DNA from: an uncultured Acidobacteriota bacterium | GTDB lineage: Bacteria; Acidobacteriota; UBA6911 | Assembly: GCA_963809485.1 (NCBI GenBank) | Contig: CAWEJX010000007.1 | Location: 416,001 to 480,000 of the forward strand | DNA length: 64,000 nt | Direction: 5' to 3' | Shown: one piece after another, positions 1-64,000 of the stretch | How positions within the stretch are numbered: position 1 is the first letter of the stretch | Layout of the letters: each line of letters begins with the position of its first letter | The notes under the pieces: model-generated | The model's input: only the letters and a program-made list of their open reading frames with translations | Told to the model about the DNA's origin: nothing | Databases searched by the model: none | Translations under genes and position numbers: made by a program

Positions 1-601
1 CGTCGGAAAAATAACTGGACAATGAGATCTTCTTTCGCAACACGCCCACAACCGTAAAGCGTATGCCGTTGATGAAGACGTCCTGGTCCAGCGCAGGCGC
101 CTGGCTGAAAAGCTTTTTCTTCACGCCGCTTCCCAGCACGACCACCCGGCGCATTGCAGAGACATCTTCCGCACTGAGGAAGCGCCCTTCCTGAATATAC
201 ATGCCGCGCATGGCGCCGTATTCATCATTTACCGCGCGGATTCCCGCGGTCGTGATCCGGTCGCCCCAGCGCAGCTGAAATTCGTCGTAAACCTCCGGGC
301 TCACGCGCTTCACCAGCGTGCAACGCTGCCGGATCGCTTCCACGTCGTCCGGCTGCGTTCGAATGACCCGGCCCGATCTCGAGCCGCCCGCCTGCATGGA
401 GGTCTGGCCGTTCCAGACGACCACGACGTTATCTCCAAAATATTTCATGCCCAGCAGCAGGGCCCGCTGGAAATCCTCGCCATAGGCGATCAGCAGGATG
501 AACGATGCGATCCCCCAGGCGATCCCCAGCACCGTCATGACGGAGCGCTTCCCGTACGCCGCCAGATTTTCGATGACCCGCCGAACTATTTCGAGAACCA
601 T
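1..601 (-). CDS. ABC transporter permease, MacB/FtsX family (3' part runs off the window)
   Basis: Own translation from ATG at 601 (RBS GGAG): MVLEIVRRVIENLAAYGKRSVMTVLGIAWGIASFILLIAYGE...VWNGQTS. Paralogous to the N-terminus of the neighbouring permease. Confidence 0.85.
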   Translation of the reverse strand, partial: MVLEIVRRVIENLAAYGKRSVMTVLGIAWGIASFILLIAYGEDFQRALLLGMKYFGDNVVVVWNGQTSMQAGGSRSGRVIRTQPDDVEAIRQRCTLVKRVSPEVYDEFQLRWGDRITTAGIRAVNDEYGAMRGMYIQEGRFLSAEDVSAMRRVVVLGSGVKKKLFSQAPALDQDVFINGIRFTVVGVLRKKISLSSYFSD

Positions 602-609
602 CTTTCTCC

Positions 610-770
610 AATTACGAATGACGAATGCAAACAAACTCCGTGTATAAACATTATCGAACTATTATTTCGGGCAATTTTCATTTGCATACCATATCAAGCA
701 ACTACTCTATTCATTCATATGTATGTTTCCATTCGTAATTCGTCATTCGTAAATCGTAATTCGTCATTCA
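610..770. repeat. ~160-bp intergenic element bounded by inverted heptamer arrays (ACGAAT[G/T] ... [C/A]ATTCGT), copy 1
   Basis: Begins AATTACGAATGACGAATG and ends CATTCGTAATTCGTCATTCGTAAATCGTAATTCGTCATT. The AT-rich core is colinear with 2015-2178. Confidence 0.85.
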
Positions 771-2008
771 TGTCTGAGGGCTTCTATCGGATCCACCACC
801 GCCGCCATGAAGGCCGGGTAAATGCTTGAAAGCACGCCCACCAGCGTCAGGAATCCAAAAGCGAACAGCCCGATCCCGGGAGTCACGATCATGCCCGCGA
901 AAAAATCGACCTTCGGCAGCAGGTTGATCAGGGCGCAAATCCCCCAGCCGAAAGCGATGCCGGCCAGGCCGGCGGACATTGTCAGCACCATCGATTCGGT
1001 AAAAAACTGCATCAGGATCCTGCGTGTCGTGGCCCCGACAGCTTTACAGATGCCGATCTCCCGCGTCCGTTCGCCGATGGAAAGGAGCATGATGTTCATC
1101 ACCCCGACTCCGCCCAGGATCAGGGTTACGGCGGCAACGGCCCCTAAAAAAATCCGGAGTGAATCAAACACCTTCTTGATGAATTTGGCCTGCTGAACGG
1201 TATTCCAGATAGACACGGCGTCTTCATCCAGATAGTCGAAATTCTTTTCCTCGGCAAGTATCCGGCGCACCTGTAACTCGGCCGCCTCTCCAAGGTCGGC
1301 GCTCCGCGCCTGAAGGATGATATTGCTTAGCTCAAATTTGCCTTTGGCGGCAGCGGGCAGCGGAAAGTCGCGGGACATCGCATAGAAAGGAATAAATATT
1401 TTCTTCTTGTCCGGCCCGCTGTAGTTGGAGTTTTGGTCCTTGGGAATCAATTCTCCTATGACGAGATAGGGAAAATCTCCGATCATAACCGTCCGGCCGA
1501 AGGGATTTTCCTTGTTGAACAGCTGCTCTTTGACTTCATCTCCCAATATACAAACGCGCAAGGCCTTTTCGTTATCCCCTTGATTAATGGGCCGGCCTCC
1601 CGGCTTCAATTCGATGGTACGCATCTGCATATAGTCGGGAAATACTCCGTGAGTCCTGAAGGTGCCGTTGTTGATGCTGGACCGGGCAGAAAGCGATCTC
1701 TGGATTTCGGGGCTCGAGCGCTGGAGGTACGTGGCCTTTTCTTTCAGCAGGAAGTAGTCCTTAAGCGTAAGCCTGATGGTCTTTCCGGCTCGGATCCCAC
1801 CGGCGGATTTGCTCGTTGTCCCGCCCCAAGCAATGAGGATGTTCTGGCCGAGGGCGCGCGCCTTCTCCCTCTGTGCAACCCACATCCCTTCGCCCATCGA
1901 CGTCATAAGAATGAGGCAGACCAGGCCCCAGGCGATTCCGAACATGGTCAGGAACGACCGGGTCTTATTGGCAGCCAGATTCAACAGCGTCTGTTTCAGC
2001 AAAGCCAT
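764..2008 (-). CDS. ABC transporter permease, MacB family
   Basis: RSFLTMFGIAWG, GGVGVMNIMLLSIGERTREIGICKAVGAT and DPIEALRHE motifs. Start trimmed to MALLKQ because the extra 30 aa of the ORF lie in the repeat element. Confidence 0.92.
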   Translation of the reverse strand: MALLKQTLLNLAANKTRSFLTMFGIAWGLVCLILMTSMGEGMWVAQREKARALGQNILIAWGGTTSKSAGGIRAGKTIRLTLKDYFLLKEKATYLQRSSPEIQRSLSARSSINNGTFRTHGVFPDYMQMRTIELKPGGRPINQGDNEKALRVCILGDEVKEQLFNKENPFGRTVMIGDFPYLVIGELIPKDQNSNYSGPDKKKIFIPFYAMSRDFPLPAAAKGKFELSNIILQARSADLGEAAELQVRRILAEEKNFDYLDEDAVSIWNTVQQAKFIKKVFDSLRIFLGAVAAVTLILGGVGVMNIMLLSIGERTREIGICKAVGATTRRILMQFFTESMVLTMSAGLAGIAFGWGICALINLLPKVDFFAGMIVTPGIGLFAFGFLTLVGVLSSIYPAFMAAVVDPIEALRHE

Positions 2009-2014
2009 AATGTA

Positions 2015-2178
2015 AATTACGAATGACGAATGACGAAAACAATGCAACCAAACTGAATGCATAAACATCATCGGATTATTGTCTCGGACAGTTTTCATCT
2101 GCCCGCCATATAGAACAGCTTCTCTATTCCATTATATGTGTGTTTCAGTTCGTCATTCGTCATTCGTAATTCGTCATT
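2015..2178. repeat. heptamer-flanked intergenic element, copy 2
   Basis: Same inverted ACGAATG/CATTCGT arrays. Core matches copy 1 at 86/113 positions without gaps (manual count). Confidence 0.85.
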
Positions 2179-2180
2179 TA

Positions 2181-3422
2181 TTATTGTAGGATCAAAGGGT
2201 CTCCGGGCTTCAATCCCGAAAGCAGTTCGGCGCGCGAGCCGTTGCCCAATCCTGTTTTTACGGCAACCTGGCGCCGGCCCGTTTTTGTTGAGGCGTCCGG
2301 CACTTCCACGAAGGTCTCGCGCTTTTCGTTGTAAATCAGGGCACTCTCCGGGATGAGAAGCACATTGTGATGCTCCTCAAGGATGATTTCGGCGTTGGCG
2401 CTCATGTTGACCTTCAGGAGGTCGAGGTCATCCAGGATCGACACGCGCACTTCGAAGCGCGTGACGTTATCCTTCTCAACTCCCATGGGCGCTATCCGGA
2501 ACACTTTCCCCTGGAAAATGCGGTTTTTGTATGCATCGACCGTGACGCGCACGGGCTGACCCACCTTCACCAGCCCGATGTCCGTCTCGTCGACCCTGCC
2601 TTTTATGTAAAGCTCCTGAACATCACCCAGCGTCATTATCAGCGTCGCGTTGGATCCCAGCTGGAGAATCGACGAAACGGCGTCGCCCACTTCCACTTCG
2701 CGGCTCAAGACCACCCCATCGATGGGCGAGCGGATGGAGGCGTATTTCAGGTTTTCCTCGGCCCTTTCATGCCGCGCCTGCGCCTGAATCACCGCCGACC
2801 TGGCTTTCTCGATTGTCCGGCTGTTCTGCTCTATTTCCGCCTCCCGCACTCCCACTGCGGCATTCAGGGTTTTCTGGGCCACCTCCGCCGATTTCATTTT
2901 CTGCTCCATGCTGTCGAAATCGGATTTTGAGATCAAACCCTGGCCGAAGAGCTGTTGCTGGCGCCGGTATTCCGCGCTCATGAATTCAAAATCCCTGTTT
3001 TCGGCTTCAAGCTGCGACTTCTTCAGGTTCGCGCGCAGTGTTTTGCCTTGGGATTCCATTTCCTGAAGACTGCTTTCAGCGGATCTCAAAACCGCCTCCG
3101 CCTCTTTAAGCTCCGCTTCCAGCGTCTCCTTATCGAGTTCAACCAGAAGCTGCCCTGCGCGAACGCGATCTCCCGAATTGACGTAGAGGTATTTGATGAG
3201 TCCGCTTGCCTTCGACTTGATATCCACTTTGGAGAGCGGTTCGACTTTCCCGGTGGCCACGACAGATCGGGCGATGGAGCCCGGCTCGACTTTGGCCAGC
3301 TTTTCCGGCGGGATGGTTTTGTCGACTTCGAACAGGGCCCCAAACAGCCAATATCCGCCGAATAGAAGCAGAAGCCCGACAATCGACAGGAATGAAAAGG
3401 TAAACAGATGCTTTTTAGCCAT
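2181..3422 (-). CDS. efflux periplasmic adaptor subunit (MacA/HlyD family)
   Basis: N-terminal TM, VVATGKVEP, lipoyl halves (GDRVRAGQLLVELD; IRSPIDGVV), coiled coil, VDETDIGLVKVGQ. Confidence 0.92.
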   Translation of the reverse strand: MAKKHLFTFSFLSIVGLLLLFGGYWLFGALFEVDKTIPPEKLAKVEPGSIARSVVATGKVEPLSKVDIKSKASGLIKYLYVNSGDRVRAGQLLVELDKETLEAELKEAEAVLRSAESSLQEMESQGKTLRANLKKSQLEAENRDFEFMSAEYRRQQQLFGQGLISKSDFDSMEQKMKSAEVAQKTLNAAVGVREAEIEQNSRTIEKARSAVIQAQARHERAEENLKYASIRSPIDGVVLSREVEVGDAVSSILQLGSNATLIMTLGDVQELYIKGRVDETDIGLVKVGQPVRVTVDAYKNRIFQGKVFRIAPMGVEKDNVTRFEVRVSILDDLDLLKVNMSANAEIILEEHHNVLLIPESALIYNEKRETFVEVPDASTKTGRRQVAVKTGLGNGSRAELLSGLKPGDPLILQ

Positions 3423-3435
3423 GATTCCTCCATCG

Positions 3436-3690
3436 CTAATTTCCAATACGAAAATCGGGAGGAATAAGTTTGCGGAATTTTGCGAGGAAAGATCGGGGCA
3501 GAGTCTTTAGGGCTTTCAGCCTTAAGCAGCAATCGCCGCAACATGAGCAGATAAACTGAACATCTCGCTGATTGCTCGGCTCAAGCACGAGTCCCTCTTC
3601 CTCGTTTTTGGCTGCGATTTCCAGAGCTTCCTCTTTGTTGATGGATCTGCCCCATCCCATCCTTCCCATCAAATCGCCAAAATCCCTGCG
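3436..3690 (-). pseudogene. internal fragment of a 4Fe-4S binding protein
   Basis: GWGRSINKEEALEIAAKNEEEGLVLEPSN...FICSCCGDCC is a typical internal segment of anaerobe Fe-S proteins. The N-terminus and C-terminal ferredoxin domain are missing. Confidence 0.65.
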
Positions 3691-3734
3691 GCCAGCTCAG
3701 CTATCGGATTGGAAGCTCGCAGTTGCCGACAGCG

Positions 3735-3930
3735 ATATTATTCAGTACGGCAATCGGCCTAGCTTCCTGCTTGAATCTCTCGCTGTACTGCTCCTTGACC
3801 TTCTTTATCGCCACGATGCGGCCCGGGCGGGTGTCCCGCGCCTTCCATACATCTCCATGCCCCCGGCACCTGCTGGCGAGAGGATTTCGCATGGGCCGAG
3901 TTTGGTGCCAGCGGTGAAGAGGGATAGGTA
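3735..3930 (-). pseudogene. N-terminal remnant of a Ser/Thr protein kinase, frameshifted
   Basis: AGTKLGPCEILSPAGAGGM, then a frameshift into VWKARDTRPGRIVAIKKVKEQYSERFKQEARPIAVLN (subdomains I-III), then truncation. Confidence 0.8.
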
Positions 3931-4044
3931 TCATAAGCTGCCGACCGCTCATGAAATACCTCCAAGCGGCTGCCTTATAGCCTTCCGATAATCGCCGATT
4001 ATGTAAACTTGAGAGCTTCGTAACGTCCGTCCCCCGTCTTGTTT

Positions 4045-6096
4045 TTACTTTTTGATGCGGACGTCTACTACTTTGGCTCCTTGTCCCTCCGGATAAACGA
4101 TAACGGGATTCAGGTCCATTTCCGCGATTTCGGGCAGATCGACGGCCATTTGGGATACAGAGACCAGCAGGCGCTCCACAGCGGCCAGATCGGCGGCAGG
4201 GAGGCCCCGCCCGCCCTTGAGCAGCGGGAGCGACCGGATTTCCCGGACCATTCGCGCGGCGCCTGCCTCGGAGAGAGGCGCCATCCGGAAGGAGACATCC
4301 TTGAGCGATTCCACGTGAACGCCGCCCAATCCGAACATGACAACCGGACCCACGCCCGGTTCGCGTTTAAGCCCTATGATGACTTCCGTCCCCGGCGGGC
4401 ATTGCTCCTGCACGACCAGATTCGCGCCCGGAAACCGGCCGGACATTTCTTCGACTGCCTTCTGAAGCGTTGCCTTGCGGGCGATGTTCAGAGCAACTCC
4501 CCCCGCATCGCTCTTGTGAACGACCTCCGCGCTGTCGACTTTCACCGCCACGGGAAATTTCAGCCCGGAGGGCAGCTGCGTCCCGGTCAACGGAACCGTG
4601 CGGGCGGCGGCGATCTTATAGGCATCCAGCACTTTGAAGGCAGCCGTTTGCGAAACGAATCCAGCAGGCTGTCTGGCCAGTATCTCCTGTGCCTCGGCCT
4701 TGTTTCCCGAAACAATGGCCGGCGGTTCGGCAAGGCGCTTACGGATTTCACCGTAACGCACCATGGCAGCCAGGACGCGCGCGCCTGTCTCCGGGAAGTC
4801 GAAGACCGGGATTCCCGCGCTCTTGATGGTTTCGACTGTTTTTGCCCAATTCTCGTTGGTCATGACGACGGCGATGATGGGCTTGGTCGCTTTACGCGCC
4901 GTCTCGGCAATGCTTCGGGCAATGGCTTCGCAATCCACGAAAAACGGTGTGACCATAGGAATGAGTATGGAGTCGACGCCCGGGTCATCGTTCAGGCAGG
5001 ACAGAGCCAGGGCGAAATGGTCGGCGTTGGCCGTTGCGGCGACATCGACGGGATTCTCCACGTAGGATTCCGCAATCAGCCCGGCGCGCAGCCTGCTCTT
5101 CGTTTCCTCAGTAAACCTGGCCAGCGAGAGCCCGTGGCCCACGCACTCATCCACGGCCATGATGCCGGGACCGCCGGCGTTCGCGATGATGCCCACGTTC
5201 GGACCGGCCGGCACCGGCTGGGTGGCGAACGCGTATGCCGCGGAGATCATCTCTTCCGTCGTGTTGAACCGCATCACGCCGGCGTGCTCGAATATCGTGT
5301 CCGTCAGGGAGTCCCTCTGCATGAGCGATCCCGTATGGGAGCTGACCGCCTTGGCGGCGGCCGCGGTGCGCCCGGTCCGGATCGCCAGTATGGATTTTTC
5401 GCGGGCAATGCGCCTGCAGCGCTCGATGAATCCGGGGGTATCCTTCATGCTTTCGATATGCATGATGATGGTCCGCGTCTCCGGATCATTGCCCAGATAA
5501 TCCAGCAGTTCGTTGGTATTCACATCGGTGGCATTGCCGTGGGATGCATAGATGCGGAAACCCGAGCCCATCCTGCGCAGGTTCAGGTTGAGCATCTCCG
5601 CCACACCGCCGCTCTGGGCAAGGATCGAGGCCTTGCCGGGACGCATCGGCGTAAAGGTGAAGTTGGCGTAGACGGAAATTTCCGGATCCGAATTCATGAC
5701 TCCCTGGGAATTCGGGCCATAAACACGCACGCCGTATCGGCGGGCCGCGTCGAGCAGGGCATCTTCGAGTTTGGCGCCTTCCTCTCCCATCTCGCGGAAC
5801 CCGGCAGTGTGGATGATGACGAACTTGACGCCCATTTTCCCGCAGTCCTCGACCACCTGCGGAACCATGGTGTTCTTGACCACTATGCTCGCGATATCCA
5901 CCGGTCCGGGCACATCCAGGATGCTCGGGTATGCCTTCAGGCCAAGGATTTCGGGCTCCTTCGGATGAATCGGAAAAATCGGGCCCTTGAAGCCGTGGTC
6001 CAGCAGGTTCTTGACGACGCGGTTTCCAATCGAAAAAGTATTGTTGGAAGCCCCTATGACGGCGACGCCGCGGGGCCGGAACAGTGAATCAAGCAT
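4045..6096 (-). CDS. acyl-CoA synthetase (ADP/NDP-forming), alpha-beta fusion (AcdA/B family)
   Basis: LDSLFRPRGVAVIGAS CoA-binding start, GPNSQG, SQSGG-like, phospho-His SHTGSL, ENPVD, ATP-grasp HKSDAGGV and EMDLNPV. Confidence 0.92.
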   Translation of the reverse strand: MLDSLFRPRGVAVIGASNNTFSIGNRVVKNLLDHGFKGPIFPIHPKEPEILGLKAYPSILDVPGPVDIASIVVKNTMVPQVVEDCGKMGVKFVIIHTAGFREMGEEGAKLEDALLDAARRYGVRVYGPNSQGVMNSDPEISVYANFTFTPMRPGKASILAQSGGVAEMLNLNLRRMGSGFRIYASHGNATDVNTNELLDYLGNDPETRTIIMHIESMKDTPGFIERCRRIAREKSILAIRTGRTAAAAKAVSSHTGSLMQRDSLTDTIFEHAGVMRFNTTEEMISAAYAFATQPVPAGPNVGIIANAGGPGIMAVDECVGHGLSLARFTEETKSRLRAGLIAESYVENPVDVAATANADHFALALSCLNDDPGVDSILIPMVTPFFVDCEAIARSIAETARKATKPIIAVVMTNENWAKTVETIKSAGIPVFDFPETGARVLAAMVRYGEIRKRLAEPPAIVSGNKAEAQEILARQPAGFVSQTAAFKVLDAYKIAAARTVPLTGTQLPSGLKFPVAVKVDSAEVVHKSDAGGVALNIARKATLQKAVEEMSGRFPGANLVVQEQCPPGTEVIIGLKREPGVGPVVMFGLGGVHVESLKDVSFRMAPLSEAGAARMVREIRSLPLLKGGRGLPAADLAAVERLLVSVSQMAVDLPEIAEMDLNPVIVYPEGQGAKVVDVRIKK

Positions 6097-6160
6097 AATG
6101 GCTCCTTAAGGAAAAATTAGTGTTCTGTGGAGTTGGCAACTCGCGAACGGGCAACCGGAA

Positions 6161-7372
6161 CTACTGGATTGCTCCTGCTTCTCTGAGCTTCGCAATTTCC
6201 TCCTTGCTGCAGCCGATTTCGAGCAGCACCTCTTCCGTGTGCTCACCCAGGTCCGGCGCCTTCCTTCTCCAGGATGCCGGCGTTTCGCTGAGATCCCAGG
6301 GGAATCCCATGGTCTTTGTGGGCCCGTGAACAGGGTGATCGATATTAATCATGTAGTTGTTCGCCAGCACCTGCGGGTCCTCCACAACTTCAGGGATGTT
6401 TTGGACCGGAGTATAGATGCAGCCGTGTTCTTCCAGGATCTTCATCCATTCATCCCGGGTTTTGCTGGCAAAAAGCCCGTCAAAAATGGCGATCAGTTCT
6501 TCGCGGTTGGCCGAACGGGCGGCAAAAGTGCTGAATCTCGGGTCATTGATCAGATTCTCGATTCCCAGGGCGCCGCAAACCTTCGCCCACCACCGGTCGG
6601 GGTCCAGGTGGGCGATGGCGATCCATCTGTCGTCTTTGCAGCGATAATGGTTGTACATGGGATTTCCCATTTGGGTTCTCACAAATCTGTGAAATTCCTG
6701 CTTCAGCATGGCCGTGCCGGACATAAGGTGCCCGATCAGGGCGACGACGCTGCCCATCAGCGAAGTGTCGACCACCTGGCCTTTGCCGGTCCGCTCGCGC
6801 GCAAAGAGCGCCAGGCATACGCCCCAGGCGCTTATGAGCCCGCCCAGTTCGTCGCCGAGGCCGGGAAGCATCATGCAGGGAGGCGTCTGGTCTTCCCCGG
6901 CCGCCATCATCAGGCCGGACCGCGCGATGCCGGTGTAATCGAAGGAAAGGCTGTTGGCGGACGGACCCTTGCGTCCCCAGCCGGATGCCTGCGCGTAGAT
7001 GAGCCGCGGATTGCGGGCAAGAAGCGCCTCCGGACCGATCCCGAGACGGATGGGGGCCGCAATGCTCATGTTGTTTAGGAATACATCCGCCCTATCGATG
7101 AGCTTGAGGAAGACATCCAGGCCTTCCTTCTTTTTCATGTCCAGGACGATGCCCCGCTTGTTGCGGTTGGCATGCTCGAAGTAATAGTTGTACCCCTTGA
7201 CGTTGAATTCGGCCTCGATCGTCCGGAAGTGGCGCCTTGCGGGATCTCCGTCTTTCGATTCGATCTTGATCACGTCGGCACCCAGGTCCCCCAGCCGCAT
7301 ACCGGCCACCGGTCCCTGCTGAAACGTGGAAATCTCTATGACCTTGATCCCTGAGAGCGGTCCTTCTGACAT
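6161..7372 (-). CDS. CoA-transferase family III (CaiB/BaiF/FldA)
   Basis: GPLSGIKVIE, GPVAGMRLGDLGADVIKIE, NRNKRGIVLD, catalytic GLGD, APDLGEHTEEVL. Confidence 0.93.
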   Translation of the reverse strand: MSEGPLSGIKVIEISTFQQGPVAGMRLGDLGADVIKIESKDGDPARRHFRTIEAEFNVKGYNYYFEHANRNKRGIVLDMKKKEGLDVFLKLIDRADVFLNNMSIAAPIRLGIGPEALLARNPRLIYAQASGWGRKGPSANSLSFDYTGIARSGLMMAAGEDQTPPCMMLPGLGDELGGLISAWGVCLALFARERTGKGQVVDTSLMGSVVALIGHLMSGTAMLKQEFHRFVRTQMGNPMYNHYRCKDDRWIAIAHLDPDRWWAKVCGALGIENLINDPRFSTFAARSANREELIAIFDGLFASKTRDEWMKILEEHGCIYTPVQNIPEVVEDPQVLANNYMINIDHPVHGPTKTMGFPWDLSETPASWRRKAPDLGEHTEEVLLEIGCSKEEIAKLREAGAIQ

Positions 7373-7588
7373 TGCATTCCTCCCGATGAGTTAATTTCCA
7401 GAAATCTTTCAACCGGGGATGCCTGCATGGAATCTGGCCCCCGGCAACGCGAGGGCCAATATATCACAGGGATCCGCCGGACCGCCACGCTAACGGTGGC
7501 CGGCCGGGCCGATCCTGAAACAATTGCAAAACGGAATGGAACCTCCGGGCCGGCTATTTCGTTTTAACGGGCAAGGAGGCATTTCGCC

Positions 7589-8578
7589 ATGAAACACTAC
7601 CCGTTGCGCATCGCGGCCATTATCGCTTTGACCAGTCTGATCGGATGCCTGACGGCATTCCCGGCTGTGGAGGGAAGATTTGAGCGAACGTTGACTGTGG
7701 CCGGCCCGGTCACCCTGGAAGTCACGACCGGCTCCGGAAGTATCGACGTGAAGGCAGGCAATTCCGGCTTCGTCAGGATTCGGGGAGTGATTAAGGCCCG
7801 GGATGACCGGCACGCGAGCGCGGAAGAGAAGATCAAATACCTGGAATCTCAACCGCCGATCGAGCAGAGCGGCAATGTTATCCGCGTTGGCCGGATCGAT
7901 GACGACGATTACAGGAATAATGTCTCAATCAGCTACGAGATAGAAACACCGCCCGAGACAACCCTGACCAGCCGCGCCGGGTCCGGAGGCCAGCGGATCT
8001 ATGGGCTGCAGGGACGCGTGGAAGTTGCTACCGGCTCCGGGTCCATCAATATGGATAATATACGGGGTGATGTGAACGCACAGGCCGGCTCGGGCGGCAT
8101 CGAAGCCCACGCTGTGACCGGACGGCTCGAGTTGAGAACCGGCAGCGGGTCCATCAGGGCGTTGGGGATTGCAGGGTCCATCAGCGCAAGCACGGGCAGC
8201 GGCGGTATAACCCTGGATCTGTCGGCCGCCGAACAGGGCTCTGCCATGGACGCGGAAGCCCACACCGGTTCGGGCAGCATCGAGGTTGACGGAGTTGCCG
8301 GATCCCTTCGGGCAAGCACAGGAAGCGGAAGCATCAAGGCCGGCGGGAACCCGGCGGGGAACTGGAGCATTAATACTTCATCCGGCAGCGTTTCGCTCGA
8401 AATGTCGCCACGCGCGGCATTTGATCTTCATGCCCGGACCGCCTCCGGCCGGATAAGTGTGGAGCCGCCGGTGGAAGTTCAAGGTGAAGTCGGCAGGAAC
8501 GAGCTCCGCGGCAAGGTACGCGGCGGCGGCAGCCTGGTCGAGGTTCGTACAAGCTCCGGCAGCATATCCGTCCAATAA
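7589..8578 (+). CDS. DUF4097 beta-strand-repeat (toast-rack/putative adhesin) exported protein
   Basis: Signal peptide followed by many TGSGSI/TGSGGI repeats. Confidence 0.85.
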   Translation: MKHYPLRIAAIIALTSLIGCLTAFPAVEGRFERTLTVAGPVTLEVTTGSGSIDVKAGNSGFVRIRGVIKARDDRHASAEEKIKYLESQPPIEQSGNVIRVGRIDDDDYRNNVSISYEIETPPETTLTSRAGSGGQRIYGLQGRVEVATGSGSINMDNIRGDVNAQAGSGGIEAHAVTGRLELRTGSGSIRALGIAGSISASTGSGGITLDLSAAEQGSAMDAEAHTGSGSIEVDGVAGSLRASTGSGSIKAGGNPAGNWSINTSSGSVSLEMSPRAAFDLHARTASGRISVEPPVEVQGEVGRNELRGKVRGGGSLVEVRTSSGSISVQ

Positions 8579-8599
8579 GCGCTTCCGTATCAAATCGCG

Positions 8600-8637
8600 A
8601 TCCTCATTGCTCACGGGATCCCGTGAGCAATGAGGAT
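8600..8637. repeat. perfect 38-bp palindrome with no loop
   Basis: ATCCTCATTGCTCACGGGA|TCCCGTGAGCAATGAGGAT, directly after the DUF4097 gene. Confidence 0.9.
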
Positions 8638-8827
8638 TCGTCTGCCCGAAGGGCCGGAATTTATGGACCGGATGCACTGCTTTCAGTGTAAAATTAGGGA
8701 TGGGACCGGTTTCGGGATCTCTGCAGACACGGAGAAAGCCGCGGTTTCATGTGCTTTTTCCCCGCATTAGTCTGACTCCCTGCGTTTCCTGTTTCGCCCA
8801 TATGCCGGTCACAGAAGGAGTCCATGC

Positions 8828-10105
8828 ATGAAGACCGTAAAGATGAAGCTCGGCCATGGCTACGTCGATGTATCCGTCCCGGAAGAAAACCTGCTGGGAG
8901 TGATCCTCAAAGAGGTGCCCCCCTCCACAATGACCGAAGACGAGGCGATCCTGTCTGCGCTCGCCCAACCGATCGGCACTCCGAGGCTGAAGGAGATCGT
9001 CAAACCCGGTCAGACCGTCTGCGTTGTCGTATCCGACGTGACCCGCGCCTGGCAGAGGATGCAAGTCTACCTGCCGCATATCGTGAACGAACTGAATGAA
9101 GCGGGTGTCAGGGACAAGGACATTCGTTTCCTGTGCGCTCTCGGCTACCACCGCAATCAGACTCCCGAGGAGCACGAGAGACAGCTGGGGAAGGCGCTTC
9201 TGGAGCGTTTTGGTATCACCGATCATGACTGCATGGACAAGGCCAACCTGGTCCCTCTGGGCACAACCAGCCGCGGAACTCCCGTGACCATCAACAGAAT
9301 CGCGGCGGAGGCCGACCACCTGGTCCTGACCGGCTGCTGCACCTATCACCCGTGGGTTGGCTGGGGAGGCGGAAAGAAGTCGATTCTGCCCGGGATCTCC
9401 TCCATCGAATCCATCCAGCACAATCACCTGATGGTGATGGATGATAAGGGCCGGCAGCGTCCCGAGGTAAGGAGCGGGAATATCCAGGATAATCCGATGC
9501 ACCAGGACATGCTCGAAGTCGCTTCAATTGTGAATCCTTCGTTCATGTTCAACGTGATCATGGGGCACGACGGCAAAATCGCCCGGGCCGTGTGCGGGCA
9601 CTATGAGCAGGCGCACGCTGTGGGACGCAAAATCGTGGACGATCTCTACGCAGTGCCGATCAAAGAGCTTGCTGACATCACGATTTCGTCGCAGGGCGGG
9701 TACCCGAAGGATATCGACGTCTGCCAGACCGGCAAAGGCATCTATCACACGCAGGAAGCAACAAAGCCCGGCGGCACCATAATCATCTTGAGCGACTGCT
9801 CGGAGGGCATCGGGCCGCCGGACGCAAACACCATTTTCCTGGGCTGCGGCACAAACGCCGAGAGGGAAAAAGAGGTCCGCAGTCTATTCACAGTGGCCAA
9901 GTACGTGAGCTATTACATGTGCACCGCCGCCGAAAAATGGAACATCATCATCGTGGGCGGCGGGGATCCTGCGCTGCTGAAGAGGACCTCGCTGAAGACG
10001 GCCAGGACGGTGGAGGAAGCTCTGGAGATGGCCTTCGCCAGGGGAGGGAAGAAAATATACCTGATGCCTCAGGGTTCGAGCGCGCTTCCCAAACTTACTG
10101 CATAA
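8828..10105 (+). CDS. larA: LarA-family nickel-pincer (NPN)-dependent 2-hydroxyacid racemase/epimerase 1
   Basis: SDVTR, LGYHR, HPWVGWGGGKKSILPG, IQHNH and QTGKG match the D/R, H, H/K, H and K catalytic positions of LarA. Confidence 0.9.
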   Translation: MKTVKMKLGHGYVDVSVPEENLLGVILKEVPPSTMTEDEAILSALAQPIGTPRLKEIVKPGQTVCVVVSDVTRAWQRMQVYLPHIVNELNEAGVRDKDIRFLCALGYHRNQTPEEHERQLGKALLERFGITDHDCMDKANLVPLGTTSRGTPVTINRIAAEADHLVLTGCCTYHPWVGWGGGKKSILPGISSIESIQHNHLMVMDDKGRQRPEVRSGNIQDNPMHQDMLEVASIVNPSFMFNVIMGHDGKIARAVCGHYEQAHAVGRKIVDDLYAVPIKELADITISSQGGYPKDIDVCQTGKGIYHTQEATKPGGTIIILSDCSEGIGPPDANTIFLGCGTNAEREKEVRSLFTVAKYVSYYMCTAAEKWNIIIVGGGDPALLKRTSLKTARTVEEALEMAFARGGKKIYLMPQGSSALPKLTA

Positions 10106-10114
10106 AGGCCGCCC

Positions 10115-10906
10115 CTACTGTTCCGCCTCCCGATCATCGGCGGCAAGCAGGGCGGCCCCAAAAGCGCCTGCCAGCTGCGCGTGAGGCAAAATGTTTACCG
10201 GGCGGCCTAACCGCTGGGACAGCATTTCCGCCAGTACCGGATTGTGGGCCACCACCCCGCCGCTGATGACGACATCGCCCGAGAGCGGATCCATTTCTAT
10301 AATCCGCTTCACGACCGATTCGATAAGCCCGGCAACGATCTCAGGCACTTTCTCGCCCGCGCGCAAATGGGACAGAATTTCCGTTTTGGTGAATACGGTG
10401 CAAAAGCTTCCCATGTGAACTATGTGTTTTGCCTGGCGCGCCAGGGATTCGATCTGGTCCATCGGCACGTCCATGCGCTGGGCAACCTCTTCGAGGAATG
10501 CGCCCGTTCCCGCAGCGCATTTGCGGTTCATTTTGAAATTGATACGCCTGCCTTCGGCGTCCACATGAATGACCTTGTTGTCCTGGCCTCCGACATCAAC
10601 GACTGCGATTTTGCGCGGGAAGAAGTGGTGTGCGGCGCGGGAGTGGCAGGCGATTTCCGTCCGGGTCGCATTGGCGAAAGAGACGTTGTGCCGGCCGTAG
10701 CCGGTTGAGAGGATGCGCGCGAGATCCGGCAGGCTTTTGCCGCAGGAAGCCAAAGCCGCATCCATGGCTTCCTGCGCGCACGTCTCGAAATTGACCCCGG
10801 TTTTCCTTACGTCGGAAGCCAGGAGCGCTTTCCGGGAATCAATAATCGCAACCTTGGTCGCCGAAGCGCCGACATCCACCCCGCCGTAAATCGCGTCGGA
10901 ACTCAC
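10115..10906 (-). CDS. CoA-substrate-specific enzyme activase (HgdC/FldI/BadF-G/BcrA-D ASKHA ATPase)
   Basis: GVDVGASATK, STGYGR, TEIACH, DVGGQDNK, NRKCAAGTG, SFCTVF. Confidence 0.92.
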   Translation of the reverse strand: MSSDAIYGGVDVGASATKVAIIDSRKALLASDVRKTGVNFETCAQEAMDAALASCGKSLPDLARILSTGYGRHNVSFANATRTEIACHSRAAHHFFPRKIAVVDVGGQDNKVIHVDAEGRRINFKMNRKCAAGTGAFLEEVAQRMDVPMDQIESLARQAKHIVHMGSFCTVFTKTEILSHLRAGEKVPEIVAGLIESVVKRIIEMDPLSGDVVISGGVVAHNPVLAEMLSQRLGRPVNILPHAQLAGAFGAALLAADDREAEQ

Positions 10907-12162
10907 CGGCCCTTCCTCTCCGCAAGTTGCTCGATGAAAGCCTCGATATTGGTGCGGGCCTGTTCTTCCGAGTAGCAGCGCAGGTCGTTCAGATCCCCGT
11001 GCAACACAAGCATCGGTATGTCGTACTTTTTGGCGAGACGTTCCGGCAGGCCGTAACGGTTGTTGGAATTGTTGGGGCAGGTTTTCGCGTCATGAAAAAT
11101 CATGCCGTCGATCTTGTACAGATCGATCTCTCTCTCGAAATAGTGCTCCTTGTACTCTTCATTGCGAACGATGAACAGTTCAATGTAGGCGCGCGCCATG
11201 CTGTCAAAGGGATCGTCCGGATCCAGAGCGGGGAAGACCCAGCTGCTGCAGTAGGTCGAAGCCAGAACGCAGGTATTCAGGCCTGCAAACTGGGTGGACA
11301 ATTCGCGCAGCTTGCCCCAGATCGGCATGCCTTCCCAGTAGAGGCGGAATCTCTCGTCGTCGATGGCTGCAATCCCGTCCTGGACCCGCTGCCGCAGTTC
11401 GGCAAGAAGCAATTTGTAGTAATCGACCGCCCGCTGTTCGCCCCGGAGAACCACCGCGGGGCCCATTTGGATCGTGCCATCAAAAAATGTCAGCGGGGAA
11501 GGGACGTTCGAAGCGATTTGCAGCACCTGTTTCCACAGGTCCGTGCATTGACGGGAAAGGCCGACCACACGCCTGAATTCCTCGTAATCCAGCTTTTGGC
11601 CGGAGATCTCCTCCAGCTTCGGAACAAGCGCCTTGATCTGGGCGGAGATGGAATCCACATGCGCTTTGGTAATGTCGCCGACGCCGCGGTGCGTCTCGAC
11701 GCCGATAACGGGCACCTTGAATTCCCGCGCATAGAAGTTGTACCAGTCCTGCACATCGCGGCACTGGTTGGTGTTGTAAACCAGCACGTCGGGGCGGGGC
11801 GGGCCGCTGATGCCGGGGTATGCCTTGCTTATGGGGCTTTCGCCCTTGATATAAGATCCGATATCGCTGGTCAGATACGAACAGATGTCGGGGGAGTAGC
11901 CCAGGGCATTGGCTATGGGAATGAGATCCGTGGCCATGCGGGTCGAGCCGAGCATGGCGCCGTGATTTTCCGGAAAGAAGACCAGGAATCCGGCTGCCCG
12001 CAGCAGTTCGGCGGGCCCGACACTGGTGCACCAGGCAATTTTGCGGCTTTTCGTCCTGGCAGCTTCATCCAGCTCGCGGAAATGCTGCTCCATGATTTCC
12101 TTCATTTTATTGGTTGCTTGGATTTTCTTGAATGCCTGCGGCTTTGTTTGTTCCGTTTTCAC
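10903..12162 (-). CDS. 2-hydroxyacyl-CoA dehydratase alpha-type subunit (HgdA/FldB/BcrB family)
   Basis: PENHGAM, GYSPDICSY, NTNQC, WEGMPIW, AKTC. GTG start at 12162 follows AGGAG/GAGG. The upstream extension of the listed ORF is antisense to the next gene. Confidence 0.88.
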   Translation of the reverse strand: MKTEQTKPQAFKKIQATNKMKEIMEQHFRELDEAARTKSRKIAWCTSVGPAELLRAAGFLVFFPENHGAMLGSTRMATDLIPIANALGYSPDICSYLTSDIGSYIKGESPISKAYPGISGPPRPDVLVYNTNQCRDVQDWYNFYAREFKVPVIGVETHRGVGDITKAHVDSISAQIKALVPKLEEISGQKLDYEEFRRVVGLSRQCTDLWKQVLQIASNVPSPLTFFDGTIQMGPAVVLRGEQRAVDYYKLLLAELRQRVQDGIAAIDDERFRLYWEGMPIWGKLRELSTQFAGLNTCVLASTYCSSWVFPALDPDDPFDSMARAYIELFIVRNEEYKEHYFEREIDLYKIDGMIFHDAKTCPNNSNNRYGLPERLAKKYDIPMLVLHGDLNDLRCYSEEQARTNIEAFIEQLAERKGR

Positions 12163-12360
12163 TCCCTCACTCCTGTGTTTATTGGATTCCTTTTTACCGT
12201 ACCCATCTGTCCTCATTTCCAAATATGGCTTGCCTCGAGCCCGAATGTCAAATTTCTTCATGAAGCGTTCTGGCTTTTGGCTTCCGCCTTCCGATGTTAC
12301 ACTAAGTGTTTTTTTAACCTGTGTGCGTTCATATCGGCGGGCGGCCGGGGAGGAGCAAAG

Positions 12361-13518
12361 ATGGCAGAAACGCAATCGGGCGGTTTGGCGATGGTTGAAA
12401 GGTACTATTCCGACTACGGGTCGAGAGCCCGGGAACTGAGGAGCTCGGGCAGGAAAGTCATCGGGTATATGTCCGCTCTCTGCCCCGTGGAGATCCTCAC
12501 GGCGGCGGGCGTCGTGCCGGTACGGCTGAAGGGCAACGTGTCGGAACCTGTCACCAAGGCTGATGCCTACATGGAGACAATGATATGCCCCTTTGTACGG
12601 AATGCCTTCGATGCGGCTCTCAAGGGCAGATACGCATACCTGGACGGCATGGTACTGCCCCATCAGTGCGACAGCGTCGAGAGGACCTTTGACGTGTGGA
12701 GTGAAAAACTGGAATTCCCGTACTGGCATTTTATCAACTACCCTCATGTCACGGACGATCCTTCCATCGAGTTTACGGACGAGATCCTGAGAATTTTCCT
12801 GAGGACCTTGGAAAAGTTCACTGGGAGAAACATCACCGATCAATCGCTCGCGGAAGCCGTCCGCGCTCATAACGAAAACCGGCGGGCCATGAGAGCGCTT
12901 TACGAACTGCGGAAAGAAGATGCGCCCCGCATCTCCGGCGCCGAAATGATGAAGGTCCTCATAGCCTCCATGAGCCTCCCCGTCGACGAGTCAACCGCCC
13001 TGATAAAAAGCGTTGCTGAAGAAGCCAAAACGCGGGTTCGCGGCAACGGCAGCCCGACAGCGCGAATCATGCTCGTGGGAGATCAGATCGACGACGTGGC
13101 GATCGTCAACGCCATCGAAGATGCCGGTGCGTGCCTCGTCATGGACGATCTTTCGACGGGCAGCAAGATGTACTGGGGCGACGTCGATCCGACAAGTGAT
13201 CCGGTCCGGGGCATTACGGAAAGGTACCTCAAAAAACTGAAGTTCCCTACGACGTTCGTCTCCGAGGGAAACACCTATTCGGAAAATCTCGAAGCGCGCT
13301 TCGGCCACATGAGGCAATACATCGAGGATTTCAGGGTCAACGGGGTGATCCTTTTCATTTACAAATATTGCGATCCGTACGGCTTTGAAGTCCCCGCGAT
13401 AAAAAGCTTCATTGAAACAGCCGGGACGCCGGTCCTTTACATTGAGGATGAATACAACACGTCCAGCCTCGGCCGGGTGAAAACCCGGATAGAAGCATTC
13501 CTGGAAATGATTGCTTAA
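12361..13518 (+). CDS. 2-hydroxyacyl-CoA dehydratase beta-type subunit (HgdB/FldC/BcrC/BzdN family)
   Basis: ATG 12361 after AGGAG. KVIGYMSALCPVEIL, ICPFVR, HQCD, KYCDP, TRIEAFLEM. Confidence 0.9.
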   Translation: MAETQSGGLAMVERYYSDYGSRARELRSSGRKVIGYMSALCPVEILTAAGVVPVRLKGNVSEPVTKADAYMETMICPFVRNAFDAALKGRYAYLDGMVLPHQCDSVERTFDVWSEKLEFPYWHFINYPHVTDDPSIEFTDEILRIFLRTLEKFTGRNITDQSLAEAVRAHNENRRAMRALYELRKEDAPRISGAEMMKVLIASMSLPVDESTALIKSVAEEAKTRVRGNGSPTARIMLVGDQIDDVAIVNAIEDAGACLVMDDLSTGSKMYWGDVDPTSDPVRGITERYLKKLKFPTTFVSEGNTYSENLEARFGHMRQYIEDFRVNGVILFIYKYCDPYGFEVPAIKSFIETAGTPVLYIEDEYNTSSLGRVKTRIEAFLEMIA

Positions 13519-13530
13519 CAGGAGAGATAC

Positions 13531-14859
13531 ATGGCTGAAATCAGAAAACCAAGACCACTGGCGACACAGGCGGCGGGGAAAGCAGGAAAATTCGGCCGGG
13601 CCAACATGGCCGCAACTTTGAAAGCCAGGGAAGAGGGCAAGAAGGTTGCCTACACCTATATCAATAACGCTCAGGACGAGATCGTCCGCGCCATGGATAT
13701 CGTCCCGGCCTGGGGCGAGAATTTTGCCGGTGTTTGCTCCGCCAAGCGCGACGCGGAGAAGTTTCTTCAGAAGGCGGAGGCGGAAAATTTCTCCCGCTCG
13801 CTGTGCACCTATGCGACATGCACCATCGGCTTCGACATGTGGCGCGAGGAACTGGGAGGGGAGATTCCCCCCAATACTCCGTGGGGGGGCATGGGAAGGC
13901 CCGACATGATCATCGGCAGCGCCCAGCAGCTGTGCGATCCAAGGATCAAATGGCCCCAGGCGACTCAGCACTATCTCCAGGACGTCCCGGTCTGGATGGG
14001 AACCATGTACTATCCTCCCTGGGACCCTGCCATCGACCACAAGGAACAGGAGAAGCTTTACGTAAAGTACGCCACTGAAGAACTCCGCAGCCTGGTGCGG
14101 TTCTGCGAAAAGCACACGGGGAAAAAAATGGACTGGGACCGGCTCGCAGCGCTGGTCGATTTAACCGACCGGACCTGGGACATGTTTATCGACAGCTACG
14201 AGCTGCGGAAAGCCATTCCGACCCCTATGGATACGGGCGACGCCATGAACACGATGGTGCCGCTGACTTTCAATCTGGGCACCCAGGAAGCCCTCGATTT
14301 CTACAAGGAGCTCTATAGCGAGCTACGGGAGAAGATTGCTCAGAAAAAGGGCGTAGCCGAGGACGAGAAATTCCGGCTTGTCTGGGGCGCCGGCCTGCCT
14401 TCCTGGTTTGCTCTGGGCGACTTCCAGTACTTCAATGATAAGGGAGCCGTTTTCCCGGTTGAAGTCACCTATCGCAACGCCGAGAAGATTGAACGCCTCG
14501 ACCTGCCCAAAACCAGCGATCCCCTCGAACACCTCGCATGGAGATGGGTACGCTTGTGGACCCGATGGTTCGACAAGGCGCGCAAGCGGCCGGGTTCGCT
14601 ACCGAAGGTCGAGCGCATCATCGAATATATGGAAGACTACCAGTGCGATGGCGTGGTGTTCCACTCCGCATACTCCTGCCGCAGCTGGCATGCGGGTATC
14701 GTCCAGCAGGCACAGGTGCTGAACAAGGTCTACGGCGACGTTCCCACTCTTATCATGGAGGGGGACATCGTCGACATCAGCTCCTACAATGAAGCCGATA
14801 CCCATAACAGGATCGACGCGTTCATCGAAACCCTCGCAGCCAGGAAAGGGAAACGGTAG
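13531..14859 (+). CDS. 2-hydroxyacyl-CoA dehydratase alpha-type subunit (HgdA/BcrB/BzdO family)
   Basis: WGENFAG, SRSLCTYA, QLCDPR, YSCRSW, EGDIVD, RIDAFIETL. Confidence 0.9.
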   Translation: MAEIRKPRPLATQAAGKAGKFGRANMAATLKAREEGKKVAYTYINNAQDEIVRAMDIVPAWGENFAGVCSAKRDAEKFLQKAEAENFSRSLCTYATCTIGFDMWREELGGEIPPNTPWGGMGRPDMIIGSAQQLCDPRIKWPQATQHYLQDVPVWMGTMYYPPWDPAIDHKEQEKLYVKYATEELRSLVRFCEKHTGKKMDWDRLAALVDLTDRTWDMFIDSYELRKAIPTPMDTGDAMNTMVPLTFNLGTQEALDFYKELYSELREKIAQKKGVAEDEKFRLVWGAGLPSWFALGDFQYFNDKGAVFPVEVTYRNAEKIERLDLPKTSDPLEHLAWRWVRLWTRWFDKARKRPGSLPKVERIIEYMEDYQCDGVVFHSAYSCRSWHAGIVQQAQVLNKVYGDVPTLIMEGDIVDISSYNEADTHNRIDAFIETLAARKGKR

Positions 14860-14870
14860 CAGCTCCGTTT

Positions 14871-15113
14871 CGGGTCAGGTACCTCCGGCAAAGCCGGAGG
14901 CTTGAAAGATTTGAACCGCTCAAAGCGGTTGGAGAAGTTACGCCGGTCTTGAACGCTGACTTACGCGGGCAAAAGCCGATGAGGCGCCTCATCGGCTTTT
15001 GCTCGCCGACCCTCGCCGAACAAATCGGTGTTTGTCAGCGCTTTTATCAGCGTTTCAAAATACGGAACTGTCAAACTCTTTGAGTCTCCCGGCAGAGCCG
15101 GGAGTTTACCAAT
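14871..15113. mobile_element. non-autonomous IS200/IS605-like MITE, copy 1 (internally deleted)
   Basis: Terminal hairpins CCTCCGGC-AAA-GCCGGAGG / AACCGC-TCAAA-GCGGTT and CTCCCGGC-AGA-GCCGGGAG. Central perfect 34-bp palindrome at 14969-15002. Homologous to 21444 and 24687. No transposase. Confidence 0.7.
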
Positions 15114-15119
15114 GTAATT

Positions 15120-15971
15120 ATGATGCAGGTTGCCAACAGCTACTTCGCCGGTGTAGATATCGGGTCGACGATGACCAAGGTTGTCATCCTGGGCGGCGGC
15201 AAAGAGTCGTCCATCATAGGACCTACGGGGCCCGAGCACAGGAAACTGGCCAACCTTGTGATGGAGGAAGCGCTGCGCCGGGCGGGAATTTCGTTTGGCG
15301 ATGTAACCTGCGTTGTCGCAACTGGTTACGGAAGGATCAATGTGCCCTTTGCCGACCGGCAGGTTACGGAGATCACCTGTCACGCAAAGGGGCTGTCGAG
15401 CCTCCTCCCCTCGGCGCATACGGTGGTGGACATCGGCGGCCAGGACAGCAAAGGGATTCGCGTTGAGAACGGCAAGGTTGTCGATTTCGTCATGAACGAT
15501 AAATGCGCTGCCGGCACCGGGCGTTTTCTGGAAATCATTGCGGAAGCGCTTGGCATTTCCCTGGACAAACTGGGGGAGTTGTCCCTGGCCGCTGAGAAAC
15601 CGGCCGTCATCGGCAATACGTGCACGGTCTTCGCCGAACAGGAGGTTATCTCGCAGCTGGCGGCCGGCGAGTCCGTGCCGAACCTTGTGGCCGGCATCCA
15701 TCAGGCTATCGCGACGCGCATTTTTGCCCTCGTCAGCAAGCTCAAGATCAAGCCCGATGTGGCCATAACGGGCGGCGGGGCGAAAAACGTCGGTCTGGTA
15801 AAAGCGCTGGAAGCAAAATTCGGCTGCCCTGTGCAGGTTCCCCGTGAACCGCTCCTCACCGGCGCTCTCGGAGCGGCCCTGATCGGGCGGGAGATGTACG
15901 AGAAGGCTGTAAAGACCGGCGGCAAACTTGCCACGAAGCCCCGGCAGCTGGGCGAAGCAAGCCTTTTCTGA
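15120..15971 (+). CDS. ASKHA activase subunit (BcrA/BzdQ/HgdC-like)
   Basis: GVDIGSTMTK, ATGYGR, TEITCHAKG, DIGGQDSK, NDKCAAGTG, TCTVFAE. Confidence 0.92.
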   Translation: MMQVANSYFAGVDIGSTMTKVVILGGGKESSIIGPTGPEHRKLANLVMEEALRRAGISFGDVTCVVATGYGRINVPFADRQVTEITCHAKGLSSLLPSAHTVVDIGGQDSKGIRVENGKVVDFVMNDKCAAGTGRFLEIIAEALGISLDKLGELSLAAEKPAVIGNTCTVFAEQEVISQLAAGESVPNLVAGIHQAIATRIFALVSKLKIKPDVAITGGGAKNVGLVKALEAKFGCPVQVPREPLLTGALGAALIGREMYEKAVKTGGKLATKPRQLGEASLF

Positions 15972-16019
15972 TGCAGGGCTCGAAATGGAGAACTTGCCAA
16001 TGTCCCCCTGCGCAAGCCC

Positions 16020-16125
16020 GAAGTTCGAAGTCTTCTGCGGTTCGACATTCGATACTCAATATTCGCTTCAGTATTTGTCAAACTGAGGCTGCCTCACCGG
16101 CAGAGCCGGCGGCTCTTCCATTGGA
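16020..16125. repeat. composite remnant: TTCGA(C/T)A heptamers plus an IS200-like end hairpin
   Basis: TTCGACATTCGATACTCAATATTCG followed by TGTCAAACT...CCGGCAGAGCCGG, resembling the MITE end. Confidence 0.55.
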
Positions 16126-16138
16126 TTAGGGTGACTCT

Positions 16139-16900
16139 ATGAAATATGCCTTGGGGATCGACGCAGGTTCAAGTTTCGCCAAAGCAGCCGTGTTGGGAGA
16201 AGGAAGGCTGCTGTCCTGCGCCGTAATCCCTGCAAGGGGCAACTATGCGGACGCCGCCCGGAGGGTGTCTGAAACCGCCATTGAAAAGGCAGGGCTTCTC
16301 CGCAAAGACATTTCAACGACAGTGGCGACAGGCTGGGGAGCCGGGGCCGTTGATTTTGCCGACCGGACCGTTGCCGATATCTCCTGCCACGCTGCCGGGA
16401 TTTTTCATTTCTTCCCTTCAGCCCGGACCGTCGTGGACATCGGCAGCCAGTTCAGCCGGGCTATCAAGCTGGCTGACGACGGAAGGGTGATGAATTTCGT
16501 TCAGAATGAGAAGTGCGCGGGCGGGAGCGGCAAGTTTCTCCAGGTCATCGCGCGGATTCTCCATATGAACGTCGCGGATATCGGCGCCCTTTCCTTGGAG
16601 TCGGCAAATCCCGTCGAATTTACCACCGGATGCGCGGTCTTTGCCGAATCTGAAGCGGTTTCGCGGATTGCCGAAGGTGCCAGCCCGGCGGATATCCTGG
16701 CGGGAGTGCACAAAGCGATGGCGGCCAAGATCGTCAACCTCATCGTCCGTCTCGGCCCGGCGCCGGACTGCGCCGTCACCGGCGGGGGCGCCAAAGACAT
16801 TGGACTCGTGCGGACGCTGGAAACAGAGCTGGGCGCAAAAATACTGGTGCCTGAGGAGCCGCAGGTTTCAGCCGCAGTCGGAGCGGCAATCCTGGGATAG
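16139..16900 (+). CDS. ASKHA activase subunit (BcrD/BzdP-like, divergent)
   Basis: GIDAGSSFAK, ATGWGA, ADISCH, DIGSQ, NEKCAGGSG, GCAVFAESE. Confidence 0.9.
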   Translation: MKYALGIDAGSSFAKAAVLGEGRLLSCAVIPARGNYADAARRVSETAIEKAGLLRKDISTTVATGWGAGAVDFADRTVADISCHAAGIFHFFPSARTVVDIGSQFSRAIKLADDGRVMNFVQNEKCAGGSGKFLQVIARILHMNVADIGALSLESANPVEFTTGCAVFAESEAVSRIAEGASPADILAGVHKAMAAKIVNLIVRLGPAPDCAVTGGGAKDIGLVRTLETELGAKILVPEEPQVSAAVGAAILG

Positions 16901-16997
16901 ACGGCCGGCCAACCGGATTTTCCGGCCGGATACCCGTGAAATTTGTGCGGATTCGTGGCATATTTGTAAAACGATGTCAATTTCAAGAAGAGGAACC

Positions 16998-18281
16998 ATG
17001 AACTACTATCTGAATTACGGCGGCGGCAGAATGAATTTCTCCCTGCCGGCCGAATGGAATGTGCTCAGCTCCCGGGACTGCGCACCCGCGCCTTTGGTTG
17101 AGGACCCCGTCAAAGAGGTCGAACGCGCTCTTGACAATCCGATAGGGACCGCGCCTCTGGAAAAGCTCGCCCGTCCCGGAATGCGAACGGTGGTGCTTTT
17201 TGACGATATGCAGCGGCCGACTCCCGCCTATCTTGCTCTCCCGGCGGTCCTGAACCGTCTTAACAAGGCCGGGGTGCCCGACGAACGGATTACGGCCATT
17301 TGCGCGCGGGGAACCCATCCCGCGCCGACGCCGGAGCAGGTTGAAAAGAAAATCGGAACGGAAGCCGTGCGCCGGCTCGCAGGCCGCATACACATCCACG
17401 AATCCCAGTCGCCGGAAAACGTGTGGATAGGCAAAACCCGCCGCGGCACGGTGGTCGAGATCAATCGGCATGTGGCTGAAGCCGATCTGGTTCTGGGCAT
17501 CGGGGCGTGCATGCCCCATCCCAATGCCGGATTCGGGGGCGGCTGCAAGATCATCATGCCCGGAGTTGCCTCTTACCGCACCATCGGGGACCACCACTAC
17601 AACTGGCTTCGCAACAGGAGCTGCAAGCTGAATGTCCTGGAAGGGAATCCTTATTACGAAGAAATCGTGGAAATTGCCCGCCTGGGCTGCCTGGCCTTCA
17701 AAATCGATTTCCTCCTGAACGAAACCAACCAGGTCATCAGGGTTTTCGCGGGCGATCCCGTCGAGGAGCACCGGCAGGCCTGCGATCACGCTGCCTCTCT
17801 TTATGTTGTTGCCCTGCCGAAACAGGCAGATGTTGTGATCACATCGGCCTCGCCTCTTGAAATCGGCGTCCAGGCGACCAAATCGCTGCTTAACGCCAAG
17901 AGCGCCGCAAGGACAGACGCCACGATTATCTGGGTGGCCGGGCAAAAGCAGGCGGGCCCGTTGATGGCCCTCATCGAGCAGATGGCGGCCGCCAAAAGCG
18001 CCAACGAATACCATCGCCGGCTTCTCAACGGCGATATCCCGGACAGCATCAAACCTTACGGTATTTCGTTCTTCATGCTGGGCGTTCCGTTCAAGGAAAT
18101 GTCGGAGCAGTACAACGTGGTCCACGTGACGGAAGGTTTGACTAAGGAGCAGGTGGAACTGATGAATTTCGGATACGCTTCATCACTCGACGATGCGATC
18201 CGCGAAGTTCAGAAGAAAATGCCCCGAGCCGATGTAACGATTCTTCCCTCAGGCGGCATTATCATTCCATCGGTACAGTAG
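16998..18281 (+). CDS. larA: LarA-family NPN-dependent racemase/epimerase 2
   Basis: ATG 16998 after GAGG. DDMQRPTP, ARGTH, HPNAGFGGGCKIIMPG, GDHH, QATK. Confidence 0.88.
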   Translation: MNYYLNYGGGRMNFSLPAEWNVLSSRDCAPAPLVEDPVKEVERALDNPIGTAPLEKLARPGMRTVVLFDDMQRPTPAYLALPAVLNRLNKAGVPDERITAICARGTHPAPTPEQVEKKIGTEAVRRLAGRIHIHESQSPENVWIGKTRRGTVVEINRHVAEADLVLGIGACMPHPNAGFGGGCKIIMPGVASYRTIGDHHYNWLRNRSCKLNVLEGNPYYEEIVEIARLGCLAFKIDFLLNETNQVIRVFAGDPVEEHRQACDHAASLYVVALPKQADVVITSASPLEIGVQATKSLLNAKSAARTDATIIWVAGQKQAGPLMALIEQMAAAKSANEYHRRLLNGDIPDSIKPYGISFFMLGVPFKEMSEQYNVVHVTEGLTKEQVELMNFGYASSLDDAIREVQKKMPRADVTILPSGGIIIPSVQ

Positions 18282-18304
18282 GCGATTGCGTTACAGAACA
18301 ATCC

Positions 18305-18365
18305 AACCACGAAATACGCCAAACACTTGAAATCTCCATTCGTGTATTTGGTGTATTTCGTGGTT
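18305..18365. terminator. long imperfect inverted repeat between convergent genes
   Basis: AACCACGAAATACGCCAAA...TTTGGTGTATTTCGTGGTT. Confidence 0.6.
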
Positions 18366-18378
18366 CTCTTTTAAGCTC

Positions 18379-19589
18379 CTACACGGTTGCGCCGGAGCTT
18401 TTCAGACGGCCGATTTCCTCTCTGCTGTAACCTAGTTCCAGCAAAATCTCTTCCGTGTGCTCGCCCAGTTGAGGCGCCGGTTTTCTCCAGGAGGCCGGGG
18501 TTTCGCTGAAATCCCACGGGAAGCCGACTTCTCGAACCCGGCGTCCCCAGACCGGATGATCCACTTCTATGATGTATTGGTTGGCGATTGCCTGAGGGTC
18601 CTGGCAGACTTCCGTGAGAGACTGGACAGGAGTGCAGATGCAGCCTCCCTTCTTCAGCTGCTCAAGCCACTCATCGCGGTTTTGGCGGCAAATTTCTCAT
18701 CCAGAATGCGGATAAGCTCTTTTGAATTCTGGCCGCGCGCTTCCATGGTGTGGAACCTGGGATCGTGTTCCAGATGCTCGAGACCCATGGCCTTGCAGAA
18801 GATGGGCCAGTACCGGTCGGGCTGAAGGTGCGCCACCGCAATCCACTTGCCATCGCGGCATGAATAGTGGTTATACATGGGATTGCCCGCCTCATTCCGG
18901 CATTCCCGGGGGTATTCCTGTCCCAGCATGGCCGGGGCATCGAGGATGAGGCCGGCCAGGGCGATGATGCTGCCCATGAGCGATGTATCGATCAATTGGC
19001 CTTTGCCGGTCTTCTCGCGGGCATATAGAGCCGCTGTGATAGCCCAGGCAAGCATCAAGGCGCCGATCTGGTCGCCCAGACCGGGCAGCATTTGCGCCGG
19101 AGGGCTCCCTTTTTCGCCGGCGCACATCATCAGACCGGAACGGGCAATGCCCGTATAATCAAAGGAGAGGTCGCCGGCTGCGGGACCTTTTCTTCCCCAT
19201 CCCGAAGAATGGCCATAGATGAGGCGCGCATTCCGCTTCATCAGATCGTCGGGCCCGATGCCGATTTTAATCGGGGCGTCGATGCTCATATTCGTAATGA
19301 AGACATCCGCTTTGTCGATCAGCTTCAGGAATATCTCTTTCCCCTGGGGCGACTTGAGGTCCAGCGCGATGCTGCGCTTGTTGCGGTTGTTGCTTTCAAA
19401 GTAATAATTTTCGCCCTTAAGGCCCACCGTGGCTCCGATCAGCCGCATAAAGCCGCGGGCAGGATCCCCTTCTTTGGGTTCGACTTTGATGACGTCGGCG
19501 CCGAGATCCGCCAGTTTTGTTCCGGCGACCGGCCCCTGTTGAAACATGGTAATTTCCACTACACGAACGCCTGTCAGTGGCCCGGACAT
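18379..19589 (-). pseudogene. CoA-transferase family III with a 1-bp frameshift near 18678
   Basis: Paralog of 6161-7372. AAA ACC GCG ATG would need to read AAA ACC CGC GAT GAG TGG (KTRDEW); the alternate frame continues to GFPWDFSETPASW...LGEHTEE. True pseudogene or assembly indel. Confidence 0.8.
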
Positions 19590-19677
19590 CTGAAATCCTC
19601 CTTAAAAAAAATCGCTACTATAGTCGGCGGGAAAAGCCCAGTCAAGAATATCGGCCTTTGGCCGATGCTCCTAATCC

Positions 19678-20517
19678 TTATCTTCCCATGCGCCGGGCCT
19701 TTTCCAGGATCGAGGGCCGCGCTTCCTCCATCATGTCGCGGACAGCATCGTACCGCATGGTGCGCTGTTCGAAAGTGCGCTTCGTGAGAGCCCCGAGGAA
19801 CCGCCCTTCGAAATCCCGGAAATAGGATCCGTAAAGGTGATAGCTGTCTGCAATGTGGCAATATCGCCCGACTTTTATCTCTTTGCCCGACATCTCGGAG
19901 ATCCGGCCGGCCATCAGCTTCTGCAGCTGCACCAGGGCAAAGATGTTCATAAAAGCGGCCTTGTAGGCATCGTTGGAGCGGAAACGGGCATTGAGGCTGA
20001 GCAACCATTCGCCGTTTTCCTCGATCATACGGCCCCACAGGCTTTGAAGACAGGCCGGGTCGAAGCAGTCGTTGTCCTCCCAGACTTTCCAGGTGATCGC
20101 CTGTGCTCGCCGTGTGTGCGGGACTTCGGCCAGTTTCCGGCACATTGAATCGATCTGGTCGAAAGTCTGAAAACCCGGCACATCGTAGGCGAAGAGCCGG
20201 CGGTGATAGGTGTATTCCCATCGTGTATCCGCCGGATCCCCCGGATCGCGCACCAGGTGGTCTTTGATGCCTTCGCACACCTCCATGACATATTCCTGAA
20301 GCTCCACCGGCCCGCCGGGAAAATCTTTGTGGATCATGGGCTCACGGAGCGGATCGGCGATGGTCAGAATCATGGTGCAGTCTTTGCTCGGCGGATCTCC
20401 GTCCTTGTCAAATTGCGTGCGGATATCGCAACCGCGCCGGTGCAGTTCAAGCAGGGAGTTCTCCCAGCCGCGTGCGATGCAGTCCGCCTCCACATGCAAA
20501 ACAGGTATTCCGCTCAT
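19678..20517 (-). CDS. thymidylate synthase-like protein, archaeal/methanogen-style ThyA
   Basis: YTYHRRL, TRRAQAITW, catalytic PACLQ, RFRSND...FMN, HIADSYHLY. Confidence 0.8.
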   Translation of the reverse strand: MSGIPVLHVEADCIARGWENSLLELHRRGCDIRTQFDKDGDPPSKDCTMILTIADPLREPMIHKDFPGGPVELQEYVMEVCEGIKDHLVRDPGDPADTRWEYTYHRRLFAYDVPGFQTFDQIDSMCRKLAEVPHTRRAQAITWKVWEDNDCFDPACLQSLWGRMIEENGEWLLSLNARFRSNDAYKAAFMNIFALVQLQKLMAGRISEMSGKEIKVGRYCHIADSYHLYGSYFRDFEGRFLGALTKRTFEQRTMRYDAVRDMMEEARPSILEKARRMGR

Positions 20518-20710
20518 CCGACACTCCCGCGCGAAATAGATATGTCTATATAGCACGGATGCGCATAAAACCGCCATGATGTTCGGACTTCATTTGCGGC
20601 AGCGCGGCTTTGAGAAAAGCAGGCAAGTCTGTTTGCCCCTGATTTCCCCGGCGTGCTAGACTCTTCCGCGATCCGGCCAAATCCCGGATGCGCGAAGGAG
20701 TCGACAAATT

Positions 20711-21355
20711 ATGCCCGATATGTCCCGGCTTTATGATGCGATCCTCAACGGCGAGGACAAACTGGCGCTGCAGCTTGTCCAGGAAGCTCTGCAGGAATCC
20801 GCCAATCCCACCGAGCTGATCGGCCGGTGGATGATCCCGGCCATGGATGAAGTCGGCCGGCGCTTTGAAGCCCAGGAATACTTCATCCCGGAAATCCTGC
20901 TGGCCGCCCGCGCAATGAAAACAGCGATGGAGCCTTTGCGCCCTCTGCTTGCGGCGCGCGGAGAGCAGCCGACCGGGCGGGTAGTCCTGGGGACCGTGAA
21001 AGGAGACTTGCACGATATCGGCAAAAACATGGTCGGCTCCATGCTGGAAGGCGCTGGCTTTGAAGTCACGGATCTTGGGATCGATGTGCCGGCGGAGAAG
21101 TTCGTCGAAGCGGTCGGGAACGGCAACGCGAACATCCTCGCGCTCTCGGCTCTTCTAACGGTCACACTGCCGGAAATGAAAAAAACCATCGAGGCGCTCA
21201 GCCGCGCAGGCCTTCGCCACCGGGTAAGGATCCTGGTGGGCGGAGCGCCCGTCACCCAGGCTTATGCGGATGAAATCGGGGCCGACGGATATGGGGAAAA
21301 CGCCGGCTCCGCAGTGTCCATCGCCCGCGCTCTTCTGGAAAAACAAAAGCACTGA
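20711..21355 (+). CDS. corrinoid (cobalamin-binding) methyl-carrier protein, MtaC/MttC-like
   Basis: Cap domain IPAMDEVGRRFE..FIPEIL; GTVKGDLHDIGKNMV, LSALL, VGGAPVT. Confidence 0.93.
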   Translation: MPDMSRLYDAILNGEDKLALQLVQEALQESANPTELIGRWMIPAMDEVGRRFEAQEYFIPEILLAARAMKTAMEPLRPLLAARGEQPTGRVVLGTVKGDLHDIGKNMVGSMLEGAGFEVTDLGIDVPAEKFVEAVGNGNANILALSALLTVTLPEMKKTIEALSRAGLRHRVRILVGGAPVTQAYADEIGADGYGENAGSAVSIARALLEKQKH

Positions 21356-21443
21356 GCATGACCTTTGCCGCAGGAACCAGCGCCTTAAGAATCATCGTTA
21401 CTCCGCGTTTTTACAGCGTCCGTCGGCGTTAAAGGATCCTGGA

Positions 21444-21786
21444 GTCAGGTACCTCCGGCTTTGCCGGAGGCTTGAAAGATTAGATCCGCTCAAAACGGTT
21501 GGACTAGTTACGCCGGTCTTGAACGCTGACTTACGCGGGCAAAAGCCGATGAGGCGCTTCCGATCCCCGCAGGGGCCAGCGCTCCGCGCTGGACAGTTTA
21601 CTGCGGCCCTGTGGCAAGCGCCGTGCGGCAAGCAGATGAAGGGTATGAGAAACCGGGCGTTTGCCACAGTGCCGCCGCAGAAAACTCCATCGGAAGCGCC
21701 TCATCGGCTTTTGCTCGCCGAACAAATCGGCGTTTGTCAGCGTTTTAAACTACGGAGCTGTCAAACTCTTTGAGTCCCCCAGCCGA
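21444..21786. mobile_element. IS200-like nested MITE, copy 2 (right terminal hairpin damaged)
   Basis: Near-identical to copies 1 and 3. Nested inverted repeats surround a 43-bp core at 21618-21660. Confidence 0.7.
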
Positions 21787-21868
21787 GCGCTGAGATTATC
21801 GATATCTTTGCCGTTTCAATTATCCCCCCGATCATCTATTCTGAAAATTCAGTCTTGGAGGTGATTGA

Positions 21869-24331
21869 TTGGCCGGCCTGAAAATCAAGCCAAGATCCAA
21901 AGACACTGAGATCCTTCGGACTACCGTGTGGTCTGCCGGACCCGGATGCCACGGGACTTGCGGCGTGTTAGCCCACGTGCGCAAGGGCAAGCTCGTCAAG
22001 ATAGAAGGGGATCCCGATCATCCCTGGAACCAGGGGCGGCTTTGCGCCCGCTGCCTGGCGATGACCCAGTATGTGTATCACCCCGACCGCCTGACGCGTC
22101 CCTTGAAGCGTGCCGGCGAGCGGGGTGAAGGGAAATGGGAGGAGATATCCTGGGAAGAAGCCTTCGACCTGATCGAAAAAAGGCTGGGCGATATCCGGGA
22201 AAAATACGGTCCTGAGAGTGTCGTTTTCAGTATGGGAACGGGCCGGGACATCAGCTCCTGGCTCTGCATGCTGGCTTACGCCTTCGGCAGCCCGAACGTC
22301 ATGTTCGCATTGAGCGGAAACGCCTGTTACAGCCCGAGGATTGCCGCGGTCGAAACCGTGATGGGCGACTACTGCGTTCCCGATGCCGCGCAGTGGCTTG
22401 AGACTCGTTACGAGGACCCGCGCTACCGGGTGCCGAAGTGCATCGTGATCTGGGGCTACAACATTCCCAACACGTGCCCCGATAACATTTTCGGCCACTG
22501 GTTCATCGATCTGATGAAGCGCGGGAGCGAAATCGTCTGCATGGATCCGCGGCTGACATGGTTTTCTTCGCGCGCGAAGCATTGGCTCAGGCTCCGGCCG
22601 GGCACCGACGGAGCCCTGGCCATGGGCTTCCTGAACACGATCATCCGCGAGGACCTCTACGACCGCGATTTTGTGGAAAAATGGACCAATGCCCCATTCC
22701 TCGTCAGAAAGGATACCGGCAAACTGCTGCGGGAGGCCGATCTGCGGAAGGACGGTTCACGGGACAATTTCGTGGTTTGGGACCGCGAAGCAGGGCAGGC
22801 GGCTGTTTGGGAATCCGGGAAAGCGGGATATGCGTCCGGGAATCCCAGGCCGGCTCTGCGCGGCGACTATTCAGTCGATCTGGCGGAAGGCTCCAAAGCC
22901 GAATGCCGGACTGTGTGGGATGCGTTCTGCGCCGAGGTTGACGGGTACCCACTCGACCGGGTATCGGAAATCACATGGGTGCCCAAAAAGGAAATCCAGG
23001 CCGCTGCCCGCTTCTTCGCCGAAAGCAAACCTGCGTCGATTCATTGGGGCCTGCCGATCGATTCCACCCCGGGCATTACACCGGCGGCACAGGCAATTAC
23101 GGCTCTCTGGTGTCTCACGGGCAACCTGGAAGTCCCCGGAGGGAACGTAATCGCCCGCAACGCCTTCGAATGCGTTTCGTACGCTTTGCCGGGCGCCGAA
23201 GGGATCATACGCCTCTCATCCAAAGAGGCGGATCAGCCGCGGATCGGCACCGACAAATACGGCCCGTTCAGAAAATTCATCTGGCGAACTCAGACGGACA
23301 CGGCCCTGGATCAGATTCTCAGCGGGAAACCGTACCCGGTCAAAGCCCTCTGGATACAGACCGGCAACCTGATCGCCGGCATCGGTTTTGAACCGAAAAA
23401 GTGGCGCGAAGCTCTCAAGAAGCTTGATTTTGTTGCGGCGGTCGACCTGTTTATGACCCCCACAACCCAGTTTGCGGATATTGTCCTGCCCGCCGCCACG
23501 TTTCTTGAAAAGGACAGCGTCCGGAGCTGGTGGGTTCCCCTGCAGACCATCAACAAAGCGATTTCCGTCGAGGGCTGCAAGCCGGATGTCGAAATCAATT
23601 TTGAGCTGGCCCGCAGGTTCGATCCGAACCTGCGCTGGAAATCCGTGGAGGAGCTGTTCGACGACATCCTGCGGAATTCCGGAATGACTTTCAAAGAACT
23701 GCAGGAAAGGGAGTGGGCCCTGCCGCCGGAAGGGCATTCAAGCGCTCCTTACCACCGCCACGAAAAGGGATTGTTGCGCAAAGACGGACAGCCGGGCTTT
23801 GCCACTTCCTCGGGAAAAGTGGAACTGTACTCCGTGCTTCGCGAGGAGTGGGGGCTGGAGCCGCTGCCTCACTACGAGGAGCCTCCGTTTACGCCCGTAA
23901 GCAGGCCCGACCTGGCAAAGGAGTATCCCCTGATTCTTTCCACCGGCCGGCGCTCCTTCGCGTATTTCAACGCGGAGCACCGAATGATCCCGTGGCTGCG
24001 GGAACTCGATCCGGACCCGACCGTTGAGATTCACCCGGATACGGCCAGGGCGCTGAATATCGGCGACGGCGATTGGGTGTGGGTTGAAAACTGGCTGGGC
24101 AAGCAGAAGTTTAAGGCCAAGGTGACGCTTGCGGTTCTTCCGCAGATGGTCATGGCGGCGCATGGATGGTGGTTCCCCGAAGAGGACGGCGCGGAGCCGT
24201 CTCTGTTCGGCGCGTGGAAGTCGAACATCAACCAGCTGATCCCGATGGGGAGCCAGGGAAAGGATGGGCTGGGCGCACCGATCAAGAATCTGCTGTGCAA
24301 GGTTTACAAAGCCCGGGGGCGGGATGAATAG
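21869..24331 (+). CDS. bis-MGD molybdopterin oxidoreductase, acetylene-hydratase/catechol-dehydroxylase-like clade, cytoplasmic
   Basis: TTG start after GGAGG. WSAGPGCHGTCG...GRLCARC Fe-S motif, HPDRLTRPLKR, SGNACYSPR, ADIVLPAA, C-terminal MGD-binding domain (EIHPDTA, HGWW). No Tat leader. Confidence 0.88.
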   Translation: MAGLKIKPRSKDTEILRTTVWSAGPGCHGTCGVLAHVRKGKLVKIEGDPDHPWNQGRLCARCLAMTQYVYHPDRLTRPLKRAGERGEGKWEEISWEEAFDLIEKRLGDIREKYGPESVVFSMGTGRDISSWLCMLAYAFGSPNVMFALSGNACYSPRIAAVETVMGDYCVPDAAQWLETRYEDPRYRVPKCIVIWGYNIPNTCPDNIFGHWFIDLMKRGSEIVCMDPRLTWFSSRAKHWLRLRPGTDGALAMGFLNTIIREDLYDRDFVEKWTNAPFLVRKDTGKLLREADLRKDGSRDNFVVWDREAGQAAVWESGKAGYASGNPRPALRGDYSVDLAEGSKAECRTVWDAFCAEVDGYPLDRVSEITWVPKKEIQAAARFFAESKPASIHWGLPIDSTPGITPAAQAITALWCLTGNLEVPGGNVIARNAFECVSYALPGAEGIIRLSSKEADQPRIGTDKYGPFRKFIWRTQTDTALDQILSGKPYPVKALWIQTGNLIAGIGFEPKKWREALKKLDFVAAVDLFMTPTTQFADIVLPAATFLEKDSVRSWWVPLQTINKAISVEGCKPDVEINFELARRFDPNLRWKSVEELFDDILRNSGMTFKELQEREWALPPEGHSSAPYHRHEKGLLRKDGQPGFATSSGKVELYSVLREEWGLEPLPHYEEPPFTPVSRPDLAKEYPLILSTGRRSFAYFNAEHRMIPWLRELDPDPTVEIHPDTARALNIGDGDWVWVENWLGKQKFKAKVTLAVLPQMVMAAHGWWFPEEDGAEPSLFGAWKSNINQLIPMGSQGKDGLGAPIKNLLCKVYKARGRDE

Positions 24332-24671
24332 AATGGAAAAGAAGCCCGAATTCGGTTTGCTGATCGATTACGAATATTGCACCGGATGCCACAGCTGCGA
24401 AATCGCCTGTGCCCAGGAATACAACCATCCGCCCGGCATACGCGGCATCAAGGTCTTCGAGGTGGAGCAGAAGATGCCCAATGGCCGGCTGTACCTGGCC
24501 AACTTCCCGTTTCCCACCGAAACCTGCGTCCTTTGCCCGCACCTCACCCGGGAGGGCATGGAACCGGCTTGCGTGAAGCACTGCATGGCTGCCTGCATGA
24601 AATACGGACGCGTCGAGGATCTCGCTGCCGAACTGGGGAAGAAGCCCCGCATGGTCCTTTGGGTCCCTTGA
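24324..24671 (+). CDS. small 4Fe-4S electron-transfer subunit of the Mo enzyme
   Basis: GLLIDYEYCTGCHSCEIAC and CVLC...PACVKHC motifs; overlaps the upstream stop codon. Confidence 0.88.
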   Translation: MNRMEKKPEFGLLIDYEYCTGCHSCEIACAQEYNHPPGIRGIKVFEVEQKMPNGRLYLANFPFPTETCVLCPHLTREGMEPACVKHCMAACMKYGRVEDLAAELGKKPRMVLWVP

Positions 24672-24686
24672 ACAATTGACGATTGA

Positions 24687-25080
24687 CGGGTCAGGCACCT
24701 CCGGCAGAGCCGGAGGCTTGAAAGATTGGAACCGCTCAAAGCGGTTGGAGGAGTTACGCTGGTCTTGAACGCGGACTTACGCGGGCAAAAGCCGATGAGG
24801 CGCTTCCGATCCCCGCAGGGGCCAGCGCTCCGCGCTGGACAGTTTTCTGCAGCGGCACTGTGGCAAACGCCCGGTTTCTCATAACCTCCATCTAATTGCC
24901 GCACGGCGCTTGCCACAGTGCCGCCGCAGAAAACTCCATCGGAAGCGCCTCATCGGCTTTTGCTCGCCGACCCTCGCCGAACAAATCGGCGTTTGTCAGC
25001 GCTTTTGTCAGCGTATCTCAGCGTTTCAAAATACGGAGCTGTCAAACTCTTTGAGTCCCCGGCAGAGCCGGGTTTACCAA
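24687..25080. mobile_element. IS200-like nested MITE, copy 3 (most complete)
   Basis: Both terminal hairpins carry a GGCAGAGCC loop. The core at 24867-24909 is the reverse complement of the copy 2 core. Confidence 0.7.
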
Positions 25081-25226
25081 TAGAATTAAAAGCCATCGTT
25101 GTTGATGGGCGTTATATTGTGGCTGAAGGCACAAATAAAGCCTCAGATTTACTGTGCAACGGAGTTGCGCCGGTCTGCATCGAAGATCCTGCCTCAAACC
25201 CGGCAGGAAGCCTTTGTTGACATCGG

Positions 25227-25697
25227 ATGCGGGTGCAGATAAGCTTTTCCTTAATGTTGATTATGGTATTTGCGGATCGCCGCATCATCGGTATATGGCT
25301 CTTAGCAGGGGCAATTGCCCTCCTGTTTCTGCACGGCCTGGTTGCAGGGCCGCTCTTTGTGCAATGCATTCTCAGTGACGGTCAGGCGAGGCTTGAGCTT
25401 TTCTGTCAGGATCCTCACCGGCACCACGATTCCGTATTGTCCGGCCCGTACCCGGCGGGATCAGCCCATGCACGGATGGCCGCAAGCGAGAGCGGCGGTC
25501 AAAACTGCGTCGATTTATCCCTCAATAATTCCGATTTGCTGCAGTCGGCGCGTTTCCCGCAATCATCCAATTTGACTGAGCTGGAAGCATCCATAAAACC
25601 TGTTGCCGGATTGCCATCAACGTGGACCGTACAGGCTGGAAATGCTGAGTCGGTTCCTGCGCATTCCTACCAAACCTACCTCCCGCTCCGGATTTAG
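25227..25697 (+). CDS. hypothetical protein with TM/signal and Cys/His motifs upstream of czc (CzcI-like position)
   Basis: Hydrophobic N-terminus; VQCI..DG, FCQDPHRHHD, NCVDL. Start uncertain. Confidence 0.55.
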   Translation: MRVQISFSLMLIMVFADRRIIGIWLLAGAIALLFLHGLVAGPLFVQCILSDGQARLELFCQDPHRHHDSVLSGPYPAGSAHARMAASESGGQNCVDLSLNNSDLLQSARFPQSSNLTELEASIKPVAGLPSTWTVQAGNAESVPAHSYQTYLPLRI

Positions 25698-25802
25698 GCA
25701 GGCGCCCCCTTTCCTTGCTCCAGACGTTTTGCTGGCATCTGAGGCAGCATTTCTTGGCCGCGGCATGCCGGGAACAAAAACACCCAAATTTCCGGAGTGA
25801 AC

Positions 25803-27095
25803 ATGAAATCCTCATATTTTGCCGTGTCTTTTTTCTGCTGGTGGGCCTCGTTGAATCCGGCGGCATGGGCCTCTGAGCAAGGCTCGCAAACCGTCATTGT
25901 TGAAAAACTATCTATGTCTGCGGCGATCGCGCGTGTGCTTGAGATGAATCCCGAGCTGGCCGCATCCGGTCTGGAGATTCAAGCCGCTTCGGCCAGGATG
26001 CAGCAAGCGGGCCTCAGACTGAATCCGGAGATTGCCGCGGAGATCCAGAATCTGCCCGAATTCTGGGCTCACGATCTTTTCCGCACTACGGAATTCGAGG
26101 TGTCTGTGAGCCAGCGGCTGGAGACAGGAGGGAAACGGGCACTCCGGGTTCAAGCCGCGGGCAGGGAACGGGACGTGGCAGGCTCCACGTTGACCATGCT
26201 TCAAGCCGACTTGCTCGCCTCCACGCGCCTCGCCTTTTTGGCGGTTCTGGCGAACCAGGAACGGCTGGAAAACAGCCGCCAGCTGGCCCGCCTTGCCGAA
26301 CAGTCCCATGCCGTCGTGGCCGCGCGCGTTGCCGCAGGAAGGGCATCTCCTGTGGAACAAACCCGGTCCGCTGTAACCCTGGCAACTATCCGGCTCGAGG
26401 CAGAAAAACAGGCATTCGAATTGGTCGCCTCCAAAGACAGTCTGGCTGCATTGTGGGGCGGAGCATCCCGGGACTTTGACAGCGTCGATGCACCGTTCGA
26501 AATTCCCGTCGCGTCGCCGGCCGCCGGGGCCTGCATCGAACGCTCTCCGGACATGGCGCTCGCGGGCGCCATCATTGCTTCACGCAGCGCCGAGCTGGAG
26601 CTCGAACAGTCGATGAAAAAACCCGATCTGACATTGTCCGCCGGATACCGGCGCTCAAATCCGGAAATGTACAATGCATGGTTTGCCGGAATTGCCATTC
26701 CGCTTCCCTGGTCCGACAAACGCCAGGGATCCATCGCGGAAGCGCGCCACAGGCTGGAGCAGGCTTCCTTTGAAAAAAAAGCCGTCGAGCGCCGGCTCCG
26801 GTCCCGGCTGGCCCAGGCCCGCCACGGCTTTGAAGCGGCGATGATGGAATCGGCCGCGCTCGCAAATACCGCTCTTCCTGAAGCCGCAGGCGCATTGGCA
26901 GCCACGGAAGAGGGCTATCGCCTGGGAAAATTCGAATACCTGAACGTGCTCGATGCTCAGAGGACCTATGCGGAATTGCAGAGAAAGCACATCGAAGCGG
27001 TCGCCTCAGGCATGAAAGCTGCTGTCGAGCTGGACCGTTTCGCAGGTTGCGAATCCATGATCCCATATTCGAAGGAGCAGCGTGATGACGAGTAA
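25803..27095 (+). CDS. czcC: TolC-family outer-membrane factor (CzcC-like)
   Basis: NPELAA, SQRLETGGKR, GYRLGKFEYLNVLDAQRT; position in the operon. Confidence 0.85.
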   Translation: MKSSYFAVSFFCWWASLNPAAWASEQGSQTVIVEKLSMSAAIARVLEMNPELAASGLEIQAASARMQQAGLRLNPEIAAEIQNLPEFWAHDLFRTTEFEVSVSQRLETGGKRALRVQAAGRERDVAGSTLTMLQADLLASTRLAFLAVLANQERLENSRQLARLAEQSHAVVAARVAAGRASPVEQTRSAVTLATIRLEAEKQAFELVASKDSLAALWGGASRDFDSVDAPFEIPVASPAAGACIERSPDMALAGAIIASRSAELELEQSMKKPDLTLSAGYRRSNPEMYNAWFAGIAIPLPWSDKRQGSIAEARHRLEQASFEKKAVERRLRSRLAQARHGFEAAMMESAALANTALPEAAGALAATEEGYRLGKFEYLNVLDAQRTYAELQRKHIEAVASGMKAAVELDRFAGCESMIPYSKEQRDDE

Positions 27096-28293
27096 ACGAT
27101 CTTTTTCCTATCTTTCAGCCCTGGCGATCCTGGGAACGCTCTGTGCGCTGCAGGGGGCATGCAGAAACATTCAGAATCCCGCTGGGAAGCCGGGAGGCAA
27201 CGAATCATCCCCGACAGGTGCGGAGGTTGAAACCGGCAGGAAGGCGGATATGGTTCGACTGACCGATAGCCAGATGAAAGAGTTCGGCGTCGAGACGGGT
27301 CCTGCGGCACCGGGCCGGCTCAGGTTCGAGACGGTATTGCCCGGAGAAGTGGTGCTGAACGCCGACCGGATCGCCCATGTGGCGCCGCGCGTCCCCGGCG
27401 TCGTCCGCGACGTCCGGAAAAACCTGGGAGATACCGTCCGGCAGGGCGAAGTCCTGGCCGTCCTGGAGAGCCGGGATCTGGCCGACAGCACGGCGAGCCT
27501 GCTGGCAGCCCGGGAGCGCCTGATGCTCGCGCAGACTAATCTTGACCGGGAAGAGCAGGTCTGGCGCAAGAGGATATCGCCGGAGCAGGACTACCTGGAA
27601 GCCAAAAACAGACTTGCTGAGGCTCGCATCGAGCTGCGCACCGCGGAACTGAAGCTGCGCGCGCTGGGATTTTCCAGCGAATATATCGCGGCGCTGCCGG
27701 GCCGCAAGGATGAGGGTGTGATCCTGTACGAAATAGTGGCGCCTTTCGCGGGCACGGTGATGGAGAAGAACATTAACCAGGGCATGGTTTTGAGGGATGA
27801 TTCCGCCGCATTTGTGATTGCCGACCTGAGTACCGTGTGGGTCAACCTCGACATTCCTCAAAAAGACCTGCCGCTGATAAAAGTCGGACAGCCAGCGTCG
27901 ATTGGAACGGACGCGGATCCTGTCCGCCGGGCAGGGCACGTGAGTTTCATCGAGCCCATCGCCACCGAGACCAACCGGACGATTCACGCCCGTGTTGTCG
28001 TCCCTAACAGCGACGGGCGGCTGCGGCCTGGCTTGTTCGTGAACGGCCGGCTCCTGACGGACGAAGTACTGATCCCGGTTCTGGTTTCCAGCGAAGCCCT
28101 TGTGACCGTGGGTGGCGCCGTGTGCGTATTTGTCCGGGAGGATTCCGCTTTCAGGCTGCAGCCGGTCCAGACCGGGCGCACCGACGGCGGCCGCATCGAA
28201 ATTGCCCGCGGCCTGTCTCCCGGCCAGTTGTACGCGACCAAGGGCGCGTTCACACTGAAATCGGAACTTGAGAAACCCGAGGCGGAAGAATAG
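27085..28293 (+). CDS. czcB: heavy-metal RND membrane fusion protein (CzcB-like)
   Basis: LPGEVVLNADRIAHVAPRVPG, IADLSTVWV, LRPGLFV, KSELEK. Confidence 0.87.
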   Translation: MTSKRSFSYLSALAILGTLCALQGACRNIQNPAGKPGGNESSPTGAEVETGRKADMVRLTDSQMKEFGVETGPAAPGRLRFETVLPGEVVLNADRIAHVAPRVPGVVRDVRKNLGDTVRQGEVLAVLESRDLADSTASLLAARERLMLAQTNLDREEQVWRKRISPEQDYLEAKNRLAEARIELRTAELKLRALGFSSEYIAALPGRKDEGVILYEIVAPFAGTVMEKNINQGMVLRDDSAAFVIADLSTVWVNLDIPQKDLPLIKVGQPASIGTDADPVRRAGHVSFIEPIATETNRTIHARVVVPNSDGRLRPGLFVNGRLLTDEVLIPVLVSSEALVTVGGAVCVFVREDSAFRLQPVQTGRTDGGRIEIARGLSPGQLYATKGAFTLKSELEKPEAEE

Positions 28294-28364
28294 AGCCCGC
28301 CCCGGACGCAAAGCCAGGATCCAAAACCTCCCGCGTTCCCGGAGGAAAAAATGGAGATTCGCCA

Positions 28365-31300
28365 ATGATGGAAAAACTGATGGGAGCCGCGCTGGGCAAC
28401 CGCGTTCTGATACTCATACTCGTCGGATTCATCGTGGTCCTGGGCGCCCTTGCCGCCAGGACGATCGCGGTGGACGCATTCCCCGATGTGACCAATGTGC
28501 AAGTGGAGATCCTGTGCGGAGCACCAGGGTTTTCTCCGCTTGAAATAGAAAAGTTCGTCACCTACCCGGTCGAGAGCGCCATGCGGGGGTTGCCGGGCCT
28601 GGCAAAAATACGGTCCGTTACAAAATACGGCCTGTCCGTCGTGACAGTCGTTTTTGAGGACGACACCAATATCTACTTCGCCCGTCAGCTCGTGCATGAA
28701 CGGCTATCCGCCGTAGAAAAGGGTTTGCCCGCCGGAGTCAAAACGGAGATGGGGCCGGTCGCCACGGCCATGGGGGAGATCTACCAGTACACCATCGAGG
28801 GGCGGCCGCCGTCGGATGCGAGCGAAAAGGTCCGCTACCTGACAGAACTGCGCTCCATCCAGGACCGGATGGTCGCGCCCATCCTCAAGGGCGAACCCGG
28901 GATCAGCGAAGTGAACTCTTTTGGCGGCTACCTCAAGGAGTACCAGGTCGTGGCCGACCTGCAAAAGCTGCTGAAATACAAGCTGTCGATCGGCGACGTG
29001 TCCGAGGCGATCGCTGAAAACAACGAGAACGTCGGCGGCGGTTTCATCGACCGGTCTTCCGAGCAGTATATTATCCGCGGTGTCGGCCTCATCGCCTCCA
29101 CCTCCGACATCGGCAAGATCGTCATCAAGACCGTGCACGGCATTCCCATCAATGTGGGCGACGTCGCGGAGGTCAAGGTTGGATATGCGCCGCGCCAGGG
29201 CGCAGCTCTTATGAACGGCAGCGAGGAGGTTGTCGGGGGCATCGTCCTGATGCTCAAGGGGGAGAACAGCCTTGAGGTGGTTCGCCGCGTGGAAAACCGC
29301 GTACGACAGATCAATGAAGCCCGCATCCTCCCGGCCGGCCTGAAACTGCGGCCGTACTACAGCCGATCCGATATCGTGGGCGAAAGCATCCGGACGATTC
29401 TCAGGGCCCTTTTGGAAGGATCCATACTTGTTCTGATAATTCTGTATCTGCTGCTACGAAGCGTCCGGGGAGCGATCGTGGTCCTGGCCGCACTTCCCCT
29501 GGCGATCCTGCTCACCTTCATGGTGATGAAAGGCGCCGGTTTGGATGCCAACCTCATTTCGCTGGGCGGATTGGCCATCTCGATCGGGATGATCATCGAC
29601 GCCACCATCATCCAGGTGGAGAACGTGCAACGGCGCCTGGGAGAATTGAAAGATCCGTCGAAAAAAATCAGCACGGTCCTGAGTGCCGTCACGGAGGTGC
29701 GCCGCCCCAGCATTTTCGGCGAACTCATTATTGCACTCACTTTCGTCCCGATCATCACGCTGGAGGGGACGGAGGGCAAGATGTTTTCACCCCTGGCTTT
29801 CACCGTCTCGATCGCACTGTTCTCATCGCTTTTTTTGTCTGTTTTCGTTACGCCGGTTCTGTGCGGTTTGTTTTTGAAGCCGGGCGGCGAGAAGAAAAGC
29901 CGGTTGCTGGAATTCAATCGAACGCTGTACCTGCGAAGCCTGGAATGGACCATGCGCGCTCCCGCGCTTGTCGTGGTCTTTTCGCTTGCGTTGATTGCGG
30001 CCGCGGCCTTCCTGATTCCCGGTCTGGGAACCGAGTTCATACCTGTCATGGACGAGGGCGCCTTCGACATGGATTTTCAGCTCGTGCCGGGAGTGTCGCT
30101 CGACAAAGCCATGGAGATCACCCGGAGCGTTCAGAAGCGGCTCCAGGCGTTTCCCGAACTCAGAACTGTGGTTTCGCGAACAGGGCAGACCGGGCTTCCG
30201 CTGGAAGCTCGCGGAGTGGACAAAACCGCCTTTGTCGGCCTGCTGAAGCCCCGGGAAGAATGGAGCACCGCGCGGACCAGGGAAGAACTGGTCGACAGGA
30301 TGCGCGATTCCCTCGCGGATATTCCAGGGATGTCTTTCAGTTTCAGCCAGCCCATTCAATGCCGCATCGACGAGTTGGTCGCCGGAACCCGCGCGCAGGT
30401 GATTCTTAAGCTGTTCGGGGAGGATATGGACATCCTGAAAACCAAGACCGGCGAAATAGCCCGTATTCTGGCGCGGGTGCCGGGCTGCGCCGATATGAAC
30501 GTTGAAAAAGTATCCGGCCAGCCATACATCTCTATTGAAGTGGACCGCGAAAAAATAGCCCGCTATGGTTTGAACGTCCGGGAGGTGCTGACGCTGATCG
30601 AAATAGCAGTCGGGGGAAAAGCGGCGACACAGATTTATGAAGGGAACCGGGCTCTGGATCTGACGGTCCGCCTTCCGGAGGATCAGCGCGACTCGATCGA
30701 GAAGCTGGGCAACACGCTCGTCGCCACCCAGGACGGGGTCGGCGTCCCATTGAGCCAGCTGGCCACGATTTCCCTGGCCACCGGCCCTGTGCAGATCAGC
30801 CGCGAGGACGGCGCAAGGCGAATGGGCATAGAGCTGAATGTCCGCGGAAGGGACATCGGGTCGTTCGTAGCCCAGGCCCGGCAGGCTATCCGGCAGAAAA
30901 TGGATCTGCCGCCGGGTTATGCGATTGTCTGGGGAGGCCAGTTCGAAAACCAGCAGCGAGCCATGCGCCGATTGATGATCATTACGCCCTTGGTGGTTCT
31001 CCTGATTTTGCTGCTTCTGTTTTTGACTTTCCAATCAGCCCGGCTGTCGTTCCTGGTTTTCCTCAACCTTCCCTTCGCGCTCATGGGCGGCATTTTCGCC
31101 CTGTGGATTATGGGGATGTATCTGTCGGTCCCCGCTTCGGTGGGATTCATAGCGCTGTTCGGAGTCGCGGTACTGAACGGATTGGTCCTGGTGTCGTGCA
31201 TTCAGCAGCTGCAGGCGGAGGGGCTGAGTGTTTCCGAGGCAGTGCGCGGCGCGTGCGGCTTGAGGATCCGGCCGATCCTGATTACGGCCTCCATCACCGT

Positions 31301-31496
31301 TTTCAGCCTTATGCCCATGATCTTTGCCACGGGGCCCGGATCGGAGGTGCAGCGGCCACTGGCGGTGGTCGTCGTGGGTGGATTGTTCACGTCCACCCTG
31401 GCGACGCTTCAAGTATTGCCCAGCCTGTACCGGTGGTTCGATCCGCAAAAGCAAATGATGGACGATAATCAGCCCCAGCTGAGGCTTCAGAGTTAA
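28365..31496 (+). CDS. czcA: CusA/CzcA heavy-metal RND efflux pump
   Basis: DAFPDVTNVQV, ANLISLGGLAI, FSFSQPI, GSEVQRPLAVVVVGG; 1043 aa. Confidence 0.93.
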   Translation: MMEKLMGAALGNRVLILILVGFIVVLGALAARTIAVDAFPDVTNVQVEILCGAPGFSPLEIEKFVTYPVESAMRGLPGLAKIRSVTKYGLSVVTVVFEDDTNIYFARQLVHERLSAVEKGLPAGVKTEMGPVATAMGEIYQYTIEGRPPSDASEKVRYLTELRSIQDRMVAPILKGEPGISEVNSFGGYLKEYQVVADLQKLLKYKLSIGDVSEAIAENNENVGGGFIDRSSEQYIIRGVGLIASTSDIGKIVIKTVHGIPINVGDVAEVKVGYAPRQGAALMNGSEEVVGGIVLMLKGENSLEVVRRVENRVRQINEARILPAGLKLRPYYSRSDIVGESIRTILRALLEGSILVLIILYLLLRSVRGAIVVLAALPLAILLTFMVMKGAGLDANLISLGGLAISIGMIIDATIIQVENVQRRLGELKDPSKKISTVLSAVTEVRRPSIFGELIIALTFVPIITLEGTEGKMFSPLAFTVSIALFSSLFLSVFVTPVLCGLFLKPGGEKKSRLLEFNRTLYLRSLEWTMRAPALVVVFSLALIAAAAFLIPGLGTEFIPVMDEGAFDMDFQLVPGVSLDKAMEITRSVQKRLQAFPELRTVVSRTGQTGLPLEARGVDKTAFVGLLKPREEWSTARTREELVDRMRDSLADIPGMSFSFSQPIQCRIDELVAGTRAQVILKLFGEDMDILKTKTGEIARILARVPGCADMNVEKVSGQPYISIEVDREKIARYGLNVREVLTLIEIAVGGKAATQIYEGNRALDLTVRLPEDQRDSIEKLGNTLVATQDGVGVPLSQLATISLATGPVQISREDGARRMGIELNVRGRDIGSFVAQARQAIRQKMDLPPGYAIVWGGQFENQQRAMRRLMIITPLVVLLILLLLFLTFQSARLSFLVFLNLPFALMGGIFALWIMGMYLSVPASVGFIALFGVAVLNGLVLVSCIQQLQAEGLSVSEAVRGACGLRIRPILITASITVFSLMPMIFATGPGSEVQRPLAVVVVGGLFTSTLATLQVLPSLYRWFDPQKQMMDDNQPQLRLQS

Positions 31497-31563
31497 GAAA
31501 CAAAAACCGGCAGCCTTTTCAGGCTTCCGACAAAGGAGTGCCGCCAATCGCCAGGTATTTTTA

Positions 31564-31591
31564 AATTCGTCAATCGTAATTCGTAATTCGT
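31564..31591. repeat. 4x AATTCGT-type heptamer array
   Basis: AATTCGT CAATCGT AATTCGT AATTCGT; same unit as the ends of the elements at 610 and 2015. Confidence 0.75.
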
Positions 31592-31639
31592 TAATTGGAT
31601 GATGGCTTTCTCCCCGGAAACAGAATCCTTTGCTTCTCT

Positions 31640-31855
31640 TTATCGTTTCCCTCTGAGAATGGATTGCAGTCCCTTGCGGTACTGGGTGAAGGATTTGCGT
31701 CCTGCGGGCGTGAGCTTCAGGAGCGTCTGCGGCACTTTCCCGCGGTAGGTTTTGATGATTTCGACATATCCTGCTTCCTCCAGGCGGGACAGGTGACTGG
31801 AAAGCGTGCCTTTGTTCATCCCGGTCTCATGCTGCAGATAGAGGAAGTCCGTCAC
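31640..31855 (-). pseudogene. N-terminally truncated winged-helix transcriptional regulator (HTH_34/ArsR-like)
   Basis: DFLYLQHETGMNKGTLSSHLSRLEEAGYVEIIKTYRGKVPQTLLKLTPAGR. The usual first helices are missing. GTG overlaps the chlD stop codon. Confidence 0.65.
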
Positions 31856-33876
31856 TCCGGCTCGCCGCGGTCCAAAACCGCCTTCAGGATGGACGGAGCC
31901 GAGAGATCGCTCAAGGGGACGTAGGCGGCCCGCATCCGGCCTGCAAGGCGCCGCATCTCGTCCCTGCCCTTTTCCCCGCCCGCAGCATCGATGAAGATCG
32001 CGTCTATCCGGTCGCCTGCGATCTTTTCCGCCAGCAGCGAAACCTCTTCCAGCGGGTCGGCTCCGGGGGAGATTGGCACGTTGGCCTCGCCGTCGGAGAT
32101 AATGACGAGGACGGGACGTACGCCTGCATTTTTCAACCGCTCGGAGCGTATGAGCTGCCAGGCCCGGGACAATCCGTCGGCGAAAGGGGTCCCTCCGCCC
32201 GACGGCATGCTCTCGAGGGCCGACTGGGCGACTGCCACGCTCGAAGTGGGCGGCAGGAGCACCGATGCGCACTGGCCACCGAACGCGATCAGCGCAACCT
32301 CGCTTCTTTCCTTCTTCGCGTTGCGCAGCATTGCCAGGGCCGCTCCTTTGGCGGCTTTCATCCGGACCTGGGGTCCGGAGCCCATGGAGCCCGAGGAGTC
32401 CACAACGAACATAATCAGGTTGTCACGCGGTTTTGCGCGCCGCTTTTTCCGGAAATCTTCCTCTTTTACGCCGGATTTTCCTTCCTGGCCGCCGCCTTCG
32501 AGGCCCGACCGGAGGGCTGCCTGGCGCAGGGTGGCATCAATGGCAAGGCTGAAATCGCGGTCGCCGGCCTGGATGCGTTCGGCCCTCAGGTAGCGGCCGC
32601 CGCCACCGATTGTCGCGCTTCTTCTTGTCTTCTTCCCGTGTTCTCCCTGGGACAGCAGAGTGTCGATAATTTCGGCTGTGCCTCCATACTCCCTGTCCGG
32701 TTGGTGTACCGTCTCGGCATGTTTTTTGCCGAGAAAGGAAAACAAAACGCTTCCCGCGGCCATGGAACCGGGGACCTGCATGCTTTCGGCCATGTCCTCG
32801 AGGCTGATTTCTCCCGTCCGCGCGGCATCCGGCTTCATGTCCGCGCGTGATCCGAAAGCGCTTCTGCATGCATCCTCAATTTTCCGGCGCAGTGTCTCCG
32901 GCGCATCCAGAGAAAAGGATTTCATCCGATGCCGGACTGCAAGCTGCACAGACTCTGATATATCCGGAACGTCGATCCTGCTTTTTTCCATCAGGGCTGC
33001 ATGAGCGCGCGCAGCTTTGAGGATGGTGATGTCGGCGCGGTGGCCCTGAAGCTGGAGTTCGCGCGTCAACCAGACAATGGCCGTCATCAATTCATCGGGT
33101 ACGGTTACTTCGTTCAAATGCCCGCGTGCATAGGCGATCTGATCCGAAATGGTCCGGTCCGCGGATGCCCAAGTGCCGAAAAAACTCTCAGGATGGCTCT
33201 CGAAAGCCAGACGCCGCTGCACAATCGCCTTCCTCGACGCGAGATCCAGTACGCTTTCCACCGTTACAGAAAGGCCGAAACGGTCCAGAAATTGAGGCCG
33301 GAGCTCCCCTTCCTCGGGATTCATGGTGCCGATCAGAATGAAACGGGCAGGATGGACAAATGAGATGCCTTCCCGCTCCACCGTGTTGACTCCCGAGGCT
33401 GCCGCGTCCAGAAGCATATCCACCAGATGATCGGCAAGGAGGTTCACCTCATCCACGTATAGGATCCCCCGGTTGGCCCGGGCGAGCAGTCCGGGCTCGA
33501 AACGGCGCTCTCCAGCCTGCAGCGCCTTCTCGATATGGAGGCTGCCGACCAGCCTGTCCTCCGTCGCATTGAGAGGGAGTTCGACAAATGGCATGGGCCG
33601 CAGGACCGCGTGACCGGGCGTTTCCGCTCCGCCCGTAAACTCCCTATCCGCAACACTTATGGATTCGCTTGGATCCGAATTAAACGGACTGTCCTCCCAG
33701 ACTTCAAGCGAAGGCAGGAGCTGGGCGAGGGCCCGCGCCGCCGTTGATTTGCCGGTCCCCTTGTGTCCGCGTATCAGCAATCCCCCGATCGACGGGTCTA
33801 CCGCGTTCAGAAGGAGCGACATCTTCAACGCCTCCTGATCCACAATGGCCGAAAATGGGTACTGGTATCGCTTCAT
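31852..33876 (-). CDS. ChlD/BchD-type chelatase subunit (AAA+ plus C-terminal vWA)
   Basis: [55 protein letters not shown]; vWA MIDAS DSSGSM, GGTP, ISDG. Confidence 0.9.
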
Positions 33877-34019
33877 GACCGTCTCCCGCATCCTGCAAAG
33901 CGAAGATATCCCCGGCCGTCCCCGGGATCAAAGAAAAATCATCCGGGAGTTCCCCAAAATATAGCCGCTTTTTACGGCCGCACCCCATTTTGAAGAGGCG
34001 CGTTTCATCGGTGAATCCC

Positions 34020-34048
34020 TTGACATTGCGGGGCTAAAAGGCTATAAA
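34020..34048 (+). promoter_or_regulatory. sigma70 promoter of the rpsA operon
   Basis: TTGACA-17 bp-TATAAA. Confidence 0.75.
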
Positions 34049-34228
34049 TTCAGGTTTATATCTCTCGTGAATATAGGGATGTGGACCTTTGCTTTTGCCT
34101 CACCGAATCAGTCAAAAGAACGCGGATAGTTCTCTCCCTTTTTTATACCCATACGCAATCATAGTTTCGAAAATAATGCGATCCTTGGCCCGCCTCCGGC
34201 GGGCCCGGATCTAATTCAGGAGGAATGC

Positions 34229-36025
34229 ATGTCAGTGGATGCAAACGAAACAAACCCCGCAACCGGTAAATCCGTTCAGCCGGATGCCGTTTCCGGCCAG
34301 GAAAATGTCCCGGCTGCCGGCGCCCAGCCCAGGGAGGACGAAAACAATTTCGAGAATCTCCTTGCGGCGTACGAAGGCAGAACCCAGAGCTTCTCGGAGG
34401 GCGAGGTGATCCGGGGCAGAGTCATCGCCATTCAAGCAAACGGCGTCATTGTCGACGTCGGCTTCAAATCCGAGGGAATCATCCCGGTCGAGCAGTTCAT
34501 GAACGACCGCGGCCAGATCACCATCAAGGAAGGCGACTCTATCGATGTCTTCCTCGAGCAAACGGAAGACGCCAACGGCTATGTCGTCCTGTCCAGGGAA
34601 AAGGCCGAGCGGATGAAGATCTGGGACGAGATTGAGCGCGCTTACAGAGAAGGCACGGTCGTCAAGGGCCGCGTCATCGAGCGCATCAAGGGCGGTCTGG
34701 CAGTGGATATCGGCGTGCGAGCGTTCCTGCCCGGATCCCAGATTGACGTCCGCCCCGTGCGCAATCTCGACAGCCTGCGCGGTGAAGAATTTGAGATGCG
34801 CGTCATCAAGGTGAACAAAAAGCGCGGCAACATCGTTCTGTCCCGCAAGGCGGTGCTCGAGGAATCGATGAAAGAGGAAAAGGCCAAGACCATGGAGGTC
34901 CTCGAGGGCGGCAAGGTCATGGAAGGCATCGTCAAGAACATCACCGACTACGGCGCTTTCATTGACCTGGGCGGAGTGGACGGCCTGCTGCATATAACGG
35001 ATATGTCGTGGGGCCGGGTGAACCATCCCTCCGAGCTCTTCTCCGTCGGCGATAAACTCACGGTCAAAGTCATCAAGTTCACCAAGGAAGACGGCCGCGT
35101 TTCCCTCGGCTACAAGCAGATGACGGAAGATCCGTGGCTTCATGCCGACATGCGCTACCCCAAGAATATGCGGGTCCAGGGAAAGGTTGTCAGCCTGACG
35201 GACTACGGCGCATTCGTGGAACTGGAGCCCGGGGTGGAGGGATTGATCCACATTTCCGAAATGACCTGGAACAAGAGGGTGAAACACCCGTCGAAAATTC
35301 TTAACGTCGGTGATACAGTCGAGGCCGTCGTCCTGGACATTGACGTGGAATCCCGGCGCATCTCCCTCGGACTGAAACAGACCGAACCGAATCCGTGGGA
35401 CGTCATCGAGACGCGGTATGCCCCCGGAACCGTCATAACGGGCAAGGTGCGGAACATCACGGATTTCGGCGCCTTTGTCGAGGTGGAAGAGGGCATCGAC
35501 GGACTGGTGCACGTCTCGGATATCTCCTGGACGAAACGCATGAAGCATCCGTCGGAAGTGCTGAAGAAAGGCGACGAGGTGCAAGCGGTCATACTGAGCA
35601 TCGACGCCGCCAACCAAAAACTCTCGCTCGGCATCAAACAGCTGGAGCCGGACCGCTGGGAGGACTGGTTCAGCCGTCATAACCTGGGCGATCCCGTCCG
35701 CGGCAAGGTGGTGCGCATGACAAACTTCGGCGCCTTCGTCGAGCTGGAAGAAGGAATCGAGGGCCTGTGCCACGTCTCGGAACTCGATGAAAAGCATGTG
35801 GAGAAGCCGACGGAGTTTCTCAACATCGGCCAGGAAATCGAGATGAGGGTCATCAAGCTGAACCTTCAGGAAAAAAAGATCGGCCTGAGCCTGAAGGCGA
35901 TGAAAGAGGATGAGCCCAGGCTCGAATTCACATCGTACCTGGCTTCCGCCGATTCGGGGAATGCCTCAATGGGCGAGCGCCTGGGGGACCAGCTTCAGCG
36001 CTTCAAGAAAACCGAAAGCGAATAG
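34229..36025 (+). CDS. rpsA: 30S ribosomal protein S1
   Basis: Six S1 repeats (VDVGFKSEG, AFLPGSQID, TDYGAFIDLGGVDGLLHITDMSW...); AGGAGG RBS. Confidence 0.98.
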   Translation: MSVDANETNPATGKSVQPDAVSGQENVPAAGAQPREDENNFENLLAAYEGRTQSFSEGEVIRGRVIAIQANGVIVDVGFKSEGIIPVEQFMNDRGQITIKEGDSIDVFLEQTEDANGYVVLSREKAERMKIWDEIERAYREGTVVKGRVIERIKGGLAVDIGVRAFLPGSQIDVRPVRNLDSLRGEEFEMRVIKVNKKRGNIVLSRKAVLEESMKEEKAKTMEVLEGGKVMEGIVKNITDYGAFIDLGGVDGLLHITDMSWGRVNHPSELFSVGDKLTVKVIKFTKEDGRVSLGYKQMTEDPWLHADMRYPKNMRVQGKVVSLTDYGAFVELEPGVEGLIHISEMTWNKRVKHPSKILNVGDTVEAVVLDIDVESRRISLGLKQTEPNPWDVIETRYAPGTVITGKVRNITDFGAFVEVEEGIDGLVHVSDISWTKRMKHPSEVLKKGDEVQAVILSIDAANQKLSLGIKQLEPDRWEDWFSRHNLGDPVRGKVVRMTNFGAFVELEEGIEGLCHVSELDEKHVEKPTEFLNIGQEIEMRVIKLNLQEKKIGLSLKAMKEDEPRLEFTSYLASADSGNASMGERLGDQLQRFKKTESE

Positions 36026-36053
36026 CTGGCCGCCGTAGCTCGCGGAATCAGAG

Positions 36054-36959
36054 ATGGCACAGAAACGAACCAGTTTGCTGCTTGTTCTAATCCTGGGCGG
36101 GGGAGCCTTCATCTTCTTCATCCTTTGTCTCCTGGTTTTGGCGGCCCAATTTTCCGGTGAAGGCTCCCCCGGCCTCTTCCTCTCCGGCGGACAGATAGCA
36201 TCCCTCGACCTCGAAGGTGTCATCTCCGACTCGAAGGGTTTCGTGGACGAGCTCAGGGATTTCGGCAACCGGCCCAATGTCCGCTCCGTCGTCGTCCGCA
36301 TTGACAGCCCCGGCGGCGGGGTGGCGGCATCGCAGGAAATATTTGAAGCTATAAGAAAATTCCGCGCCGAGACGAAAAAGAAAGTAGTGGTAAGCATGGC
36401 CTCCGTGGCCGCCTCGGGCGGGTATTACGTTGCCTGCGGCGCGGACAGGATTTTTGCCAACCCGGGAACCATCACGGGAAGCATCGGCGTCATCGCGGAA
36501 TGGTACAACTACGGAGACCTGTTGCGGTGGGCAAAGATGGAAGACGTGGTCATTAAGAGCGGGATTTTCAAGGACGCCGGCTCCGCCACCCGGCCGCTCA
36601 CGGCCGAGGAGCGGGCCTATTTTCAGTCTCTCCTCGACAACATGCACGCCCAGTTCGTTTCCACCGTCGCAAAAAGCCGCAATATGAACGAAGAGGCCGT
36701 GCGCAGGCTGGCCGACGGCCGCGTCTACACGGGCCAGCAGGCCAAGAACGACGGCCTTGTGGACGAGATTGGGACCTATCAGGACGCGGTCGCGGCGGCG
36801 GCCAAAATGGCCGGTATTTCGGGTACGCCCAGGATCGTGAGACCTTCGAAGAAAAGCATTTCTATTCTCGACCTCGTACTCGGGGAATCCCGATCCGTAC
36901 TGCCCATGAGGCGGGACCGTTCGGAATCCCATATACGGTTTGAATACCTCTGGAGATAG
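36054..36959 (+). CDS. sppA: signal peptide peptidase SppA (36K type)
   Basis: RIDSPGG, AASGGYYVA, TITGSIGV, DGRVYTG. Confidence 0.95.
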   Translation: MAQKRTSLLLVLILGGGAFIFFILCLLVLAAQFSGEGSPGLFLSGGQIASLDLEGVISDSKGFVDELRDFGNRPNVRSVVVRIDSPGGGVAASQEIFEAIRKFRAETKKKVVVSMASVAASGGYYVACGADRIFANPGTITGSIGVIAEWYNYGDLLRWAKMEDVVIKSGIFKDAGSATRPLTAEERAYFQSLLDNMHAQFVSTVAKSRNMNEEAVRRLADGRVYTGQQAKNDGLVDEIGTYQDAVAAAAKMAGISGTPRIVRPSKKSISILDLVLGESRSVLPMRRDRSESHIRFEYLWR

Positions 36960-36965
36960 CAAGCC

Positions 36966-37241
36966 ATGACAAAAGCTGAATTAGTGGAAGAAGTCGCCAA
37001 TGAGTCGGAATTGACCAAAAAGGACGCGGAAGTCATCGTTCAGACCGTGCTGGACAGCATCACCGAGTCGCTCCAGCGCGGCGAAAAGATCGAATTGCGG
37101 GGATTCGGCTCCTTCCGGATCCGCAACCGCTCATCCCGTCAGGGCCGAAATCCCAAAACGGGATCGGGCGTCAGCGTTCCGGCCAAGAAGGTCCCGTATT
37201 TCAAGCCAGGCAAAGAAATTAAGGATCTCGTCAACCTGTAA
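36966..37241 (+). CDS. ihfB: integration host factor beta / HU-family protein
   Basis: MTKAEL, IELRGFGSF, GRNPKTG, VPYFKPGKE; rpsA-sppA-ihfB synteny. Confidence 0.88.
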   Translation: MTKAELVEEVANESELTKKDAEVIVQTVLDSITESLQRGEKIELRGFGSFRIRNRSSRQGRNPKTGSGVSVPAKKVPYFKPGKEIKDLVNL

Positions 37242-37726
37242 TGGACCGTCTCTGGACCCCCTGGCGCTTCGAATATCTCCGAAAGGCCGATCAGGAGCCT
37301 TCGTGTGTTTTCTGCGGGATCGTGCAGCAGGTTGAGGATCCCGCAAACTTCGTGCTTTTCCGCGGCCGCAATACGTTTATCCTCCTGAACCTTTATCCGT
37401 ACACCTCCGGCCATCTGCTCGTCGTGGCCAACCGCCATATCGCCTCCCTGAGCGATGCGCAGCCCGAGGAACTGCATGAAATGCTTGCCCTGGCCCGGCA
37501 GTGCGAGTACGCCCTGCGCCAGGAATATCACCCCGACGGCTACAATATGGGGTTCAATCTCGGCCGGGCGGCCGGTGCGGGAGTGGAGCACCACCTGCAC
37601 ATGCACATCCTTCCCCGGTGGATTGGAGATTCGAATTTTGTTTCCGTTGTCGGTGAAACCCGCGTCCTGCCTGAGGAATTGCCCACCACCTATCAACGAT
37701 TAAAACCCTACTTCAGGGATTTCTGA
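37241..37726 (+). CDS. HIT-family hydrolase (Ap4A phosphorylase-like)
   Basis: LWTPWR, CVFC, LNLYPYTSGHL, HLHMHILPRW. Confidence 0.92.
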   Translation: MDRLWTPWRFEYLRKADQEPSCVFCGIVQQVEDPANFVLFRGRNTFILLNLYPYTSGHLLVVANRHIASLSDAQPEELHEMLALARQCEYALRQEYHPDGYNMGFNLGRAAGAGVEHHLHMHILPRWIGDSNFVSVVGETRVLPEELPTTYQRLKPYFRDF

Positions 37727-38189
37727 TGCGCTTTTCCGCGAATTTAAAGCGATTGGGGCGCCGCCCGGCCGCCGTTCCAACGCACTACTAATGAGTTAGT
37801 TTTATGTTGGTCCGGTCTGGGCTTCGGGGCACGCTCTTGGGTGTTGGCTATTTCGCTTTCCGGCGGGCTTTGCGGATAAATTTTTATCAAATATCCTATT
37901 ACAATCGCGATAGGAGTTTTTATATTTTACCATTCTTTTATTTCCCTTTATTCTTGGGCGTTTGCCTGCGCTACCGGTCGTCAAACCCGCGTCATTACTG
38001 GAAATTTTCGTCATTCAACAAAATAACGCATTTGTTATTTTTTAGTTGAATGTTTGAAACTCCGTGTGCTAACTTTCCGCCGCGTTGTTAAAAAAATACT
38101 TAACGCGGGGGCACGCGAAATCCTGACATTCGGAATTTCAGGGGGCAGCAAAGAGGGTTCTGGAACGGCTGCTCAGGCGCGTCGTCTCG

Positions 38190-38220
38190 TTTTCCACAGT
38201 TGTGGAAAGGCTGTGGAAAA
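38190..38220. promoter_or_regulatory. three DnaA boxes upstream of dnaA (oriC part 1 / autoregulation)
   Basis: TTTTCCACA (38190), TGTGGAAAG (38201), TGTGGAAAA (38212), after an AT-rich intergenic region. Confidence 0.8.
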
Positions 38221-38271
38221 CTCCGGGATATGCAATCATAAATCTTTCCTGTTACCGCCGGGTAAGGATCC

Positions 38272-39573
38272 ATGGATTTCTGGTATCATGTACTCTCGCT
38301 TGTCGAGAAGCGTGTAAACCGGCAGTGTCTCGATACCTGGTTCCGCCCGATCGCTTATCATGGCCGCGAGAGCGGGATCCTGCACCTGACGGTCCCAACG
38401 GACAGCTTCAAGAAGTGCCTGCTCGAGAATTACTCCGATCTGCTGCTGACGGCCGCCCGCGAAATCGGCAAAAGCCCTTTTGAGCTCAGCGTTTCGGTGG
38501 AAAACACTCCCTCCAAAGAACCCCTTTCCCCGGATATGCCCGATCCGTGCCCGGTTTTGATACCGAAATATACTTTTGATACCTTCGTTGTGGGCGGCAG
38601 CAATCAGCTGGCTCATGCTGCGGCCCTGGCCGTCGCCGAGCGCCCGTCGAAGGCGTACAATCCCCTCTACCTGTACGGCGGTGTGGGACTGGGGAAGACC
38701 CACCTGATGCACGCGGTCGGCAATCACATCCAGAAGCGCAACCGAAGCGTTCGTCTGGCGTACATGTCTTCCGAAAAATTCATGAATGAACTGGTCAATG
38801 CCATCCGTTTTGACCGCACGATTCAATTCCGCCAGAAGTACCGCAATATCGACGTCCTGCTAATGGACGACATCCAGTTCATTGCAGGCAAGGAGCGCAC
38901 CCAGGAGGAGTTTTTCCACACCTTCAATGCCTTGTATGACGCCCAGAAGCAGATCGTGATTACGAGCGACTGCCCGCCCAAACAGATTCCCACGCTGGAA
39001 GAAAGGCTTCACTCCCGTTTTGAATGGGGACTGATCGCCGATATACAGCCGCCCGATCTTGAAACCAAACTTGCGATTCTCCGCAAAAAGGCGGAAGCGG
39101 ACGCTTTCCATCTTCGCAACGATGTGGCCATCTATATCGCCGGCGGCATCCGCTCCAATATACGCGAACTCGAAGGGGCTCTGAATCGACTCAGCGCCCG
39201 CGCGTCGCTGGACGGCCTGGATTCGGCCGATATAGATATTCCCTATGCCAAGGATGTCCTGAAGGGCCTCTCCTTCAACGAAGAGCCGCCCGTTTCAACC
39301 GACAAGGTGATGCGCGCTGTGGCTTCTTTCTTCTCCCTGAAACCGGCGCAGCTTAAAGCGAAGAGCAATTCCCGCCCTATCGCGGTGCCCCGTCAGATCG
39401 CCATGTATATCTGCAAGGAGCTCACGAAGCAGTCACTGCCGCAGATCGGTAAGGATTTCGGCGGCAAGCACCACACAACCGTTCTGCACTCCGTCCGCAA
39501 AATCGAAACGCTGCGCAAAAAGGATGCCGAAATTTCCGCCGCAGTGGCCGCAATTGTAAAATCTCTGCGCTGA
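38272..39573 (+). CDS. dnaA: chromosomal replication initiator DnaA
   Basis: YTFDTFVVG, YNPLYLYGGVGLGKTHL, QEEFFHTFN, RQIAMY, GGKHHTTV. Confidence 0.99.
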   Translation: MDFWYHVLSLVEKRVNRQCLDTWFRPIAYHGRESGILHLTVPTDSFKKCLLENYSDLLLTAAREIGKSPFELSVSVENTPSKEPLSPDMPDPCPVLIPKYTFDTFVVGGSNQLAHAAALAVAERPSKAYNPLYLYGGVGLGKTHLMHAVGNHIQKRNRSVRLAYMSSEKFMNELVNAIRFDRTIQFRQKYRNIDVLLMDDIQFIAGKERTQEEFFHTFNALYDAQKQIVITSDCPPKQIPTLEERLHSRFEWGLIADIQPPDLETKLAILRKKAEADAFHLRNDVAIYIAGGIRSNIRELEGALNRLSARASLDGLDSADIDIPYAKDVLKGLSFNEEPPVSTDKVMRAVASFFSLKPAQLKAKSNSRPIAVPRQIAMYICKELTKQSLPQIGKDFGGKHHTTVLHSVRKIETLRKKDAEISAAVAAIVKSLR

Positions 39574-39659
39574 TCTTCATGCCAGAACGCCTGCGCCAAT
39601 GCCAAGCGGATGTGCGCGTTTTATACGGAGCAGGTCCGCGTTACCGCCGATCCATGAAC

Positions 39660-39940
39660 GGTTTGTTTTCCACTGACTTTTGCACAGCGTAATGCGTGTT
39701 ATTTTATAGAATTATCATTGTTGTCCACACCGGGCTGCATTGCGTTTCCTGTGGATATTACAGGAGCCGGAGTTTTCCACAAAAAGCCTCGTTTTTGAAC
39801 AAGGCTCCTTCATCCTCCTGCACTGTTCATCCATTGGGATTACTCGGGTTGACCGGCTTTTCCACATATTCACAGGACCTTCTATTTTTACTAGGTATAT
39901 TGGGTGAAAATAAATCCTATAAAAATATCAACAGCCCTGA
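39660..39940. other. replication origin oriC (dnaA-dnaN intergenic) with DnaA boxes, DnaA-trios and an AT-rich tract
   Basis: Boxes at 39666, 39678, 39721, 39750, 39773, 39858 and ~39867, then GGAC-CTTCTATTTTTACTA. Confidence 0.85.
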
Positions 39941-40024
39941 ATTGAGCTTGAAACAGGAAGCGGGAAAAGCTGTATAATCCTCACTTCGAATGGTCTCTCT
40001 TATTTCCTCCAAGGAGCGTCCTTC

Positions 40025-41134
40025 ATGAAATTTACCGTTAACAGGAACTCGCTGCTGAACGAGCTCAACCTGGTACAGGGCGTGATAGAGAAAAAAAGCA
40101 CCATACCCATTCTCTCCAATATTCTCCTGGAATGCGCCGGCGAGCATGTCGATATTGCGGCCACGGACCTCGATGTGACGATCCGCTGCGGTTGCGAAGC
40201 ATCCGTGTCGGCCGAGGGGACGACGACGCTTTCGGCGCGGCGCCTGTTTGATATCGTTCGGCTTCTGCCGGATGGGGCGGACATCGCGTTTTCCCTGCTC
40301 GAAAACGATTGGGTCGAACTGCGGTCCGGAAACTCGAAATACAAGATTGTGGCTCTGCCCAAAGAGAACTTTCCATCCATTCCCGAATCCGCTCCTGCCA
40401 CGGCCCAAATCCCGGGAGGGCTTTTGAGGAGCATGATTCAGCGCACCATGTTCGCAATCACGCAGGAGGAGTCCCGCTATTCGCTCAACGGAGCTCTCCT
40501 GGCCCTGCTGCCCGGGGAAATCCGCATGGTGGCCACGGACGGTCACCGGCTGGCCCTGGTGAGCAAGAGCCTGGAAATGCCCGGAGTGGACATGGAGGTC
40601 CGGGCCCTCATTCCCCGCAAAACCCTGGCGGAAATCCAAAAGCTCATCGGGGACCAGGATGTGCTGCTGGAGTTCGGGCGCGATGAAAACCATTTGTTCT
40701 TCTCTGCCGGCGGAAAGCGGCTTGTTTCCCGCATTCTGGCCGGGCAATTCCCCAACTATGAACTGGTGATACCGCGGGATAACGACAAATTTATTGTGGC
40801 TTCCACCAGAGCTCTCAACGATGGAATCCGCAGGGCAGCCGTCATGTCGGATGAGAAACTCAAGGCCATCCGTCTTTCCTTCAAAAAGGGAGCTTTGGAA
40901 TTGACTGCCAGTTGTGCGGAAGCCGGTGAAGCGCACGAGGTGGTGCCGATCGACTTTGAAGGCGAAGAAATCGATATAGGATTCAATCCGTCCTACATTC
41001 TCGATTTTGTCGGTGTCTGCGGCTCGGAGACCGTTTCTATCGCCATCAAGGATTCGGAAACGCAGGGACTGTTCCGGCCCGTCGGCGGATCCGACCTGGA
41101 TTACCGTTATGTTGTCATGCCGATGAAGTTCTAG
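40025..41134 (+). CDS. dnaN: DNA polymerase III beta clamp
   Basis: TIPILSNIL, ATDLD, VATDGHRLA, GQFPNY, IGFN, YVVMPM. Confidence 0.98.
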   Translation: MKFTVNRNSLLNELNLVQGVIEKKSTIPILSNILLECAGEHVDIAATDLDVTIRCGCEASVSAEGTTTLSARRLFDIVRLLPDGADIAFSLLENDWVELRSGNSKYKIVALPKENFPSIPESAPATAQIPGGLLRSMIQRTMFAITQEESRYSLNGALLALLPGEIRMVATDGHRLALVSKSLEMPGVDMEVRALIPRKTLAEIQKLIGDQDVLLEFGRDENHLFFSAGGKRLVSRILAGQFPNYELVIPRDNDKFIVASTRALNDGIRRAAVMSDEKLKAIRLSFKKGALELTASCAEAGEAHEVVPIDFEGEEIDIGFNPSYILDFVGVCGSETVSIAIKDSETQGLFRPVGGSDLDYRYVVMPMKF

Positions 41135-41136
41135 GT

Positions 41137-42249
41137 GTGCAGCTCAAAAGACTGCGTCTTTTTCAATATCGCAACATCCGTGAAATGGAGATTTTTCCCT
41201 CCGCAGGGACCAGCCTGTTCCTGGGGCGGAACGGCCAGGGCAAAACCAATCTTCTTGAATCCATCTACTTTCTGGCCTACGGCAGAAGCTTTCGCACCGC
41301 AACGCCTGCGGACTGCATCCAGCAGGGCTTGAGCGAGTGCCGCGTCGAGGGAACCGTGGAGCATGGGACTCTGACGCGCGATCTTCAAATATCCATCACT
41401 AAAAACGAAAAAAAACTCTTCGCGCTCGGCAAGCCCGTGGCGTTAGACGGTTTCGTCGGGAATCTCCATTTGCTGGCTTTCACCCACGAGCACCTCAGTG
41501 TGGTGCGGGGTGCGCCGGCGGAGCGAAGGGCATTTTTGGATCGGGCCATGGTCACCCTCTATCCCGGCCACATCCAATGCCTTGCCGCCTATGGGCGCTC
41601 CCTCAAACAAAGAAACAGGATCCTGTCGTCCGGGCGCGAGGGAGCCGGAACTGTCGATGAGAACCTGCTGGAGAGCTGGGACGAATCCCTTATCGGGCCG
41701 GGATCGCGCATCGTGTGCAACCGCCTGCGCTACGTCGATCAAATGAAACGGGAACTGCCCCGGGGATTGTTCGACGACGAAGTTTTGAAAATGCATTATG
41801 TCTCTTCCCTTCGTGCCGAGGACGCAGACCTGCCGCAAATCGAGCACGCTTTCCGGCAGCGCCTTCAGCAGGCGCGGAATCACGATCGGAAAACGGGCGC
41901 AACTTCCGTCGGACCCCACCGGGATGATCTCAGGCTTTATGTCAATGGCCGATCGCTGGTCGATTTTGGTTCCGCCGGGCAGCAGCGGTCCGGCCTCCTG
42001 GCGCTTTATTTTTCTCAAATGGAAATCCACAAAAAATTCCACGGCTTCTATCCGGTTTTTCTGGTCGACGACGCCGAAGCCGAATTGGACAAATACCGAC
42101 TTCACACATTCCTGAATTATCTGTCGCAGAGAACCCAGACGTTTTTAACTTCCGCCAAAGATTTTCTCATGGACGAGGCCGCCGAAAACGCATGCCGTTT
42201 TGAAGTAAAAAACGGGATTGTTTTTGCTCCCGAGGCAACGGCCGAATAG
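41137..42249 (+). CDS. recF: DNA replication/repair protein RecF
   Basis: YRN, GRNGQGKTNLLES, GPHRDD, GSAGQQR, LVDD..AELD. Confidence 0.96.
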   Translation: MQLKRLRLFQYRNIREMEIFPSAGTSLFLGRNGQGKTNLLESIYFLAYGRSFRTATPADCIQQGLSECRVEGTVEHGTLTRDLQISITKNEKKLFALGKPVALDGFVGNLHLLAFTHEHLSVVRGAPAERRAFLDRAMVTLYPGHIQCLAAYGRSLKQRNRILSSGREGAGTVDENLLESWDESLIGPGSRIVCNRLRYVDQMKRELPRGLFDDEVLKMHYVSSLRAEDADLPQIEHAFRQRLQQARNHDRKTGATSVGPHRDDLRLYVNGRSLVDFGSAGQQRSGLLALYFSQMEIHKKFHGFYPVFLVDDAEAELDKYRLHTFLNYLSQRTQTFLTSAKDFLMDEAAENACRFEVKNGIVFAPEATAE

Positions 42250-42362
42250 GGGGAGGCGCAGCCGGTTCCGGGCCTACCGCCTCATCCATGTAAGTTTATT
42301 GTTATCAGTATTTTAATCTAAATATAAATCGCGCAATTTTGCTCCATTTTGAAGCCGGCCTG

Positions 42363-42371
42363 TGCTATAAT
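42363..42371 (+). promoter_or_regulatory. extended -10 promoter of gyrB
   Basis: TG-C-TATAAT in the AT-rich region upstream of gyrB. Confidence 0.55.
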
Positions 42372-42454
42372 TTTTACTTTGGGACTAATCAAATAATTTA
42401 TTGTAAATAAAAAGCTTGCAGCATTTTTTGTCACCCCAATCTTTGAAATAATGA

Positions 42455-44938
<2,484 letters not shown>

Positions 44939-44953
44939 ACAGAAGTCTTTGCC

Positions 44954-47401
44954 ATGAATGAAGCTCTCGAACAGATCCCGGTCAATATCATCGATGAGAT
45001 GCGCAAGTCCTACCTGGACTATGCCATGAGCGTCATCATCGGCCGGGCGCTGCCGGATGTGCGCGACGGGCTCAAACCCGTGCACCGGCGCGTCCTGTAC
45101 GCGATGAATGACCTGGGGAACGCGTACAACAAGCCTTACAAGAAATCGGCGCGCATCGTCGGCGATGTGATCGGAAAATACCACCCGCACGGCGACGTCG
45201 CGGTCTACGACACCATCGTTCGGCTGGTCCAGGACTTTTCGGTCCGCTACCCGCTGATTGACGGCCAGGGGAATTTCGGCTCCGTGGACGGCGACAACGC
45301 GGCCGCCATGCGATATACCGAAGTACGCATGGCGCGCATTTCTGAGGAGCTGCTGGCCGATATCGAAAAGAACACGGTGGATTTCGGCCCCAATTATGAC
45401 GAATCGCTGACCGAGCCCCTGGTTCTCCCGGCCAAATTTCCCAATCTGCTCGTCAACGGCTCTTCGGGCATCGCGGTCGGCATGGCAACTAACGTGCCGC
45501 CTCACAACCTTACCGAGATCATCGGGGCGACCATCCTTCTCATCGAGAACCCCGGTGTGTCCCTGGAAGAAATCATGGCGCAGGTTCCGGGCCCCGACTT
45601 CCCGACGGCCGGCTTCATCTACGGGCGAAGCGGAATCAGGACGGCCTATGAAAGCGGGCGCGGAATCATCGTCATGCGCGCCCGGGCGGCGATCGAGAAA
45701 ATATCGCGGGAACGGGAAGCGATCGTGGTTACGGAAATTCCCTACCAGGTAAACAAGGCAAAACTGATCGAGCGCATCGCCGAGCTCGTGAGGGACAAGA
45801 AGATCGAGGGGATCTCCGACCTCCGCGACGAGTCCGATCGGGAAGGCATGCGCATTGTCATCGAGCTCAAAAAGGAGGAGCCGGCGCAGGTTGTTCTGAA
45901 CAACCTTTACAAGATGACCCCGATGCAGGCCAGTTTCGGCATCATCATGCTGGCCATCGTGAACAGCCAGCCTAAGGTTCTCACCCTGCGCGAATGCCTT
46001 CTTTGCTTCATCGAGTACCGGAAAGAAGTCGTCCGCCGAAGGACCATCTTTGAACTCGGCAAAGCGGAGGCCAGGGCTCACATTCTCGAGGGGCTCAAGC
46101 GCGCTCTGGATATGCTGGATGAAATTATCGCCCTGATCCGCGCGTCCAAGGAGCCTGCCGTGGCCAAGGAAGGCCTGATGACGCGGTTCCAGTTCAGCGC
46201 GGAGCAGGCCCAGGCGATCCTGGATATGCGCCTGCAGCGGCTGACGGGGCTCGAGCGCGAAAAAATCCTCGCCGAGTACGAAGAAACGCTGAAGCTTATC
46301 GCCCGCCTCAAGGAAATCCTGGCCAGCGAGAAGGTGCTGGAAGGCGTGGTGGTCGAGGAGCTGAAGGATGTGCAGGAAAAATTCGGCGACGCCCGGCGGA
46401 CGCAGATTGTGGACGAGGAAGTCGAAATCACGCTCGAGGACCTCATCGCCGACGAAGATGTGGTCATTACCGTCACGCACTCCGGCTATATCAAGCGGAC
46501 GGCGGCTTCCCTCTACCATCCGCAGGGGCGGGGCGGCAAGGGGCGCATCGGAATGACCACGCGCGACGAGGATTTCATCGACCACGTCTTCGTCGCTTCC
46601 ACCCACAGCTACCTGCTCGTCTTTACCAACAGGGGCCAGGTATACTGGCTCAAGGTCTATGAGATTCCTGACGTCGGCACCGCAGGCAAAGGGAAGGCCA
46701 TTGTAAACCTGGTCAACCTGGGCAAGGACGAAAAAATCGCCGACATCATCGCCGTGAAGGACTTCGAAACCAGCGAAAACGTGGTGATGGCCACACGCAA
46801 CGGGATTGTGAAAAAAACCGCCCTGGTCGAATTTGCCAATCCGCGCAGCTCGGGCATCATCGCCATTTACATACCCGACGATGACGAACTCATCGGATGC
46901 CAGCTGACGGACGGAAGCTACGATGTTCTTCTGGCCACGCGCATGGGAAAAGCAATCCGCTTTTCGGAAAAGAATGCGCGCGAAATGGGCCGTACGGCGC
47001 GGGGCGTCATCGGCATCCGCCTGGCCGGAGACGATAAGGTGGTAGCCATGTCCGCCTTCAAAGGCCCCGGCCAGTTCCTGACCGTTACGGAAAAAGGCTT
47101 CGGAAAGCGGACGGACGTCGAAGAATATCCCTGTCAGGGCCGCGGCGGATCCGGCGTCATCAACGTAAAAGTAGGCGAGAAAAACGGCAGCGTTGTGAAC
47201 ACCTGTCACGTGCAGGAAGATTCGTCGGTCATGCTGATTACGGCGCAGGGGAAACTGATCCAGCTCAATGCCGAGGATATCCGCAACACTCAGAGCCGCG
47301 CCGCCGTGGGCGTCAAGTGCATCGATCTTGAAGAAGGCGACTACGTAGCCAGCGTCACCGTCGTCGCCGGGGAAGCAGAAGGCGAAAAGCCCGAAAACTA
47401 G
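44954..47401 (+). CDS. gyrA: DNA gyrase subunit A
   Basis: [23 protein letters not shown], GyrA box QGRGGKG. Confidence 0.99.
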
Positions 47402-47527
47402 GCTTTCTGGGATTCGAGATTCCGGCTCAGTCTCCATGAACGCTGACCTGCGCAGACAAAGGCGCTGACGCACGCCGACGATTCATGATATCTGCGAAGC
47501 AAGGTTAAATGTTTGATAAAAAGGACC

Positions 47528-47556
47528 TTGACAGGGGTCCGGGTCAAGAGTAACTT
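47528..47556 (+). promoter_or_regulatory. sigma70 promoter of rpsU
   Basis: TTGACA-17 bp-TAACTT. Confidence 0.65.
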
Positions 47557-47587
47557 ACTCCCTCGTCCGCAAAGGAGGTGTTCTGGT

Positions 47588-47785
47588 TTGGCGGAAGTCA
47601 TTTTAAATGAAGGCGAGTCCCTTGAAAGCGCCCTCCGGCGCTTCAAACGCAAGGTTCAGCAGGAAGACATCATCAAGGATGTCAAAAAGCATTCCTTCTA
47701 CCTCAAGCCTGGTGAGAAGAAACGGATCAAACAGGCTCTGGCCCGCAAGCGTCTGCGCAAAAAAATGCGCGGTGTTCGATCCTAG
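47588..47785 (+). CDS. rpsU: 30S ribosomal protein S21
   Basis: TTG start after AGGAGG; EGESLESALRRFKRKV...FYLKPGEKKR. Confidence 0.95.
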   Translation: MAEVILNEGESLESALRRFKRKVQQEDIIKDVKKHSFYLKPGEKKRIKQALARKRLRKKMRGVRS

Positions 47786-47926
47786 CCCGCAAGACCGGCT
47801 CCCAGGCCTGATGTTGGCCATAATCTCATCGGGCCTGGGAATTTTGCCTGTCCCGCGGCAGCTGCCTTCGAGTTCTTTGCTTTTCCGAAGCTTTGAGGCC
47901 CTCTGCCGCAATCCCCAAGGCTGCCT

Positions 47927-48748
47927 GTGTATTCAAGAATTTCCGAGACCCTTGCCTCCATCCGTGCCCGCTGCAAATCGCAGCCGTCTGTGGGCTTGAT
48001 CCTTGGCTCCGGACTTGGCTCCTATGCCGACACGCTCCAGGAGCGGACGGTCCTGCCTTTCGGCGAAATCCCTCATTTCCCCGTCTCTACGGTTCCGGGT
48101 CATTCCGGCAACCTGATCAGCGCTGCCGTGCAAGGGGTCCCGGTGGTTGCGTTGCAGGGAAGGATCCACCTTTATGAGGGGTATTCCATGACGGAGGTCG
48201 CTTTCCCCGCCAGAGTCCTCGGCTGCCTGGGCATTCGCGGGCTGATCGTCACGAATGCGGCCGGCGGCATCAACGAATGTTTCCGGCCGGGCGATCTGAT
48301 GCTTATCACGGATCATATCAACCTGATGGGGGCGAATCCTCTGATGGGGGCCAACCTGGATGAGTTCGGTCCACGGTTCCCGGACATGAGCGAAGCCTAC
48401 GACCCGCATCTGCTCAAAGTCGCGTTGGAGGTTGCCCGTGAAGGGCGGATGCCCCTTCAGCAGGGCGTATACGCAGGGCTGTGCGGACCCAGCTATGAGA
48501 CGCCCGCCGAAATCCGCATGTTGCGCGCCCTCGGCGCCGACGCCGTGGGCATGTCCACCATTCCGGAAGTGATCGTAGCCGGCCACATGGGAATACCCGT
48601 GCTCGGCGTCTCCTGCATCACGAACATGGCAGCCGGCATTCTTCCGCGAAAACTCACGCATCAGGAAGTGATCGACACCACCGAGCGGTCGAAGGAAAGC
48701 TTTGCGGCACTCCTCAATGGCATTATCCCGAGGCTAGCAGCTGAATAG
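47927..48748 (+). CDS. punA: purine-nucleoside phosphorylase (trimeric type)
   Basis: LILGSGLG, QGRIHLYEG, TNAAGG, GPSYETPAE, VGMST, TNMAAG. Confidence 0.95.
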   Translation: MYSRISETLASIRARCKSQPSVGLILGSGLGSYADTLQERTVLPFGEIPHFPVSTVPGHSGNLISAAVQGVPVVALQGRIHLYEGYSMTEVAFPARVLGCLGIRGLIVTNAAGGINECFRPGDLMLITDHINLMGANPLMGANLDEFGPRFPDMSEAYDPHLLKVALEVAREGRMPLQQGVYAGLCGPSYETPAEIRMLRALGADAVGMSTIPEVIVAGHMGIPVLGVSCITNMAAGILPRKLTHQEVIDTTERSKESFAALLNGIIPRLAAE

Positions 48749-48841
48749 AAGGAGCAGGCTGAAAGAGGGAAAATAATGAACCCGGCCCTGAGGATAGCTA
48801 AACGTCTTGCATATAGGTCAAATACAATGTAAAATACCCGC

Positions 48842-50008
48842 ATGCGAGACAGGCTAGTATCGGGCAGAATTCGCCGGTCGAAAACAAACGTCCTGCTCCT
48901 GGGGCCCCGCCAAGTGGGCAAATCCACACTATGCCGGTCCATGGCCCCGCTCCGCATTGTCGATCTGGCGGACGAGCAGGTGTTTCTCTCTCACGCAAAA
49001 GATGCAGGCCTGCTGCGGCGGGAGCTCGCGGCGGCTAAAGGCATGGGCCTTATCGTCATTGATGAGGTGCAACGGCTCCCTTCCATGCTGAATACCCTCC
49101 AGTCGCTGGTCGATGATCCCTCCAATCCATACCGCTTCATCCTTACCGGTTCCAGTGCGCGCAAGCTCAAACGCGGAGGAGCAAACCTCCTGCCGGGGCG
49201 AATAATTCTGGAACACATGGATCCGCTGACCTATGAGGAGGTAAAGGATACTTTCGATCTGCCGCGCGCTTTGCAGACAGGGATGTTGCCGGGGATATAT
49301 TTGGGCGGAGATGAAGCCATCTCCGTGCTGGACACTTATGTTGAAGTCTATCTTCGAGAAGAAATCCGCACCGAAGCCCTGGTCAGGAACATGGGAGACT
49401 ACGCCCGATTTTTGGATATGGCGGCAGTTCTCAGTGGACAGTGGCTCAATTATTCGAAAATAAGTTCTGAAACGGAAATTCCCAAAGAGACAATCCGCAG
49501 ATATGCAGCAGTATTGGAAGACACGCTTCTCATATTCCGGTTACCCCCCTTTGCCCCCCGCCGAAAAATCACGCGACGCGTTGCCCAACGGGACAAATTT
49601 CTTTTCTTTGACATAGGCGTCCGCAATGCATTGCTGGGAATCCACCGCCGCCCGCTTACCCCGGACCAGAAAGGACCTGCCTTCGAGCAATGGCTGATTC
49701 TGCAGATCATTTATTTGAATCGGGCATTGCGCAAAGGATGGGATTTTTCATGCTATCGCACCAATGCGGGCGCGGAGGTCGACCTGGTCGTCGAGAGGGA
49801 AAAAGACATTCTGGGCCTTGAAATCAAATCGGGGCGAAACGTATCGAGGGCGGATGGCCGCGGGCTGATTTCATTGGAACAAATCATCGGGCGCTACAAG
49901 CCGTTGAGGAAGTGGATTGCGTATGCCGGAGACCGGCGGCAATTATTTGACAACGGCGTACAAGCCCTTCCATATCGCGAAGCCCTGGAGGAACTCGCGG
50001 AATCCTGA
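48842..50008 (+). CDS. AAA_14 ATPase with DUF4143 / C-terminal PD-(D/E)xK-like domain
   Basis: GPRQVGKST, IDEVQ, LTGSSARKL, FFDIG, YRT..GAEVDLV..EIK. Confidence 0.88.
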   Translation: MRDRLVSGRIRRSKTNVLLLGPRQVGKSTLCRSMAPLRIVDLADEQVFLSHAKDAGLLRRELAAAKGMGLIVIDEVQRLPSMLNTLQSLVDDPSNPYRFILTGSSARKLKRGGANLLPGRIILEHMDPLTYEEVKDTFDLPRALQTGMLPGIYLGGDEAISVLDTYVEVYLREEIRTEALVRNMGDYARFLDMAAVLSGQWLNYSKISSETEIPKETIRRYAAVLEDTLLIFRLPPFAPRRKITRRVAQRDKFLFFDIGVRNALLGIHRRPLTPDQKGPAFEQWLILQIIYLNRALRKGWDFSCYRTNAGAEVDLVVEREKDILGLEIKSGRNVSRADGRGLISLEQIIGRYKPLRKWIAYAGDRRQLFDNGVQALPYREALEELAES

Positions 50009-50017
50009 CGATAGCTT

Positions 50018-50102
50018 CTGGCCCGCATTTCTCACAGGCTTTCTGCTGCGGCGCGGATCCCGGCATGTCTCGCTACAAAATCCTGTGAGAAATGAGGGTT
50101 AG
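50018..50102. mobile_element. 85-bp MITE with 21-bp terminal inverted repeats
   Basis: CTGGCCCGCATTTCTCACAGG ... CCTGTGAGAAATGAGGGTTAG (18/21 match). Confidence 0.6.
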
Positions 50103-50164
50103 GAAATCCTTTCAGGTTGCGAACACAGGTTGTGAACAAATGGAGATTACAGAGAAGATCACGG

Positions 50165-50560
50165 ACCCAGGCTCCCTTACCTTCTTGATCGCCACGATGC
50201 GGCCAGAACGTACATCCCGCACCTTCCGCACTTCCCCTATCGCACGCGAGCCGATGCGCTCAAGGATCTCATAGGGGCCGAGTTTGGTGCCGGGGGCGAG
50301 TGTCATTTCTTTAACAATGAAGTCCAATTCAGGACAATATTGAACGGTTTGACCGGGCTTTCCAGTGCTGGGACGGCTATCAGAAACCGGCTGCCGTCAG
50401 CAGACACATCCAGATTGAAAAGCCCGAAAATGGTCGCAAATGCGATAAATCGGTCGTCGGGAGACCAAAAGCCCATATCGCTGCCTTCCGTGCCCGACAA
50501 GGGGCGTGCATCCGCCGAGTCAAGCGCCCTAATCCACAGGCGCTGAACGCTATCGGGCCC
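50165..50560 (-). pseudogene. remnants of two tandem TolB-propeller Ser/Thr kinase genes
   Basis: C-terminal piece RLWIRALDS..FWSPDDRFIAF/DVSADGSRFL..VLNWTSLLKK* (internally deleted) overlaps via ATGA with N-terminal piece MTLAPGTKLGPYEILERIG..RIVAIKKV. Confidence 0.78.
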
Positions 50561-50630
50561 AGCTGCAGAATCCCTAATAACTAATAGCTAATCCAATAGC
50601 TAATCCCTGCTACACTGCAGATGGTGGCGT

Positions 50631-51800
50631 ATGAAAAAATTCAGGCGGATTATATTGATGGTGCTGGACAGCGTCGGGATCGGGGAGATGCCCGACGCTG
50701 CCGATTGGGGAGATGCCGGAGTGGACACTATCGGCCATGTGATGGCTGCGGAAAAACCGCGGCTTCCCAATCTTGAAAAGCTGGGGCTGGGCAATGTTCG
50801 CACCTTGCCCAACCTTACCCCATCCCCCGAACCTGCGGGATCCTTCGGCAAAGCAGCCATATCCTCACGGGGCAAGGACACTACGGTGGGGCACTGGGAA
50901 TTGGCCGGCCTGATCACCCCGGAGCCCTTTCCTACCTACCCGGAAGGTTTTCCATCCCGTATCCTGGAGCCTTTTAAACGCTCCATCGGGCGGGATGTGC
51001 TGGGCAACAAGACGGCCTCGGGCACGGAAATCATCCAAGAGCTTGGTCCGGAACATATGCGGACGGGAAAGCCGATTGTATACACCTCGGCTGATTCCGT
51101 ATTCCAGGTGGCGGCGCACGAACAGGTTATTGCGCTCCCTGAGCTCTACCGGATATGCAAAATTGCCCGCGAACTGCTCGATGGTCCGGACCGTGTGGCG
51201 CGCGTCATTGCGCGGCCCTTTATCGGCCGGCCGGGAAGCTTCACACGCACAGGAAACCGGAAAGATTTCGCCGTTCCTCCACCGGCGAAGACATTGCTGG
51301 ATCTCCTCAAGGATGCGGGTCTGGCGTCGGTCGGAGTCGGCAAAATCGCCTCGATTTTCGACTTCAGGGGCATAACCTCGCAGCTTGAATCCCATAATAA
51401 CGCGGAGTCCATTTCTCAGACAATCCGGGCCCTAGAGACCGCCCCGGAAGGGCTCATCTTCGTTAATTTAGGAGATTTCGACATGTTATGGGGCCACCGC
51501 AGGGACAGCCGGGGCTATGCGATTGGATTGGAATACTGCGACGGCCGAATTCCTGAGATCCAGAACTGCATGCGCGGAGACGACTGTCTCATACTTACCG
51601 CCGACCACGGCTGCGATCCCACGGCCCACGGGACCGACCATACCCGCGAGTATGTTCCCATTCTTGTATATGCCAGGCGGCTCCGCGGAGGCGTAAATCT
51701 GGGGACACGATCTTCACTGGCGGACATGGGGCAGACCGTCGCGGAAAACTTCGGTCTGCGGCTGCCCGCCGGAACGTCATTCCTCAATGAACTGCGCTGA
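50631..51800 (+). CDS. deoB: phosphopentomutase
   Basis: VLDSVGIG, GKDTTVGHWE, YTSADSV, RVIARPF, GHRRD, TADHGCDP, DHTRE. Confidence 0.97.
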   Translation: MKKFRRIILMVLDSVGIGEMPDAADWGDAGVDTIGHVMAAEKPRLPNLEKLGLGNVRTLPNLTPSPEPAGSFGKAAISSRGKDTTVGHWELAGLITPEPFPTYPEGFPSRILEPFKRSIGRDVLGNKTASGTEIIQELGPEHMRTGKPIVYTSADSVFQVAAHEQVIALPELYRICKIARELLDGPDRVARVIARPFIGRPGSFTRTGNRKDFAVPPPAKTLLDLLKDAGLASVGVGKIASIFDFRGITSQLESHNNAESISQTIRALETAPEGLIFVNLGDFDMLWGHRRDSRGYAIGLEYCDGRIPEIQNCMRGDDCLILTADHGCDPTAHGTDHTREYVPILVYARRLRGGVNLGTRSSLADMGQTVAENFGLRLPAGTSFLNELR

Positions 51801-51827
51801 TAGATTTACTGGAATAGGCCCGGCTTT

Positions 51828-52364
51828 TCAAACGTTTTCGCCCGTGCGCAGGATGCAGATGTCGGGAAGGTTGCGATAGCGCTGGCCGTAATCCAGGCCA
51901 TAACCGACCACGAACTCATCGGGGATGTCAAACCCGATATAATCCAGGGGCACATGAATCTTGCGTCTCGAAGGTTTGTTGAGCAACGCCACAACTCTAA
52001 GTGACGTCGGGCCCCGCGCCCGAAGGCTCTGCACGAGGTAGTGGAGCGTCAGGCCGGTGTCGATGATATCCTCGACCAGTATCACATCCCTTCCTTCCAC
52101 ATTCTCGTCCACGTCTTTCAGAAGATGAATCTCGCCGCTGCTCCGGGTCTGGTTCCCATAGCTGCCCGCGGCGATAAAATCGTAGGACAGCTCCAGCTCG
52201 ATGGACCGCACGAGGTCCGCGAGAAAGATGCTGGCGCCTTTCAGGACGGCGACCAGGTGTGGAGTTTTCCCGCCGTAATCCTGGGTGATCTGAACGCCCA
52301 ACTCGCGTACGCGTCTGCGGATGGTCCGGGAATCGAGCAGAATGGATTCTACCGAAGCATCCAT
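51828..52364 (-). CDS. hpt: hypoxanthine phosphoribosyltransferase
   Basis: VLKGA, VILVEDIIDTGLTL, FVVGYGLDY..YRNLP. Alternative start at 52388. Confidence 0.96.
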   Translation of the reverse strand: MDASVESILLDSRTIRRRVRELGVQITQDYGGKTPHLVAVLKGASIFLADLVRSIELELSYDFIAAGSYGNQTRSSGEIHLLKDVDENVEGRDVILVEDIIDTGLTLHYLVQSLRARGPTSLRVVALLNKPSRRKIHVPLDYIGFDIPDEFVVGYGLDYGQRYRNLPDICILRTGENV

Positions 52365-52541
52365 TTGGTTATCCCATTGGACTCCCATGGCTTTTTCCCT
52401 TCGGATGAGTGATTCATCTTTATCATAGGATGTGTGAATAAGAAAGTGCCTGGAAACAATCCGCGGCGGGCAGGGGACCCGCGCATCCGGGGAATCCGGA
52501 GATATTTCCGCCGCACGGAGTTATCCCGGTCCCCGGTTTGC

Positions 52542-52550
52542 TGATATAAT
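52542..52550 (+). promoter_or_regulatory. extended -10 promoter of ispG
   Basis: TG-A-TATAAT about 40 bp upstream of the start. Confidence 0.5.
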
Positions 52551-52588
52551 TTGCCTCTTCTGCCCGCAAAACGGGGAGGACGCGAGGA

Positions 52589-53806
52589 ATGATTCTGCCG
52601 AGAAGGATGTCTCTGGGTGTAAACGTCGGCGGTATTCGTGTGGGTGCCGGAGCCCCGGTTGTCGTGCAATCGATGACCAACACCGACACCGGAGATGCTG
52701 CCGCCACCGCGAGCCAGGTTGCTGCGCTTGCCGCCGCCGGATCGGAACTGGTGCGCATCACCGTCAACACCCCGGCAGCGGCAAAGGCTGTCCCCGAGAT
52801 AGCCCGAAGGGTCGAGGACCGGGGGATGCGCGTACCCATCATCGGGGACTTCCACTACAACGGACACATTCTCCTGGCGAAATATCCGGAGTGCGCGCGT
52901 ATTCTGGCAAAATACCGCATCAATCCGGGGAATGTGGGCGTCGGCAAAAAGCGCGATGAGAACTTCAGGCGAATTATCGATATTGCCGTCGAGCACGACA
53001 AGCCGGTCCGGATCGGGGTGAACTGGGGATCCCTTGATCCGGAGCTTGTCGCGCGCCTGATGGATGACAACAATAGGAACTCTGGGCCCAAGGATGCCCG
53101 GGATTTGATGATTGAGGCGATGTGCCTGAGCGCCCTGGAATCGGCCCGCATGGCGGAGGAATATGGTTTGCGCGACGATCACATAATCCTGAGCGCAAAG
53201 CTGTCCGGGGTCCAGGACCTGATCGAGGTTTATCGCGCACTCGCCAAACGCTGCTCTTATCCCCTGCATCTGGGTCTGACCGAGGCCGGCATGGGGGCAA
53301 AGGGCATCGTCGCGTCCACGGCGGCGCTGGCCGTGTTGCTGCAGGAAGGGATCGGCGACACGATCCGGGTTTCGCTGACTCCTGCGCCAAATGGCGAACG
53401 CACGGAGGAGGTCCTGGTAGCACAGCAGATTCTGCAGTCCCTCGAGATCCGGAGCTTCATGCCTCAGGTTTCCGCCTGCCCCGGCTGCGGCCGCACATCG
53501 TCCTCGTTTTTTCAGGAGATGGCGGACCGGATCCAGAACCACATCAGGGACCGTATGCCGGTTTGGAGAGTCCGCTATAAGGGCATTGAAGACCTCAGGA
53601 TTGCCGTCATGGGTTGCGTGGTAAACGGTCCGGGGGAATCCAGGCATGCTAACCTGGGCATCTCGCTTCCGGGATCAGGAGAAGATCCGAAAGCGCCCGT
53701 TTATGCGGACGGCCGGCTGGCGGCAATTCTGCACGGGGATGACATAATTCCGCAATTCATCGAGATGATCGAAGAGTACGTCGCCTCCCATTACCGGCTT
53801 CCTTAG
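52589..53806 (+). CDS. ispG: HMBPP synthase IspG/GcpE
   Basis: [54 protein letters not shown]. Confidence 0.97.
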
Positions 53807-53895
53807 AGATTCATAATTCGTGCCGTTTGCGGCCGGTTTCTGATGTATCCTAATAATTTTGCAGAAAAACAATCTTTGGAACGGAATGCATGCAT

Positions 53896-55656
53896 ATGTT
53901 GAAAACGCACAACTGTGGGGATTTGCGATTGGCGGATGCCGGAAAGAGCGTGAACCTCGCCGGCTGGCTGCAGGGAAGAAGGGACCACGGCAATTTGATA
54001 TTCATGGATCTGCGCGACCGCTCAGGCCTGATCCAGGTCACGGCAGACCCGACGGTGGGGGAAGCCTTCGCGGTCGCCGAAAAAGCCAGGAGCGAATACG
54101 TCCTTCAGGTATCCGGAACGGTCCGTCCGAGGCTTGAGGGGAAAGCCAATCCGAACCTGGCGAGCGGCGAGATTGAGGTCCTGGCACAAACGATCACCAT
54201 CCTCAATACCGCCAAAACGGTCCCGATGCCAATCGACGACGACGGATATAAGACAGATGAAACGACGCGGCTGAAATACCGGTACCTAGATCTCCGCCGG
54301 ACGCGGCTTCAGAAAAACCTCATGCTGCGCCACAAAACGATCAAGTTCATACGCGATTATATGGATCAGCAGGGGTTTGTGGAAATCGAGACGCCGATGC
54401 TGATCAAGTCCACCCCGGAAGGCGCCCGCGATTACGTGGTTCCGAGCAGGGTTCAGCAGGGCAAGTTTTACGCCCTGCCCCAGAGCCCTCAGCAGCTCAA
54501 GCAGCTTCTGATGGTGGCCGGCTATGAGAAATATTTTCAGATTGCCCGCTGCATGCGCGACGAGGATCTGCGCGGAGACCGCCAGCCTGAATTCACCCAG
54601 CTGGACCTCGAGATGTCGTTTGTCGGGCGGGACGACGTCCTGGACCTGGTCGAAGGCCTGGTAACGGGCTTGATTCCCGCCGTAACGCCCCACAAGCGCA
54701 TTTTCAGCCCGTTTCCCATTATGAGCTATAAGGAAGCCATGGGCCGCTATGGAACGGACAAGCCCGATCTCCGCTTCGGCATGGAGATCGTCGATCTGAC
54801 CGATGCCGTGCGGGCGTCCGATCTCAGGCTGTTTGCCGAAACGGTTCAATCGGGCGGCGCTGTCAAATGCATCCTCGTGCCCGGCTGCGCTTCCTACTCA
54901 CGCAAGGACCTGGACATACTGACCGAATTTGTGAGGGCGGCGGGCGCCAGAAATCTTGCGACGCTGGCGTGGACCCCGGAGGGACTCAAAGGGACTGTGG
55001 CGAAATCGCTCAAACCGGAGGAGGCGTCCGAAATCGCGAGCCTCACGCAGGCGAAAGAAGGCGATCTTGCCTGCATCATCGCCGATAAAGCAGCCGTGGC
55101 ATGCAAGGCGCTGGGTGCGCTGCGCCTGGAATTCCGGGACCGGCTGAAACTGGCCCCTCCGGACCTGCTGGCCTTCGGATGGGTTGTCGATTTTCCCATG
55201 TTCGAGTGGAACGAGGAAGAGAAGGCCTGGGATTCGGCGCACCATCCATTTACCAGCCCCAAGGAAGAAGACCTGGACAAGCTCGAGAGCGATCCCGGGT
55301 CCGTCATGAGCAATGCCTACGATCTTGTGTGCAACGGGTACGAGCTTGCCAGCGGCAGCATCCGTATCCATCGCCGGGACGTCCAGGCCAGAATTTTCAG
55401 GTGCCTGGGCTATGGGGACGAGGAGATCCAGCGCCGTTTCGGCCACATGCTGGACGCTTTCGAGTTTGGCGCCCCGCCCCATGGCGGGATGGCTCCCGGG
55501 CTCGACCGGCTGATAATGCTGCTGGCCGACGAGCTGAACATACGCGAGGTCATCGCGTTTCCCAAAACAGCCAGCGCTACCGATCTCATGTTCGACGCGC
55601 CATCGGATCTTGCGCCTAAACATCTGCGCGAGCTCCACATAAAAATAGTGGAATAA
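53896..55656 (+). CDS. aspS: aspartate--tRNA ligase (probably non-discriminating Asp/Asn)
   Basis: RRDHG, RYLDLRR, STPEGARDY, LPQSPQ, RQPEFTQLD, GAPPHGG. His in RDHG and Gly before xxNP are typical of ND-AspRS. Confidence 0.97.
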   Translation: MLKTHNCGDLRLADAGKSVNLAGWLQGRRDHGNLIFMDLRDRSGLIQVTADPTVGEAFAVAEKARSEYVLQVSGTVRPRLEGKANPNLASGEIEVLAQTITILNTAKTVPMPIDDDGYKTDETTRLKYRYLDLRRTRLQKNLMLRHKTIKFIRDYMDQQGFVEIETPMLIKSTPEGARDYVVPSRVQQGKFYALPQSPQQLKQLLMVAGYEKYFQIARCMRDEDLRGDRQPEFTQLDLEMSFVGRDDVLDLVEGLVTGLIPAVTPHKRIFSPFPIMSYKEAMGRYGTDKPDLRFGMEIVDLTDAVRASDLRLFAETVQSGGAVKCILVPGCASYSRKDLDILTEFVRAAGARNLATLAWTPEGLKGTVAKSLKPEEASEIASLTQAKEGDLACIIADKAAVACKALGALRLEFRDRLKLAPPDLLAFGWVVDFPMFEWNEEEKAWDSAHHPFTSPKEEDLDKLESDPGSVMSNAYDLVCNGYELASGSIRIHRRDVQARIFRCLGYGDEEIQRRFGHMLDAFEFGAPPHGGMAPGLDRLIMLLADELNIREVIAFPKTASATDLMFDAPSDLAPKHLRELHIKIVE

Positions 55657-55718
55657 AACACAACAGCCACGAATCCGGCGAATCCGCTTCGCTTCCATTC
55701 GTGGCTGTTTTTGTGTTT
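55656..55718. terminator. bidirectional hairpin between convergent aspS and vWA genes
   Basis: AAACACAACAGCCACGAAT...ATTCGTGGCTGTTTTTGTGTTT. Confidence 0.6.
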
Positions 55719-58067
55719 CAGAAAGAGATTGAAATGGCGCGATGTACCAGCCGGATGAATTCCTGTCGGTAACCCTGACTGTCGGGTCCCCGCCCTTCCT
55801 TGGCCCATTCCAGGACGCTTTCCAGGTTGGCACTCCCTTTGTGCGGGGAGTCGCGCAGCACCATTCCGAAAGCGGCCACGGCCGCGGCAAATTTGAAGTC
55901 CTGCGAAGCCCTGCTGAATTTCTCCGCAGAATCTTTGACTGCGAACTCGGAAAGAACGCTCTGATCTTTCTCCGGCTCCTTGCTGCGGATTTTGACCGTC
56001 AGGACTTCGTTGCTGTCTGCCGAGGCAGAGGGTTGGACCGGCTTTTGATACTTCAGTGGATCCACACCCAGTGCGGTAGCCGCCATTCCTGCGGGAACAA
56101 GCTCATAAAGGGCCGTCACCGTATGCCCGGCTCCCACCGCGCCTGCCGTTTTGTCGTCGTCGTTGAAATCCTCCTTGGGCATCATCCTGTCTTCGTAGCC
56201 GATCAGGCGGTAGGAACTCACCCGTCGCGGGTTGAATTCGACCTGTATTTTTACGTCTTTGGCGATCGTGATCAGGGTCGCATTCATCTGCTCGACCAGG
56301 ACCTTCTTTGCCTCGCGCAGGGTGTCGATGTAGGCATAGTTGCCGCGCCCCTTGTTTGCCAGCAATTCCAGGGTCGCGTCCTTATAGTTGCCCATCCCGA
56401 ATCCCAGGGCGCTGAGGTAGATCCCGCTTTTCGCTTGTTCTTCGATAAGGCGCGTCAAATCTCCACGGTTGGTGACGCCGACATTGAAATCGCCGTCGGT
56501 TGCCAGTATCACGCGGTTTGTCCCGCCCTTTCAGGAAATTTCCCCTGGCGGTTTTGTAAGCAAGCTGGATGCCGGAAGCGCCGTTGGTGCTGCCGCCCGC
56601 CCGAAGGTGGTCAATGGCCCGCCGTATCTTCTCCTTCTGGTCGCCGCTGGTGGAAGGCAGCACAAGGCTCGTGTCTCCCGCATACACGACAATTGCGACC
56701 CTGTCCGATTCCGTCAGCTGGTCCACGAGCAGGCGCATCGATTCCTTTACGAGGGGAAGCTTGTTTTCATCGGCCATCGATCCGGATACGTCGAGCAAAA
56801 ATACCAGGTTGCCCGCCGGCCGCTTGCCGGGGCTTATTTCGCGCCCTTTCAATCCGATGCGCAGGAGCTTGTGCTCCGGTTTCCAGGGAGCTTCGGTGAT
56901 TTCAAAATCGACCGCAAACGGTTTCTCGTTTTTGGGACCTTTGTAGTCGTAATCAAAATAGTTCACGAGCTCTTCAACGCGAACCGCGTCTTTTGGAGGC
57001 AGTTTTCCGCTTTCCAGGAAGCGGCGCACGTTCGAATAGGACGCGGTGTCCACGTCGATGGAGAAAGTGGACAACGGATTCTGTGCTGCATCCAGGAAAG
57101 GATTGTCACTGATGTAGTCATAGGTTTCGGTGTTAAACGAGCCGCGTTGGCGAGGGACCGGAGGCGGTCCGTCCCAGGGACGAGGTCGCGGGGGCGGAGG
57201 CATCCTTCTGTGCATCGACACGCCTTCGGACTTCTGAATATAGGCGGCCGAAACTCCGCCGGCCAGATTTCCGGCCGTCCCCGCAGCGGATTCTGCCTGA
57301 ATTGCGGGGAGCTTTGCGGTGACGGTTAACGTTTCGTCGGTCCCCTTGATTTCCCCGGAAAGCCCCGGCTTTTCAGGAGCAGCGGCCTGGACCTTCTGCT
57401 CTTCGGGCGCCGAAACCGAGGCTGCAAGAATGGCGTCCGCTTTGGCTTTGTACTCTTCACCCTTCGCCCGCTCCGTTTCGGCGATACGGTTCATTTCTGC
57501 GGGCACGCCTGTCCCTTGCGGAGCAACGGATGTGTCGTCCCGGTCTTTAGAAACTGTGGGCTCCGGCGTTTGCCGCTCGTTTGTTTTCATATCCGTGGAG
57601 GGTCCTGAACTCTGCGCGGATTGAGACGAAAGGCTTCTCCCGCTGCTTTGCCCGGAAAGATCCTGGATTTGGGCCGGCTCTTTTAATTCAGCCGTCATCA
57701 CTGGGCTGCTTTTCTGCCGCACGGCAGCTGTCTGCTCGCGTCCTGGTTGCCTGACAATCACTGAAAAAGCCAGAAGCAGAGCCGCAGCGGCGCCGGCAAA
57801 AATCCAAACCGGCTTCCGCATGAGCCAGCTTCTGCCGGCCCCCGCGCGGGATTCGATCTTCTCACGCTGGGTTTGGGTCAGCGTGAGGGCGGGTTCCGCC
57901 CGCAGCTCCTCCTTCAGCAATCCGGCAGTCTCCCGGATCCCCTCGACGAGCCGGCGCATTTCTGCGGATTCTGCCAGGATACCCTCGATTTCCGCTCTCT
58001 CCTTCTCGTCCGCAATTTCGCCGAGAGCATAGGCGGTCCATCGCGGATCATCGGCGTCCATCTTCAT
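55718..58067 (-). pseudogene. YfbK-like vWA/DUF3520 protein with anti-sigma-like N-terminus and TM; +1 frameshift near 56527
   Basis: TFSIDVDTASY, VRVEELVNYF, DVSGSM. TTC CTG AAA GGG CGG GAC has one extra G relative to FLKGGTNRVILATDGDFNVG; the other frame continues IAKDVKIQVEFNP...IGYE. Confidence 0.8.
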
Positions 58068-58582
58068 TGCACCCTCCTTATGGCCGGCCGGTTCCGGACT
58101 CTCTCCCGAATGGTTTTGAGCCCGGTGTGGATGAGAAATCCGACATTGCTTACCGAAAGATTTGTAATCCGGCTGATTTCCAGATAACTCAGGTCGCCCT
58201 GGAACTTCAGTCTCAGGACCTCCTGCTGGTTTGCGGGGAGAGTGTCAAGCACCTTCAGGACTTCTGTGAGCTGCTCCTCCTTCTCCAGGTCCGCGGCAAA
58301 CTCCGGCCCGGAGCGGGAGTGCATCTGCGCATCGCTGATTGAGGTCATTTTTCTCTCCTTTCGAAGCACATCCAACGCGCGGTTGCGGCAGACGATATAA
58401 AGCCATTGCGTCAGATGATCCCGGATTTCAGCCGGCTTCTGGAGACAAAGCTTCAGGAAGGTGTCCTGCACGACCTCGCGCGCCTTTTCCTTGTCTCCGG
58501 TGATGTGAGCCGCATAGCGTATCAGCGGTTGCTCGAATTCGGCCAGTACGGATGGAATCCAGCTTGAATCGGGAGTCTTCAT
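58064..58582 (-). CDS. ECF sigma-70 family RNA polymerase sigma factor
   Basis: EVVQDTFLKL, WLYIVCRNRALD, LPANQQEVLRL..LSYLEIS; ATGA-coupled to the vWA gene. Confidence 0.92.
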   Translation of the reverse strand: MKTPDSSWIPSVLAEFEQPLIRYAAHITGDKEKAREVVQDTFLKLCLQKPAEIRDHLTQWLYIVCRNRALDVLRKERKMTSISDAQMHSRSGPEFAADLEKEEQLTEVLKVLDTLPANQQEVLRLKFQGDLSYLEISRITNLSVSNVGFLIHTGLKTIRERVRNRPAIRRVQ

Positions 58583-58706
58583 GCAGCCCTCATTCGCTTT
58601 TCCGGCTTCCCTATATGCGAAAACGTTTCAGCGCAGATTTTCTTAGAGAAAAATTTTGGGTCTCACGGGCCCGGAATCGACGAGATTGTAAAAAGGACGG
58701 GTTGTT

Positions 58707-60215
58707 TCAGGCAAGCAATTCCGCGAAACTGCCCCGGCGGATAAGCTGGCGCAGGATTTCGATGTCGGGCGAGGAATCCCTGTCATTCGCCAGGGGTTCT
58801 ATGGCCTGGCGGACCAGGGCATAAGCTTTGCGCGTCCCTTCCCCCGGCTCCAGAGGTTTGCGAAATTCCATACCCTGGCAGGCAGCGAGTATTTCCGCGG
58901 ACAGCACGGTTTCCAGATTGTCGGCCACGGATCTAAGTTTCAATGCCGCCGTCATCCCCATGCTTACGTGATCCTCTTTGTTGCCCGATGTCGGGATGCT
59001 GTCCACAGAGGCGGGGTGCGCCAGGATCTTGTTCTCCGACACCAGGGAAGCGACCATGACCTGAAGCATCATGTAACCCGATGATAATCCGGGGCTCGGG
59101 CTCAGGAAGGCGGGCATGCCGCTCAAATCGGGATTGACCAGGCGTTCCAGGCGCCGTTCGGAGATGCTCGCCAGGTCGGCCAGAACCAGCGCCGCGTAGT
59201 CGAGGGCGTAGCCCACCGGCGCGCCGTGAAAATTGCCGCCCGCGAGGATCGATCCTCCGTCCGCGAAAACCAGAGGATTGTCCGTCGCGCTGTTGATCTC
59301 GCGGGTGAGTATCTCCCTGGTATGGTCCAGCGCGCCCCGCACGGCGCCGTGAACCTGGGGAACGCAGCGAAGCGAGTAGGCATCCTGGATGCGCCCGCAA
59401 TCGCGGTGCGATTCCACGATGGCGCTGTTGCGCAGCATGCGGGTGATGTGGGCCGCGGTCTTCTGCTGGCCGGGGTGCGGCCGCACCTGGTGGATGCGCG
59501 AGTCGTCGGCAACCACGCTGCCGAGCAGGACCTCCAGTGTAAGAGAGGCTGCAACATCCGCCGTGTCCATGAGACTGCGCGCGCGCTCGATCACCAGCCC
59601 CCCCACCGCGGTCATGAACTGAGTGCCGTTGAGCAGGGAAAGCCCTTCTTTCGCCTGCAGCTCGAGCGGAGAAAGCCCCGCGCGCTGCAAAGCTGCGGAT
59701 CCGGGAAGCCGTTCCCCGCGGTAAAAAGCCTCTCCTTCCCCGATCAAAGCCAGCGCCATATGAGCGGACGGCACGAGATCGCCGCTGGCGCCCACGGATC
59801 CGCGCGAAGGGACGACGGGGCAAACCCTTTTGTTCAGGACGGCGATCAGCATGTCGATGATTTCCGGCCGCACGCCGGAGAAGCCCTTGGCAAGCGAATT
59901 GGCGCGGAGCAGGATCGCCGCCCGGACTTCGGGCTCCGCCAGCGGCTCCCCCGCGCCGCATGCATGGCTGCGCAGCAGGTTCAGCTGCAGCTGACGGATT
60001 TCATCATGGGGGATACGGACGTCGCTGAGCTTGCCGAATCCCGTAGTCACGCCGTATACCGGGAGGTTGCTGTCCAGGGCTCGGTCTATGACCGCTCGGC
60101 TTGCGAGGACTCTCTGGCGGGCCTTGCCGGCCAGTTCCACCAGCGCGAAATCCAGCGCTACGTGCGCCAGTGTTCCGAGCGTCAGCGATTCGCCGTCCAA
60201 CGATAAGCCGTGCAT
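58707..60215 (-). CDS. hutH: histidine ammonia-lyase
   Basis: YGVTTGFG, LRSHACG, MIO GASGDL, KEGLSLLNG, QDAYSLRC, GNFHG, EDHVSMG. Confidence 0.93.
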   Translation of the reverse strand: MHGLSLDGESLTLGTLAHVALDFALVELAGKARQRVLASRAVIDRALDSNLPVYGVTTGFGKLSDVRIPHDEIRQLQLNLLRSHACGAGEPLAEPEVRAAILLRANSLAKGFSGVRPEIIDMLIAVLNKRVCPVVPSRGSVGASGDLVPSAHMALALIGEGEAFYRGERLPGSAALQRAGLSPLELQAKEGLSLLNGTQFMTAVGGLVIERARSLMDTADVAASLTLEVLLGSVVADDSRIHQVRPHPGQQKTAAHITRMLRNSAIVESHRDCGRIQDAYSLRCVPQVHGAVRGALDHTREILTREINSATDNPLVFADGGSILAGGNFHGAPVGYALDYAALVLADLASISERRLERLVNPDLSGMPAFLSPSPGLSSGYMMLQVMVASLVSENKILAHPASVDSIPTSGNKEDHVSMGMTAALKLRSVADNLETVLSAEILAACQGMEFRKPLEPGEGTRKAYALVRQAIEPLANDRDSSPDIEILRQLIRRGSFAELLA

Positions 60216-60216
60216 G

Positions 60217-61035
60217 CTATTCCTTCCTGGATAGCCTGATATCTCCTGCATAGGTAACCAGCTTCAATGGTGCGCCGCCGTCGCCCACAGCGCCCTTTAA
60301 CGACTGTGAATTTTTGCTGACGACGATTTGAGGAGGTTCTGGCTCGCCCTCGACGACCTGGGGAGGGTAGTCTACGGTGATGGTGCCATTGCGCGTCTCC
60401 AACTGAATGGCTGCGGAGTAGTCGAGAGGGAGCTTCACATCCACCGAACCGACCTGGGTCAGCGCAGCGAATTCCATTCCTTTCCAGTTTTTGCCGGACA
60501 TCTCGACAGAAATGTCGCCCTTCAAAGTCTCGCCCGAAAAGTATCCCTCCATCGATTTGGCTTCCAGGCTGCCTTCGCTGGTCGAAATCTCAACCCAGCC
60601 GTTCACCGATTCAATGGTAAAATCACCCCGCTTCATCGTGCCTCGGATGTCGGTCTTCGCCTTCGGGACATATAGGGTGAGGTTATATTCCATGGTCGCG
60701 TCGGGTTGCGTCGGCTCCGCTATGCGGATGGTGGAACTGGTCTGGGTCCAGCGCACCCTTATGGGATGAGCCTTGAGCAGAAGCATGGCCTGCTCTGCGG
60801 AATGGTAATAGACGATTTTTTCCGCCTCCATGCGAACGGATCCCTTCTGCCAGCCCACAATTGTGATGTTGCCCGGCACTCCGGCCGTGATCTCGATCTT
60901 TCCGCCCGGGAAAAAATTGAATTGCTTTTCCTCCCGTTCGACGTAGGGCGCTTCGGGGACCTGCGTTTTGGCAGGTTCCTGGAGCCACGAAACGGGGAGT
61001 AATAGGGAGCCCATCAAAATCATGAAGAACGGCAT
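60217..61035 (-). CDS. DUF4097-like exported beta-repeat protein
   Basis: Signal peptide; GNITIVGW, beta repeats (TxxGxI), GDGGAPLKLVT..GDI. Confidence 0.7.
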   Translation of the reverse strand: MPFFMILMGSLLLPVSWLQEPAKTQVPEAPYVEREEKQFNFFPGGKIEITAGVPGNITIVGWQKGSVRMEAEKIVYYHSAEQAMLLLKAHPIRVRWTQTSSTIRIAEPTQPDATMEYNLTLYVPKAKTDIRGTMKRGDFTIESVNGWVEISTSEGSLEAKSMEGYFSGETLKGDISVEMSGKNWKGMEFAALTQVGSVDVKLPLDYSAAIQLETRNGTITVDYPPQVVEGEPEPPQIVVSKNSQSLKGAVGDGGAPLKLVTYAGDIRLSRKE

Positions 61036-61049
61036 CGGCAATCGCTCCT

Positions 61050-61997
61050 TTATTTGAAGAAATCCGGCGCTGCAATCTCCGGGAGACGGCCCACGGTGTG
61101 GATGTCTATCCCGTGAAATATCGCCAGGGACAAAATTGCCAGGCAAATCCACCACGCCGCGCGTGCCGCCGGCGACTTCAGACGCTTCGGAAGGATCCGC
61201 ATCCAATGATACAGTATCCAGCATTCCAGGGCGAAAGGAGGAAATCCGAAAAATCCCAGGACCGGCATTTCAAACACTTTCCATTTGCCGAAAAAGGGCA
61301 CGGTGTAGATCCACTTGGAGCCCGCCCAGAAATTAAAAAATTCCCAGATCAGGCCGCAAATCAATCCTCCCAGCATCAGGCTCCACACGCGCCTGCGGTC
61401 TCCGGAAAATATGCCCAACGAGAGGCTTTGCATCCCGGACCTCTCCAGCAGGGGATCGAAAAGAAAAATGGGCCCCAGCCAGACGGCAGGGAAAAAATAG
61501 CGCGGCCACACGATGGGCGCGGCCGTCATTATCAGGCCGAGCGCAATAAACACGGGGGACGGGCGCGTCCTGCCGCCGGAAACATCCGGGCGGCATTCCG
61601 AGGCCATGGATTGAGAAGAGCTTCCGAAGAGCGGCTCCACGAGGTCCGAGGTGATGAATATGGCAGGGAGCACGGTTGCGAACGACAGCGCATAGCCAAA
61701 CCAGCGCAGACAAAGGTGCATGGGGACGACACTGTAGGACCAGTTCTGGATGCGGAAATTGAAGGCTTCAAAAATCAGCCAGATAAAAATGGAGAGGGGA
61801 AGCATGCACCATAGTTCGTTCCGTCTGTTGATAAAAAGCGATCGGCCCCGGAGCTTCAGCAGCAGGTTATCAGCCAGCAGGATATAGGACCACCAGGCGA
61901 AGCAGTAAAACCATGTGGAGACAGGCTCAATTTTGCGGACGAGGCAGTATTCGGAGATAATCAGGAGCAGCAGGCCGGCCCAACCATAAATTTTCAT
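61050..61997 (-). CDS. conserved hypothetical integral membrane protein
   Basis: About 8 TM segments; WLIFEAFN..NWSY, GLIWEFFN..KWIYTVP, FEMPVLGFFGFPPFALEC. Confidence 0.75.
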   Translation of the reverse strand: MKIYGWAGLLLLIISEYCLVRKIEPVSTWFYCFAWWSYILLADNLLLKLRGRSLFINRRNELWCMLPLSIFIWLIFEAFNFRIQNWSYSVVPMHLCLRWFGYALSFATVLPAIFITSDLVEPLFGSSSQSMASECRPDVSGGRTRPSPVFIALGLIMTAAPIVWPRYFFPAVWLGPIFLFDPLLERSGMQSLSLGIFSGDRRRVWSLMLGGLICGLIWEFFNFWAGSKWIYTVPFFGKWKVFEMPVLGFFGFPPFALECWILYHWMRILPKRLKSPAARAAWWICLAILSLAIFHGIDIHTVGRLPEIAAPDFFK

Positions 61998-62047
61998 TTA
62001 CACGGTATTATCCCACAAAAATAACAGGCAGCCATGAACCTTCACCG

Positions 62048-62210
62048 GGTTTTGTTGAGGGCGACTCTAGAGGCCGGTCCATAAATTTTAACGCTGACGC
62101 ACGCCGATAAACGCTGACTTACGCTGAAAAAATATAGATAAATAATATTTTCTCAGCATTTAAGGTTGATTGGGCGAAGACGGCTCTCCCGAGCCGTCCT
62201 CAATAAAACT
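62048..62210. repeat. nested palindromic intergenic element with ACGCTGA-type repeats
   Basis: Outer IR GGTTTTGTTGAGGGCGACTC / GAGCCGTCCTCAATAAAACT; inner AACGCTGACGCACGCCGATAAACGCTGACTTACGCTGA. Confidence 0.55.
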
Positions 62211-62253
62211 TGGGAATCTTTGCCTGTCTGAAGGCAGGAGTTTGGGGCTGATG

Positions 62254-63117
62254 CTAGAGCCAGCTTATCTTCAAGCCGCCGATGCCGGTTTGGACGCGGA
62301 CGGAAATTTTGATCGCGGCGGTGTCGTAATTTGTGCTGTAGTAAGCGGAATCCCGCTGATTGAAACCGTCGAGGTGCACGCCACTCAGGAAATTTTTTTC
62401 GGCTTCAACCTTGACCCCGATCTCGCGCGGCATCTTGACGTTGACTCCGCCCACCCCGACCTGGATGCGGATGTCGGCATCGCGATTCCACTCCCCTGTG
62501 AAATCCAGATCCGCTCCGCCGACGCCTCCCTCGTATTCGAACTCGCGAAAATTGAGATTTCCCAGACCGACCGCTTCAATGCTGCCGACGCCGTTTTTTA
62601 TGCTGATATATTCGCAGGGAACCGGATTCGGTTTGTAAACAGACAGTTTTGCGCCTCCCACTCCGGCCTCGAAATTGAGGCGCGTCAGCTTCATCCCTGA
62701 CAGGGACAGGCGGGCGTCCCCCACTCCCGCGTTTACGGTCAAATCCAGGGGGATGGATTCATTGAATGCCAGCCTGAGCCTGTTATTGTGTCTATGCCTT
62801 CGCACCCCTGATCTGCGGGTGCTTGGGAGGTCGAAAGAAAATCGACCCTCCTCCCCAGCGAGGGCGGTATCGTATCGGACTTCGGGGACATAGCTCGCTT
62901 TGTCATATTCCAGGTCGAGAGAGTACAGCTCGGACTCTTTATCGCCGGCTGTGATTTCCAGGGAACCGATCCCAAAGCGGACCGTTGAATTCAGTTTTTT
63001 TTCCTTATCGAGAGGTTGAGCCTGGTTCATCAAAGTCATTTCAATGGGCACACGTTCGTCGAAGCCGCATCCGCAAAGCACCAGCAGACTGCTTATCATC
63101 CAGGTTGCTCTTTTCAT
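62254..63117 (-). CDS. toast-rack (LiaF/DUF2154-like) lipoprotein
   Basis: Lipobox-like LCGC; repeated GVG motifs (AGVGDARL, GGVGGADLDFTG, GVGGVNV). Confidence 0.7.
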   Translation of the reverse strand: MKRATWMISSLLVLCGCGFDERVPIEMTLMNQAQPLDKEKKLNSTVRFGIGSLEITAGDKESELYSLDLEYDKASYVPEVRYDTALAGEEGRFSFDLPSTRRSGVRRHRHNNRLRLAFNESIPLDLTVNAGVGDARLSLSGMKLTRLNFEAGVGGAKLSVYKPNPVPCEYISIKNGVGSIEAVGLGNLNFREFEYEGGVGGADLDFTGEWNRDADIRIQVGVGGVNVKMPREIGVKVEAEKNFLSGVHLDGFNQRDSAYYSTNYDTAAIKISVRVQTGIGGLKISWL

Positions 63118-64000
63118 CGCGCGATTCCTTTCTGGATTCGGTCCGCAGTGCGGCGAAACTGCTCGAGAATTGCGGGCCTGTTCTCACCATGCCCCGGCCT
63201 TGACGCCAGCACGGTTTTGGCTTCCTCTTTCGGTTCGTCACGATCCTCCTCATCCCCGGTGTCCCGTGTAATCTGGATGGTGTCGTGTTCGGTCTCCAGC
63301 AGGATCCTCGGCCCTCCCGACTTGACGGTGGATTTTAGCACCGAGGAATTTCCTTCCTTTTTGGCGGGCGCCAGCCCCGAATATCCGGACTCGATGTCCC
63401 CATTCCGGGAGGTGGCATCCATGACGAACGAAGCTCCCTCCGGAAGAGACAGGTCGATGGAGCCGTTGCGGTTTATGACACGAATGCCGCTCTTGCCGAG
63501 GCTCCGCGCCGCCAGGCTGACATCGGCGTATTCATTCGTGATGTCGCAGTTGTCGGAGGCGTCGGTCACGACCACGTCCTTGAGTGTGGTCTGAATGTCG
63601 AGCGGCCCGCGTATTTCGTGGACGGTCACGGCGCTGGCGCGGGCTTTCAATTTGAGGGAGCCGCCGATATCATCGGCTCTGATGCTGTCGGAATTCGAGC
63701 GGATCTCAACGTTTCCCCGTATGCTTTTCAAAGCCAGCGTGGCGTAACTTGTCTCGGCGGTGACATTGGAAGCGACATTGGAGACCTCGACGTTTTTGTG
63801 GCTTGCGGTGAGTTTCAGGCTGTCCTTCAAATCGTCGACGTAGACGTCCGAGCCCCGGGCATCGATCGTGACGGGTCCGGTCGCCTTTTCGAGCCGGACA
63901 TTGTTTTCGGTGATGGAGATCGATACTTTTCCCTCGATGTTGAGCAGCTGCAGAGGCGAATACTCGTTGGTCACGGTTACGTCGCCCTTGATATCTTCAA
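63114..64000 (-). CDS. DUF4097 beta-strand repeat protein (5' part outside the window)
   Basis: Open frame to the window edge with repeating beta units, ending NRNGSIDL..TSRNGDI..GGPRILLET. Confidence 0.72.
   Translation of the reverse strand, partial: EDIKGDVTVTNEYSPLQLLNIEGKVSISITENNVRLEKATGPVTIDARGSDVYVDDLKDSLKLTASHKNVEVSNVASNVTAETSYATLALKSIRGNVEIRSNSDSIRADDIGGSLKLKARASAVTVHEIRGPLDIQTTLKDVVVTDASDNCDITNEYADVSLAARSLGKSGIRVINRNGSIDLSLPEGASFVMDATSRNGDIESGYSGLAPAKKEGNSSVLKSTVKSGGPRILLETEHDTIQITRDTGDEEDRDEPKEEAKTVLASRPGHGENRPAILEQFRRTADRIQKGIAR

Follow-up and report, generated by a model that had tools for sequence, protein, structure and literature searches.

Related systems

The clostridial systems HadA/HadBC/HadI and FldABC/FldI, which serve reductive Stickland fermentation, combine a family-III CoA-transferase and an ASKHA ATPase carrying two cluster cysteines with an HGD-D catalytic protein containing three cysteines and a conserved glutamate, to which a beta subunit is added; a dedicated D-2-hydroxyacid dehydrogenase is the partner of the dehydratase. 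The BZD-type class I benzoyl-CoA reductase, BzdNOPQ, is made up of the N and O proteins and two ATPases (PMC11971306). A simpler arrangement is found in DCCP and its reductase, in which one HGD-D protein is accompanied by one ASKHA ATPase, and the solved DCCP example is a homodimer (PMC7317905). Among the NPN-type racemases, the LarAH10 family works on phenyllactate and other hydrophobic acids (PMC11770544, PMC7583248). The catechol dehydroxylases of the Gordonibacter type are soluble and have a small 4Fe-4S partner, and acetylene hydratase has been reported as the nearest solved relative of catechol dehydroxylases (PMC7028382). For a benzene degrader a route from phenyllactyl-CoA through cinnamoyl-CoA to benzoyl-CoA was hypothesised, and a cluster was noted in which an acyl-CoA synthetase and a protein with a dehydratase domain accompany two CoA-transferases resembling family III (PMC13416013).

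Gene content and position of the region

The region considered here (4045-24671, about 21 kb) is part of a window of 64,000 nucleotides. Pfam and NCBIfam scans placed every gene family that the sequence-only reading had listed (LarA, CoA-transferase, ligase, HGD-D, activases, corrinoid protein, Mo enzyme and Fe-S subunit); that list stood, with the corrections that the second CoA-transferase is frameshifted and that a ThyA-like and a DUF4097 gene had been overlooked. None of the proteins of the region reached an equivalog cut-off of NCBIfam. The stretch is chromosomal, about 14 kb from dnaA and near the replication origin. The nearest records to the window are Acidobacteriota MAGs, in agreement with the probable Acidobacterium of the sequence-only reading, and the host is a soil or wetland Acidobacterium.

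With a probability of about 0.55, the region would be a composite of three independently inherited catabolic units for the anaerobic breakdown of organic acids. Unit 1 would dehydrate an (aryl-)2-hydroxyacyl-CoA, with units 2 and 3 separate from it.

The alpha1 unit

The centre of unit 1 is alpha1 (10903-12162, minus strand), a HadB-like HGD-D protein of the catalytic type according to its PDB and Pfam matches. Its best solved relative is HadB (3o3m_A, 172 bits), followed by MbdO (113.5) and BzdO (89.6), and HadB is also its best NCBIfam match. Glu65, Cys94, Cys134 and Cys362, which correspond to the glutamate and the three cysteines of HadB, are invariant in 23 orthologues. The adjoining ASKHA ATPase ("archerase") Act1 (10115-10906, minus strand; Pfam BcrAD_BadFG), in whose sequence the two cluster cysteines were read, scored 220 bits against TIGR00241, above the cut-off of 125. 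The third gene encodes ACS (4045-6096, minus strand), an ADP-forming (NDP-forming) acyl-CoA synthetase of the fused alpha/beta type with the Pfam domains CoA_binding_2, Succ_CoA_lig, Ligase_CoA_2 and ATP-grasp_5; its nearest NCBIfam family is 4-hydroxybutyrate--CoA ligase, with 485 bits, below the cut-off of 1300. The trio is kept across many families of Acidobacteriota, Act1 adjoining alpha1 in all 17 phylum loci with flanking DNA and ACS adjoining alpha1/Act1 in 12 of the 17 loci with enough of it. The proposal that ACS recovers ATP found no support, activation of the acid being equally possible.

The clostridial enzymes differ from alpha1 in several respects. No beta-type gene was found directly beside alpha1/Act1 in the 17 phylum loci with flank, two of which hold a distant four-gene set about 4-6 kb off, and alpha1 is the sole HGD-D match in the genomes G421 (91% complete) and G300 (96% complete). 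Moreover, alpha1 is partnered by either an NPN racemase or a reductase of the PanE type, its conserved unit includes an ADP-forming synthetase, and outside the genus its setting is oxidative, with genes of the benzoyl-CoA pathway and of beta-oxidation. The combination of one HGD-D protein with one ASKHA ATPase is shared with DCCP, although the 7-Cys motif is absent from alpha1, which is a 3-Cys protein of the catalytic type and matches DCCP weakly (22.9 bits). No characterised precedent was found for a radical dehydratase that does without a beta subunit, and a so far unrecognised protein could be the partner of alpha1.

Two LarA homologues lie on the plus strand, LarA1 at 8828-10105 and LarA2 at 16998-18281, both with the Pfam domains Lar_N and LarA_C. 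They retain the equivalents of His108, His174, Lys184, His200 and Arg75, that is, the catalytic and NPN-binding residues of the superfamily, and His174 is followed by PW and PN in contrast to FF in lactate racemase and YK in Mar2. Both score below the family cut-offs: LarA1 is nearest to LarAH10 (hydrophobic 2-hydroxyacids; 452 bits against 540) and LarA2 to LarAH6 (malate racemase, not a hydrophobic-acid racemase; 275 bits against 500), which counts against the preferred reading. A genome profile search for LarB, LarC and LarE recovered all three, each over its cut-off.

LarA2 occurs in 13 of the 19 genus genomes, all 13 of which contain alpha1, and in at least ten genus genomes it divergently adjoins alpha1 (68-98% protein identity). 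LarA2 is missing from G300, where a PanE/ApbA-type reductase gene stands beside alpha1 in its stead, and this replacement suggests a shared task. LarA1 (at least 79% identity) was found in five genus genomes, a further one containing a match at 72%.

CoAT1 (6161-7372, minus strand) is a full-length family-III CoA-transferase (Pfam CoA_transf_3, 385 bits) that reached no NCBIfam equivalog cut-off and is kept with LarA1 in G433, G426, G415 and G290. CoAT2 (18379-19589, minus strand; CoA_transf_3) is frameshifted in the assembly: an open reading frame of 311 aa (18654-19589) covers profile positions 1-294 of 366, the C-terminal part lies in another frame, and a single T is absent at about 18679. 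The gene is intact in the loci L012, L017 and L154, and the extra T is present in the relatives' contigs in both of the two runs covering the site.

Between CoAT1 and LarA1 lies a gene for a DUF4097/LiaG-like protein (7589-8578, plus strand; Pfam DUF4097), probably an unrelated insertion; it is 79% identical in L012, as against 95-97% for its neighbours, and was not detected between the two genes in L236-L238. The ThyA-like protein (19678-20577, minus strand) belongs to the archaeal-type thymidylate-synthase family (Pfam Thymidylat_synt; TIGR03283, 95.6 bits, under the cut-off of 174.55), its motifs having been read at what we take to be the ThyA motif positions. Since it is the sole PF00303 match in the genome, in which no ThyX was found, it may be the housekeeping thymidylate synthase of the cell.

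The bzdNOPQ-like unit

Unit 2 is a set of four plus-strand genes in the order of bzdNOPQ, namely an N-like protein, an O-like protein and two ATPases, and in the window it is interposed among the unit-1 genes, between alpha1 and LarA2. The best solved relatives of the HGD-D proteins beta (12361-13518) and alpha2 (13531-14859) are BzdN and BzdO, respectively, with PDB matches of 189.5 bits to BzdN, 120.7 to HadC and 100 to DCCP for beta, and of 84.6 bits to BzdO, 67.2 to MbdO and 58.3 to HadB for alpha2. The catalytic subunit alpha2 retains the equivalents of Cys95, Cys128, Cys380, Glu65, Tyr97 and Tyr298 but has Arg in place of His131, and pocket residues are changed with respect to BzdO. In beta, only Cys76, Cys103 and Cys337 are invariant among 65 orthologues, a motif for a single [4Fe-4S] cluster; three further cysteines of BzdN and DCCP are replaced by Ser or other residues, so that three of the six double-cubane ligands are missing. 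The ATPases Act2 (15120-15971) and Act3 (16139-16900), both Pfam BcrAD_BadFG, scored 268 and 219.5 bits against TIGR00241, and Act2, which takes the position of BzdP/Q, reached 166 bits with BzdQ, under its cut-off. Compared with the BZD-type enzyme, the scores lie far under the NCBIfam cut-offs.

Orthologues of alpha2 with about 75-95% identity were found in 80 genome loci, and the full four-gene unit in 50 of them; Act2 and Act3 follow alpha2 in 48 of the 67 loci with at least 2.2 kb downstream. Other island genes occur near alpha2 in only two of the 80 loci, L012 (99% identity) and L017 (92%). The unit is self-contained in Acidobacteriota and Syntrophorhabdaceae, and in G433, G426 and G415 it stands alone, elsewhere in the genome. 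In contrast to the BzdNOPQ system, no Oah, Dch or Had gene lies within 10 kb of alpha2 in the 80 loci.

The molybdenum enzyme unit

The Mo protein (21869-24331, plus strand; Pfam Molybdop_Fe4S4, Molybdopterin and Molydop_binding) is a cytoplasmic Mo/W oxidoreductase of the bis-MGD type from the acetylene-hydratase/Psr-related clade, its best PDB match being acetylene hydratase (270 bits), followed by PhsA/Psr (227). Cys153 aligns to the metal-ligand Cys, whereas Asp13 of acetylene hydratase is replaced by His28 and the first Fe-S cysteine by Gly, both invariant in 43 orthologues. The N-terminus is too short to accommodate a Tat signal. Downstream lies FeS (24264-24671, plus strand; weak Pfam Fer4 matches), a small 2x[4Fe-4S] ferredoxin-like subunit with eight invariant cysteines in 41 orthologues. 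Its first 20 residues are missing in 32 of these 41, and the true start is probably 24324. Among 79 metagenome Mo loci FeS follows Mo in 55 of the 57 with downstream DNA. The solubility, the small 4Fe-4S partner and the nearness to acetylene hydratase bear out the likeness to catechol dehydroxylases of the Gordonibacter type (PMC7028382), a likeness drawn from the published description; Mo is possibly an aromatic dehydroxylase or a hydratase.

The unit differs from both acetylene hydratase and the Gordonibacter type in that a corrinoid protein gene precedes Mo in close relatives. This protein (20711-21355, plus strand) has a B12-binding_2 cap and a B12-binding domain, resembles MtgC/MtbC and matches Pfam and NCBIfam families under the equivalog cut-offs. 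Among metagenome Mo loci with enough upstream DNA, its gene lies upstream of Mo in 8 of 11 with Mo identity of at least 79% and in 0 of 36 at lower identity. The proposed O-demethylation step was not sustained, as the region scans revealed no Pfam methyltransferase family to go with the corrinoid protein, and several clusters that are identical in other respects, those of G417 and G421 among them, have no corrinoid gene. An open reading frame of 169 aa at 21264-21773, not conserved in relatives, is probably not a gene.

Conservation and alternative readings

The neighbourhood of the whole island was not kept in most other genomes, and the idea of one conserved 21-kb pathway found no support: unit 2, the Mo-FeS pair and the alpha1 trio each stand alone in most of the genomes and contigs examined. 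What persisted of the proposed clustering, within one genus only, is the association of LarA, the family-III CoA-transferase, the HadB-like protein with its activase and the ADP-forming synthetase. G417, G430, G421 and G431 have the order ACS-Act1-alpha1, LarA2, CoAT-ThyA, (Corr)Mo-FeS without unit 2, G433 has the three units on three separate contigs, and three genus genomes keep alpha1 and LarA2 without Mo. CoAT2 and ThyA accompany Mo in only four of the 79 metagenome loci. In all 79, the 10 kb around Mo are free of Oah, Dch and Had genes.

It is unlikely, on these distributions, that all units act in a single pathway on (methoxy/hydroxy)aromatic 2-hydroxyacids, through corrinoid demethylation, racemisation, CoA transfer, dehydration, Mo-dependent ring dehydroxylation, bzd-like ATP-dependent reduction of a substituted benzoyl-CoA and recovery of ATP by the synthetase. 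In its favour are the contiguity of the units in the window and G432 (L012), and in part in G290 (L017, L239), the resemblances of Mo to the catechol dehydroxylases and of LarA1 to the phenyllactate-active LarAH10, and the occurrence of unit 2 (at least 92% identity) in the same five genus genomes as LarA1, with alpha1, LarA2 and Mo likewise present in each of the five. Moreover, Mo and Oah co-occur across the 19 genus genomes (9 have both, 2 have Mo alone, 1 has Oah alone and 7 have neither), but these genomes are kin and the counts are not independent. As this co-occurrence is accompanied by the restriction of unit 2, in the genus comparison, to genomes with units 1 and 3, some functional tie between the three units may exist.

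Outside the genus, the neighbours of alpha1 include Oah (564.7 bits against a curated cut-off of 464.45), Dch (448 against 292.5), Had-like, thiolase, 3-hydroxyacyl-CoA dehydrogenase and beta-oxidation genes as well as 2-oxoacid reductases of the PanE type; of 19 phylum alpha1 loci, 6 contain Oah, Dch or Had-like genes. On another contig the host genome contains a cluster of genes for a BamB-like AOR, an Hdr-like protein and Dch-like, Had-like and Oah proteins. The aromatic link suggested earlier is therefore plausible. Oah was not found, however, in eight genus genomes with alpha1, including G421 and G300, so an aromatic end-route would not be general.

These neighbours also bear on the rather improbable reading that alpha1 and Act1 make up a BCR/HAD-family reductase, ATP-dependent and minimal in having two components, which would dearomatise or dehydroxylate an aryl-CoA, or reduce an alicyclic enoyl-CoA, with the CoA ester supplied by ACS. 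In L203 the genes for Had-like, Dch, Act1, alpha1 and ACS follow one another on one strand, which puts Act1-alpha1 at the usual place of benzoyl-CoA reductase; Oah lies 3-23 kb from alpha1 on the same contig in G412, G418, G405 and G210, G379 and G031 gave no match to a BamB-like protein at E <= 1e-30, and MbdO, the second-best solved relative of alpha1, is the catalytic subunit of a benzoyl-CoA-type reductase. Against it stand the first rank of HadB among the relatives of alpha1, the genomes without Oah and the 2-hydroxyacid enzymes (LarA, PanE-like, CoA-transferase) flanking alpha1 in the genus, while another HGD-D pair 27 kb away in G379, or separate four-gene sets near the trio in G197 and G373, could be the true reductase.

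That nothing is coupled beyond gene pairs, each with a different substrate and brought together by common ancestry and by insertions into a variable origin-side region, is very unlikely: Mo-FeS does directly adjoin rpsA, sppA and dnaA in relatives, where the window has a 9.5-kb efflux insertion, the DUF4097 and probably the ThyA gene are unrelated, and the clustering does not extend beyond a single genus, but the adjacency of LarA2 and alpha1, the substitution by the PanE-like reductase and the spread of the trio through the phylum argue otherwise.

Proposed role

In the preferred reading of a composite region, LarA2, and in the window LarA1 too, would convert the two enantiomers of a 2-hydroxyacid into each other, the acid being most likely hydrophobic or aromatic and of the phenyllactate type, and CoAT2 and CoAT1 and/or the ADP-forming synthetase would form the 2-hydroxyacyl-CoA. 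Act1 would then pass one electron to the [4Fe-4S] enzyme alpha1, which would remove water by a ketyl-radical route, and the resulting 2-enoyl-CoA would be oxidised further by enzymes encoded elsewhere; beta-oxidation would lead to benzoyl-CoA, at which the BamB-like, Dch, Had and Oah proteins of the other contig would take over. Dehydration of the Fld kind with subsequent beta-oxidation to benzoyl-CoA is also the chemical idea of the route hypothesised for the benzene degrader (PMC13416013), the likeness being one of description; that route belongs to another phylum, and LarA is not mentioned where it is set out. Unit 2 would be an ATP-dependent radical enzyme for an acyl-CoA that came to lie between alpha1 and LarA2 by insertion in this lineage, and unit 3 would consist of a soluble Mo/W enzyme and its ferredoxin-like subunit.

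Unit 1 is a conserved cluster whose function we infer. The alpha-only enzyme is related to the radical dehydratases but unusual in having one subunit, and it would probably supply the benzoyl-CoA pathway with aromatic hydroxy-acids. Units 2 and 3 would be separate modules that may be aromatic-related as well.

Gene content of the island

ORF listing together with Pfam and NCBIfam scans bore out the gene inventory that the sequence-only reading had given for 4045-24671 (the island). Its count of two alpha subunits and one beta was also right, alpha1 and alpha2 being of the catalytic type and beta of the BzdN/HadC type, by the strength of their matches to PDB chains and NCBIfam models. Two genes within the island had been left out, a DUF4097 gene (7589-8578) and a ThyA-like gene (19678-20577). 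The latter, which may be a pathway enzyme but is more probably a housekeeping one, is the sole match to the thymidylate synthase family in its own genome, where no ThyX was found; outside the family, 12 of the 14 genomes holding an orthologue of it also have ThyX, which is present in 278 of 401 genomes (a tally including one unpublished genome, G024, on which no claim depends by itself).

The island is most plausibly an assembly of three units that came together in this lineage. The first, a 2-hydroxyacid unit, is composed of an ADP-forming acyl-CoA synthetase (ACS, 4045-6096, minus strand), two family-III CoA-transferases (CoAT1, 6161-7372, and CoAT2, 18379-19589, both minus), two LarA proteins (LarA1, 8828-10105, and LarA2, 16998-18281, both plus), the HGD-D protein alpha1 (10903-12162, minus) and its ATPase Act1 (10115-10906, minus). 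The second, with each of its genes on the plus strand, resembles bzdNOPQ and includes beta (12361-13518), alpha2 (13531-14859) and the ATPases Act2 (15120-15971) and Act3 (16139-16900). The third is a molybdopterin oxidoreductase (the Mo enzyme, 21869-24331) with a small Fe-S protein (24264-24671), preceded by a corrinoid protein (20711-21355), likewise all on the plus strand.

The CoAT2 frame is broken in the window assembly by the deletion of one T in a short T run at about 18679. Since the frame is intact in related genomes, and in relatives' contigs from the two runs covering the site, the deletion is either an assembly error or the mark of a strain-specific pseudogene.

The probable alpha-only dehydratase and its ATPase

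In a search of PDB chains the best match of alpha1 was HadB (172 bits). In the alignment of the two proteins the Glu of the PEN motif and all three Cys motifs coincide, and these are invariant in 23 orthologues; alpha1 thus agrees with the catalytic subunit of the HadBC/FldBC-type dehydratases in its conserved Glu and its three Cys ligands. That type also has its own ASKHA activator, in which two Cys per subunit bind a bridging [4Fe-4S] cluster. Act1 matches it, scoring 220 bits on TIGR00241, over the cut-off of that model, and having two Cys visible in its sequence at the positions of the cluster ligands in HgdC.

The HadBC/FldBC type, however, has beta encoded next to alpha, whereas a beta-type gene was absent beside alpha1 in the 17 phylum loci with flanking sequence and in the clusters of the genus. 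Moreover, alpha1 is the only PF06050 (HGD-D) match genome-wide in two relatives, G421 (91% complete) and G300 (96% complete). The neighbouring beta was therefore rejected as the partner of alpha1, no beta lying near the orthologues and two genomes being devoid of any other HGD-D gene. The enzyme is putatively homomeric, and from the logic of the cluster it would be expected to dehydrate an (R)-2-hydroxyacyl-CoA.

Matches to alpha1 at E <=1e-40 were found in 86 of 401 genomes of the phylum; about 18 of these matches are orthologues, 57-86% identical and distributed across many families. Act1 stands beside alpha1 in all 17 fetched loci with flank, and ACS stands beside both in 12. The nearest named families of ACS in NCBIfam are the ADP-forming hydroxyacid-CoA ligases. 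In our view its likelier role, as a member of this trio, is the activation of the acid and not the recovery of ATP that had been proposed for it.

Two of the alpha1 orthologues of the genus, G417:C255:9721-10965 and G428:C86:13164-14402, have one in-frame TAA each. The strongest HGD-D match in the genome under study is a single gene, G000:C8:635533-636576 (392 bits), and a further alpha/beta-like HGD-D pair is located on its contig C12.

The LarA proteins

LarA1 and LarA2 both keep H108, H174, K184, H200 and R73/75, which align with the same residues of L. plantarum LarA (5huq), so that both proteins have the full residue set of the LarA superfamily: the catalytic His pair, the NPN-tethering Lys, the His that binds Ni and the Arg for the substrate. 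Absence of larB, larC and larE from the genome would have spoken against the pathway first proposed; all three were found over their cut-offs (LarC 472, LarE 310 and LarB 286 bits). The NCBIfam family closest to LarA1 is LarAH10 (452 bits, under the cut-off of 540); for LarA2 it is LarAH6, a malate racemase (275 bits, under the cut-off of 500). The substrates of LarAH10 are phenyllactate and many hydrophobic 2-hydroxyacids (PMC7583248, PMC11770544). A further LarA homologue of the same genome, G000:C21:123278-123860, was seen as two adjacent matches (Lar_N 1-96 and 97-198) and is probably frameshifted.

The bzd-like unit

The gene order of the second unit (beta, alpha2, Act2, Act3) matches that of the BZD-type class I benzoyl-CoA reductases, namely N, O and two different ATPases. 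Among PDB chains the best match of beta was BzdN (189.5 bits) and that of alpha2 was BzdO (84.6 bits). The unit falls under the NCBIfam equivalog cut-offs, with 191.5 vs 453.8 for bzdN, 98.4 vs 448.6 for bzdO and 165.6 vs 380.2 for bzdQ.

BzdN has six Cys for its [8Fe-9S] double cubane, the Cys motif of which is common to BzdN and DCCP (PMC7317905); beta, in contrast, has just three invariant Cys across 65 orthologues, and pairwise alignment places Ser or another residue at three of the BzdN/DCCP Cys positions. Alpha2 retains Cys95, Cys128, Cys380, Glu65, Tyr97 and Tyr298 of BzdO (for the roles of these residues see PMC11971306) but has Arg at the position of His131, a His that is also missing from MbdO. 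No paper on an MbdON structure was found in a literature search.

A scan with one genome per species located alpha2 orthologues of 72-99% identity at 80 loci. Some are in Acidobacteriota MAGs, but most belong to Syntrophorhabdaceae and their relatives, with Syntrophorhabdus aromaticivorans UI among these. All four genes are present in 50 of these loci. Where at least 2.2 kb of downstream sequence was available (67 loci), 48 loci have both ATPases and 19 the N-O pair alone. The 19 loci lacking adjacent ATPase genes, in the range L033-L072, belong to Syntrophorhabdaceae and relatives, and several of these genomes are multi-copy; such N-O pairs may be catalytic pairs that share ATPases.

Other genes of the island occur at alpha2 loci only in L012 (99% identity, the whole island) and L017 (92%, its right half). 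Six further Acidobacteriota loci have the unit amid unrelated genes, for example those for a sulfatase, a carboxylesterase, glycosyltransferases and transporters. Its commonest neighbours in Syntrophorhabdaceae are AMP-forming CoA ligases, sigma-54 activators, PAS-HD regulators, flavoproteins of the geranylgeranyl reductase family and TRAP binding proteins. The literature searched, including the part of PMC10936416 that was accessible, returned nothing on the function of a bzd-like unit in Syntrophorhabdus.

The molybdenum enzyme and its neighbours

Among solved structures the Mo enzyme scores highest against acetylene hydratase (270 bits), Psr/Phs being not far below at 227. Its Fe4S4 domain begins at residue 19, which leaves no space for a Tat signal, and its Cys153 aligns with the metal-ligand Cys. 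The lack of a Tat signal and the small 4Fe-4S partner both match the catechol dehydroxylases of the soluble type. Acetylene hydratase has a catalytic Asp13 beside its cluster Cys, whereas the Mo enzyme has His28, invariant in 43 orthologues; the position of its first Fe-S Cys is taken by a Gly that is invariant in the same number. The Fe-S partner has eight Cys invariant across 41 orthologues.

A metagenome scan yielded 79 Mo loci, and the Fe-S gene follows the Mo gene in 55 of the 57 that have downstream DNA. A corrinoid gene lies upstream in 8 of 11 loci at a Mo identity of at least 79% and in none of 36 at lower identity. CoAT2 and the ThyA-like gene accompany the Mo enzyme in four metagenome loci, and no other neighbour was widely common to the 79. 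A corrinoid-dependent O-demethylase system comprises a corrinoid protein, two methyltransferases and an activator, and of these the corrinoid protein is present in the island; O-demethylation, an earlier suggestion for this DNA, was not upheld, as no methyltransferase family was met among the ORFs scanned at 1-31 kb of the window.

The spacer between the corrinoid and Mo genes (21356-21868) is about 510 bp long in the window; L012 and L017 have shorter ones, of about 190 and about 157 bp respectively. A 169-aa ORF at 21264-21773 was dropped as a gene, being poorly conserved and falling where L012 and L017 have only these short gaps.

In relatives the Mo-FeS pair directly adjoins rpsA, sppA and dnaA. 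The window has about 9.5 kb extra at 24700-34200, which is absent in L093 and L094, where rpsA and sppA directly follow Mo-FeS. This insert encodes an RND efflux system (OEP 25797-27095, HlyD 27082-28293, AcrB 28365-31496) and a VWA/Mg-chelatase-like protein (31852-33891). Farther on, dnaA, dnaN, recF, gyrB and gyrA stand in a row at 38272-47401, and the replication origin region is therefore placed about 14 kb from the cluster.

Distribution of the units within the genus

Among 19 further species of the genus, alpha1 had a match in 17 genomes, LarA2 in 13, the Mo enzyme in 11, LarA1 in 6 and alpha2, at an identity of at least 92%, in 5; the benzoyl-CoA-pathway gene Oah was found in 10 (8 over cut-off, 2 partial). 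The order ACS-Act1-alpha1, LarA2, CoAT-ThyA, (Corr)Mo-FeS is present without the bzd-like unit in G417, G430, G421, G431 and the metagenome locus L154. Conversely, G433, G426 and G415 carry the bzd-like unit alone, elsewhere in the genome. In the 20-contig assembly of G433, three separate contigs carry, respectively, the 2-hydroxyacid cluster (ACS, CoAT1, LarA1, Act1, alpha1, LarA2 and CoAT2), the genes for ThyA, Mo and FeS, and the bzd-like unit. In G300, which has no LarA2, a gene for a PanE-like reductase adjoins alpha1.

These arrangements bear on the proposal that a single aromatic pathway spans all the units, for which we consider the odds low. Within the genus, units 2 and 3 occur only in genomes also holding unit 1, which speaks for such a pathway, as does the co-occurrence of the Mo enzyme and Oah (of the 19 genomes, 9 have both, 2 the Mo enzyme alone, 1 Oah alone and 7 neither); this co-occurrence is a hint, the genomes being kin and their count not amounting to a test. 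Any tie of the 2-hydroxyacid unit to the other two would be a putative one, and three units assembled in this lineage remain the preferred reading.

A possible link with benzoyl-CoA metabolism

Outside the genus, the neighbours of alpha1 include a member of the enoyl-CoA hydratase family over the Oah cut-off (564.7 vs 464.45), another member of that family over the Dch cut-off (448 vs 292.5) and a Had-like Zn-dehydrogenase (260 bits, under its cut-off). Oah, Dch or Had-like genes were found at 6 of 19 alpha1 loci, whereas the alpha2 and Mo loci had none. Other recurrent neighbours of alpha1 are PanE/ApbA reductases, thiolases, 3-hydroxyacyl-CoA dehydrogenases and AMP-forming ligases. In the organism's own family outside the genus, the same 4 of 21 genomes hold alpha1 and Oah, on one contig each time.

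The organism's own contig C1 (L247, 484001-503900) encodes on one strand an Hdr/TfrB-like Fe-S protein, a BamB-like member of the aldehyde-ferredoxin-oxidoreductase family (655 aa), a Dch-like protein, a Had-like protein and an Oah over its cut-off (541.6 bits). The Had-like ORF, of only 278 aa, spans model positions 7-254 of 349 and may be truncated or frameshifted. To judge from these genes, the organism probably breaks down aromatic rings via benzoyl-CoA with a reductase of the class II type; given its own BamB-like cluster, neither alpha1 nor the bzd-like unit need therefore be a benzoyl-CoA reductase.

Proposed route and its significance

In the 2-hydroxyacid unit a racemase, or a D-specific reductase in relatives, would act first, followed by CoA activation and radical dehydration, and the enoyl-CoA product could then be shortened to benzoyl-CoA. 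The substrates would be of the aryl-lactate type, because PanE-like, beta-oxidation, Dch, Had-like and Oah genes recur near alpha1 outside the genus. In its fullest form, to which we give a probability of roughly one in five, the reading is that alpha1/Act1 represents a new homomeric, beta-free two-component branch of the BCR/HAD radical enzymes which, with an ADP-forming 2-hydroxyacid-CoA ligase and an NPN racemase or PanE-like reductase, forms an oxidative route in Acidobacteriota from aryl-lactates (derived from aromatic amino acids or plant phenyl-lactate) to benzoyl-CoA, extended in the genus to hydroxylated rings by the Mo and bzd-like enzymes.

All the families involved are known and nothing here is categorically new. 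What is new are variants: a catalytic HGD-D enzyme of the alpha-only kind that comes with a dedicated ATPase and an ADP-forming synthetase, NPN racemases paired with an enzyme of this kind, and an enzyme in bzdNOPQ gene order having an N subunit without the double-cubane ligands. The literature searched, supplementary gene-context tables of the LarA papers aside, contained no published description of these combinations, and LarA and a 2-hydroxyacyl-CoA dehydratase were met together only in a general review. In print, dehydration of the phenyllactyl type leading to benzoyl-CoA has been put forward only hypothetically, for a benzene degrader of another phylum (PMC13416013), and the lactoyl-CoA dehydratase cluster described in PMC8914356 has an epimerase, not LarA.

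The bzd-like unit with a three-Cys N subunit, which Syntrophorhabdaceae and Acidobacteriota widely carry, constitutes a family without a known substrate; the same holds for the Tat-less Mo enzyme, a highly conserved family with an invariant N-terminal His and Gly. Should the alpha-only enzyme prove to work in the absence of beta, the accepted two-subunit picture of the ketyl-radical dehydratases would have to be widened, and both research and biocatalysis would gain a simpler enzyme. The anaerobic carbon metabolism of Acidobacteriota, a phylum that abounds in peat and anoxic soils, is poorly known; the link with benzoyl-CoA genes suggests an unrecognised entry of aromatic hydroxy-acids into anaerobic ring degradation.
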